Below are positions 1 through 64,000 of a DNA stretch of 64,000 nucleotides, in pieces (the stretch's first letter is position 1; each line of letters starts with the position of its first letter). The stretch comes from Vermamoeba vermiformis. Its lineage: Eukaryota. The notes beneath the pieces are model-generated. The model had not been told where the DNA came from. It was given only the letters and a program-made list of their open reading frames with translations, and made no database searches. Both the position numbers and the translations under genes were made by a program. Location of the stretch: contig JBEWZL010000282.1 in NCBI GenBank assembly GCA_045837725.1, forward strand, positions 310,001-374,000, written 5' to 3'.

Positions 1-255
1 CTTTACGATTAATGAATTAAAATTATTTTTGTTGAATAATTGTTTACTACCTTCCATCAAGTTCATCGCGATAATTTAGTGGATAATCCTATTTTAGTAA
101 ATAAGGGCTTATTGTAGTATACGAATCACGTAAGCAGGAGCAAAAGATTCGCGCGCCAAAAGTTCTATCTCCACCTCGAGATTTCTCGACACGTGACTCG
201 AGTGTACTGGCTTGAACTTCTGTAGTTTGATTTATTCGATAACAGACATCATAAC

Positions 256-2916
256 ATGGCAACTACACTCGAGGTATGAGACGATTAACATCTCGAAGCT
301 AACTCGATCGCAGAACTTGCCACTCTCCGTTGGCCTGTCCGTCGCCAAACTTCGATCCGTCATTCTTTCTTTGACGGAGAACGTCGAAAGCTTACAAGTA
401 ACTGCTAATACATTAATCGCTAAGCTAATCACGCCAAATTTAGGCTCAACAACTTGAAAATGATGAGAGATTCAAAGAATTTAAAACAGAAATTGAATTG
501 GCTCGCACTAACGGGTCAAATTCCAATGCGGCAATCTCTTTCGATTTTAATACTTCGAAGGTATTTATTTTCATCATTTTTGAAATTAATTCTGACAAGT
601 TATTATTAAGGCGGACAGTAGCGCACTATCGCTCGAAAATGCCAAGCTTCAAAAGGACCTAGAAGAGGCCGTGCATATTATAGAGTCTAAGACGCAAGTC
701 ATAGAGTCGTTAAACAAGAAGGTGCTTCTTGTCGAGTCAGATCTTGCTCAAAAAGATAAAGAGCTCAGCCAGAAGAATTCTCAGCTAAAGAACGTCGACA
801 TGATGATATCGGTATTTCAGAAGAACATGAGTTCGGTGAGATCTCAGTTTTCAGAAGTTCAGGAACGCTTCCATAAAGAGCAAGCTTCCGGTACGTGATC
901 GGCAGATCTCCCTTTCAGTGATACTGAGGTTTCTTTTATTAGTGGACAAACTCAAGCGAACTCATGAGAACATCATGCAATCACAGAAGATGAATCAAGG
1001 TAAGCATAAAGCATATGCGGATCTTGTTCTGATCTGATCTGAACGTTGCCAGAGGACATTAACAAGCTGACTCTCGAGAACAAGATGAAGCAGTTGAAGA
1101 TCAAGACGCAAGACGAGAAGATCACTGACATGTACAGCAAGTTGCGCGAACAAGCTACGCTACTCGAGGAGACCAAGCTGAAGCTCCAATCAATATCCTT
1201 ACTGCAGTTGTTAATCACTAACCATATCATGCTAATGACCCTTAACTAATGTGCACGAGATAGAGCTTCGTAGCGTCGCTGAGGGGTTCGCTGAAGAAGT
1301 TAGAAAAGAAAAAGAATTCTTTTGCGAGTCACTCAAGGCCTCTGAACGGCTGCTGACCGACACGACACAACTGTTGAGACAGCGCGAGGAGGCGTACACC
1401 GATCTAGTCAACGAGAAGTCGGCGTTGGAGAAACGCATTGATGCACTCAAACAGGCGTTGGATGAGAAGACCAATCCCGTGGAGTGCACGGAGCACAAAG
1501 ACAAAATTAAGAGACTGGAAGAACAAGTGAAGCAATTGAGCGATAAAAACAAAGAGCTCGCTGACAAAGTGAAGACCTATCAGAGCAGGTACGTCGATAG
1601 CGCTCATCATTAAGTAACGTACTTAGACGAGTGCAGGGAGCTAGTGCTGAAAGAGGAAGTGATCCTGCACGACAAGAAGATCGGTAAGGCCAATGAAGAG
1701 CTGCAGACCGTGTCCAAGTCACTTCAGTCGTACAAAGATTTGAGTGCGCTGCAAGAGAAGAAGTTAGAGACACTTCAATCAGAGCTCGAGTCTCACAAAA
1801 CACTCATCGTGAGGTTGGAAGAAGGTACGGCCTAAGAGTATTCTCAACTGTGCTTACTGGTGCGTAGAGCTATTGAAAGCAGACAAGAAAGTTACTCGTC
1901 AGCTCCCAACACCTGTCGCGTCAAACTCGCCGCCAAAATCCATTGCTCCACCTACACAAGCTGACTCGCCCCTCTCTGCTGGAGGACGGAAGTTTTTCAC
2001 ACCACCGCTCCCACGACCCATGACCTCATCTCCAACGCAACAAAAAGCGATCAAGCTAGCGCTTGTTTATGCAGACGAAGATGAGCCAAGTGTTGCGGTG
2101 GAGAACGAAGTGCGTGACTTTGAAGAAGATGCTGTGCCTCAAAATGAATTCAAACAAGTCATAAATGACGAGGAGCTTCAGGTAACACTATGGAGAGTCC
2201 ACTTCAACAGTGCTTACTAACTAACTGCTCAGGAGGACTTGTTCGTGCTTGACTTTGACATGCCAAACAGAGGTGGCAACACTGTGTCAGAACAGATGGA
2301 AGTAGACGCAGTAGATGACGAGGACTACGACTTTGATGCATTCCAGCGAGCCTCCTCGATGTACCCTTCAAGTGGAAAGCAAGGAACACGACCTAATCAC
2401 TTGTCCTCATCCGCGGCGGGCATGAGGAAGAACAACCTCGACGACTTCATTCAGGTGACGCCACGAGGTCGACCAGCGCAATCAAAGCCACAAGCGCAGC
2501 AGCATGGCACGGCCGGTACCCAGCACACTAGCAACGCGAACACTAGTGCTAACACAATGCGTGCGCCGATTGGACCGTCATTCAGCACGTACAAATACAA
2601 ACAAACGGCCAAGAAGACGTCTTCCAATAATACAAACTCCTCCATTGATGCTCTTGGCTGTTGCTCGGATCAGCACAAGCACGGACCCACTGTAAGTATT
2701 GCAGCATCCCAGCCTCCTGGCGCCACCTTACACTGCCACAGATAATATGCACGTCATGTCGCAAAAAGTTCCACCACTCCTGTTTGAGACAAAACGATAG
2801 CCGCACACTGATCAAAGGTACAGTCCTTTTAACCAATTCTTCCACTGACATTGCACGCAGAGCCATTCACGTGCGTATCATGTGCCAGCAAGCGAAAACC
2901 ACGAGCCAAGAAGTGA
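256..2916 (+). CDS. Long coiled-coil protein with acidic/SP-rich linker and C-terminal PHD-like zinc finger (multi-exon, one AT-AC intron)
   Basis: Manual splicing from ATG 256 (MATTLE/NLPLSVG...) links heptad-rich ORFs 671-898, 1046-1249, 1251-1613 and 1644-1835. The end reads CCSDQH..CTSC..HHSC..FTCVSC..RAKK* (TGA 2914-2916). Confidence 0.65.
1193..1256 (+). other. U12-type AT-AC intron
   Basis: 5' site ATATCCTT (1193-1200), branch CCCTTAAC (1239-1246), 3' AC (1255-1256). Removal joins ...KLQS to EIELRS... in frame and skips the stop at 1247-1249. Confidence 0.9.
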
Positions 2917-2961
2917 TACTAATCACATTTATATACTATTAACACTACATACAACGAACAC

Positions 2962-4289
2962 CTATTCCCAGCCGTGTTGTTGTGCCACTCGGTGGAAGGC
3001 CTGAACAGGTGTCAATAAATTGTAACACTGCCAATCGCAGCACTTACCTCTTTAGCTTCAGCTTCGGTGTATTCGCTACAACAAATCACTGTTAGTACTG
3101 TTACTGTATCAACTAGTGCACGTACAAATTAGTGCCCTCGAGTCTCGCACCGCCTTCAATCATCTCACTGCGAATAGCAACCAAGACACTTTCAATGGTG
3201 TTCGCTGCGTGTGTTAGGTTAGTGACGGTGTTTGCATGAACCGCGTGAAGCACTTACCTGGCAGCCAACCACTGCGCGTCAACATCTCCATGCAAATACT
3301 GCCACCCACTGTCACGTGCCCTGTTCTGTAAGCAAAGCGTGGCTTGACAACACGAATGAACGGTGGAGACCACGGGAAATCGTTCGGGAATTTGACTTCT
3401 AATTCGACGTGGTCCTGTGTAATGTCGTTAGGCTGACTTCTAATACGTGTGCTAGTATTTACCGTTCCGTATGATTTCTTGTGTCGTTGCAAGTCGCGTC
3501 CTAGATCTGTGTCGAGACTGAAATTTGTGAATTTAACGCGCCACTTGTAGAAATTATCATCGTCAACTGGTCCTCCTTCAATGCCCTACAGTGGCCTATT
3601 AGTATTATGCAATTCGCATCACCTGTCGTTGCGTACGTATTCTTTTGGGTCCATTTTGCACATAGTCTCGTATTCTTTGATCAATCTCTTCGTGGCCCCA
3701 GCACTGCCCTTGCCAGTGAATCGTTGGTCGTCGAGCTGTGCGTGTGAAATAAGCATTGTTAATATCACTCGTGTCGGTCAAGTGATTGGATCTAATTACA
3801 CTTATTGCCTTGGCGACTGCTGCTTGTTTCTGTCAGAATAGGATCGATTATTAATATGTTCATATGGCTATGATGTCAAAGTACCTTTGGTTCCTCTTCT
3901 GACGAACTTTCTTCCTGTAATCGAAGCACGTTAAAAACGTCTAAAAAAAGGAAATATTTGCAGACATCAAAATAATTTTGAGTAATTTGTTGATGAATTA
4001 TTATAATTATAAGGCCTATATTGTTCGATAATCAAGATCCCGCCAATTTTAAATATTAAAATATATTTCGAATTAATTTTACACGCGGCTGAATAGAGCA
4101 AATAAAGCCATTGCACTTACTGAACTCTTCTCAATTTTAGCCTTCTTCTTCGGTGGTTCATCGACTGTCGGCTCGGCAGATCGCTTCAAGTGACAGATCA
4201 GTTGTCGTGTTCAAGCACAATGCTGCGAATACAGTTTATCGGATACGGCAGTTACCTTTGTTGGAGTAACCTTCTTCTTAGAGCTCATA
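2962..4289 (-). CDS. UBE2Q: Ubiquitin-conjugating enzyme E2, UBE2Q-like
   Basis: Spliced product includes ATKRLIKE, DDNFYKWRV, FPNDFPWSPPFIRVVKP, GHVTVGGSICMEMLT and ends HGWE*. Confidence 0.88.
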
Positions 4290-4430
4290 TTGTAACGATA
4301 ATAATTGTTAGTTGTGCTGTTCTTCAGAACTGCAATTTAAAATAAAAATCAAAGAACAGATCTGAGAATTTGTTTCCGTCGAAAAATTAGTTCTATTTAC
4401 AGTTTATATGAGTTAATATATTACAAGGTA

Positions 4431-5492
4431 TTATTTCTTCGCAGTTGTCTTTAATTGCAATCGATTTCCTTTCTTATCCCTCGTTGAGTCTGCATCTGCA
4501 CCGTTACTCTCAGCAGTATTACTACTACTATTACTAGCAGTATTGTATTACTCGAACTAGCTTGCAGTTGTGCTTGTCTGGCCAGGCCCTTCTGTCTAAT
4601 TGCTTGGCGGCGCTGTTCCAACACTTGTTGTCGCTTCATCTGAAAACTCTTGTGCTTCTCGCGCCCCTCTTTGGTCTCTTCAATCAACTGGTTCAATATC
4701 TTGCGCTGTTCACCCTTGCGCTGTCGTTCAATATCATCTACAAGACCACTAAGTTAGTATTCATGAATTCGAATTGGATGTGCATCCGCTACGTACCGTC
4801 ATCGTCTTGCAATGCGCTCTCTTCCCAAGCGCGTCGTTCATTCTCTTGCGCAATGTCGTGGTGATAGAACTGCGGCTCGTCAGGCGGCATGAGACCCTTG
4901 GCCTGCATATAGGCCTTCTGTTCAAAGTCGATCAGCTGATCTTCTTCTTTGCGCTTCTGATCTCCTCCCAACACTTCGCCGCGCACAAACTTGTCGTACA
5001 CTTTCTCTTTTTCTTGTAATTTCTGCTGCGAGGCTGCGATCTGTGCGCTGAGTGGCTTCGAGTCGCCTTTGAGTTGGATTCTGTCGCGCTTGATCCGCTC
5101 GTCAATGCCTTTATTACTCGATGCAATATCACCTGCTGCGGTCTTTTGTATCTTCGCTGGTCGTTGGCCGGACTTGACTGCTTGTTGTACTTGCGCTACT
5201 TCAGCTGTCAATTCGAGGATCTGTTTCGAACAAAATGTTAGATTAATTTATTTAAATTTATTTTGCTAATATTTATTATATTCACTGAGCTGATATTTGC
5301 GCCATTAAAAATAAGTGGATCAGAAATAATTATTTTGGAAAATTCAAAAATTATTCTAAGCGCTTAGTTTGGCAGCACGCGCAGTTGAATATCATATACA
5401 TGTAATTATTTATTTATTTACACGTATTAAATTGTCAATAGACTTACCGCTCCGGCAGACACTCCTTCGATCTTATTAACTTTCCTCCACAT
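4431..5492 (-). CDS. CCDC174: CCDC174-like coiled-coil protein
   Basis: ILELTAE, NKGIDERIKRD, KLQEKEKVYDKF and LIDFEQK resemble CCDC174-family blocks from memory. The 3' end is ambiguous (stop at 4451 or 4431). Confidence 0.6.
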
Positions 5493-5868
5493 CCTTCAAC
5501 GCTTGTCTTAAACCTGATTATAGTGCTATAGTTGCATGTTATTGCTAGAGAACTTTGAGAATAATTAAAAAAATGAAACGAAGAACAAGAACAAGAATTG
5601 GCAAGCACGTGACTTGTTTTGCCGCTACAAAACAGTCACGTACAGGCAATATAAATCCACGCTTATTCGCTAATTTCGTTTTATTTTCGGCTAGTAATAC
5701 GTCGAGGCAAAGATGATGGGCTGAAAATATTTCGCTTAAAGTTGGCTGATTTTAGGGTTGGATGTGGTTGGTTGGTTTTGGTGAATAAATAATCAACTAT
5801 GCGCATCGTTATTATAATACAAGGGTTAAGTTGCTGTTTGCAGTGTTGTATTGAGTCGTGCACCGTTC

Positions 5869-8769
5869 TTATTTAGCCTTGAACAGCACGCTGTAGGGAC
5901 TCTCAGGCACGAACTTCTTGAGCTTGAAAGTGGTCTTGCAGGCCTTGTGCGCCTTCAAGAACGAGGGTTGTTCACCGGGGATGTCTTCCACTTTGTAGCC
6001 CCGCTCTGTTCGCATGATCTTCTTGTGGTAGATCTCGCCCTTCTTGTCGATGTACGTCAGTGTCAGACCTGTCAGATCTGTCGAGCTGAAGCGGTACAAG
6101 TAGCAGTGTTGTTTGGTCGATGTTTGGGCCCACTGACTCTTCACCAATGTCGCGGCCTTGGACGCGTTGAAGAAGCCGTGGAAGTACGGCCGTGACAGCA
6201 CGTCTTTGATGCGTGCGAAGAACTCTTCAACAGGCTGCAAGGGGCCAAACAACGACACGACACGACAGAAGCGGTCAAATGTGATCGTGTCGTCGAAGGA
6301 GTCGCAGAGCACGGCGTTGAAACACTTCAAGTGGATCTTCTTGATGCGCGAGAAGTCGAGTTTGAGGCACTCAATGAACACCTTTTCAAAGTCCTGGTAC
6401 AACACCTTGGTGTTCTTAGGCTCAAATGACTGCTTAGAGAGAAGGCTCTGTTAGTCCGAATTCAAATGCAGCACAATGTGACACGTACACTAGTGATCTT
6501 GCCGCGCCACAGACGCTTAATGACCTTCTTGCCCACATTGTCGGGACAGAGCATGTCAGTCACCACTTGCTCGTACTTCTTCAAGATCTGTGGGAAGTAA
6601 GGACGCTTGTCGGGGTCTTGGTGCCAGCACAGCGCCAACAACTCTTGCAAGCTCACGGGCCAGTCAGGCTCAACGGGTGGACGGAAGCCTGCCAACACGT
6701 GTCGCGTCAACTCTTCTTTTCCTTTTATGGTGGGGAACAACTGCTTCAAGCTGACTAACTCCCACAACATGAGGCCAAAACTGAAGCGTCGTTAGTTGGG
6801 AACAAGCTATATGAAGTACGCTAGGCACATACCTATACACATCAGTCTTCTCACTATAAGGATAAATCGAGATTGTTTTGTCGTATCGTGCACGAAGGAT
6901 CTCAGGCGGAGAGTATTTTACATTGCCTTTGAAGCCGCGGCACACGAGATCTTTGGTCAAGTGCAGTGACAGACCAAAGTCACTGATCTTCACTGTCCAG
7001 TCATCAGCCACCTGTAGTCATCACACATTAGGCCCGTTCTTGTGTTCAAATGTCATTAGTGAGTGACACGTACCAAGAGATTGGCCAACTTCAAGTCACG
7101 ATGTACAATGTTGTGGGCGTGGAGCCAGCCAAGTCCAGCAGCAATGTCAGCACCGATTTTGAGTCTGGTCGTGAGGCTCTTGACGTCATTCAAACAGTCC
7201 TTCAAGTTACCGCGACTCAAGTACTCCGTCACGATTACAACTTGGTTGAGTGGATTCAGGCACGCACCCATCAGCATCACTACATTCGGGTGTTTCAGTC
7301 GTCTATATCATACATTAGTATACACGACGGTATTTAATAGTGTTAGGCACTCACTTCATCAATCGCAGCTCTTCGAGAGTTGATTCGGCATCGCGCTCTT
7401 GCAGCTCTTTTTTAATTATTTTACATGCCACAGGAAAACCATGATACAAAGCCTGCACACGACATTAAGTCCCTAGTAATACTAATATACTAATTCCTGC
7501 ACTTACTTTATATACATCGCCGTATTTGCCCTCGCCGATCTTGCGGATCAATGAAATGTCTTCCCAATTTACAGTGTCTTCCATTTGCAGAGATTTGAAC
7601 AAGTTTTGTGCCACGGCATTGGACTCGTGTTCCAAGCCATATTTGGTCAGTATTTGCATCAATAATTCCACTCCTCCTTCGCGCTCAATACGGCGCATGT
7701 TTTTCTCTGAAACAGATCACAACGTTATTTAATATAATTAGATCAAGTATAATCTTATAATAGCAGGCTTATAATATTATTTCCACTATAATATCAGTGC
7801 TCATGACTTACCATTGTTCGCTGACAAGTTCCTCAGTGTCAACGCGCTGTTTCGCTGTAATTTTTCGACATTTGAGCGCAAAAAATTAACCAAGTACGGA
7901 ATAGCACCTTCTCGGCCTATAATTTTCTTATTCTCCTCTAAAAATTAAAATTAACAATTGAAATTAAAAACGGAAATTGCAATATAAAATAATTTCAGTT
8001 CTACGCACCCAAGAAGGACAAATTTCGCAGAGCACCAACAGCTTCGTTTTGTAGCTTAATATCGCCGCTCTTTAATATTCGGACTAGTGTTCCTACACCG
8101 CCTTCATCAACTATCCGTTTTTTATTGCGATCTGCAGGAAAAAGGCTTAGAATACGTCCCAAAGCATAAGTATAATCAATAAATATTAAATCAATACATT
8201 AAAGTAATAAATACACGTGTCGAATCCGTTTCTTACCGTTTACCGACAAATTCCATAGAGTTGCAGCACACGACAATTTCAGGTTGGGATCATCGCGGCC
8301 TTGTAATAGGTGAATTAAAATAGGCACTGCACCTTCCTTTGCAATCTTCTCTTGATTTTTTTCTGTGTAAAGATCCCGATTTAGCGTCAATTATTTAATC
8401 GGAGTAGAATTTAATTAATTAAGCGATAATTGACCCATACCGTGGACAGAAATGCTTCGCAATAATTTCGCAGCGTTTTGTTGTACTTCTAGATCATTTG
8501 CTTGCAGCAATTCGAGCAAAACCTCCGCGCCACCTTCATCTCCAATCCTTTCTTTCGATGAAGCTGTTTAACAAAAATAACGTGTAAATCGTTGATAATT
8601 AATCGTAAATATGCGATATTTATAACTACGGACCATCTCCACGCGAAATAGCCCTCAAATCTTCAATTGATTCCAAAATCTCTTCGCGGTTGTTTGAATT
8701 CCTTAATGTCTGTATTAGTCTCGGAATCTGGCTCACCTCCAACTCCGAGGAGGTGGTTGAATCTTGCAT
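5869..8769 (-). CDS. Armadillo-repeat + TKL protein kinase + SH2 domain protein (Shk-like)
   Basis: About five ARM repeats (e.g. KIAKEGAVPILIHLL..SCAATLWNLS), kinase motifs IGEGKYG, HRDLKLAN, DFG and KTDVY, and a C-terminal SH2 (YFHGF...YLYRFSST...IYHKKI). Confidence 0.85.
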
Positions 8770-9046
8770 GGTGTTATTCTACACCTCTGTTCTACGGTTT
8801 CCGTGTGCTTATCGAAATTGGATGCATTAAAAATTAGACCCGACAAACCTACAGCGAATCACAACAGCACCTCGGAAAATTTACGATTTCCCGACAATGA
8901 GCTAACGAGCAGTTGAGGCATCGGGCGAGTCAGGTACGTTAAATTACACCCATTAGCGTCGGTTTATTTACACGCGACCTCACGATCCAAACGCCTTAAT
9001 GAGTCCTGCTATAATACAATTCTTTAGCACCCAAAATTGCTGCCCA

Positions 9047-10524
9047 TCACTCCTGGTGCTCGTTGTCATATAATACATTGTTGATGTTGAGATTGTTGTT
9101 GCTCAAATTCAAACCGTTATTCACCGGATCGAGCTCGAGCGACTGATTCAAGCCATTAGTTCCTCCATTACTCATATTCAGTGCAAAGCTTGGTATCATC
9201 AGTGACGAGGAGACAGTTAAGTTGTTGTGTTGCTGCGAGTCTGTCAGTTGATGTGGCACTGCGTTGTAACTGACATTGTTCGCGTCCTCAGCCGTCAAAT
9301 TGAACATGTCTTTCAGCCCCGCAGAGTTCATCAGTGTTTGGAAGATGAGCGGGTTGTATTGCGCGAGCTGACTCAGCGCCAAGTTGACCTCACCCGGGGC
9401 AATCTGTGCACATAACGTTAACCAAAAGTCACTGTTTAGAAGTCGACTGCAGCACTGGTACTTACTTGAATAGGCTGTTCAGGTGCCGGGAGTGCTTTGA
9501 CTTTGTGGTGGTCATCGTACTCTTTCTTCTGCGAGAAATAGCGGTGCTTGTCACTGCGCGCCATCTCTTCGTACGGCTATTGACACATGAGTACGCGTTA
9601 CCCACACTCGTACTATTATGAGTATCACTTACGCGTCGCTCTTCAGCCGAGGCATTCTTCCACTGCTTGCTCAATATCTTCGCAATGTCCGAGAAGCTCA
9701 GCTCAGGATTGTTTCGTTTGAGTTCATGTCGCTTTTCATTCGAGTAAAAGATGTACGCTGAACTGTTGCGCTTTGGCGCTGTTGGATCTTTCTTACTCCG
9801 CTTCTTTCGCGGCTTGCGATCTGCTTCATCGTCAACGTCACGCGGCGTCATTTGCTGCAGCTTCTTTTCGTTTTGATAACGCTCTTTATCTTTCTCAGCG
9901 AGCTCTTCGTAGATCTAGATTGGAATCGTCACGTTAATTCCTTTGTTTTATTTACTAGTATTATTTAAATAAGAAATACTGCGGTTTTGTCATCTATATA
10001 ATACTGTGCCACAATAGGCTCAATTAAGAGAGATATTGTAATTTTAAATAATTATTATAAATTACCTTTTTCTCTTCTTTGCCCGCATCCATCCACATTC
10101 GACCCAGAATTCGTGTTATGTCAGGTGTGGTAACATCTGGAAATATTTTTCGCACGTAAGGACGATGGCAATTGGCAAAGAACATGTAAGCGGACAGATT
10201 TCTTTTCGGTGCGGTTGATATTGGTCTGGTCCTTTTTCTTCCTCGTGCATCACGTTTAACCTCAGTAGTAGGACCATTGTCAACATCTGCATCTGCTTCT
10301 GGATTAAGTCCGATCGGATAGCCGCCGTATTGCTGCAACAGTACTGAAGGATAGAGCGCAGGCATACCAGTGAGCTCCACTTGATGGGACAGCTGACCCT
10401 CTGCTAATTGCGTTGGATCTAGCTCCGAGGCTGCATGAATGTCGCTTGAGATCCTACTTGAAAAGCTGGTGTCACTTGGTTCATCTGTCCCGAGATCTGA
10501 TAGTTCTTTATCATCCAAGTTCAT
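9047..10524 (-). CDS. Tandem HMG-box protein with Asn-rich C-terminus
   Basis: Two HMG boxes (APKRNLSAYMFF...ILGRMW and APKRNSSAYIFY...ILSKQW) joined by canonical GT-AG introns. Confidence 0.88.
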
Positions 10525-11416
10525 AAATCAGTCCCCGTAATTTCTGTCGTTATTGATTTCCCTCTAAGATTGTAATGCGCTCTAAAAGTCAATGCGAAAT
10601 ACATTTTTTTTTCTTTTTCATTTTTTTGGTCTGAGAAGTCTGGGAATGACAACTTATATGGCGCTTCATGTTGCCGGAGCTTAAGCGCCAACTAGACAGC
10701 CGACAAACTTCATAAAGAAGCCCTTTAAAAACAGATCTTAAAAACGGGTCAACCTATAACTGCCGTATCTTCATGATCCTTTGAAGTACAACAATAAATT
10801 AACTCGTAAATTGCTCAACACCGAATCAAAATCTCTCCCTGAGATGTCGCTCTGATTCTGATATTGTGGGCCAAATTCTTGCGGAGAATCGCGTTAAAAT
10901 TTGATGCTGTTGGCGGGATAGATAGCTGTTATAGTTCTTGTTGTGGTAATAGTTAGCATCTATTCTTTGTATTATTTGTTAATAGGTGAGTAACAATTGG
11001 GTTGGATTGATTGCATGATTTTTTGGCCGAGCGATTCGCATCTAAGCAGTTGGAAGATTTTATAGCAGCTAAACTTTATATAAAATGATTGCATAAATAT
11101 ATATTGGATTTGTAGAAGATGATATTGAGGAAGATACGCGACAATTTAATGCAGAGAAAAGGAATACTGATCAAAAAAGCAAAAATAATTAAAGCAGCAA
11201 ATACTCCCCTTTGGACGAATTATAGATGTATATTAAGATCGTGGCAAATATTTGTTGAAATGGAAGCAACCAAAAACAACGGGGCACTTGCTGATTAGAT
11301 TCTGAATCGGTTACCCGCCAAAAACAGCGGCCATTGAATTGTTTAATCAATCCAACACCATATTAATTATACATATTTTATAATAGATCGTTCTAATATA
11401 ATTATATTACCGTAGA

Positions 11417-12969
11417 ATGGAGAGAAAACCCAAGTTCATTTCAGGAGTCCACGAGGCCCAAGGACGCCGTGAGACTATGGAGGACACGCACGTCTTATTT
11501 GATATTGTTAAAGAAACCATTACTGACTTGAGCGGCAATCCTGATGATGCTGTTGCTTTTTACGGTGTTTTTGACGGCCACGGTGGAGTAAGTGATCCTT
11601 ATTTTTAAATAAGACGATTTGTATAATCGCCTGCGTAATTATTTTATTTGCACATTTTTTGTTAATTTTACGGCCACAAGGATCTGTTTTCATAAATAAT
11701 TTATCGAATTAATTTTCGGATCTTTCGTCGCAGTTTATTGGCAATTAGTTGAAATTCTAATCATTGATATCGCATACAACTCATAAATACTCACTTTATC
11801 CTATTTAAAGGTCGATGCAGCCATTATGGTTAAAGATAACTTGCACAACAATATTTTCCTGTCTGAGGCTTGGAAGAGCGGCAATATTGAAGGAGCATTG
11901 AATAACGGCTTCGAAGTCACTGACGACCAAATCATTAAACAAAGTATTGAAAAGGTACGTTAGATCCAGCTGAAACTTGCTTCGGATAATCTGTTCGTCA
12001 ATTACTTAACCGCACTTTAATCCGCTATTTGACGACTGAATATTCACCGCACACTTTTATGCGCAGGGCTGGATGAACGGAAGTACAGCCGCCGTTGCCT
12101 TGTTTCATAATTTGTCCTTGTACATAGCTAATATTGGTGACTCTGAGGCACTTTTAATCAAAAAGACGTACGTAATCTCGATGCCATATTGAACCATAAT
12201 AGACGTAATATAATTATATTCGACGACTAATACACGACCATTATAGTGCTGATGGTCAATGGGAACCAGAGGCCTTAACCACACTGCACAAACCTTCAGA
12301 TCCGAGTGAAAAAGAACGAATTGAAAAGTTGGGCGGTCACGTCTTTTTCGGCCGCTTGTTTGGTGCTTTAGCCGTTTCACGCTCATTCGGTGACTCGAAA
12401 TTCAAGGTATGTACAGCATAGTTTGTATACGAGCTTCAGAAATGATTCTCAATACTGCTTCAGATCCCTAAAACAGCTCAAAACTTTGTCTCTTGGGAAC
12501 CCGCTATTAAGAAAGTAGAAATTGTGCCCGAACAACACAAGTGAGTGCTTCAGTATAGCAGTTGTCGTTACAGTGAACTGATCTGTTCTTGATTAGATTT
12601 TTAGTGCTCGCTTGCGACGGCTTGTGGGACGTGATGAACCACCAACAAGTCGCTGACTTTGTAATCAAGGCCCGATATGAACAGAACAAAAACCCTTCTG
12701 AAATTAGCAAGCTGTTGGTCCGTGAAGCATTGAACAAACGAACTGAAGATAACGTGACAGCAATTGTTGTGTGCTTGGACTGGGGTGACGAGCCCACTGA
12801 GTCCACCACCAGCGAGCCCAAGTTGGAACACACGCAATCAAACTCTTCTTCGGCCACTGAACATGTGGAGAACTCGCCTTCAAGCAGCCAAGAGACTAGC
12901 GAGCCTCAACCCTCAACCGAGGCCACTGATGCTGACGACGGTAGCAAGACACCTAAACTCGATCAATAA
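11417..12969 (+). CDS. Protein phosphatase 2C (PPM family)
   Basis: RETMED, GVFDGHGG, ANIGDS, LAVSRSFGD, LACDGLWDV and EDNVTAIVV motifs across exons. Confidence 0.95.
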
Positions 12970-13205
12970 GAGCGCTGTTTACGGGGGGCTACACTGCGTG
13001 CAGCAATGTATTTGTTGACAATGACTTCGTGGTCGTGCCAATTTTTAACCACCTTTTGTTTGTTCACATTATAAGTAAATCCGTTTTAATTAACTCCTCG
13101 TGCATTCAATACATAATATAGTAATATAGAATATAGTCACTAGCTGTGATAATGGAGTTTATTATACAAGTGTTGGTCTATTAACAAGGCCCCATGACAG
13201 GCACG

Positions 13206-13856
13206 CTAATTCTCGCTCTTCGCTTCAGTGTCAGCAGGCTTATCCTCACCCTCGCTCTTGTCCTCGTGCTTATCGTCTTTATTAGTGCTGCTCTCGTCTT
13301 TGCTCTGCTCCTCGTCTTTGTTTGTTGCTGTCACTTTAGATCCGGTTTCAGTCTTCTGCTTCTTGCGTGCCTCTTGTTGCTTTTGTTTCATCTTCTTTCG
13401 CTTTTGACTTTTTTTGTTTCGTTTTCTTTCTTCTTCTTCGACTCGTTGTTGCTTTTTCGCCTCCCAATCCGAGTTAAGTTTTTCCTGATCTCGTGTCAAA
13501 TAAACATCCCAAGGATACCACTGCTAAATAAACTTACTAATCTAGCTTCGTCTTCCATCTTTTTAATGCGTGCTTGTTCTCGCTTCTTTTGCATTTGATA
13601 GTTATGAAATTCACCGCTGCCCGCTCCAGCAGACGAGCCTAAAAAAATTTAAAAATTACAACCCAGTACATAATAATTATATGCACAATATTAACATGTG
13701 TTTCAGAATAGTTCCGAATTTTTCTGGGTGCTCTTAATTTTTTTGGGCTCCAAAATAATATCGGATCTTCTTACTTGGTGTATTACGAACAACAATAGGT
13801 TCATTCGATGCAAGAGCATCATATAGCTGTACTTCTTTCTTTCCAGACTCGCTCAT
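13206..13856 (-). CDS. PRKRIP1: PRKRIP1-like (DUF1168) splicing factor
   Basis: SSAGAGSGEFHNY signature followed by a charged helix and Lys-rich tail. Confidence 0.88.
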
Positions 13857-15401
13857 GACTCACTCTCGGTGGTGTGTTAATGTGTACAGGCGAAGACAAT
13901 TCAAAGCACAAAAACAAAATTGCAACACGAAGCCCATTCGTTTCGAAACATGTGAATAGCTGAGCACAACAACGTGCACGCATGCGCTGAAACACACGTA
14001 GTATATCATTAGCGACGTTCCGAGCTGCGACACAAAACACACGGTTGAAGTTTATGTGTTCCGTCGATCTCAATTGAATACAATAACGCTCAAGAACGCA
14101 AATGCTTCGCAACAAATATTCCGTATTAATTACAACCGAGTTTTACCATTGGAAATTTGGAATTTGGAATTGCCTGGCATCTGGCCTTTGACCGCAAGAA
14201 TAATTAATTAATTGTTTTACCGCTTCATTTCAATTATTCTTGTTGGGAAGTGGTAGTCGATTCAATGGGTATGTCATGATCTTTTTGATGAATTTTTTTT
14301 CTTTTTTTTGGGTCTCTTTGCTTTTTTTTTCGTGGGATCTTGATCTAAATTAAATTTATGCAATGTAACCTTGGAAAAGCTTTGCGGAAAGCCTCCACAC
14401 TCTCAATACTGAGCTCTACATGCTATAGAGAGCCTTATAAGAACTCCTCCACTGCAGGCTATTTCTGGCACTTGATCAGATCAAAACGGTTTATAGAATG
14501 CGGACCATATCCTACGCCTCGACCTCGTTGAATACCTTAAAAGCACCTTTTAAAGATGCAACCAAAGATATGCAGCGCGGAAGCAATGTCAAACATGTAA
14601 GGGTGAATTATCCTCTGAGATCGATTCAAACTAGTACGGGTTCTGAGCCCGATGCTGCAGTACGATGCTCAATCAAGCAGCACTAGCCCAGCGCCGCGCT
14701 TGTTTTCTTGATGTTCCGCCGCTGTTGCCGATACAGCAGAGAGGCAATACCTATTCTGGTATCTTGATATGATTGGCAGAAAACATAATCGACACGGCGG
14801 TTGAGAATTACGATAAGATACGCAACTATCTTAGGGTGGCGCATACTATTAAATAATGAAGCTTGGGTGAATTGGAGCGATCCCGGGTAAAAATTCAGTA
14901 TTTAAGTAATTTTACTTAACGCTACGTGGTATGAACCGCTAGGCCTCAGGAACGTACTAAGGATAAGCATGCCGGCATCAATACAATCACGCTGTAACCT
15001 GGGACGCGAGGGAAAGATACGTTTATGTTCTGGGACTATTTCGGGCAGATAAAAAAGGAGATAGATGGATCAAACGAAATCAAGCATCTAGAAGACCGTT
15101 CAGAGCATGAAAATGCAATGTATATTGAAGTAGACATTGACACGCAAATTCAGCCTTCTGAATCTCTGTCTTAGGAGCGCACAAAGCGAATATTTTGATG
15201 AAATTTCGCTGAACCAATGAATTCGCGCCTTTGAGTTTGTTTGATTTAACGGTTACTTGCCAAATATAGGCCTTGTTCTTTTTTCTTCCAACCATGTGCG
15301 TCATGTGCTCCACTTGTTTTGTTTCGATTTTTTATTCATTCGTAGTTTCGCCATGGTTGTAACATCCACTGATCAGTTTATTATTTTATTTTGATTTAAA
15401 T

Positions 15402-17463
15402 ATGGGTGCTCAAATAAGAATAACTGATCTCGATCTGCGGCGCTCAGTTGCCTTAGATCTGGATGATTGCAGCATTAACAGTGAGGATAGCAACAGCAGC
15501 ACATCTGACTTCGACTACAGCAGTTCTAGCGAGGCCAACACACCGCGCGGCTACTACAGCGACTATTGCTCGCCAGTCACCACTATTGCTAGTCAAATTA
15601 ACGCCCTGACTGTGACTGGAAGGACTGCCAAGAGGAGCTTAGTCGATGCGTTCAGCCGTGCTGACTGCCATGATGATGATCATATTGACAACATTAGACT
15701 CACTCGTTCTTACTCGGATCTGCCGGATATAATGGCGCAGGAGAAAGAAAATACGCTGGAGAATGCCATTTCAAATCCGTCAAGTGCTTGCGATGATTTG
15801 TCAACACTGTCGTCTCCTAATACCCTACGTAAGAAGAGGGAGTTTATTCTACGTTCAGGACGGGTACGATCGACATCCAGAACCACTGAATGCAGTTCCG
15901 GAGTAAAAACGAAGAAGAAGCCCAAGCCAAGCATGCTTGCTCGTAGCGTTGAGTTGGAGAAGACTCTTACACCAAGCAAAATTCACCTTCCAATTACTAA
16001 AACAGATTTACACCTCCCTTGCATCCGAGGCAAGCTCCCTGAATTCAACACCCTCTCTGGCGAGACTGTAAGTACCACAATCATATATTATCTTTATATG
16101 GCCAAAGTTGGTCTACATTTTCAATCTCCCCCCTTAATTAATTCAGAGTAAATTCTATTTTTGTTGGATTCGCCCTTTTTAGATCCGATACTTTCGGAAC
16201 TTGAACTCTTTTACTATGCACCCTATTATAAAGACGAAAGGAGGAATAATTACGTAACGAAAAGATTTTGTTTTGACGAACCCGTCAGGGTGTTCCAACT
16301 TTTGAAAAAATATCTAATTATGTCTTTCAATAGGTCTGCAAGTTGATCGACGGTGTTTTTGATTCCATTGACAAGTTCATTATCGTTGATTGCCGATACC
16401 AGTACGAATTTGATGGCGGCCACATCCGTGGAGCAGTCAATATTTGGGATGAGACAAATCTGAAAAATTACTTCTTTTCCACGGCACCCGCCCCCAACAA
16501 AACTACCGTAGTCATCTTTCATTGCGAGTTCTCATCTAAGAGAGGCCCCGATGCGTAAGTATTGTGACAATAGAGTACATATTTAGAAAGCCCGCCCAAA
16601 CAAATTTTAAATTTCTTTTGCTTAGCTACAAAAAAGTTCGCAGTTGGGACCGTACAATCAATTGGGAACGCAATGGAGGAGTCAATTTACATTATCCCGA
16701 GCTCTACTTACTCGAAGGAGGTTATGCCACGTTTTATGAAAAATATCAAGTAAGTAAATTTGTGCAATGCTTAATTGACAGATCGATCCGTTCCCAAGGC
16801 TAAATTTCGCCGTGCATCTCTTTTAGTATTGTTTAATACATGTAATTATTCTTAGGACGTTTATTAATCCTTCCTCCGCAGGCCTATTGCGATGGTGAAT
16901 ACGTGCGGATGAACGACAAGTGCATCCCGACTGAAACCAAGCAAAGAGCTACTAAATTACACAAGTTAACTAAGCGATCCAACTCGTTTGCTGGCTATGA
17001 ATTGCGCACTTCATCCAGTCCAAGCAAACTTGGGACTTATGGTTCAGATTCGCAACTGATTTTGACCGGAAGCCATTCAGCGCCCTCTAGCAGCCGTGGA
17101 GAGGCACAAGAGGAGCGCGACAATGTAGCACCAGTCATCATTCACAAGCCTTTGAAGAGTCAGCGGCGGATCAATTCTTTAAATCGCGACACATTAATCC
17201 CATCGCTGTTAAGTCCGCGGATTACACTACCACATCGCCAATCCCCGACACTACTCACTGGTCGTTCGTCGCTCACTAGTACTCAAGAGTTTGATTGTGA
17301 CGAGGAACAGATGCAGATCGACGAGTCCTTGAGCAGTCCGAGTTCTGGTGTGAATAGCCCGCGCTTGACACCTTCACCCATGCTAGGCAAACTAGTTAAT
17401 CCCAAGTCTAAGTCGTGCTCTTCATTGGACCACGTCTTGCCGACTGTGTACGAAGACGATTGA
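15402..17463 (+). CDS. CDC25: Cdc25 M-phase inducer phosphatase
   Basis: IVDCRYQYEFDGGHIRGA, catalytic FHCEFSSKRGP and YPELYLLEGGY, with Ser-rich regulatory regions on both sides. Confidence 0.95.
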
Positions 17464-17995
17464 AGAAATACAGCAATACAAGTGGATGCGATCCAGCTTT
17501 ATTTTTTGATTTTCAACGCACACATTCGCTTCATCAACAACATCAACATCATAATTACCCTCACCAATGCCCACTCAAGCACGCCCAAACCTATCAGCAT
17601 GCAATTTGTATTCAATAACTATCCCTGTACATTACTTTCCCTTTTTTGTTAATAAACCCCGAGCCTCAGGTCTCACTTTTGTAAAAATGATTAGTACAAT
17701 ACGCAATAGTTTTACTCATACTGCTGTAAACATTAGCCTGCTGCAGAGGCAGGAGATTTTAGCGAGATAGGGGAGCAAGTTCCTAATTTGGACTGGGTTA
17801 AATAGTTGCATGTATCTCGTTACTAATTCTAAATTAGGAAATGAAATCGTCAAATATATCACTTCGGCAAACTAAATCTCTCCAAATAAAGCAATTCGAA
17901 TTTATTTTAACAATTAATATTTACAATTGGAATAGTACAAATATGTAGTGGCCGACTTAACGACCATTACAATGCGCAAGCAATAGGATAGGAGT

Positions 17996-20900
17996 CTATT
18001 GTTTAAATGACTCGCACAACAAGGCCAATTTGTTGCAGACGCGAGTTAATAGGCGTTGATAACGACCTTGGCTTTGTTCGTTGTCCAGCACGCTGCGGAT
18101 CTGCTTTTCGCTCACGGGTCCCCAAAGATTTTCAAAACTTGCTTGAATAGGAGCATGCGGGTAGTGCGCAGAGAGCTCAAATACAACGCGGAACTTGTTC
18201 AGGGACTTGAGACTGCTGAACTCCACGGCGAAGGACAGACCGCGGCCCAGAGTGCTCACGTGCTCAGTGTTGAAGTTGAGTTCGAGACACTTAATCTCGC
18301 GCAGGAGATCACTCATTCTGCCACAGTAAACGGCGAGCTCAGAGAGTTGATCAATAAGCTCGGGGTAACTGCGCACTTGTTCAAATGTTGATTCGAGCTT
18401 GGCTTCTTGTAACAATCTCTCTGCGAGCTGCAACAAAAGTTAGAGGTGGTTCGTATGATTTCAAACAATTGAAGTCTTACTTGTTTGTCCTTGGCTGGGA
18501 CAGCACTGTGTACCGACAAGATGCATCGTGTAACAGTGACTGAGTCAGGTTGAGCAGCGACGTCGAGTGTCACTTCAAACTTGTCGTTGAACTCGAGTTG
18601 GACTTGTTCGGGTGTATAAGTGCGCAATTTCCACTCGCTGACACGTGTCAGTAGCGTGTACAGCTCTTGTTTTTCAACTGCCTTGCGCTGGCTCTCCACA
18701 TTGACGGTGCCAGTGGCTTGACGATCTCGTTGCAACAAGCGAGCCTCAAGTCTGTTCATGGGCAGCTCACGGCGATCGTGTCGCAGTTCAGTCAATGCAG
18801 TCTCAAGCAAAGCCTTCTCGTCATCGAGCAAGCGCTCATCAGTCTGCAGCAAGTTGTAGAACTCTTTGTCGGTGCTCTCAAGCACTGAGATGGCCCAGCC
18901 GTACCATTCCTTCTTAGCTTCAAGATTTGCGCGCAATTGAAGCTCTTTGAGTTGAGCTTTAGCAGCACTGGCTTCATTTTCGCGAGTGCTCATCAATTGG
19001 CCTAGGATTGCAGGAGTGTTCTCTGACAACCAAGGCTCGAGTTCAGCGAGTTGAGCAGTGCAGTTAGCGATGGCATCAGTCATTGTCAAGTTAGCGTCGC
19101 GAGCTGTGTTCACACGTGGGGCCAGAGCTAGTGCACGAGGGGCAGAGGGAGGTCTTGAAGTAATGGATGAGCGGCGACGAGTGTTGGTGGGCTGGGGGGT
19201 CATCTTGGGCCATTCGAGATGAGCGACAGATGTCAACTTGTCGAGGGTCATGCCTTCAACACCAGAGAGCGCTTGAGTCAAGTTCATGGTCTGGTTCTCA
19301 TCGCTAGCCACAGAGTCGCCCGGGTGAGGAAGATTGGCACTGAGAATGGCACCGACAGGTTGGGTCAAATCCATGGCCACTGACAGTCTGCGAGTACGGT
19401 CCTCATCTGTGTGCAGTTGACGCACGCCAATGATGCCACCAATAGGTTGAGTCATATCCATGCCGACTGACATGCGGCGAGTTCTGTTGTCGTCGAAGTT
19501 TTCAGACTCCATCTCCATGCTCTCTTCGACTTCGTGGTTAGCAGCGTTATTGACGCTCAAAATACCGCCGAAAGTTTGAGTCATGTCCATGCCTACTGAC
19601 ATGCGGCGTGTGCGCATATCGGCTTTGTCAGCAGGAGTGTTGGTTTGAGAGGGCAAGCGAGTAGAGAGAATACCACCAAAGGTTTGAGTCATATCCATAC
19701 CGACAGAGACGCGGCGGGTGCGACTGTTAGGTGTGGGGGCAGTTTGACTGGTGTTGACAGCTTCTTGTTCAGTTCTGGCGCTGAGAATGCCACCGAAGGT
19801 CTGAGTCATGTCCATAGCCAGACTTTGTCTGCGGGTCTTCAAAGTGGGTGTTGGGGCGTCGTAGGACATTTGTGAGAGGTTGACAGTCGGAGAGATAGGG
19901 CTGTCTTCAGCTGCAACGCTGTTCGATTTCATGGGTGTGACATTGGCGGCCATATAATCGGTGAGCGAGGGAATGGACAAGCGACGATTGCGCGTCTCTT
20001 TGTCCGAGTTCAAGAGCTGATTGTTGATGCTCAAGATTTGACCGAAGTTCGTGGTCAAGTCCATGCCCACTGATTGTCGGCGGTACTTGGCCAAGTCGTC
20101 TTCCTTGGCGGAGATGATTTTGCTCAAGTTGGCAGTCAGGTCCATGGCTACTGAATCACGACGCGAGGATGACTTGACGAATGTTTTGAGAGCAGACTTC
20201 GAAGGGCTCAACTGTGAAGGCGTTAATGGCTCCGGAGCATCACCTTTGCGAATAAAAGCGTGGATCTGACCAAATGTTTGAGTCATTTCCATCGCTACAG
20301 AGTGACGGCGATTAATATGCGCGTCAGACACGCGCGGTTTAGGGGACTTAGGCAACAAGTTGAGCGGGTCCTGTGAGCACAGAGATCAGAAATTGTTACT
20401 AATATCACCAACGGTAACTTACGTCAGAGCAGATGCGTTGAATTTCATCATCAACGGTGTGGAAGTCAAAATCAGTTTGGTGTGCGATGACTTGTTGTTG
20501 AGGTGCAGCTTTAACAGGTGTCACAGCCAATGTACCGTCACCTTCAGGAAGGTCGTCGTCTTCTTCGATGAGACCAGCAAATGACAGCGAAGTGTTGTTG
20601 GCTATGCGAGGAGCCTCGGACTCCTCCACGTGTTCAACTGTCATGTTCAATTCTTCCGCGGGCTCTGCAGGGGTTTCTTGCACAGGCTCTTCGCTCTGTT
20701 CAGCAGTCTCGGCCTCATCAATCAAGTCACCGAAAGACAACGATTTGGCTGCAGTCTCGACAGCTGGCATGCGTTCAGTGACAGACTCGGGCTCAACATC
20801 AGCATCGGCCTCGTCTTCTTCAATCAACTTGTCGAACGAGTAGCTAACAATGAGGTCTTCTTGGTCCATTTCCTGCACTGCCTCGGGCTCCGATTGAGCG

Positions 20901-21733
20901 GGAACATTAGGTTCCTCATTCTCTTTGTTTTCTTCGACCATCTCTTCTTGTTCTTGAACGACTTCAGCTGCCTTTGGTTCAGGCTTAGATTCTTTAGCTT
21001 TCGCGGCTAAATATCACCGGTTAAAAGTGAAATAAAGACATTACAAATAAGGTCTACATACTCGTGGTGCTCAATGATCGGCGCATGGGATTAACACCGG
21101 TTTTGGCGGTCTTGGGCAAGATCGTAGAAGTTGTGGAAACTGCTTTAAAGTTAGGTTGCTATCGATGGCAGCAAATCACTTATAGTTAGTACCTGAGGCA
21201 CGTCTGTTGCCGTTGACTGTTACCGTAGTCGTGCCGACGGTTGTTCCAGCCTTGCGCGCGTTGTTCGAGATCGGCATCTCAACCCAAGGAGTGTCCTTAA
21301 TCGGATCATCAGTCTCTATATTCATATTGATTAATTCAATAAACTTACTTCGGTGATTTGTGGATTCGTAACAACGGCAGGTTTGTTCTCCGGGAGAGGA
21401 ATGAGAGCATTGCCGCTTCCAGCACCAGAAATGCGTCTCTTCTTCGCAGGTGGTTTGGAGAGCTCTGTTTCATAATATTTAACTTGCTCCAATTCTGCTG
21501 AAAAACTAACTCGGCGCTTCTCGGCTTGTTTTCTTTTTCTTTTTCTTTACGTAATAACATTAATTAAATGCATATTATAATAATTATTATTAATATTACT
21601 TGTCTGATTGAGAGGTCTTCATAATTGATTTTGTTTTGCTCGGGGTAACAGCTTCCAGATTTTCTTTTTCTACTGCCTCCTCCGTCATTTTACGGACGGG
21701 CTCGCTGTCTCGTCTAAAAAGTCGATTCATCAT
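17996..21733 (-). CDS. KNL1: Kinetochore scaffold KNL1/Spc105/Spc7
   Basis: N-terminal KSIMK (SILK-like) and KRRVSF PP1 motifs after splicing, eight MELT-like repeats RRxSV(G/A)M(D/E)(M/L)T, a coiled coil and a C-terminal RWD-like region (VVFELSAHYPHAPI). Confidence 0.9.
19350..20310 (-). repeat. Array of eight RRxS-MELT-like repeat modules in KNL1
   Basis: RRHSVAMEMT, RRDSVAMDLT, RRQSVGMDLT, RRQSLAMDMT, RRVSVGMDMT, RRMSVGMDMT (twice) and RRLSVAMDLT, mostly followed by Q(T/P)(F/I/V)G(G/Q/A)I. Confidence 0.9.
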
Positions 21734-21790
21734 GGGTGTAAATAATATTGATGAATCCTTTGTGGTGCTTCACGCAACGATTCGCGGGTG

Positions 21791-21803
21791 ATTGGGCGCG
21801 AAA
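21791..21803 (-). promoter_or_regulatory. Candidate E2F site with adjacent CCAAT box upstream of KNL1
   Basis: TTTCGCGC on the minus strand (21796-21803) abuts CCAAT, about 60 bp upstream of the start. A similar TTTGGCGC lies at 153-160 upstream of the first gene. Short motifs only. Confidence 0.35.
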
Positions 21804-21924
21804 GTTTTAAATTTTTAGTCAACAAATAAAGGCGGGCTTTTTTTGGTTTAACGGCTAGTCGACTACTTTATTTCGTTTCGAACATAAAACAATGCTTTAT
21901 GTTTACATAAAGACGCTTGTATCC

Positions 21925-23413
21925 TTAGAAAAGATAGATTTGCTCAAAGGAGTTGAAACCTGAGAGTACGTTATTAGATTCGCGCGAGTGTCTCGATAGT
22001 TTAAAATTTCATACCATAACCGCCAGCACCAGAGAATACTGGCGAAAAGTTGTAAATTAATCTCTTATTTTCTTCATTGGCATCAGCAAACTTGTGAGTA
22101 TTCTTTCTCGCTGCGCAGTGTTGTTAATCCACAATAAACAGATCTGCTGCTTACCTTCTTGGACGAAGAAGTTAGCCATGTATTGAGAAACTTTGATGGC
22201 CTCGGGAGTGTGAGGAATAACTTCTTGCGCGTACCACTCACTACAAAGTTGTTAATTATAATTCATCGCAACAGACGTACGTACAATGCTGGTTTTTCAG
22301 GGTGCCACTGCACACCATAGATCGGGTATTTTTTGCCTAATATTGTAAGTAAATACTCTGACGTCAGAGAGGCCATTCAGTCGGGCTCACCTTCAATCGT
22401 CGAAACAAAAACCTTGCCCTGACGGTCGGTGTTGGTGGTGATCACGTGATAGAACTCGGCGAGATGTTTGTTATCTAAATAAGGAAATTAGCGTGAAGAG
22501 CTTGCATTGTAAATGACACGTGTCAAATACGTACTCTTGAATGAGTCAGGACCCACACCCCAGTTGTGGTTGTTCATTGTGACGTTGAGTGTAGCCATCA
22601 CATTCAACAGATCATAACTCGCGCCTTTGAAGATACGGCTCGACTTGTAATCGGCTGCAAAGTCCAAGTTCCTGCGTCGAGAGCGTAAGTCTACTGCTTA
22701 TTTGCCACAACTAATAACCTCGTACATCGCAATGTTCCACGCATCAAACTTGGTCAGCAAATTGAGGTCTTGACTGGTGATCATGGACAGCCATTCAAAG
22801 CCCATGCAGTGACCGAAGATTGGAAAGTAATCGCCCTTGTTGTTTGCCTAGTAATGCGACGCGTGAATAAGAGTGCATGTAATGAATGCTATGACATACT
22901 TCTAAGGCGAGATCATAAATATATTTGCCGGCCAAATACAAGGTCGTGTTGGTGAGATCTGCTCCACCTCCTGGGAACAAAACACCGTTGACGCTATTGA
23001 ACATGTGTTTTAGTTCAGCGCGAGTGGCGTTGTAGCTAATTGCCGAGTCAAGCGATACAACGTTGTAATTGAAAGAATATCCAATTAATTTTGAATTTTC
23101 CAACGCATTATTAAAAATTACGAAGATATTGAGTGGTGAGTTGATATTAAGGATACAATATGGGGACTACTCGAGCACCAGCACTCTCAACGTACTATTA
23201 ATAATAGCCATTAGAAAATGTCCGCGATCGGGTCGGTTAAAATGACATTAGTACCTTGACATAACTCGCAGCAATGTATTGATTAGGACCACTTCGTGCC
23301 TCATCTTCAGCGGTTGGTTGAGTCATAATGCCGATGATTGGGCGCAGATTAGCACCGAGGGCAATGCAGCTGACCCAAGCTACAACAACTCCGAGAGTCC
23401 AATAAGAGCGCAT
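21925..23413 (-). CDS. GGH: Gamma-glutamyl hydrolase (peptidase C26) with signal peptide
   Basis: RPIIGIMTQP, YIAASYVK, GVLFPGGG, FPIFGHCMGFE, NNHNWG and YGVQWHPEK. Confidence 0.93.
23036..23156 (-). other. U12-type GT-AG intron in GGH
   Basis: Minus-strand donor GTATCCTTA, branch-like TCGCTTGAC 12 nt before TAG. The join gives VVPIF-YNATRAELK in frame. Confidence 0.8.
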
Positions 23414-23581
23414 TCCAATAATTATTGTGTGGTAAATTGACTGGTCTCAGTGCAGATAAACAGCGGAACGTCAAGAATTTGGTTGGAGTTCTCCACGCGA
23501 ACAAAAAAACAGGAGCACCGAATTGTGGCATTTTTGTCGCCTTTTCTTTGCTATATAACACGTTTCATATATATCACTATC

Positions 23582-24127
23582 ATGCCGAAGTATTTTTGTG
23601 ATTATTGCGATATTTGGTTGTAAGTAAAAGCTTCTCACCCAAAACAAGCTCCTGACTCCGAATACGGACCCGTAATAATTATTAATAATAATTTATTTAT
23701 GTAATAACAATTGTACTTCAGTGCTGTAGAAGTTTTTTTATTAATTTTTTTTGTTTCATATTGATAATAATTTTCCTTTAGAACCCACGATAGCAAATCC
23801 GTTAGGAAGTCACACAATGAAGGATGGAGACACAAAGAAAATGTTAGAAATTATTACAATTTATTGATCGAATTTGGTGAGGTTCAACTCACACCTGAAG
23901 CTTATGGTAAGATCGCTAATTCTAATTGCACTTATCTAATACTCTTAGCAATGCAATTTATGCCCCAATACAATCAATCATATGGAGGTCACGGCGGACA
24001 TGGAGGTCACGGAGGTGGTCATCGAGGAGGTCGTGGAGGCTTTGGTGGTGGATTCAAGCGTGATCGTGACGAGGGAGGTCACCGACATCCTGATGAACCT
24101 CCTTATAAGCGCGAGAGACACTATTAG
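23582..24127 (+). CDS. SNRPC: U1 snRNP protein C
   Basis: Spliced N-terminus [38 protein letters not shown] (matrin-type zinc finger) and a Gly/His/Arg-rich tail. Confidence 0.95.
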
Positions 24128-24242
24128 AGCAAATAAGAGTGTTGAACATTGTACAGTTATTGGTAAAGTCTAAATTATATTTAACTACTTAGATCCGTTT
24201 TATTCTCACTGAATAGCGACGAGTTGAATACTAGTGAGGAAA

Positions 24243-26263
24243 TTATTTCTTGGGCACATAAGGCTCAGGACCAATCATCTTCTCGGGGCGGACAATGCGA
24301 TCAAAGTCCTCGAGGGAGACATAGCCAAGAGCACGAGCAGCTTCTTTGAGTGAAGTGCCTTCTTTGTGGGCCTTTTTGGCGGTCTGAGCAGCCTTGTCGT
24401 AACCAATGTAGGGGTTAAGGGCAGTGACCAACATGAGGGACTCGTTCATCAAAGTCTCAATGCGCTTGCGGTTGGCTTCAATGCCGACAACGCAGTTCTT
24501 AGTGAAGGAGCGAGCACCATCACCGAGGAGTCTGACGGACTGCAAGACATTCTTAATCATCACGGGCTTGAAGACGTTCAACTCGAAGTGACCGTTAGAG
24601 CCACCAACAGAGACAGCAGTTTGGTTGCCCATCACTTGTGCGCACACCATGGTCAAGGCCTCGCACTGAGTGGGATTGACCTTGCCGGGCATGATCGATG
24701 AGCCAGGCTCGTTCTCGGGCAACAACAATTCACCGAGACCGCAGCGAGGACCAGAGCCCAAGAGACGAATGTCATTGGCAATCTTCATCAACGACACGGC
24801 AACAGTGTTGAGAGCTCCGTGGCACTCAACCAAAGCGTCGTGAGCGGCGAGAGCTTCGAACTTGTTGGGGGCAGTGATGAACGGCAGACCAGTCAACTTG
24901 GCAATTTCAGCGGCAATCTTCTCAGCGAAGCCGATGTAAGTGTTGAGACCCTGCGATTGGAAGTGAGACACGTGTCACATGCCGGTGTCAATGCAAGACT
25001 TACAGTACCGACGGCAGTGCCACCTTGAGCAAGCATGTAGACGCGAGGCAAAGTGCTCTCAATGCGTTGAATGCCGTACTCGACTTGAGTCACGTAACCA
25101 CTGAACTCTTGGCCCAAAGTCAAGGGAGTAGCGTCTTGAGTGTGAGTGCGACCAATCTTGATGATGTCGTTGAACTCTGTAGCCTTGGCTTGCAATGCAG
25201 CGTGCAATTCCTTGAGGGACGGCAACAAGTTGTTGTTGATTTCCATTGCAGCGGCAATGTGCATGGCAGTGGGGAAGCTAAAACCAGTCAGTACGAACAC
25301 AGTTTTTTGTTAGGCATCAAGGTGCGCACCTGTCATTCGAGGACTGGCTCATGTTCACGTGATCGTTGGGGTGCACTGGCTTCTTGGAGCCCATTTGACC
25401 ACCGAGGGCTTCAATAGCTCTGTTGGACAAGACCTATAGAAGATACAGATAATTAGAATTTGTAAGCGGGAGTAACCGGATGTACTTATGCTGCATATGT
25501 ACCTCATTGACGTTCATGTTGGTTTGAGTGCCCGAACCAGTCTGCCACACCACGAGAGGGAAGTGCTCGTATCCAACCTTGCCGGAAATTACCTAATAAG
25601 GTAATGATATAGTCAGCAATCAGTCCCAGTACAAAAGAAGGATCAGATCCAATCCTAGCGTACCTCATCGGCGGCTTGAACAATGGCTTGAGAAACTTTA
25701 GCGTCCAATCCGTACTCTTTGTTGACAATAGCAGCTGCTTTCTTCAAAATAGCAAATGCCTTAATGAGGGGCAAGGGCATGCGTTCAGTTTCACCTCCAA
25801 TATCGAAGTTCTGGAATGAGCTGATAATATTATAATTATTAAAACTCCGCTGCTTGGTCACCTAATTATTTATATTCTTGCAGGGTGGTTGCCTTTTCCC
25901 AAATTTATTGTGGATCCAGAGTGAATTCATTAAATATAAAATATCGCGGCGCAACATCTACTATTAAACCTTGTCCCGTGACATAAAATTACGGTAAAAA
26001 ATTGTCATTATTATTTGATAATTGTTTACGTAAAAAAATAAAGTGTTGTGGTGATCTGAAAGAACTTACCGCTGAGTTTGAGCACCCCAGTACTTATCAG
26101 AAGGTACTTGAATATCACCAAATGTGTCCTTTTCAGTTCTGAAGCCCTTCGCGCTGTACATCCTAGTCGCGCTACGTGAGGCAGCGAACAGGCTGGTGGT
26201 GGCGCGAGTGCGACCAGTGCGAGTCAAAGCGCGGGCCAAAACTTTAGTGGAGGTGCGAAGCAT
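24243..26263 (-). CDS. FH: Class II fumarate hydratase, mitochondrial precursor
   Basis: Arg/Ser/Thr-rich presequence, [20 protein letters not shown] and the signature [15 protein letters not shown]. Confidence 0.97.
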
Positions 26264-26508
26264 GGTGGTGTGTAGTTAAAATAACGATAGTCTGCCCACC
26301 GCGAATTTTTTTTAAAATAACCGGATCGCGGCTTTAGCCGTAAGACTAGTCCAGAGACGGAAAGACTCCACTGCTTATGCACTGTTCATTTCTTTAAACT
26401 ATTTCCACGAGTTCAAGTGAATTTCAGTACTGAAAGCTGACGTCGTCGTTTTCATGAACAGCCCATTGTTTATTTACTTACTTTCAAACAGGAAACACGA
26501 CACTTAAG

Positions 26509-28621
26509 ATGACTCGATCACTATTATTAGTAGTGGTCGCCTGTTTGTGCGTCACTTGGGTACTGGCTATCGACAAAGAACACATCTTCAAAGACGAGGA
26601 TGTGGTTCCGTTATTCGTGAACAAAGTCGGTCCTTATGCAAATCCCTCAGAATCTTATGAGTTCTATTCACTACCCTTATGTCGTCCTAAAAAAGTACAA
26701 CACGAGCATCATACATTGGGCGAGAAATTGGAAGGCGATCGAAAACAGAGCTCAGCTTATGAGATCCGCTTCAAAGGTACTACTAAAATATTGCAATAAT
26801 TATTTAGAATTATTGATAATTTGGTCCGTGATTAACCACTTTTTTAATGAAAAATGAAAAAATGCTAAAAATTTCATCTAGTCCCTGTACGAGTCCAAAC
26901 ACTCTGCCCAGCCCACTTTAACAAAGAAGATATTGCAAAGTTAAGAAATGCTGTTGCCAAGTACTATTATTACGAATTGGTTCTCGGTAAGGATTTTCCA
27001 GATTTTCGATCCAGATCTAGGCAAATCTTTGATTCATGAACGAGCGATTTTATCGCGAACTAACGAAATATCCAATTCAAAGATGACTTGCCAATCCGTG
27101 GCTTTGTTGGAGCAGTAGACAGTCGCACCAAGCCCGCAGCTGAGCGCAAGTTGTATTTGTTCACGCACACGCACTTCACTGTGTTCTACAATCAGCTTGA
27201 CAACAACAATGGTGTGGTAAGTGACGCAATAACAATGCGTGACTATAGTGATAGGGTGTACTCATCTACGCGCAGGTCATTTACGCGAACATCACGTCAG
27301 ATACGAGCAAGGTCGTGGAGCTGAAAGAGGGCACAGAGGACGTTGAAGTGACATTCACCTATTCAGTCAGCTGGGTCAGCACGGACATTGAATTCGACAA
27401 GCGAACACAGCTGCAATCAATCACTTCCAAGTCCGAGCTGGAAATTCACTGGCTCTCCATTCTCAACTCATTCGTGCTCGTGATTCTGTTGACAGGCTTC
27501 ATTGCCATCATCATCATGCGCATCTTGAAGAGCGATTACAGCCGTTATGCCCGCGATGAAGAGGAGGACAACGACGCTGAAGACTACGGCTGGAAGTTGA
27601 TTCACGGTGACGTCTTCCGCTTCCCTTCCAACAAGGTACGTGATCGATATTAATTGCTAGTAGTATATATGTACTCATCACCGCTCAGCTCTGGTTGAGC
27701 GCATTTGTTGGTGTTGGTGCGCAGTTCGTCACCATGACGGTGTTCACATTGTTCCTCGCTGTGGTTGGCATCTACTACCCTGGCAACGACGGTGCTTTGC
27801 AAGTCTCCTCGATTGTACTCTACGCACTCACGGCCGGTGTTGCTGGCTTCGTAGCGACACGTCTCTATGTCGGCATGGAGGCCGCTAGCAGTCCTAGCAC
27901 TGCTCACGCTAAGTGGACTTGGGTTGTGATGTTGACTGCTGCTATTTTTGGCTTGCCTGTGTTTGGTGTCGTCATCTTCCTCAACATCATCGCTGGTTAC
28001 TACGGTGTCACTTCAGCGCTGTCATTCACTACCATTCTCTCTGTGCTTTCAATCTGGGTGTTTGTCGGTCTGCCCCTCACTCTCATCGGTGGTGTTGCTG
28101 GCAAACGACTCGCCACACCGTTCTACACGCCAGTGCGCACTAAGAACTTCCCGCGTGAAATCCCAGCGATTCCCTGGTACCGCCAACTGCCGTATCAAAT
28201 GTTGATGGCTGGCTTCTTGCCCTTCAGTGCGATTTACATTGAACTGTTCTACATCTTCAACAGCGTGTGGGGTCGCAGTTCTTATCAACTGTTTGGCATT
28301 CTCTGCCTCGTGTTCGTCATCTTGTTGATAGTCACAGCGTGCATCACCATTGCCCTCACTTACTTCCAGCTCAGCATGGAGGATTATCGTTGGTGGTGGC
28401 ACTCGTTCCTCAACGGTGGCTCGACTGGTCTGTTCATCTACGGCTACTCGTTCTTCTACTTCAACAATCGCTCGCAAATGAGCGGCTTCTTGCAAGGCAC
28501 ATTCTATTTTGGCTACATGGCAGTCATTTGCTACTTCTTCTTCATCATGTTGGGTACTGTCGGCTGGTTCAGCTCGCTCATGTTCGTGCGTCGCATCTAC
28601 CGCAGCTTGCACACCGATTAA
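26509..28621 (+). CDS. TM9SF1: Nonaspanin / TM9SF (EMP70) family protein, TM9SF1-like
   Basis: Signal peptide, NKVGPYANPSESYEFYSLP, EIHWLSILNSF, GWKLIHGDVFRFP, AGFLPFSAIYIEL and a C-terminal HTD. Confidence 0.92.
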
Positions 28622-28740
28622 TCCTGCTAACACCTTATTTTTAATGTATACCCCGTCGTAAATACTTGTTTCATATTAAATTCACTTTGTTGGTACATAT
28701 GACACTTTATTTACAAGGGGTGGAGCAAAACTGTTCAATT

Positions 28741-30955
28741 TTACAAGGTATCTTTGCTGGGCAGACGCGGTGAGACTCGATCTTTCTGCGTGGCAATTCT
28801 GCCCATCATGCAGAAGATGCAAATGGTTGGCTGCACAATCTCATCGGAGTAGCGCACTTCACACACTTTGCACTGCGTGTAGGACTCAGTCATGCGCAGT
28901 GATTTGCAGCACAGTACTTGTGTGTCGAGCACGGGCACTTCATCTTGCAGTCCGTTCTCTTCGCACACCTTCAGCTTGGCCTCTAATTCGGGCAGATCTG
29001 GCAGTTTTTTCTTTAATAACACCTGTGATGTGTTAGTAGTGCACATACTGTATTGAACTCCACACTGCAGTACTTACGCGAATCAGTCGTGCCGCAGTCT
29101 CGTAATTGTTGCACTCCAAGTTCCACTTGATGGCCATGCGATAACACACCATGCGATGACGTGGCAGCAGCGGAATGTCAGTCAGACAGCGCGTCAGCAG
29201 TGCAATGTACTGGTGCACGGTCAGACCTGGAGGCAGGGGCGCACCACTCGCTGTGTTGTTGACGAGCAGTGAGCCAGGCAAAGAGCGAGCCCCTGCGCGG
29301 TCTTCATTGTTGCGCTCCTCTTCCAAGAGTGCCGTCAGCAGTGACTCGCTGGGTGGTCCCGAGAGCAGTTCAGTGTTGCGACGCGTGAGGGTCATGGAGG
29401 GCATGAAGGACGAGGGGCTCTCATTGGGACTCGTGTCCGTCGAGCTCGAGGGACCTTTGTTCGTGACACCCAATGTGCCCATGGAGCGCCGTGCCTCGTG
29501 TTGGGCACTCGTGTCGCGCTCTAATCGACGCTTGATCTCGCTCAATATGGTCAGCGCGAGCTTGTACGTGGCGCAGAACCGAATTTTTTTGAGATCTGGC
29601 TCTGGACTGTGCGCTGTACAATTATCAATATTAATACATTGCCTAGACATTGAGCTCGCTGAGACTCACATAGAAATGCCGTGCACTGTGTAACATCAAA
29701 GATTGCGCCTGTGTAGTCGGCGGATTCCAATTTGAATAAACACAATTTCATATGTTCAATCGGGGGTCTATATATACGAGGTGTTATAGTCGTAGGACCG
29801 TGCTTGCAGTAATTATTTCAATGGGGGTAATAATTATTTTTTCGATCTGACAGAGGTCCTCTATAGCTTATAAATGTCAAGTACTTACAGTGACAATCGA
29901 CTCTCAGAGGGTGTCTTATTTAATTTACCGCGCGCTGTAGGCTGCGGCATTGGATGTGACGCTAAAGGGAGAGTGGACATTAGTCTTGGACGTGCCATGG
30001 TGATTTCAAGTGTAATTAATTGGGTGTTGTATCATGTACTATTAATAGGACTTGTTGCTGCAATTGTGTTGATTCTCTTGCGCGAGATCGGAAACAAGAG
30101 ACAGATTTGACAGCCGAGCAACAAGTCGAGATTTTAGAGCGCATAAATAACTGGTACTTACACTCAGCGCGCATTCGAGTCGTGTAGAGACCAGTACGCG
30201 ATTGTGGCTGCAATCAGAATTAATGCGAGAATGTTAAGGCTCGATCGACTTACATGGTGGCCATTGAACTCTAATCGCAGTGGTCGGAGATTGCTGCTAT
30301 ATATAGGAACATATTGTTAGTAGTTGATGAGGTATAACAAGGTATGCGTACTCAGCTCGGGGTGGAACTGACGCTTCCGGCGGTGAAGGCGAGCTGCTAG
30401 GCGGTGATCTGCTCGTAAAAATATGAGAACAATAATATAGCAGTATATGCTATTGATATCGAATTTCTATAGTCGAATTCGACGCAGTTCAGAAATTTAA
30501 ATTATTTCGATCTCAACTGAAAAGAGCTCGCTGCCGTGTGAACGCATTGCAGTCGATCAACAGCACTGCCATTAATACGTACAGATCAAATAGCGTCGCT
30601 GATCGTTGACTGCGGCCCTTAGTCTTTTCAGGGGACCGCGTTGTATTCGCAGTCTTTGAACTCTTTTTGTGATCCATGCCTTTTTCTTCGCTCTCGTCAA
30701 TATTACTGCATAATAATAATAATGTCAATATTGGTTCGGAGCAGAATCACGGATTAATTTTTATCGGCAGCCGACAACAGCAGTTTGAAATCCAAAAACT
30801 CCCGCAGTACAGCAAAAATAGCCGTAGTAGCCGATGTCGCTAATCAGTATAAGAATAATTGTTGATATTTACCCTGCATTTAGTGACTCTGAAGAGCGTC
30901 GTTTGGCAATTTCCTTCTTAAGGTCTGATACACTAATATGTCGCTTAAGACTCAT
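28741..30955 (-). CDS. Protein with low-complexity N-terminus and C-terminal alpha-COP / TSET TTRAY2 (TWD40-2)-like tail domain
   Basis: FCATYKLALTILSEI...IPLLPRHRMVCYRMAIKWNLECNNYETA...CKVC...CIFCMMG resembles the TWD40-2/alpha-COP C-terminus from memory. No WD40 repeats upstream. Confidence 0.6.
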
Positions 30956-31136
30956 CTCGTTCGCTTGATACTTCGGAATAGGGGCTGAACGACTTGATGT
31001 GCTTAAGTGCTTTCACAACAGAATGACCGTTTGAACAAATTTTCCGAATAATTTAAAGCTTTGTGCATTTCCTTATTTGGAATTATTGTGTCATAAAACT
31101 TTATTACAGTTAGCGGTACAGTGTTATTAACAGATT

Positions 31137-34100
31137 TTAATATAACGCACAAGCTTTGGTGTGCGGTCTCGGGCCTACAATGGACAACAGCGCGGGGAAA
31201 AACATGAGTCCGTGCAGTGCGCCGAGGATGACGATGCTGAAGAACATGCGGAAATAATACACGCGGAATATCTCTGAAGAGGCAAAGGCCAGCACAACCA
31301 CACCGACAAACTTGGTGAGGGTGATGCCCTTGAAGACTGAAGCGCCCATCTTGGTGAGTGCAGCACGTGCTCGTTCAGCGCGTGTGCCGCGATTCAACAT
31401 GAAGCTGTGCGCGATGTGAACGCAGAACTCGACGGAGATACCAATGGCCATGACGAGATTGACGGTGGAGACTGCATTCAGATTGATGTCCCAGAGGTAC
31501 ATGATGCCGATCACATCGACCTCGATCATTGCGACCGTGAAGACGATGAGCAGCGACATGGTGACGTTGCCCAGCAGTGCGAGGGTGACGAGGAACACCG
31601 CCACTAGTGCAAAGATGTCAGTGCGTGATGACAAGTGACACGTGTCACAGTAGTACTTACAGCACGCGAGGCCGAGACAGAGGAATGCGACATTGACAAT
31701 GTAGAGATACTGCTCGAAGAAGATGTAGAACACGCTGTACGGGAACACGGGCAATTGGAGCTCTTGGTGCAAGGTGTCAGCGAGGTAGTACGCGTATTTG
31801 AGCGCGCCAATAAAGTCCTCTTGCGTGCGCAGGGCGGTGTGGAAGCCACGGTAACGCGTCGCAGTGAGCACAGAGACCTGCGTGTAGTTGTAGGGATCGG
31901 GCATGAGCACGTCTGCTTGGTAGGGTGAGCCGCAGAGTGCGCACGAGTCCGAGCAGTTGGACATCATAAAGTACGGCAAGTACTCGTAGAACGTCTCGGG
32001 GGCTGGACGACCGTACTGATCGAAGTCGCTGGGCTGCAAACAGTTCTCGCACACCACCCAGGGCGGGGCATTGTCGGGACATTGCGTGCCAGTGCTGGTC
32101 TTTTGACAGCAGCCGTTGTGCGACAGCCAGCTGAGATAGTTGTCGAGCCAGGGTGCGAGTGAGCCCGTGAAGTAGAAGTACTCTGGCAGCAGGGCGAGCG
32201 AGGTGAATTGATTCAGCAGCGAGTTGTCTTTGCAGCCACCTTGACCCTTGCCCAGCGCGCAGAGATTGTTCTGATTGGCGCGCAGACTGTAGTCGTAGTC
32301 CTTGATCACAAAGTACACGGGCGGACCGGCGCGACCGAGCACAGCTTGTTGATTGAAGTACGAGATGAGGTACGAGTCTTGCGGCAGTGCTTCTTGTTGC
32401 GGCAGTCCGAGCTTCACTTGAGTGGCAAAGTTGATGCTCAATATCACCAAGCCAACGAAGAAGATGATCTGCAGTGGTTAATGAATTAGCAGCTAGAACT
32501 TGCATAGTGTCGCGTCACTTACAATCACAGTCTTCACCACGCGATTGAGCACGATTGGGGCCCACACGCGACGCATCAACCAAGAGATGACGCCTGGAGC
32601 CTCTTCGTGGTGCGGGGCGTGCTTGGGCAATGCGTCGTTGCTGAGCAGACGCGAGGTGTCTTCATCGTCATCGAGCAGCGCACTCGTGTCATCGGTGTCA
32701 CCTTGCCACTTGACGCACGGCAAGCAGTCCAGTCTGTTGTCGCGCATGCGACGTGCATCGAGTGCCATCAGCGCTGCAAAGGCCGTCAACTGCAGTATGA
32801 AGTCGAAGAAGATGGCGAGTGCTGCGTACACCGAGAATGCCACCACTGCTGGCATGCGCGTGAGTACACCGAGCAAGAATGCAAATGTCTCCGAGACAGC
32901 TGCGAGGGCAATCGATGTGCCCACACGGCGGAGGGTGATCGAGAGTCGCTCTTCAACAGCGAGGCGCGGATTGAGGGACTGGAAGGTCTCCACGAGAATG
33001 AAGATGTTGTCCACGCCAATCGCGAGCACCAAGAACGGAATCACCTCCGAGATGACCAGTGTGGCGGGCAGACCAAACAGACTGCACAGTCCGACGGAGA
33101 TGCTGATGGACATCATCACCATGACAATGCCGCCGAGACCGAGCAGGAACTTGCTGTGCACGGCCACGGGACAGCGGAACTCACCGAGAGCGAGCGAGAC
33201 GTAGAGGAACATGGCCGAGTAGGAGATGATCACGGTCGGTATGTCGGTGGTGGTCTCGCGCGACAGCTCGTCGGTGATGGAGCGCTCGGTGGAGTAGACG
33301 AGATTGAGCCCGGCCTTGTCGAGGGGCTGCGCATTCAAGTACTCCATCAGCTTGATCTCCCAGGCCATGGCGGGGCCTGCGAGGGTGGGGTCTTGATAGT
33401 TGTTGAGCAGATAGGTCACAAACAGCGTGGTGGCAGCTGTGTAGTCCGTGCCATTGTAGCCTCCGAGCACCACTGGCAACTGCACGGGACTGCCAATGTC
33501 ATCGCGACACGAGGTGTCTACTGGATTGAGCTCGCAGAAGCTGATGTGCTGCATGATGGCGCTGTCGGTGAATCCCTGCAGCACGGTGAGATTGTTCTGC
33601 CAGTAGCCGAGCAGTGATTCGACTTCACAGCCCTTGCCGAGCACTGGCTTGAAGCAGAGATCGATCAGCGAGTAGTTCTTGTGCTCGTACTCCACAGTCA
33701 TGCGCGCAATGTCGTCCTGCATCTGCATCACTGCGAGCAGATGATCGCGCGTGATGATGTGGTACCGCGTGTCGTTGCTCGTGTCCCACGTGTAGTCGAA
33801 GTCCTTGGGTGTGATGATCAGCTGTTCAATGCGGTAGAACGGACCGAATTTGCTGTCAAAATAGGCCTTGTCTTGCGCGGCCACACTGTCACTCGGCACC
33901 CACAACTTGTCGGGCTGCGTGATGATCTCCAAGCGATAGATCCACACCGAGCACAGTGCCGTGAAGCCGATGGAGAGCAGCAGCACCAGCACGGGTCTGC
34001 GGCCAATGAATCGACCGTGCGCTGCAAAGGCGCGGTTGAGTTGTGCCAAGATGTTGAACTTGGAGGGCTCTGCTTCTTCGTGCAGATCGGTGCTCGAGCC

Positions 34101-35231
34101 ATTGATGGTGGCGCGGTGCGTGACACTGGACACGAGTCCGCGGTCCTCGAGACTGGGCACCAACATGTCCTCGCTGCCTGCTCGCACCAACTTGACGCGC
34201 GCGGTCGATACAAAATAGGCAATCACGAGCACTGCAATGGTGAATGCGATGAAGCCCACGAAGGTGAAGAGCGTGAGGTAGGTGACGGTGATGGTGTGCA
34301 CCTCGTGGCGCGGGATGGGCGGGGGCAGCGGACACGAGGCCTGACAGTCGTTGCACGAGCACGAGTCTGAACAGGCGCGCAGCGAGGCATTGGCCGAGAC
34401 ATTGTCGCTGTTGTAGCTCATGGCGATGGTGATGTTCGAGTACTGCTTGGAGCTGGTGCCAATGAAGTTCAAGAACTCGCTGTAGTTGGAGGCACCGAAC
34501 ACCGTCTTCATTACCGTGTTGCCTGTCAGTCCGAACTTGACGTCCTTGCACGAGTCAAACAGATCTGCTGCGAAGGATTTTTGCATGTTGTACGTGCTCA
34601 CCGAGACGTAGCTGTTCTGCTGCACGTCTTGCCAGATCTGATTGATGTCCACGAACATGGACTGATCGGGACTGCACGTGTACAAGCACCAGAACTTGAC
34701 AAAGTTGTTGTAGCAAGCAGGACACGAGGCCAATATGCCACCTGCTTTGTTGAGCTGACTCACCAAGTTGTCGGTCTGTTGTGGCGTGCAGCATGCCGCG
34801 GATGTGTATTCGAAGCACGCTGTCAAATTGAGTTGCTGGCGATCAAACGGGGTTAGTGATGCGAATAATATGCCAAGTACAATCGCGTGTGCGGTGTCGT
34901 TAGTGCGACGGTAATTATTACGAACCGTAAAATTAATAATACAGATGTAGCGTGACTCATACCTCCGTAGCTCGACCATTAAAGGGACTCGGTGCATATA
35001 ATGGATTTAATGTAGTGTCGTAAATTAGTGTTTTCATCGCGCAGTAGCCTGGCGCTTTGATAATTGTCTAAAATCGATAAAATATTTTTAATTATAATTG
35101 TAAATTAGACACTTTAAGGGTGGACATACGCTATTAGCAGCATTTGAGTAGGATGCATATGATATAAATACGATAACATATAAAATACTCCGAAGCACGG
35201 ATCCCGTGCTCCCTGTCATTGGAGAACCCAT
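31137..35231 (-). CDS. NPC1: Niemann-Pick C1 sterol transporter
   Basis: Cys-rich N-terminal domain (CPACYNNF...TCSPDQS), FGPFYRIEQLI, sterol-sensing EVIPFLVLAIGVDNIF and GISVEFCVHI. Confidence 0.96.
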
Positions 35232-35482
35232 GTTGGTGATCGAATGGGCACTGTTGTTGTTTATGTACAAAGTGATCAAACAATATTAACAGGGTTGCAA
35301 TTGTTGAACAGGCGGACAGGGAGTGAAATACAAGAAAGAGTTTTCAAATAGATTTTCCGATCCGCGAAACGGACACGTGATCGGAGAATTCTCGACTCGC
35401 CGTGAATAACACTGCCGCGGTAGTACCAGGCAGGCATAAGTCTTGGGGCTGGGCTGCGTGGCAAGGTCTGCGAGAATTCTCG

Positions 35483-37868
35483 TTACGGCAAAGCATGCAG
35501 ATCTGCAGTGGCAATGTCACCGAAGGAGCGCTCATCTGCGCCAAGTGTGAGTACGCGACAGAGACACACAGAGGGACGTACAGTTATACGCGAGGTAGTG
35601 CGAGGCAGGGCCGAGTCCCACCGCGAAGTGATAGAGTGCCGTGCCGAGCTCCAAGCCCTGCAGCGCGAGGTCGTCGAGGAAACAGCCCAGTCCTGTGGCC
35701 ATCAAGCGCAGTGCTGTCGCGTCCTGGTACAGCACTTGTCCCAGCATGCCACACTCCCAGTGCAGCTGCCGATACACCGCACTCGTCGCGCGTGTCAGTG
35801 CCGCGTGCAGGTCCGTGAACATGCACACCACAAAGCTGGCGGTCTCGGCAATCTTCTGCTGACAACTCGCGGCTTTGACGGCCTCTCTGATGCTCGCCTC
35901 GCTGTGCAGGGCAGTTAGTGACACGTGTCAAACACTGCGCGACACTCACCTCGCAGTGTGCAACAAGTGCAGCGGCAGATCAGGCTCGTCAGTCGCGCAC
36001 TCAGGTCTGCTCCACTGCGCATTGGGCGTGAGGGCGCGCAATTGTTCGAGTGCAGCGCGCGTGCGGGGCAATATGTAGTAGCCTGGCACGAGCCCTGGTG
36101 GAGGTGAGCACGTGACAGGTGTCAAAGAGTGACGTACCTTCCACGCTGTGAATGTAGAGTGCGAGGTGTATGTGACGGCCCCAGCTGTGATCTGTCGTGT
36201 GCCAGACCTGGTGATTGAGCAGATGTGCCAGCATGTAGCGGAATTGGTCCCACGTGACTGTGCCCTGGGGGAGATATTCGAGCGCTGAACGACGCGTGCG
36301 CAGTACTTCGCTGGCACTGCGCTCATCAGCCGCACTCAACACGCTGTGCTGCACGTGCGGGTACTGGTCCGTGGACTCGCGCAGCTGGGTGGTGCGTAGA
36401 GTGACACGTGTCACCTGATCAATCGCTGCAATCGAGTGCCAGTGGTGGTGCGTCCAGCTCGCACGACTAGCAGTGCCCTGGTAGATGACCTGCGACAGCA
36501 CGGACCAATCAAACTCCATCTGGTGCACCGCGTGCAAGTACTCGGGCACGTCAATCACGTGTGGTATCAGTGCCAACAACACCGCGGGTCGTTCGTGCTC
36601 CAGTGCGGCACACGGACCCAGTGTCGGTGGCCCTGCACTCGTGCTGCCTTGAGGACGCGCGTCACTCAGACCGAACAGTGCGCACAACTGCGCGTCAGTC
36701 ATCAGCGTCGCACCTGTCACACTCGTCACGGGCACCACACTCCAACCGTGCGCACGTGCCGTGAACTGCAGTGCTGCCAGCGCGTGTCCGACATCGAGCT
36801 GCACATAGCGCCAGGCTCGTTCACCGTACTTCCAGATCTCGCGCCAGTCCAGTGTGGACAGCAGCACGAGTGCAGCATTGTGCGGCCAGGTGTTGGTGGT
36901 GAACTGCTGCCACTGCTGCGCGGTGAGGTGTGCGCGGTGTTCGAGTCCGTGACACTTGACGGCGTAGTGCAGCACTTGCGCGGCACTGGCACTCAGCTCG
37001 GGGGGCAGCAGCACGTGACACTCGATGGGGTGCAGTCCTCCACTCGAGGGATTGACGCGCTTGGACCACGCACTGCGCGGTGCTGACAGTACTGCAAATG
37101 ACACGTGTCAATCGCTGGTGTGCACGGTGTAGCAGAGTACGTACTCTGATAGCTGTCCTTGCGCGCGGAACAACTCAGTGCGTGATAGAGCAGATCAGAG
37201 AGTGCGTCACGTGACCAGGGTGTGCTCTGATTGGTCGGTTGATAGCACTGCGCGTACTGCTTGTGCGCCATCGACCACGCGTGTTGGTCGCGCGAGAGGT
37301 GCTCCATGACCGCCCCGTAGTATCTGCGCGTGATGTGCGGCTGATTGGTCCAGTTGCGATTCAATGCGCGCGCTGGGCCCTGTTGCGTGTTGCTGCGAGG
37401 TGGGTCAGATATCAGCTGCCGTATGTGCAGTGACGTACCGACTCAGTGTATGATATGCGCGCACGACTTGCTTAGTGTCTTCTAGCGAGGGCAGTTCAAT
37501 CACTTCAAATTGACGGTCAATGATCTGTTCGGCAGATTCAGCATACTCGCGCTGTTTCATCAGCTGATCTTCGAGAGGTTGCAGGCCAGTAGTGATATCA
37601 CTCTTTAATAGCGCGAGTTCTTCTTCGGTTAGTTGTTCTTTTAACTTGTCTACAAAGAATGCTGCACCGAGCGTTAACAGCCCATCTCCATCCACCTGTC
37701 GAGCAATTCAAATGAATGTTCTCCAAGAAATTTGGATTGTATTAATATACTTACATCGTATTGCGCGATGATCTCTTTAACTTTCGTGCACAACTCTAAA
37801 TTAGTGAGTTTTAAAGTGTCGAGCCACGCAGCAGCATCCTCGCTTGTCCACAACTCAATGGCTGTCAT
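35483..37868 (-). CDS. SAM-like domain fused to tandem SagB/ThcOx-type nitroreductase domains
   Basis: N-terminal WTSEDAAAWL...DGDGLLTL (SAM-like), then KRVNPSSGGLHPIE, WKYGERAWRYVQLDVGH, RTRRSA and ECGMLGQVLY...GLGCFLDD...LYHFAVG. Confidence 0.82.
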
Positions 37869-38152
37869 TTTCAAGAGTGGTGTTAGTATAGTATACTGAT
37901 GGTGTAATATTGATCCTCTTGCTTACGCTTCTCTTTCAAATCTTGTTCGCGGGTTCGTTGGGGTGGATCCAACTGTTGTCTGGGTGTTTTAGGCTTTTTA
38001 GCAGTGTTGCCCATGACTACTCGTCGTGTGACACTACTCTCAGTTGATTATTACTATAACAGTGCTGGCCGGCTCCTGTTCGCGGTTTTTGCTTTCACTG
38101 AACAATTTCTTTTTTTAAAACACTTGTCATTGGTGGACACAGAACATCGATC

Positions 38153-41100
38153 ATGGACAAGCAGGAAGAAGCATGTCGCTGTTAGGATGTTACTATGAGC
38201 TCGCAATTATCAGCTGATCACACGCACGCAGACACAAATCTGGAAGTGCTCAAGCGCGTGTTCCAACAGCAGCAGATTAGCTTGCTGCGCTATTTTCTGC
38301 ACGACACACGCAGTCGCGAAGTAGCCTCGCAAGCACTGAGTGCTGAGCTGTGGCACCTGTTGAATAACTGCGTCGTGATCGCGAATGCAAATGTACCGCG
38401 CTTAGAACTCAGCAACAACACGCACACGACGTCTAGTCTCCACGACATAATCAATAGGATTATAGAGACTACTGTACGGCAAGGTATCAAGCCGCGACAG
38501 AGGCCGATCTTCACGCGCGGGTTCTACGTAAGTACTTTGCTGCTATAGATCGCTACTGACGATGGATCAGCTCGGAGGATCATCCACTAGAATAGACTCG
38601 ATGGCACCGAATACTATGGTGAACTTCATCAAGACACAGCCCTGGGAGGCAAGTACTGGATGCACCACCTGACCCTCGCACTGACCTCCGTGCTGCAGGA
38701 TCTGTTGATGCTGATCGGTGAGGGCCACATGATGACGCTGCTGACACACACCGTGCTGCTCTATCGCCTGCCCAACAACTGCTACATGCAGCTCACTGGA
38801 CTGCCCATCTCCGTGTCGCACTACGAGCCACTGCCGCAGCGCACGTATCGGCACGTCACGCCGCTCTTGCGCAGACTGTTGCACCTGCCCTCGCCACGGC
38901 CACTGCTGCCACCTGTTCTCAAGGACCAATCGCGTGCTCCCGATGCTGCACCACCCCCACGTGGTCGCAAGTCCAAGCCGCGCAGACACGTGCGACACAA
39001 GCGCAACAAGCGCAGTGTCAAAGAGAGTGTCGCAGCAGATGTCACTGTGCCACCTGTCACCACCGCACCCAAGTCGCGCAAGACTTTGGGCACGCGCATT
39101 CTCGTGCGTCGTGCCAGTGCCGTGACAGCACCACGTGACACTGCAGTGCCAGCACCTGTCAATCCAACACCCGTGCCAGCACCTCCCCCAGCCCCGCGCC
39201 AATCCACGCAGCCCCGTGCAGCCAGTGCCAAGCGCGCAGCGAGCACATCACGTGACGCGGACAAAGCGACGCAGCCCTGGGTGAGTCTCGATCACCACGC
39301 CATCCTCTACAGCAACATTCACACGCGCGCACGAGGTCTGCCACAGAGTCACGTGCTCAATACTGTCAGCGCTGATCTCACTGGAGCCACTCAATTAGCG
39401 CGCAGTATATTCAATATTCCCGCACCGCGAAATCTCCCGTCACGTGTCAACAATCTGCTGCCGCTGTTGACAGACTTGATTGCCGCACACAAGCGATGCA
39501 ATTATTCCGCACTTCTTGAACACAATTGTCCGATTCCTCCGCGCTCACGTGCTCCAGTCAATCACGTGACTGCGAATCCACGCAAGCGAGCACGTGACGA
39601 GGAGGAGATTGAATCTCGCGCGACGAAACGTGCCCGCGTGATGAACAGTGCGAGTCTGTTGCCACCCACACCGCGACAGATCAAAGTTCAGGCACGTCTC
39701 ATGCTGTCACCATCACCATATATGGAATCATTTGATCTCACACAGCGCACTGGCACTTACGCGACACCACAGCTGTCACCACGGCCCAGCATGCCCAACT
39801 ACAATCTGCGACTGTTGTTGAACAGCCCTGGCAAGTCACCCTTGAGGCACGCTTCCCCTGTCAAACACACGTCACCTGTCAAACACGTGTCACCTGTCAA
39901 GCACGTATCACAGAGCGACACCCCGCACAAGCTGTACATCACACAGGACTTCACGCCGAGTGTCAGCAACACACCGCTCAAAACACCGCTCTCTGCACCG
40001 CTCATCACACAGCACTCGGACATCTTGAACAGTCTGCCTGGCACTGCTGATCACGTGCTGGAGATTGAGCACCTGATGGAGGAGCACATCAGTCCTGCCA
40101 CGCCCACCAATCATGTCGCTCGTCCTCTCCCCGCGGAACAACTCCCTCCCATCACTGTAGACCTCCCAGCGAGTGCACGTGTCAATCTAGCCCCAGCAGT
40201 CACCCAGACACGTGTCAAACTGTCACACCTGGACCTGTCAGAGCTGTTGACGTACTACTCCCCAGACTATCAAGTCACCTCATTTCTCATCTCGGTGTTG
40301 CAGCACGTGATTCCAGCTCCTATTTGGGGCTCCAATCACAACGCACGTGTCATGTTTAATTGTAAGTGCTATTTTTAGGCTCCCATCCACTGACAGGTGT
40401 CAAACAGTTGTGCGCAGATTTGTGGGACTACGGCGCAAAGAGACGCTAAGCAGTCGCGAGCTGCTGACTGGCTTCAAGGTACGCGATTGACACGTGTCAC
40501 TGGTCACTGACACTCCGCAGCTGAATGACTGCACGTGGTTGCGCACACCGAGCACGGCGCACAAGCCTCCCAGCGACCACACCAAGCGACGCCACGTGTT
40601 GCATCAGGTGCTGACCTGGTTCATGAACGAGCTGCTCGTCTGCTTGCTGCGCACCAACTTCTACTGCACGGAGACCGCGCCGCACAAGCACCGCATCTTC
40701 TACTACCGCAGACCCGTGTGGTCGCGCATTCACAAGCTGCAAATGAATCAGTTGTTGAGCAAGAACATGCTCCGTGTCCTCAAGCAGGTAGGGCCCTCAC
40801 TGACTCGAGCTACATCTGTCGTGCTCACACTCGCGTGCAGGAGGAGGCGAACAAGATACTGCAGCAGCGCAAGCTCACCTGTGCCATCATCCGCTTCCTG
40901 CCCAAGACCGATGGCTTGCGTCCCATTCTCAATCTCGGTCGTCGTCCGCACCTCAAGTCCTCCCTCACGCACAGCGCGGAAGTGAAGCGTCGTCCCTCGA
41001 TCAACGACTCGCTGCGCAATGTGTTTCACGTCATCACGCACGAGAAGGTAAGTGCCGCGCTGAGTGCCCTCCAGTACTCATCTTTGCGCAGAACACGAGC

Positions 41101-42701
41101 AGTGCGCGCAAGTTTGGTGCGTCAGTGTTCAGTCACGACGACGAGTACCGCAGACTGGTGCAGTTCAAGCGCCACTTGCTGCGACACTATCACCAGGTGC
41201 TGCCTCAGCTGTACGTCGTGTCGATTGACATCAGCAAGTCCTACGACACGATCAAACAGCACAAGCTCTACTCGCTGGTGCAGCAGCTGTTCGAACAAGA
41301 CGAGTACCTCGTGCAGCAGCTGAAGCGCACGCAGATCAAGAGCAACAGTGCCAGCACGCGTCACCAGTACATTGTGCACGGCGCTGGACTCGGTTCATTC
41401 CCACAGTTCGCCAAACAAGCCGCTACCATGGCCCAATCACTGCGCAATGCCATTCTGTCCGATGTGGTCAATTACGACTACGAAGAGACGAGCTCGCTGT
41501 TGCACCTGCTGCACCAACACATCTTTCAGAACATTGTCAAGGTACGTCGCGTGCACTTCGAATCAGACCTCTAGCGCTGACCCCCCACCCCACCCCTAGG
41601 ACGGCGACAAGAGCTATCTGCAGAGTGAAGGCATACCGCAGGGCTCCATCCTCTCCGCGCTCCTCTGCAGTCTCTACTACGGACACTTGGAGGCCACGCA
41701 CTTGCACGCACTCTCCCTCGACGGCACCGCGCAGCAGGATCCCGGCCTGTTGTTGCGCTTCATCGACGACTTCCTGTACATCACCACCAACAAGCAGCAC
41801 GCCATCGAGTTCACGCGTCGCATGTACCAGGGCTTCCCAGAGTACGGCTGCGCGGTCAACAAGAAGAAGACACTCGTCAACTTTGAGCTCGCCATCGATG
41901 GATTTCTCGTGCCGCAAATACCCACGCGCAGTGACGGCAAGTGTCTGGTGCCGTGGTGTGGGTGGCTGATTGACACGCGTCAATTGGAGATTGAGGGAGA
42001 TTACTCGCGCTATCAAGCCAACTGTACGTACAAGTGTCCTAGTACTTAGTCATTCATTGATTGACACCCCATTCAGATATTGGTGATTCGTTGACGATCG
42101 ACTACACTAATACGCCTGGACAAAAGCTCAAAGACAAGGCAATCAAATATTGTCAACAAAAGATGCATCTGCTTCTACTGGATGCGAATTTGAACTCTGA
42201 ATCCACCATCTACATCAACATCTACAATGCATTCATGCTCTGTGCTATAAAAATGGCCCGTCACACACTATCACTGCGCTCGATGACCACTCATAATACT
42301 GATTTCATCCTTGGTACGTACCACTACAGTTGTTTGCGCAGATCGTGTCTAATCCGTGCAGAATTATTTCTCGGCATTATCGACTACATGTCCTTCTTGA
42401 TTAATAGCAAAGCGACTTCATCACTCGGTAAAGAAATGAACTGCAGATGCGAGATCGACCAGAACATTATCAATTGGTAAGCCGAACGCATTCACCACAA
42501 CAACTATTAACACACTGCAATAGGCTCGGCTTTAAATCGTTCATTCGCGTGCTAAACAAGAAACAAACGCAGTTCCGCGTAGTAATTAAGGCGCTAACCA
42601 TTCAACTGCGCAGTTTGCGCATTGAACGGCGAAAACTCGACACATTAGAACGTGCTATAGCATCTGAGAGTTGCGCCTGCTTCGACTACATTATATATTG
42701 A
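38153..42701 (+). CDS. TERT: Telomerase reverse transcriptase
   Basis: TEN (LPNNCYMQLTG), CP (CNYSALLEHNCP), QFP, T motif (FYCTE...FYYRRPVW), RFLPK, motif A DISKSYD, B' GIPQGS, C RFIDDFL and E WCGWLID. The start exon (38153 versus 38195) is uncertain. Confidence 0.96.
39847..39912 (+). repeat. 18-bp tandem repeat encoding H-x-S-P-V-K in TERT
   Basis: HASPVK-HTSPVK-HVSPVK-HVSQ. Confidence 0.85.
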
Positions 42702-42836
42702 TTGTGTAGCTTGTTTTTGCCTAAAAATAGCAACAAAAAGCCGCCGAAACTTTCGGGTCATTTTATATTTACTTCTGTATTGTCTAAGTACCTTACACCT
42801 AGCATTTTTTGTATTCTGTATTTATTGTCTATCTTA

Positions 42837-44040
42837 ATGGCTAACAATTCAGTGGCTCCTTTAGATGAATGCAACGTGTTCGTTAAATACTTGCCTTCTG
42901 ATCTTACCGACCAGGATTTCTACAAGCTCTTTGCTTCGTTTGGCGAAATAATCTCTTCTAAAATTATGGTTGATCAAAGCACTGGCAAGAGCCTTGGTTA
43001 CGGGTAATAACTACGTACTACAATTTTTTTTGTACCGGCATCCGTTTTATTGTACTGCGCAGAATTTCTAACTTAATTGCGTAGCTTTGTTCGATTTAAG
43101 AATGGGAAAGAGGCCAATACTGCGATAACGACTATGAATGGTCAACGCATTGCTAACAAGCGGTTGTTGTGCAAGCTTGCGAACCAGTCCCCAGCGTCGC
43201 ACTACAACAACACGCTGATTGCGAACAATCCGATTCTCAGCATGCAGTCCCCTTCCAACAACTTGTACATCAAACCTTTGTTGCCAACGACCACTGAAGG
43301 TAATTGATCCGAACCACTGATCAGATCTTACTTACAATCATCTCGCAGAGGATATCCGTCGCTTGTTCGGTCGTTTCGGTACTATTAGCGACTGCAAAGT
43401 GATGGTGGACCGCAACACTGGCCAGAGCCGTCAAATAGGCTTTGTGCGCTTCGAACAACACGAGTCCTCGCAGCGCGCCATCAACGAGATGAACGGCTAC
43501 AAGATTGAGCCCAATGCCCCGCCCCTCACCGTCAAGTTCGCGGACACTGATCAGCAGAAAGAGGCGCGCAAAGTGCTGCGCTCTCAACAGCAAGTGATGT
43601 TGCGCGGACCCATGGGCCCAGGACCGATGGGCGGAGGACCAGGTGTGAATGTGATACCCGTGGCTGATGGCAATCCAGCGTGGGTGTCCATGTGGTACCC
43701 TGGCGGCATGGTCGGGGGCATGAATATGGTGCCTGGCATGATGATGGTGCCCGGTCAACCGCCCTACGGCACCGTGCCCTACTACATGCCCAATGGCAAT
43801 GGCGCAGTGAACTCGATGGGCGCACCAATCGCAGGACAAGAGGGACAAGTGGCGAGCAGTGGCAGTCGAGCCAATCAACCGCCCCTGCCAGCCCCGAGCA
43901 CTGGCCCAGTGCAGAACAGCGAGGGCTACCAGGGCATGATGATGCCCAACTTCAACTTTGGCTCGAATGGCTATCCTTATCCTGCCTCGTCCTTCCCCTT
44001 CGAGCAGTCCTTCTCCTTGCAAACACCGTCGAAGAAGTGA
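42837..44040 (+). CDS. Two-RRM RNA-binding protein (ELAV/RBMS-like) with Gly/Met/Pro-rich tail
   Basis: NVFVKYLP..KSLGYGFVRF and NLYIKPL..SRQIGFVRF RNP motifs, plus LTVKFAD. Confidence 0.9.
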
Positions 44041-44126
44041 GCGTGTAGCACTGTATTGGTATACTTTGTAATTAATAGGAATAGAGAGCTGAAGCTGCTA
44101 GCCAATAAATCTGTAAACAGCACCCT

Positions 44127-47100
44127 TTATTTCTTGGTGTCAAAGATGTACTCGGGCAGATAGCTGCTCATCACTGAGCGCTCTAGTGCTGAGTACTTGA
44201 GGAACTCGTCCAAGAACAGCAATATATTGTACACTTCTGCGGGCATGTCCATCACCTTGTCTCCTCTGCGCATGTATATGGATGAGTATGATAGTGAAGA
44301 CATTAAGATGGGGATACTGCGATACTTACTTCTCTTGCGTGGCATTGATGAGTGAGCGCACGTACTGGCCCAAATAAGCGAGTACTTTCTGCGTATTGAG
44401 CGAGTGGAACTGTTTGAGCAGCGTGATGATGCCGATGATGAACGGCGTGCTGTCGATGGTGTTCTTCGCCTTGCCCATCAACACACCTGCATCACATCAG
44501 TTAGAAATCAATTGCAAGGACGAGACTTGTGTTGTGCGTACTTAAGTGCTCATTGTAAGTCCATTTAGGCAGCTGTGTGATAATCAGCAAGAATATTACA
44601 AAAGCGAAGTTCTCGAGCGGATCTGTCGTGATGTAAATCTTCGCGAACGGATCGTTGATGCCAATGTGTTCCAAGTATTTGCTCAGCTCGAACAAGAGTG
44701 GATTGTCGTCTGAAGGATAAGGTTTGACTTCAGGATTGCGATAATGAGCCTGCACATCGGTCAAGAGCGATTTGTTCATCACTTCTAGCGCGCAGTACAG
44801 CACATTGGAGTCTAATTTACACGTGAACTAATATCATATCATATTAGTGAGCCGATATTATATGCATTGCATTGCTGGACTTACATTCAACAAATTGGCA
44901 ATTTGACGGCGAATGAGTTGTTTTTGACCAATTTTGGCAATCAATTCGGGCACAAAGCTCAGCTTGGCCGTGGTCTTGAGTGCTTGCATGTAGATCTTGT
45001 CAGCACCTTCGGGCACAGCTGTTGTGGGCTTCAACAGTCGCACGCACTGTGCCAGGGCCTGTGCTGCATTGCCCTGCTTCATCTGTGACACGTGTCAGGT
45101 GCTGATGAGAGCGGAATAATTCAGTAGTATACTTACGAAGGCGCGTATCTTGTTGATGAGCTGCACGAGATCACGCGCGATCATGAACGAGATGAGCAGA
45201 TCAATGCCGATCACACCGAACACCTCCACACTGCGCATCAACAGCGCAAAGGTCTTCATGCCAATCAACTCGCGTCCATCGCGATCAAACCACGCACTCA
45301 TCTGATTCAAATAGGTCGTGGTGGTGCAGTTCGAGTGCAGCAAGAGCTCTTGACACAATCGACCCATGAAGTTCACTGAACCGTCCTCGAGTGGATTGAA
45401 GCGCGGAATGGGCACAGCTTCGGACTGGAACTCGGACTGCCAGTCCATGATCTTCTTCTTGACGAACTGATTGCTCTCTTGCTCCACATTGAAGTTCACA
45501 ATGCGCGAGAACTCTTCCTGCCAGATCTTCAGTCCGTAGATGTTCACGTAGTCTTGAATGTCTGGCAACAACACTGCGTTAGTGGTGACGTGTTGACACG
45601 TGTCAAGCGGTGACTTACAGGTGAAGGAGCGGCGGAATCCATCGAGGATGTTGCCGAGTGCCCTCAACTTGAGCTCGAACTCTTCAATGCGGTGCTGCGG
45701 GAAGGCGAGAGTGTTGTGCAGTGCGCGCGATATGGTCAGCACGAGCTGTTTGCGAATGCCTTCTTCGAGCAACACGCGCGGATCCAACAACTTGATGCCG
45801 ACCAGTGTCTTCTCCATCGCAATCATGCCCTGTGTGAATACGGCTATTTGGTGCGTGGCTTTGGCGAGTTCAGTGCGCTGTTCGAGCTGCGCGAATCTGT
45901 GCAAAGATTAATGCGCTATAAATAGCCGCAACGATCACGTGACGTACTCTTTGAGCTTGTCTTTCTCCACGCGCGTGGGCAGTTCTTTGAGCTTGTTGAT
46001 CTGCAGATCGATGATGACGCGCAGCAGATCGAACATGGAGGCGGGAATCACTTCGAGCACACGTCGCACAAAGGCCTCCAACTTCTCGGTGTAGTACTGC
46101 GAGACCGAGGCCAGATCCGGACTGTTGGCTTGATTGATGCGCACTAAGGGCACCATCAATATCGAGCTCAGCTTGACGAAGATGGCGCGCAGTTTGAGCA
46201 CATTGGCAGGATCGCGCTTGATGAGTGCCTGCATGCTCGCCACGTAGTCGTCGATCAGCTCCCACGCATAGGCAATGTCGGTGATAATGTCGAAGGTGAC
46301 CATCACCTTCTCGGTCATGTGGCCAATGCGCACCATGCGCTGCAGGTACTTGCGCGTCTCAGCCAAGAACTGCTTGACCTGCAGATTGGTCTCGATCTGT
46401 TCGAACTGCTCCACCTCCTCCAGCGCACTCATCAGCTGCTGCAACTTGCGACCAGCCACGGCAGCTTCGTTGTAGTCGAGGGACTGCAGTGAGTGGTTAG
46501 CGCATCAGTGCGCATCGAGTGCTAGTGAATACGTACTTGAATGGTGCTGGCAATGTCGCCGAACCACTTCTGAAAGCGCTCGCTCTTCTTGATGTTGCTC
46601 AGCGGCTTCTCGCCCGAGAAGTAGTCGCTCAGCTCTTTGACGCGATTGCTGCTCTCGGTCTTGCAGTCCTCCCACCGCGCTTGCTTGGCATCGAGCAGTG
46701 CTTGGAACTCGCGCTTGAGAATGAACTCGAACTGCGCCGTGTTCATCAGCAGCACGAGCAGTTGTCCGCCATTGCCACCTTGCACCACCACCTCGCGCAG
46801 CTTCTTGTTCACGGACCGCGAGTGCAGCATCAGCCAGCGCAGCGTGACATTGCACTCGCGCAGTGTGGCGAGGAGACTGCTGCGGTTCTCGAGTATGAAC
46901 TGCTCGGTCAACACACCCTCGCGCAACAGATTGCCGAGACTGGTGAGCAGTGTGGGCACGCGTGTCCAGCACTTGGTCTTGAGCGCAGTGACGTTGTTGA
47001 GCTGAATGGTCTGTGCGAGTGCTTGCTTGGCTGCCTTGTAATTGTCCCACACCACCGTGAGATCAGCCGTGAAGCCGAGGTAGTAGGTGATGACCCAGTT

Positions 47101-48094
47101 GTCGGGGAAGTGCTTGTCGACTATCTCGCGCATCACCGCAAACTCATCGCGCAGCACGTGCGGAGTGAAGTAGAGCAGCACGTAGAGCAGCTGTGCTTGT
47201 TGTGCGAGTGCGAAGGAGCGGTGTTCGGGCAGTGGATAGGCCGCTTGTTGATTGTAGAGATCGTCGCTGCGCAATCGCCCCAAGATCATGGCCAGCAGAC
47301 TCGCGGGCAGTTTGATGCGCGCAAATAGGTCTTCAGGATAGCCCTGCGGCCGTGCAGTCGATGCCGTGCGTGTCGTGCGTGCCATCAGCTTGCACACCTC
47401 GTCGATCAGCGACAGTTCGTTCTGCCCCATGTAGCGCAAGTACGAGATGAGCATGCGCTCGCGCACTGGCCCTTCAATCAGCTCATCGACGAGCAGCAGC
47501 ATCACTCCGTACAAGTAGATGACTTCTGCCGTGAGTTGTTTGCCCGTCTCATCCATCACCACTGCCTCTAAGCTCTGCATGGTGTTGCCGCTCTCTACCT
47601 CTTCAATGTAGCGCAGGAAATCTGTAATGTACTTGTATATGCTCTCGAATAATAAATAAAAGCGCTTCAATAGCTCTAAGTAGGTCTCTTTCACTTCCGA
47701 GTCGAGTTCGAGCAATTCCTTGATAACACGTCAGTAAGATCATCGCGAGAATATAGCAAATAGAGTCGGGTATTGTAAATTGCATGATCGCGGTGTGATC
47801 TGGATCTTGTCACCAAAGAAATTATCGAAAAATATTTTAATTAGATTAGCGACACAATATAATGAATCTTACCGCATTGTTCTCAATTTTGTTTTCGTAA
47901 GAATCTGCACGTCCTACATAATTGAAATCCAATATAATATCTGCGTATTTCTTCTGCACATTTTTATCATCGAGTTTGAATATTCCTGGAATGTGCTCGC
48001 TCAATCGTACTAATTCTGCTATAATTGCATTGCCTCGACTCGCTAGACGCAGCAGTGTCTGACCTGCGACGTTGGAAGAATCTAGAAAGTCCAT
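44127..48094 (-). CDS. WASHC5: WASH complex subunit strumpellin
   Basis: GQTLLRLASRGNAIIAELVRLS, GRLRSDDLYNQ, MREIVDKHFPDNWVI and IYGLKIWQEE. Confidence 0.96.
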
Positions 48095-48360
48095 CGTGAT
48101 GCTTGTACGGCAATTAAAATAGCCGTACTGTGCAGTGTTGAATTAATAAATTGGGTATAATAAGTAGCACGACCAGTTCCACCTTTCATATTTCTGAAAA
48201 GTTGACCGAAAAAGACAGATCGCAACAGTACACGAACACGCTGCGCATTTGTTCATATTTAGTTTATTTTAATATAGAGTTCCGCATATCTAAACAACAA
48301 AAATTCAATCGCAGGTTACACTTGAGGCACATATTCTTCTTTTATTTATTGGCTCCTTTA

Positions 48361-49433
48361 TTACTGCTGATTGCGTGTCTTGCGATCAATGTTGATCAAG
48401 TTGCGCTCAATCATATTCCAGTCCACTACTTTCCACCAGTTGTCAATGTACGCCTAACAAGCCATCATCATCAGTTCCACCCATCACATTTACAACAACG
48501 ACGAGTGTGTACATACCGCGCGATCAGTCTGATAGTCCTGTGCATAGGCGTGCTCCCACACATCGAGGGCCAGCAGCGGCGTCACACCGCTCAATGTCGT
48601 GCCCACACCTGCTTGAAAACTGCGCACGTAACTCGACGACACCACCGGTACGCCGTGCTCGCTCCTGGAGCCGAATGTGCTGCCACCCCCGCCCATGGTG
48701 TGGCCGTTGAATGTGACTGCAATCTCCAAGTGTCCGTTGTTGTCGATCAGCCACGTCCAGCCCGAGCCAAAGATAGCACGCGCGTGTTGTGTGAAGCTGG
48801 CCTTGAACTTGTCCACGCCATTGAAGTGCAGCTCCATCAGCTCTTTGACGCGCTTGCTGGGCTCAGCGCCGCCAGGAGTCATGCCCGTCCAGAAGAAGTT
48901 GTGATTCCACACCTCCGCGGCGTGGTTGTAGATGATGGCTTCGTCGGCCACGCTGCTCGTCGCGCGAATGATCTCTTCCAGGGACATGGACTCGTACTGT
49001 GTGCCTTCAATCAGCTGATTCAACTTTTGCACGTAGCCGAGGTGCACCTTGTTGTAGTGGTAGTCGAGTGCGCGCGCAGAGAATGCTGGCTTGAGACCGC
49101 CCTGCACGGAATAGGCCAGCTGCGGCAACATGAACAGTGTGCGCTGTCAATCGAATAGCCATCAGTGAGGTCATGCGTGGTGTGGGTGGTGTTATTATGA
49201 GTACTGCTATTTAGGGGCACTACCGGGCCAGATTCAACAAATAATAATTGATAATAATTAATAAAAACAATGTTTTAATTTTATACCGCTCAATTTATTT
49301 ATAATGCACCATAAATGTATTGATATGACGCAGTATACATTATTTAAAATTTGTGTAGTACCTTTTGGGCTTTGTTTAACTTCAATCCACCTTTTATCTT
49401 TGGTAGAACGCGAGAACGAACGATATTAAACAT
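48361..49433 (-). CDS. Fe/Mn superoxide dismutase-fold protein with mitochondrial-type presequence and atypical active site
   Basis: MFNIVRSRVLPK... presequence, DYHYNKVHLGY, NHAAEVWNHNFFW, FGSGWTWL and LDVWEHAY. Confidence 0.88.
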
Positions 49434-49567
49434 AGCGACGAATATACTATTAGTCTAAAATAAGTGTTCGCTGTTCGTTCACTTCAAAAATAAATAAAAT
49501 AATTAGTTGAGTTAACACTCGCGATCCAACACTTATTTTTTGACCTGGACACGTGGACATCAAATGA

Positions 49568-51024
49568 ATGACACAACAACTGCCTTATCATGTTATAGAT
49601 ACCGGTCAATGTGACTTGCAGGCATTGGGGGAGGATATTGAGGACTTGGTCGCTTACATCTCGCCAGCAAAACGTGAACAAGTCGTCGAGGCCTTAGTGC
49701 ACAGATTGCAGCACATTGTTGATGACATATGGAACACCAATGATAATTTGGCAATTATTGGACAGCCCGTCAAACTGCAGCTCTACGGCTCCTCATTTAC
49801 GGGCCTCGATCTGCCTGCAAGGTAACCTATTTATTTGCCACAAGAGACCAGCTAATTAATTACCACCAGCGATGTCGATCTTACATTAATCTCGGTTGTA
49901 AACGCCGAGAAACAGCTGAATAAGAATACCGCAGTGCCTGCATTGCGTGACTTGTGGAGCGAAGTGCACGAGCACATTGCACCAGCAGCGAGTGAAGAGG
50001 CATGGGACGAGTGGGACAATTCTAGCCATAGTAGCCATGAGGACGAGCAAGCAAGTGGAGGAACGGAACAACACTTGACGGCAGATTCACCTCCCGTGCT
50101 CAATCAGCAGCTGTTGTATGAGCGACAAATAGCTATCCTGCATCAATTAGAGCGCGAGATCAATCGACGAGGCTGGGCAGCGAGTTGTCAATTGATACGG
50201 GCTCGTGTACCGATTGTCAAGCTGCAAGACCGCGAGCTTGGCTTTCACTTTGACGTGTCTGTTGAACAGCTCGATGGCATTGCTAGCAGCGCAGAGATTA
50301 AGCGCGCATTGCAGGACAATCCTCTGCTCACCCCCATCATCAAGATACTCAAGCTGACACTGCACTCGCTGGATCTGCATCGTCCCTACACTGGCGGTGT
50401 GGGCAGTTACCTGCTCGTGCTGTTAGTGCTGCACTACTTCAAGGTATAGATAACCCAATGCATATATGTATCATTTGATGCTCAGTCCGACAGTTGCATG
50501 GCAAGCACGTGATAGAGGCACCACGCGAGTCAGAGGATGTCAAAAGTGAGTCAGAGGGTGTCAAGAGTGAGTCAGAGTCCGCTACTCGTCTGGCACGAGC
50601 TCTGTTGGGAGTGCTGCAGTGGTACGGCGAGACATTGGCTCCTCTCTCGTGGACACTGCACTCGGACACTGGTCACGTGGAGCTGCACGCCAAACCTGCC
50701 CTGGTCGACGACACTGCCCTGGTAGACAACATTGCCCTGGTGGATGAATTACTAGACGTGACGCAGTGTGTTCTGCATCCAAGCACCAAACACAATGTCG
50801 CTGCGAGTGCCACTTCATTGCCAACAGTGTTCGCGCACTGGGCACAACTAGCACGTGATCTGCGTGGAGGCAAGGCCCTGGATCAAGTGGTGTGGTGTCG
50901 CAGTGAAATCGGCAACTACATTGACAAGTTGACGCGTGTCACGCAGCTCATTGGAGAGAAGCGGCCTCGTGAAGAGACAGCGGATGATCAAGTGATCAAA
51001 CGTGCCAAGATAGACAGCGAATGA
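49568..51024 (+). CDS. Non-canonical poly(A) polymerase / terminal nucleotidyltransferase (Trf4/PAPD5-like)
   Basis: LYGSSFTGL..SDVDL, ARVPIVKL, FDVS and YTGGVGSYLLVLL. Confidence 0.85.
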
Positions 51025-51218
51025 CAGGTGTCATACAGTGACTTCAGAAAGAGTGACTCGTGGGAAGAGTTGCGACAATGACAGGTGTCAAGTAGTGAAC
51101 TCGAATTGTTTTTATTTACAATAGTAGTGACAAGTAGAACTGACTGCTGCACTGATAGCGCAGAGTGGGGTCGTATGAACTGTTGAGAGATGTAGCAGCA
51201 GTGCAATAAAACACGTGT

Positions 51219-52346
<1,128 letters not shown>

Positions 52347-52539
52347 GTTACAATACTGACAGTGTTATTATAGAGCTATGTGTACGATACTTTGTTTCAG
52401 TGTTTTGAAAAAGATTTCTTGCGGTCCAGTTTTCAGCAGCGTGAAAAAAACAGCGAAAAGTCTGTCGTCTGGCCTTGGGTCCATTTGTAACCACTTGCTG
52501 AGCTGCACACTACACGTATACATATTTATATATACAGCG

Positions 52540-55483
52540 ATGAGACGCACCATCGCACAGCTCACTCTCGTGTTGCTCGCAGCAGTGCTCGTCACGGCAC
52601 AGCAAGCGTGCAGCGAACTCAACGTTAAAGTGACTCGCGTAAGTACACTACTAGTGAATATGTGTTTATATATATATATAATTTTACTGTTAAAAGTGAC
52701 TCATTTATTTTTCCTTTAGACTATGCTTGACAGCGATCTTCGTCCTCCAGTCCATTGGATAGGCACTGAAAAGGTATTCAGCATAATATTATGGGCATTA
52801 TTATAATTGATATTGATACAGCGGATGACTATTTAATTTATGAATAATTCCTTAACAAATTTTCCAAATTGCGCACCTTATGTCATACCAACGACCAACT
52901 GCTCGATTAATCGCTGCGCCACTCTTGATACGCCCCCTGTCATAACTAACTGCTCATATAGAACATGTTGCTATTGACGCGCGGAGGTCACGTCTGGGCC
53001 TCGTATGACAAGGGCCAAACATTCCGCGATATTACGCGTGACTTGCCTGGCCTGGCTACCAATGTGTACATTTCGCAAATTATACCCACGGCGAAGGACG
53101 GTGCAGTACTCGTTGCAACAAACAACTTGGATGTGTGGAGCAGTAAGGATGGAGGCAGAACTTGGATTCACGGCAAATCAACCTTTGGCTCCATTCTCTC
53201 GCTACAAACCCATCCCGTGCACGACAGCTGGTTTGCAGTGCAGACAGTTAGCCGTGCATGCTTTGAATCACCAAACACTTGCTCGTTGGATCTGCATCTC
53301 ACCACTGACGGCGGTGCTAATTTTGCTCTGTTAACAACTTATATTACTGAGTTCAGTTGGGGAGGCGCAGGTTTGAATGGAGTACCAGAGAATCAACTGC
53401 TTGTAGTTGATTGGGCCGACAAGACTGGCGACTTCAGATCCAAGCCCGCCGATCAAAAGCGATTAGTGCGTTCTACCAGCTTCTTCTCGTCTTCAGACGT
53501 CATATTGCACAATGTAATCGACTTCTTGTACCTCAACAGTGTCTTCCTCGTCGCACAGCGCGGCAAAGTGATGGGAGGACTGCAGTTGCTGATCTCAGAG
53601 GACTACGGCGCGCATTGGATCACCACTCGCTTCCCTCACTCTGGTGCTTTGGAGCGCGTACGTATCCTGCCTTGTGCTGTTAATATCTGATAAGGCTCAC
53701 CATTACTTTGCAGCGCTACACGATTCTGGGCAGCGAACTCGGCGCAGTAGTGATCAACATTGAGCACGAGCATGATAACTGGGGCAATATATACGTCTCT
53801 GATCGCTTTGGAGGCAACTTCTCGCTCTCATTGCGCCACAATCCGGTACGAACTGTTGCAAGCCTAGTCACGTGATCACTGACCAATCCTGTTGCAGCGA
53901 CAACCGTGGGGCCCGTGCGACTTTGCACTGGTGAAGGGACTCGAGGGCATATTCCTAGCGAATGAGTTCCTGACGGAGGGCACTGATCCCGATGCTCCCG
54001 TCAGTGCGGATCGCGTCACCAAGATTTCGTTTGATCTGGGTGGCGAGTGGAACAGACTCAGCGGTCCTATTGATGCTGCATGCACTGCCAACAACAACTG
54101 CTGGCTCAACTTGCAGGGCATCACCACGAGTTACAGCGGACGATTCTACAGCGAGCCCACAGCGATTGGTATTCTGCTCGGCACTGGCAATGTTGGTCGT
54201 GCCCTGACTGACCGCACGGATCTGCTCAACACGTTCATGTCACGTGATGCGGGCTGGACGTGGCAATTGTTCCGCAATGGCTCGCATCAGTACGACATCA
54301 CCAATCACGGTGGCATTGTGCTGATGATCGATGACGTCGCACCCACGCGCACATTCATGTAAGTCGCTGTTTGACACCTCGTTCATGAATCGTTGGATTG
54401 CTGACACGTGTCTCACAGCTACACTTGGAACGAAGGTCTCGCCTTCACTGAGTGCGCATTCGCCACCAACAGAGAGAAGGCCTTTGATCTCGAGGGCGTC
54501 ATCTCCGAGCCCAGTGGACTGGATCCGCACTTCTTCCTCTACGGACGCGAACAGGGCAATGCGCAGGTGCACGGACTCTTGTTGCGCGCGGACTTTGATG
54601 ACTTGCACGAGCGCGCGTGTCACGGCTGGGAGACTCCTAGCACGGACAACTCCGACTACGAGCACTGGATGCCGTCCGCAGCACGTGGCGACGACTGTCT
54701 GCTCGGTCACCGCGACACCTTCACTCGCAAGAAGCGCGAGGCAGAGTGCTTGAATCCAGCGGCCTTCAATCCCCTGCAACACCGCATTCTCAAGAACTGC
54801 AGCTGCACGCGCGAGGACTATGCTTGGTAAGTCAGGTCCTGATGCTAAAAATAGCGCACTCACACCCTCTGATGCAGCGCTTATTGCTACGAACTGAATG
54901 AAAACAACGACTGCGTGTTGAGCTGCGACGACTTTGATCCGAAACAGGCCCCCGAGGACTGCGAGGGCACGTGGCAAGAGACGCAGGGCTACCGATTGGT
55001 GCCAGGTGACACTTGTGACGTCGGCACTGGCCTCAATTTGTTGCCCATCACTCGCGCGTGTCCTCCCAAGGCCCCCAGTGTGGCACAGGTGCCAGTGACT
55101 GCCCCCACTAGCAGTGTCGATGAGGGCACTTCGCCAGTGGTCAGCGCGTTGTTGTTGACCGTGCCGATACTCGCGGTCATCATCTTCTTGTGCGGACTGC
55201 TCTACTTCTTGGCAGCGCGCAGTCAAGCCGTGCGCAATGTAGTCTCCAAGGTGTTGCCTGAACGATTGCTGCCGACCTTCCAGCCCCCTGCCTCTGATTA
55301 CAGCTCTGCTTTGCAATTCAATCCCAACGCCCCCAACATTTTGGACGAGGATTTGTTGCAAGATGACGATGATGCGCTGCAAGAGGACGGTAAGTACCAT
55401 TAGTTTGAAAGAAAGCAAGACTAACGTCAAATGTAGCTGCTGTTTTGGACTTGGAACAACCGGACACCAGAGACAACCAATAA
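52540..55483 (+). CDS. VPS10: Vps10/sortilin-family sorting receptor
   Basis: Signal peptide, BNR/Asp-box repeats (SYDKGQTF, SKDGGRTW, SRDAGWTW), 10CC module (CSCTREDY..C, GYRLVPGDTC), one TM helix and an acidic tail with DEDLL. Confidence 0.92.
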
Positions 55484-56045
55484 TTTGCTCTGTAAATAAG
55501 TAATGCAACAATTTTAGTAAAGTAATTATCTGTTAAAAAATCCCACAGTAGTACTATGACATTTGTTTTGCATATGTGAATACGTGCATCAACTCAGTTT
55601 GGAATGGAAGAAATCTGCCAATTTGATTTACTTTGGCTGGAGCAGCCTGGAAAGCACGTAGATCCAGCTTTTTTACACAAACAACTTTTCGTTCCAAGCT
55701 GTTGCCAGGTTGCTGTGTCTGCTGTAAATCCTCAAATCGCCAATAGAATCAGCGGTCCAGCGTGTCACTGGGCACCAAAGGTTTGGGCTTACTTGCCCCA
55801 TTTGGAGCACTTAATGCTGCATTATTGAACATATCAAAGATAGACAATGAAGGATAAACGCTTTGACTACTTGATGACTCAGAGTAGAATGGGGGACGGC
55901 CCGGCTGGATTGGCCAGGGTGGGCTCCTGCATGCTTCCTGGAAAAATTACTAATTCCTACCAACTTGGCCTGGCTGACCTCCAATCTGAGGACAGTGGAC
56001 CAACACAACTTCTTTGGGCGGATGTCCCGTCCGGCAAAAATTGGA

Positions 56046-57157
56046 ATCGAAAGGTATTGTAAAAATGCATTTGGGTATATTTGGGGGGCATTGGGAGGAT
56101 TATTTGATGGAAAATCAATGTTTTGTAAGATTTTAATAAAATTTGATGTTGGCCCTTGAAATTACTTGCAAAAATCTGCAAATTTTCAATCATTGCTGCC
56201 CCATTCGGAAATCATTAGCAATTTCCAAATTAGGAAGGTTGCTAGCATAAACAATGCTTTACAGCATGTACATACCATTCCAACTTGTCCCGTCAAATTC
56301 TGTCAATTACTAACTGTTTGCCAGAGTGCTCCAAGGTGGAAACAGGCAGTTAGTGTAACTAGCAAATATAACCATATATGGCAGGAGGTTATGGACATCA
56401 TAAGTGGACCTTTACAAAAAACAATGATTTGAACTTGCCGCGCCAAATTCCGGCAATTACTAACGACTTCCTTGTTGCTCGTAATCCTTGTAAATTCTGT
56501 TTTTTAACTGAAATTTCGGGATTTGACAGTAATTACCAAATTAGGAAAGGATGGGGCAGTTGGCATTTGTTGCACCATGGTTACTAAAGTTGAAACTTGT
56601 CCCGACAGTTTTTATCAATTACTAACGATTTGCTGATCACTTTACTATATTTCTATATTAGGCAAGTAGAAAACTCAGTTTTCACCTGGGAAGTGCAAGG
56701 CATATAAATGATGAAGGGAAACTGTTAGTAATTGCCAGATCATATGCACACAAGTGCCAAGAGGAGTGTTTTGCAAATGTCCACCTCATGGACCCCTGAT
56801 ATGCACCACAAATTTCCTTTTTAGGCTATTCCATGCTATATACTTGCTTTTTGCACTGTATTTGCCCTAGGAACACTCAAGTAAGCATCAGACTCCAATT
56901 CTTTTGTGTACCATGATCTGGCAACCTTCAAAGCATCAAATCATGATTACAAACCAGTGAAACACTTCCTAATATGGGCACCTTAGAGTAAAATGGGGTT
57001 TTCCCAGTTGATTTTCAAGAAAACAGGCTGTAACTTCAGCTCTACGGCATATTTTGATGTGCCGTTTTTTTTGTTCAACTTGCACTTCCATGTACTATGG
57101 GTTTTCTGAATAAAAAAATGAAATATACCCAAATGCATTTTTACAATACCCTCCGAT
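56046..57157. mobile_element. Nested non-autonomous TIR element (MITE-like, ~1.1 kb)
   Basis: 37-bp inverted repeats with 2 mismatches (ATCGRARGGTATTGTAAAAATGCATTTGGGTATATTT, 56046-56082 and 57121-57157), flanked by TGGA on both sides, with internal CAATTACTAAC repeats. Confidence 0.75.
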
Positions 57158-57189
57158 TGGACGTCCACCACGGACCGCGCGTCCGCCGA

Positions 57190-58654
57190 CCATACATCAT
57201 ACAGTAGGAAGATTTTAACAAGATTTCTATATGCCCTGTATATGATTAAGCATATCCCTTCATTATAACAAGGTTTGCCACCATACTGGACAAAGTTACA
57301 ACATAAAAAAGATGATTCAAAAAAATTTTCATAGCTAGGTGACAATGTATTGTAGCCAAAGGTCAGGGTTGCATAAAATACGTATATTTGTGTTGTACCA
57401 AGCATGTGCTGGTGGGTGGGTTCATACTTAATGCTGAAAATTTACAAATTGCTGCCACTACAATATCATTGATGATTACTTATATTTTCTTGTTAGATAG
57501 TGATAGATGGAAAGGCACACTACGTCCTTGAGAGGCCACCTCCAATTTGTCTTTAATGTACTCATATAATACTACTTGAGCATTGGCTGATAATAGTTTT
57601 TTGGTAAGCAAGGACACTTCTTACAATTGTTCTAATTCTGTTAGGCGTGCACTGACATGGCAAATCGCTTTTTCTATGTCTCGGATTCGCATCCAGCTGG
57701 TGAATACAATGACCAAAAGCTGCTATCAACATACATCGAAGACTACAAAACTGTCATGCAAAAAGGAGAAGTGACAATTGCTGATGGAGCTTTCTCAAAG
57801 GATGCACCAAGTACCATGTTTTGGGGTAAGAATAGCAATTTTAGGAAGTTTTATTTTGACGGTGATTAGTTCCAATTCGAAAACCTCAAGGAATTATCTG
57901 CTGTACAAGCACTTAGCAATGATGCCCATCGCCTCATTAGAAGTAGCATAGAAAGAAGCTTTGGTTTACTCAAAACTTTGTTTAAAGTTTTGAGAAAAAA
58001 GTACAAGCACAGACTAGACACCTACAACTTGGTCTTCAAAATTTGTGTTGCACTGTACAACATTCAGCTGACTGCATCAACTGTGAACTACAGCAACCAT
58101 CCAATTATGACGTAAGACAATGTACAAACACAATGAAGTACTAATAGTATTGCAGCTATGAGCCAGTGCTAAATCAGGAATTAGATGGTGAAGAACAGTC
58201 AGAAAATGATGATGACAATGCGTTTCCTGCCCATCATGGCATGGATGATGAGGAGTATGTGAACGATGCTTACGATGAGCCTCCAGACTACGAGATATCT
58301 GAACAAGATCTGAACACCAACAAGCGGCAAAGAAGAAAGCTTCTGAATAAGCTCAGGCACTCGCCAGCTATGGTTACAGAATTCAAAGCTTATTACAAGT
58401 TATGGAAAGACTTCTCAAATGCATCAAAGAGAATGCAAAACTTGCACAATAGTTCTGCGCAGAACCCAGTTGCCTTCAATAACAGATCATTCAGAGAGGC
58501 GCTCCATGCTGTTTCTCAAGCTAATAAGGCTATAACGGATGCAGACAAGCGGTTCACAATGTTTTCTGTCCTGACACCTGCTGACATGGAGTTGTTGAGA
58601 GATCTGGTGGAGAAAGACGAGTCAGATCTAACAGCAATCAAGCCCCTGCTGTAG
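57190..58654 (+). pseudogene. Intron-containing DDE_Tnp_4-type transposase pseudogene
   Basis: RFLYALYMIKHIP (HTH-like), VIDG, TDMANRFFYVSDSHPAGEYND, IADGAF, PIRKPQG and RSSIERSFGLLK...ICVALYN. In-frame stops and at least two frameshifts, plus an acidic/helical C-terminal exon. Confidence 0.8.
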
Positions 58655-59357
58655 ATAGTGATGAAAGTGGACCCTCCCAGACACCTTCCAAAAAGCAAAA
58701 AGTGTAACTTCCATAGACAATGTCCCTTAATGTTCAGAGAGTGTGTATCAGTAGTTTTATAGTGTAGTTAATATAAATATGCAAGTTTTAGTCACTTATC
58801 TCATATACCCACTTGGCCGGCCGGACTGGCCGGGCCGGCCACTCAGTCCAAGCCGGCCACAAAGGCCCGGCCGGCCATCTTGGCTTATCTGGCCTGGCCG
58901 TCCCCCTCTGGCTCGATGTTAGTAATTGACCAACTTATGCTAAACTCTGCCATTACCACCAGCGGGCCCAAGAAACTACTATTGACATCAGGAGGCTTTG
59001 GGCTACGCGTTGGAGGCTGAAAAAGGCAATGTTCGCAAAGAACTTCAGCATGTGCAACTTCGTTCTACTTGTAGCAAAACTACTTCCTTGCCGCATCTGG
59101 GCCGACCATCCTAATGTCAAGCCATAGAACTGGAGTATTGCTGTTGCTGTCTTCATCACTATGCTCAAAAATGGGCCAGTGACATTCAAGGTGGCTGTCC
59201 TGTATCTGTACGGGGTGGGATAAATGGAAAGAAAAAAAGAGGATTGGTTCACATGATCATTCAGTAATCTAAACAAACCATCTGGGCTTACTAACTAGCT
59301 GAATACATTTCTGTGCATACAACAAGACCAAGAACAATGAAATGTACAGCAACCTCT

Positions 59358-60549
59358 TTATTGCACTTTTTGTGCTTGTCGTCCACCAGTGCTGGTTTCA
59401 AACTTTACATCCTCTTCCCTCTCTTTAACAGCCTCTTCGTAGTTCCACTCACAAATGTCCAAGTAGTACAGTGCCTCTTCATTGGACACTCGTTGAGTGC
59501 GCTTGAATCTGTTGAGCATTTGAGCTTGGCGGCATGCCACATCTTCCTGCGACACTTCATCTGCAACTTCTACTTCGTCGGTCTTGCGTGGTATGACGAG
59601 CTGGGAATAGGCGAAGATGTTGTCGCTGGTCATCTTGTTCGCGGCTTTGATGTCTGCCACTGTGACATCGTATTTGAGTGCGAGGCCGTACAGCGTGTCA
59701 CTCGTCTTCACGTAATGAATCAGCTCCGTGCCCATCAGTTGTGTGCTCGATACGCGCACTGGAGCACGTGATTTGCGCGTCGTGTCACGTGACGTGTCAT
59801 TTGCAGATTTGGTGTCACTCGTCTTGGACGGTGTGTCATGCTTCATGGTGCGTGTGGCACCTGGCACTGGTCCGAGGCCCGTGAAGTCAATCAATGCCTC
59901 GTCCTGATCAGTCACGTGCTCGTTCTGTCCAAATGTGCGACGCAGTTCATCGTAGAGTGTGAGTGACTTGCTGGCCTCGACGTCCTCCAAGTGGTACTGC
60001 ACGCGACAACCAGGGGCGTGCTCGTCGTTCTTGCAACAGCTCCACATCGGAAATGCGCCCATGTGCTGCGAGGTGATGGGCTGTCACGTGTCAGTCTCAG
60101 TGCGGCGAGTGCGCGGTACGTACCGATTGATACTTGCCCGGGTGATATCTGCAGGGTGCAGCGCTGCTCTTGTCCGCAACATTGTCCTTCTCTTTGTAGT
60201 ACTGACCGCAGTTCTTGCAGCGCTTCAGTGCTTCTTTCGGATCAGATTTCACTGCGGGTTCTTTGGCTTGGTTGACTACAGGCTGCATCTCAAACTGGTA
60301 TGTTCCTATATGAGTCTTTGAGGGCGGTGAGCTCGCTAGCTCGTTAACATGTTGCGCATAGAAATTCGTGGTCTGAAAAGAAAATGGAGGAGATGTGGCT
60401 GAGGGCGGGCTTTGCGGGCGCTTGAGTGGCGGTAATGTAATATTTATAGGTGTGTGCAGTGGTGCAACACTCGTTGGCTGATTGTCGGAGCTAGCTCCAG
60501 CGGAGATTTGTTTGTCTTTGTAATAGAGAAAGTCGCTGTATTCAGCCAT
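59358..60549 (-). CDS. CHORD/Btk-like zinc finger + LysM + UBA-like domain protein
   Basis: CKNC...CRYHPG...WSCC...GC..QYH, LysM HYVKTSDTLYGLALKYDVTVADIKAAN...LVIP, and EEALYYLDICEWNYEEAV. Confidence 0.8.
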
Positions 60550-60952
60550 TCTTTTGAGAAATATGGAACCAGTTATTTACTAACAACGTATTGTTTGCGA
60601 TACAGGCTAAGTACTGCCGTGTTGCTCTGCTTTGATGTATGTTCGGTAAATAATTGAATTTCACCGCGAATAGTCGAGGCTGAGAGGTCACGTGATTGAT
60701 CGTGTTGCACGCTCAATATGTCACATATATACTAGTAACCTTAGTTCTATTAAACAGTGGTTTATTTCGTCCATTCAATCATTATGGACAGACCCGTTAC
60801 AAAAATTTGTTTAAATATCGTTGTTTGAATGTTAGACGCTATTTGTTTCGCATTGTGTTGAGCTATAGGACATGAAGAACATATGGATAGTGAATATAAA
60901 GGCAGGAATAAGGGTAGAGGGGTAGGGTAGATGTTATTGGATGTAGTTTCGC

Positions 60953-62710
60953 TTAGAGTCTGTTCCAGTAGGTCCAACCTCTCAACACGTTGTAGTCGGG
61001 CAATTCAGCGAGATTTCCTACAGCAGCGACAGCAATGTCTTGATCGAAGAAGTGCTTGTCCACCACACGGGTCAGATCAGAGTGGTCGATCTGATCAATG
61101 CGATCAAAAATCTCCTTGGGAGTAACGCGACGACCAAAAGTGAGTGCTTGACGACCAATCTCCTCGCAGATAGCACCAGAGCCATCGAGTTGCATCAAGA
61201 AAGCAGCCTTGACCTTGTTCTTGGCGCGCTCGAGTTCCAGATCTGAAATACCCTTGCCGAGTCGTTGCATCTCATTGATCACTTCGTAGGACATGTCTTC
61301 CAAGTTGCCCGGCTCAGCAGTGAAGTAGACACCGAAGAGGCCAGACTGATTGTAGCAGGTGTTGAAGGCCGTGTAGCTGTGCGCCAAGCCCTCGTGCGCC
61401 ACGGTCTCAGCCAAGCGCGCGCTCAGTGTCTTGCCCGCACCCAGACTGCGGTCCCAACTGCCTACCAGCGCTTGCAGCACCAAGAAGGTGAAGTACTCGG
61501 GATGCGTCCAGGACACTCCTTCGAAGGCAATAGCGACGTGAGCCTTGTCGATAGTGTTGTCGCGCACGCGGATCTCGCTGCCAGTGAAGGTCATGGGACC
61601 GAGTTGAGGAGTGGCATCGCTGTCAGGGATCTTGCTGAATGACTTGGCTGCCAAGTCCACGAGCTGCGCGTGTTGCACGGCACCAGCACCAGCGACCACC
61701 ATGCGAGGACCGCGGTAGTGGGTCTGAATGTACTGCGCCAAGTCCTCGCGCTGCAGGGACTTGATGTTGTGTGTCTCACCGAGAATGGTGCGCGCGAGAG
61801 GGGTGCCCTGATAGGCAGCAGCGTGGAGGTAGTCAAACACGACCTCTTCGACCTCACTCTCGACCACTTCCTTCTCCTTCAAGATGACACTGCGCTCACG
61901 CTCCACGTGCTCCTTGCTGAGGGTGGAGTGTTGCAGAATGTCAGAGAGAATGTCGATCATCTTGGGCACATCGGTCTTGAAGCACTTGCCGACATAGACA
62001 GTCTGTTCGCGACTAGTGTAGGCATTGAGCGAGCCACCCATATTCTCGACTTCGAGTTCAATGTCTTGTTGGCTGCGCGATTGCGTGCCTTTGAAGGCCA
62101 TGTGTTCCAAGAAGTGCGCCACACCGTTGTTCTTGTCAGTCTCGTACACTGAGCCAGCTGCAATCCACACACCAACAGTGGCTGTTTGACCAAAGCCGTC
62201 TTCACTCACCACGCGGATCTTGTTCGCCAAAGTGGTCGAGCGAGTGGGCGGGAAGCTGGCCAAGTGGGGGACTACAATACCAGTGTGCACATTAGTAGCA
62301 ACGTGAACTTGACGGGTTTGAGTATTTGTGAGTTTCTTGTTTTGGTTCTGAGAGAGAGCGGCCCAAGTGGTCTGCATCAACAGAAAATTAATTCAATAAC
62401 CAGCGTTTGTGGGCATCAGAGTTCTAAATTTGTTGGCGATAATTATACAATTTATGTTATTGTCGAAACGCTATTAAAGAGAGTTATCAAAATAACACTC
62501 TTGCAATAATAATTCATCTAAATCTGTCCAAAAAAATAATTATGCAATTTTACGCCACAAAATGACATGAAATATTACTTAGTAATTGATATATTCGTGA
62601 TGAAATGAATAAATTGGTACCTTATTGCGACATCCAAGATTTTGCGAGATTTGAGCCTTGAGGTGTCTTGTTACAGAACCGACTCGAATTGATTTAATAG
62701 CTCCAAGCAC
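60953..62710 (-). CDS. PMPCB: Mitochondrial processing peptidase beta subunit (M16)
   Basis: NGVAHFLEHMAFKGT, LNAYTSREQT and EIGRQALTFGRR. The first exon (62621-62710) apparently begins with GTG. An alternative ATG lies at 62377. Confidence 0.93.
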
Positions 62711-63022
62711 TTATTATGTATTATATAGCGCAACACCTGAATAAAATACAATACAGTTATTTTTGATAATGGTCAACAGAAATAAAAACGCAGATTGTAG
62801 TTGTTGCTTGGGCGTTCATTCACTCCATCCACTACAATACTTACAATATATATGCCCTGCTTCTTCAGCACAAAAAAACGAATGGCCGTTTTGCGTCCGA
62901 ACAGTTGGTGAAATCAGGATTATTTTGGTGCCCAGTGAATGCAGGGCTGGTGCCGAGTGGGCAGGACAAAAACAGATTTTCCTTGCTTGAAATTTATTTA
63001 GGGCTCATTCGAAGTTTTGATT

Positions 63023-63097
63023 GTATCCTTGCAACACCTCTTACGTCATTCTACTTAATTACTCCTTTAGTATTATTATCCTTAACTTCTTTTCCAG
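63023..63097 (+). other. U12-type GT-AG intron in the 5'UTR of CAP
   Basis: GTATCCTT (63023-63030), perfect branch TCCTTAAC (63079-63086), CAG ending at 63097, 6 nt before the ATG. Confidence 0.82.
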
Positions 63098-63103
63098 TTC
63101 ACG

Positions 63104-64000
63104 ATGTCGTTGGAATCTGTTATTGGTACCTTGGTTAAGCGTTTGGAGTCGGTTACTTCACGCTTGGAGGCCATTGAGAAGCAAGTTGGCAGTGGTAGTG
63201 GCTCTGCTGCACCCTCTGCACCCTCTGCTGCCTCTTCTGGTGGCTCTTCTGCCTCAGTCAACGACTTCGAGGATTTAATCAACGGTGCCTTCAAGGCTTA
63301 CGTCGCTGCTGCCAACAAGCTCGGTGGAGATCTTACCGCTCAAGTAAGTACTATTGGAGAATAAGCAGCGATTGGAGAATCTTGTTAATTGAGCAACATC
63401 CGATTAAAATTAAAAAATATCAAAAAAAATATTTTTATTAGGGTTGAAAGCCGTAAATTTCGCTTTATGGTATAAATATTAATATCTTGTTTGTGTAGGC
63501 CACTCTAGTTGAGAAAGCCGTGCAAGAATTGCACGATATTGTGGTTGCTGCCAGCAAAGCCAAGAAGCCGTCAGATGCTGAGCTGAACAACTTGACCGCC
63601 AACCTCAAGGCTCTCGCTGGTCAAATCGTCGAACACAAGGACAAATTGCGCACTTCCAAGCAATTCAACCACTTGTCCGCAGTCGCTGAAGGCATCAATG
63701 CCTTGTTGTGGGTGCTCGTGGCCCCCACACCTGGCCCCTTCGTCGCTGAAGCACGTGACAGCTCGACCTTCTACGTGAACAGAGTGCTCAAGGACCACAA
63801 GGGTGATGCTGACAACACCAATGTCGTCAACAACTGGGTCGCTTTCTTGAAGGAGATGGAAGCCTACATCAAGCGTCACCACACCACTGGCCTCACTTGG
63901 AATGCCAAGGGTGCTGCGCTCAGCGAAGTCGCCAAGCCCTCTGCCCCTGTTGCTGCTCCTCAATCGAGCGGTGGTGCTCCTCCTCCACCTCCTGGCCCTC
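63104..64000 (+). CDS. CAP1: Adenylyl cyclase-associated protein CAP/Srv2 (3' truncated by window end)
   Basis: LVKRLESVTSRLE, FNHLSAVAEGI, FYVNRVLK, HHTTGLTWN and the start of the poly-Pro region. Confidence 0.95.

What the first reader, a model, noticed from the sequence alone, without database searches (positions are those of the whole stretch)
1193..63097. Unusually high density of minor-spliceosome (U12) introns: four in 64 kb
Seen: four introns carry the RTATCCT donor and a CCTTRAC-like branch close to the 3' end (1193-1256 AT-AC, 23036-23156, 51670-51770, 63023-63097). The three coding ones restore reading frames. The window has roughly a hundred or more introns (not counted exactly), so this is a few percent. 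Established: U12 introns are well under 1% of introns in animals and plants, are lost in many protists, and are massively expanded in the slime mould Physarum. Inference: this genome may be another lineage with an expanded or unusually retained U12 set.
Basis: partly seen in the sequence, partly recalled or inferred. Interest (0 to 1): 0.8.

Follow-up and report, generated by a model that had tools for sequence, protein, structure and literature searches.

The report
Four minor-spliceosome introns in one window
Four unrelated genes in this short stretch of an amoeba-like microbe each carry a textbook rare "minor" (U12-type) intron, a local density about ten times the usual, which hints at, but cannot prove, a genome unusually rich in them.

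Summary
All four introns are at the stated coordinates with canonical U12 signals: an RTATCCT donor and a (C/G)CTTRAC branch site 10-13 nt before the last base. The strict donor-plus-branch pair occurs 3 times against 0.33 in shuffles, and 0 of 100 shuffles reach 3.

- **Intron 3 (Rab2):** removed at exactly 51670-51770 in RNA from two studies.
- **Intron 2 (gamma-glutamyl hydrolase):** splicing restores residue-for-residue collinearity with a solved structure.
- **Intron 4 (5'UTR of the CAP gene):** both signals are kept in two relatives while the interior is about 50% identical. Its splicing was not seen.
- **Intron 1 (AT-AC):** rests on motifs and frame alone.

My crude gene finder gives 109-166 introns in 17-19 predicted genes; I count about 24 by hand. 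That makes U12 roughly 2.4-3.7% of introns here. The host looks amoebozoan.

The genome-wide inference could not be tested, because no genome is held. Read as a random sample, the window's Poisson lower bound of about 0.66% already exceeds the 0.554% of Basidiobolus, one of the highest densities reported outside Amoebozoa. A chance cluster remains possible. The signals are canonical, unlike Physarum's altered ones.

The parts
1193..1256 (+). U12-type AT-AC intron, 64 nt, phase 0, in a lineage-specific coiled-coil gene (about 256-2916)
   Evidence: ATATCCTT donor; CCTTAAC followed by 10 nt ending in AC. It joins ...ETKLKLQS to EIELRSVAEGF... and the intron carries an in-frame TAA. No GT-AG alternative keeps the frame (by hand). 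A relative's exon ORF P0122 starts VH-EIDLR, so it has the same GTGCAC intron end. No RNA or homology test of the junction was possible.
23036..23156 (-). U12-type GT-AG intron, 121 nt, phase 2, in a gamma-glutamyl hydrolase gene (about 21925-23413)
   Evidence: GTATCCTT donor; GCTTGAC followed by 11 nt ending in AG. The exon before the 38-nt micro-exon ends at residue 57 of PDB 4l8w/4l8f (E 0.18, but all 3 hits are this enzyme). The exon after the intron aligns from residue 72 at its second residue (E 1.2e-5). The 12-residue micro-exon plus the split codon fill exactly the 13 missing residues.
23157..23194 (-). 38-nt micro-exon (YVESAGARVVPI plus 2 nt) between a U2-type intron (23195-23254) and the U12-type intron
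51670..51770 (-). U12-type GT-AG intron, 101 nt, phase 1, in a Rab2-like GTPase gene (about 51219-52340)
   Evidence: GTATCCTG donor; CCTTGAC followed by 13 nt ending in AG. Joint 51669->51771 in a contig of run X6 (depth 53.6). In raw RNA reads of X22 and X24 the loose end before 51771 (29 and 61 reads, agreement 0.95-0.96) is a diverged copy of exon 51624-51669, so the junction is the same. Splicing gives ...[22 protein letters not shown].
63023..63097 (+). U12-type GT-AG intron, 75 nt, in the 5'UTR of an adenylyl-cyclase-associated protein (CAP) gene (ATG at 63104)
   Evidence: GTATCCTT donor; TCCTTAAC (63079-63086) followed by 11 nt ending in AG. The donor is 8 of 8 identical, and TCCTTAAC sits 11-12 nt before AG, in relatives L001 and L002, while the interior is 20 of 42 and 19 of 38 identical. 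Splicing was not seen: the X6 contig starts at 63116 and read depth there was about 1.

Best explanation
These are four genuine, canonical U12-type (minor-spliceosome) introns, one AT-AC and three GT-AG. They sit in four unrelated genes: a coiled-coil gene, gamma-glutamyl hydrolase, Rab2 and the CAP 5'UTR. The host is an unnamed, probably amoebozoan, free-living protist.

Inferred mechanism, from established knowledge of U12 splicing. U11 snRNA pairs with the RTATCCTT donor and U12 snRNA with the TCCTTRAC branch site, whose adenosine lies 11-14 nt from the 3' end. U4atac/U6atac-U5 then catalyse removal. The neighbouring short introns (GTAAGT or GTACGT donors, about 55-60 nt) are handled by the major spliceosome.

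Shown: the signals, the frames, exact removal of one intron in RNA, collinearity for one, and conservation of the signals for one.

Inferred: dependence on the minor spliceosome, and that the local density reflects a genome-wide U12 share above the roughly 0.3-0.55% of other minor-intron-rich species. The local density is 4 of roughly 109-166 introns, in 4 of about 24 genes.
For: Sequence. The strict motif pair occurs 3 times against 0.33 in shuffles, with 0 of 100 shuffles reaching 3.

RNA: the joint 51669->51771 appears in X6, and the same junction in X22 and X24 reads from a strain that differs by a few percent. Loose-end agreement is 0.95-0.96, so most crossing reads are spliced.

Collinearity with solved gamma-glutamyl hydrolase.

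Conservation: donor and branch site are kept in L001 and L002 while the intron interior is about 50% identical and contains indels.

The other RNA-supported introns shown in the same 20 kb (6 of 7) have ordinary GT-AG ends with GTAAGT-like donors. The four U12 introns share nothing beyond the two signals.

Density: a count of 4 gives a Poisson 95% interval of 1.09-10.2 per window. P(4 or more) is 0.0003-0.0018 if 0.3-0.5 are expected.

Lineage: the best named strumpellin hits are amoebozoans at 50-54% (Stereomyxa, Cavenderia, Polysphondylium, Dictyostelium, Planoprotostelium, Pelomyxa, Arcella). According to PMC10639083 section 24, this group holds the highest known density.
Against: Only 1 of 4 junctions was seen in RNA.

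Intron 4 is retained in the one transcript-like contig that covers it. L001 lacks four U2-type introns that L002 has, yet keeps this one.

Intron 2's branch site has a mismatch (GCTTGAC).

Intron 1's gene has no homologue that spans the junction.

No minor snRNA or minor-specific protein was found, because only the window could be searched.

Looser U12-like motif sets are not enriched: 6 against 2.8, with 7 of 100 shuffles reaching 6; and 29 against 29.8.

L002's 7.4 kb of extra sequence adds no further case.

The window was picked out because it has four, so a chance cluster is not excluded. The intron total comes from my own crude predictor, which merges genes and over-predicts.
Confidence: 0.7

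Rival explanations
1. Chance cluster. The four introns are real U12-type introns, but the genome as a whole has an ordinary share (about 0.5% or less, a few hundred at most). This window of mostly old housekeeping genes happens to hold four.
For: The window was flagged because of the count, which is selection. No genome-wide figure could be obtained. L002's 7.4 kb beyond the window has none. In other species U12 introns sit mainly in ancient conserved genes (PMC10639083, passages), and this window is rich in such genes. Looser motif sets show no hidden excess.
Against: P(4 or more) is only 0.0003-0.0018 for an expectation of 0.3-0.5 per window. A word search of the scan's notes returned only two other U12 notes, both single human introns. 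No other window of this genome carries notes. Heavy multiple sampling of this kind of genome is therefore not evident.
Confidence: 0.35
2. One or two of the four are not functional U12-type introns. Intron 4 may be an unspliced part of the 5'UTR. Intron 2 may be removed by the major spliceosome through its TTGAC branch site. Intron 1 may be mis-called.
For: L001 keeps intron 4 although its U2-type introns are gone. No junction reads were seen for introns 1, 2 and 4 (one search covered only 44001-64000, and depth at intron 4 was about 1). GCTTGAC would also fit the CTRAY-like branch sites of the local U2-type introns.
Against: The donor is 8 of 8 GTATCCTT in introns 2 and 4, and none of the predicted U2-type donors is GTATCC (tally). 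Both signals of intron 4 are conserved in a diverged interior, and L001 ends 1 nt before the donor, as expected where spliced and unspliced forms break an assembly graph. Collinearity requires exactly the boundaries of intron 2. Only AT-AC keeps the frame for intron 1.
Confidence: 0.15
3. The lineage has lost the minor spliceosome, and these U12-like introns are now spliced by the major one.
For: No minor snRNA was found in the 64 kb. That is expected in any case.
Against: Exact conservation of TCCTTAAC at a fixed 11-12 nt from the 3' end in three related sequences, and an AT-AC intron with both full signals, are hard to explain without U11/U12 pairing. In surveyed lineages that lack the machinery such introns are absent (PMC10639083 section 24).
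Confidence: 0.03

Closest known systems
Canonical U12-type introns of animals, plants and Rhizophagus (consensus [G/A]TATCCTT and TTCCTT[G/A]AC, as quoted in 10.1101/2020.10.12.336362)
   Same: Same extended donor, same branch-site word, the same short branch-to-3' distance, both AT-AC and GT-AG subtypes, and a mix with ordinary U2-type introns within the same genes.
   Different: Local density is about ten times higher: roughly 2.4-3.7% of introns here, against 0.27-0.36% in human and Rhizophagus and 0.554% in Basidiobolus. The introns are very short (64-121 nt), and two are flanked by micro-exons of 36-46 nt.
Physarum polycephalum expanded U12 system (20,899 U12-type against 154,299 U2-type introns)
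   Same: The host is probably amoebozoan. U12 introns occur in many ordinary genes. The one junction seen is efficiently spliced, as reported for Physarum.
   Different: Physarum's introns carry altered signals: a TTTGA branch site 10-12 nt upstream and frequent +6T donors. Here the signals are canonical, and a loose scan that includes TTTGAC and RTATCT found no excess (29 against 29.8). At Physarum's share this window would hold more than ten.
Protostelium aurantium (n = 265) and Pelomyxa schiedti (n = 90), the other comparatively U12-rich amoebozoans (PMC10639083 section 24)
   Same: Amoebozoans that keep canonical minor introns in the hundreds.
   Different: The proteins here are only 51-56% identical to those labelled Planoprotostelium or Pelomyxa, so this is another lineage. 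If the window is typical, its count would be in the thousands rather than the hundreds.

Membership tests
U12-type (minor-spliceosome) introns | Extended 5' splice site [G/A]TATCCTT | tested here: met
   ATATCCTT, GTATCCTT, GTATCCTG and GTATCCTT: 4 of 4 match the first 7 positions and 3 of 4 match all 8.
U12-type (minor-spliceosome) introns | Branch site TCCTTRAC close to the 3' end (adenosine about 10-15 nt from the 3' splice site) | tested here: met
   CCTTAAC, GCTTGAC, CCTTGAC and TCCTTAAC, followed by 10, 11, 13 and 11 nt. 3 of 4 are exact over the 7-mer and 1 of 4 has one mismatch.
U12-type (minor-spliceosome) introns | AT-AC or GT-AG termini | tested here: met
   1 AT-AC and 3 GT-AG.
U12-type (minor-spliceosome) introns | Actually removed from RNA at these boundaries | tested here: inconclusive
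   Met for 1 of 4 (intron 3; runs X6, X22 and X24). Introns 1 and 2 lay outside the 20 kb that could be laid. Intron 4 had no junction rows and is retained in L001.
U12-type (minor-spliceosome) introns | Host genome encodes U11, U12, U4atac and U6atac snRNAs and minor-specific proteins | not testable with these tools
   No genome is held. There are 0 Rfam matches in the window. The one RRM ORF is ELAV/Hu-like, not a minor-specific protein.
U12-type (minor-spliceosome) introns | Splicing depends on the minor spliceosome | not testable with these tools
   Needs knock-down or inhibition of U12 or U6atac.
Physarum-type transformed U12 introns | TTTGA branch site 10-12 nt upstream of the 3' splice site, and +6T donors | tested here: not met
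   All four have CTTRAC branch sites and +6C donors. The loose scan shows no excess.
U12-enriched genome (share above every non-Physarum species) | Genome-wide U12 share above about 0.55% of introns | not testable with these tools
   Only 64 kb plus 7.4 kb of a relative could be read. The window alone gives 4 of 109-166.

The most novel reading that the evidence does not exclude
This unnamed amoebozoan lineage carries U12-type introns at a few percent of all introns. If the window is typical (about 60 per Mb), that means more than a thousand genome-wide. The signals are fully canonical and splicing is efficient. It would be the second U12-rich eukaryote after Physarum and the first without remodelled splice signals. 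That would show that high minor-intron load does not require co-evolved signals, and it would give a second, independent case for asking whether such loads arise by gain or by retention from an intron-rich ancestor.
Probability: 0.45. Interest if true: 0.8.

Novelty: new member of a known kind. Interest (0 to 1): 0.6.

Why it matters
Minor introns are normally well under 1% of introns. The only known exception, Physarum, has altered signals and an altered U12 snRNA. A second amoebozoan with a percent-level load of canonical U12 introns would separate two questions: how many can be tolerated, and whether the signals must change. It would also allow a comparison of gain against retention within one supergroup.

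If the window is instead a chance cluster, the finding reduces to four well-formed new examples of a known intron class in a poorly sampled protist. One of them sits in a 5'UTR, and two lie next to micro-exons.

Tried and rejected
1. Whole genome: not held, so no genome-wide classification and no snRNA search were possible.

2. Rfam on the window: 0 matches.

3. A relaxed U12 scan with coding-score filters failed to recover even the known cases and was dropped as insensitive.

4. Motif look-alikes at 13461-13518(-) and 22536-22636(-) were read and rejected. A gene-finder call at 14759-14925(+) came only from the over-trained pass and has a weak GTATCT donor. I did not read it further.

5. Homologues spanning intron 1: the search for longer proteins found none. 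The search of all representatives found 2 exon-sized ORFs only.

6. A scan of prokaryote genome contigs, for misbinned contigs of this organism, returned 80 loci. All were bacterial M16 peptidases at 32-40% identity.

7. Metagenome scan: 2 loci. L002's extra 7.4 kb and L001 showed no further U12 motif pair. This is uninformative at the expected 0.5.

8. The protein atlas look-up for lineage was unhelpful, returning dynein-like feature hits.

9. The MPP-beta tree of 38 rows did not resolve the lineage. The window groups with unnamed environmental sequences and with one sequence labelled as a locust.

10. Aligning the four introns showed no similarity beyond the two signals, so there is no sign of a copied 'introner'.

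11. A paper search for 'Vermamoeba' plus 'minor spliceosome' gave 0 papers. A search for 'minor intron' plus 'Amoebozoa' plus 'minor spliceosome' from 2022 gave 4 papers, and none of their listed titles or abstract openings names a further U12-rich amoebozoan (listing only). Supplementary tables of the surveys were not seen and may list more species.

12. Water, aquifer, biofilm, soil and root metagenome runs hold parts of the stretch.
Full report
**What is there.**

- Intron 1 (+ 1193-1256, 64 nt) begins ATATCCTT. It has CCTTAAC followed by 10 nt ending in AC.
- Intron 2 (- 23036-23156, 121 nt) begins GTATCCTT. It has GCTTGAC followed by 11 nt ending in AG.
- Intron 3 (- 51670-51770, 101 nt) begins GTATCCTG. 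It has CCTTGAC followed by 13 nt ending in AG.
- Intron 4 (+ 63023-63097, 75 nt) begins GTATCCTT. It has TCCTTAAC followed by 11 nt ending in AG, and it ends 6 nt before the ATG at 63104.

These are the consensus signals of U12-type introns as quoted in the Physarum preprint: [G/A]TATCCTT and TTCCTT[G/A]AC (part 1 of the text).

**Is it more than chance?** The donor heptamer RTATCCT is not enriched by itself. There are 10 on both strands against about 15.6 expected from length alone, by my arithmetic. What stands out is the pairing. A donor followed within 400 nt by CCTTRAC, then AG or AC 5-16 nt later, occurs 3 times. The mean in 100 dinucleotide-preserving shuffles is 0.33, and 0 of 100 reach 3.

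Intron 2 falls outside this strict set because of its G. Looser sets are not enriched: 6 against 2.8, with 7 of 100 shuffles reaching 6, and 29 against 29.8. So there is no hidden population of degenerate or Physarum-like U12 introns. Two look-alikes were read and rejected.

**Are they introns?**

- **Intron 3.** It lies in a Rab2-like gene. A contig of run X6 joins 51669 to 51771. In raw RNA reads of X22 and X24 the sequence before 51771 (29 and 61 reads, agreement 0.95-0.96) is a diverged copy of the 46-nt exon 51624-51669. The same junction is therefore used in a strain that differs by a few percent, and most crossing reads are spliced. The product reads [22 protein letters not shown].
- **Intron 2.** It lies in a gamma-glutamyl hydrolase gene. 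The exon ending ...YIAASYVK aligns to residues 26-57 of a solved fish enzyme. That match is weak (E 0.18), but all 3 hits are this enzyme. The exon after the intron aligns from residue 72 at its second residue (E 1.2e-5). The 12-residue micro-exon (23157-23194) plus the split codon supply exactly the 13 residues in between.
- **Intron 1.** It joins two long coiled-coil frames and has an in-frame stop. I found no GT-AG pair that keeps the frame. The gene has no homologue that spans the junction. A relative's exon-sized ORF begins VH-EIDLR, so it keeps the same GTGCAC end.
- **Intron 4.** It could not be seen in RNA. The X6 contig starts at 63116, and read depth there was about 1.

**Relatives of the CAP locus.** Two relatives were fetched from metagenome contigs. 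L001 is about 93% and L002 about 81% identical to the window in nucleotides. In both, the donor is identical at 8 of 8 positions and TCCTTAAC lies 11-12 nt before AG. The interior is only 20 of 42 and 19 of 38 identical, with indels.

L001 lacks four U2-type introns that L002 has, so it looks like a transcript. Even so, it retains the U12-type intron and ends 1 nt before its donor. That pattern fits slow or partial minor splicing. It is also the main point against intron 4 being efficiently removed.

**Surroundings and denominator.** Ordinary introns here are short, with a median of about 58-62 nt. Their donors are GTAAGT or GTACGT, their branch sites are CTAAC-like, and they end in CAG or TAG. 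After self-training it gave 141-166 introns in 17-19 genes. That version over-predicts, for example inside a repeat, and it merges genes.

The predictor places an intron at or near all 8 RNA-supported coding-region joints that one search showed in 44-64 kb, though often a few nt off. It misses both RNA-supported introns it does not model correctly: 52108-52234, which is in coding sequence, and 62372-62620, which is in a UTR. By hand, with Pfam, I count about 24 genes. Four U12 introns are thus about 2.4-3.7% of introns, and they sit in about one gene in six.

Of the 7 introns with RNA support shown, 1 is U12-type. Thirty further joint rows were not shown.

**Who is the host?**

- MPP-beta has a 96% relative in environmental data but only 55-59% identity to any named protein. 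A 38-row tree did not resolve its place.
- The best named strumpellin hits are amoebozoans at 50-54% (Stereomyxa, Cavenderia, Polysphondylium, Dictyostelium, Planoprotostelium, Pelomyxa, Arcella), ahead of Naegleria, animals and others.

I therefore call it probably amoebozoan and not close to any named genome.

**Comparison with what is known.** From Larue & Roy 2023 (PMC10639083; passages and section 24 read):

- human 0.276%
- Rhizophagus 0.272% (n = 205)
- Basidiobolus 0.554% (n = 249), described as one of the highest densities outside Amoebozoa
- Protostelium aurantium n = 265
- Pelomyxa n = 90
- Acanthamoeba 12 candidates
- the highest known density is in Amoebozoa, in Physarum

From the Physarum preprint: 20,899 U12 against 154,299 U2 introns, a changed TTTGA branch site and efficient splicing. 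The present introns are canonical, so they resemble the animal, plant and Rhizophagus type rather than the Physarum type. Only the local density is unusual.

**How far does the density claim go?** A count of 4 has a Poisson 95% interval of 1.09-10.2. Divided by 166 introns, the lower bound is about 0.66%, already above Basidiobolus. With an expectation of 0.3-0.5 per window, P(4 or more) is 0.0003-0.0018.

Against this, the window was chosen because of its count, and it is rich in old conserved genes. I could not reach any independent sample of the genome. I put about 0.45 on a percent-level genome-wide share and about 0.35 on a chance cluster in an ordinary genome. The remainder covers intermediate values.

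**Verdict.** The class assignment is well supported for introns 2 and 3, good for intron 4 and reasonable for intron 1. The lineage-level inference remains open and is directly testable with the public assembly and RNA-seq.

Noticed in passing
window 56045-57158 (wider 55983-58914): A roughly 1.1-kb element with 38-nt terminal inverted repeats that are 95% complementary. DNA contig depth is about 25,000-29,000 against about 500-900 nearby. DNA contigs also skip 56046-57167 and 55983-58914, so empty sites exist. No RNA was seen over it. It looks like a high-copy MITE-like mobile element nested in a larger insertion that is polymorphic in the sequenced culture.
   Followed up: partly
window 44001-64000: RNA-seq runs that carry the same species label as the best DNA holder differ from the window by a few percent: 475 of 502 and 785 of 823 laid reads fall in the 95-99% band. 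Many differences are spaced in threes within coding regions. The DNA run X1 matches mostly at 99% or more. The label seems to cover at least two diverged strains or cryptic species.
   Followed up: no
L001 1-2982 against L002 and window 63023-64000: A contig from a collection called metagenomic behaves like a transcript. It lacks four U2-type introns present in L002, and the one present in the window, but it keeps the 5'UTR U12-type intron and stops 1 nt before its donor.
   Followed up: partly
window 23157-23194, 51771-51806, 51624-51669 (minus strand): [quoted passage not shown] This is of interest for how the major and minor spliceosomes define such short exons.
   Followed up: no
window 62372-62620 (-) and 63023-63097 (+): The divergently transcribed MPP-beta and CAP genes both have an intron in the 5'UTR. 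The MPP-beta one is a 249-nt U2-type intron seen in an X6 contig.
   Followed up: no
proteins P0010 and P0163: An MPP-beta labelled as a locust protein groups with this protist's clade and not with the animals in the tree. A strumpellin is labelled 'MAG: archaeon'. Both look like protist DNA filed under the wrong organism.
   Followed up: no
window 18313-20385 (-), 38591-40378 (+): A Knl1/Spc7 kinetochore protein with MELT motifs and a telomerase reverse transcriptase (weak TEN and RBD hits) lie in the window. They are ordinary genes, noted for annotation.
   Followed up: no
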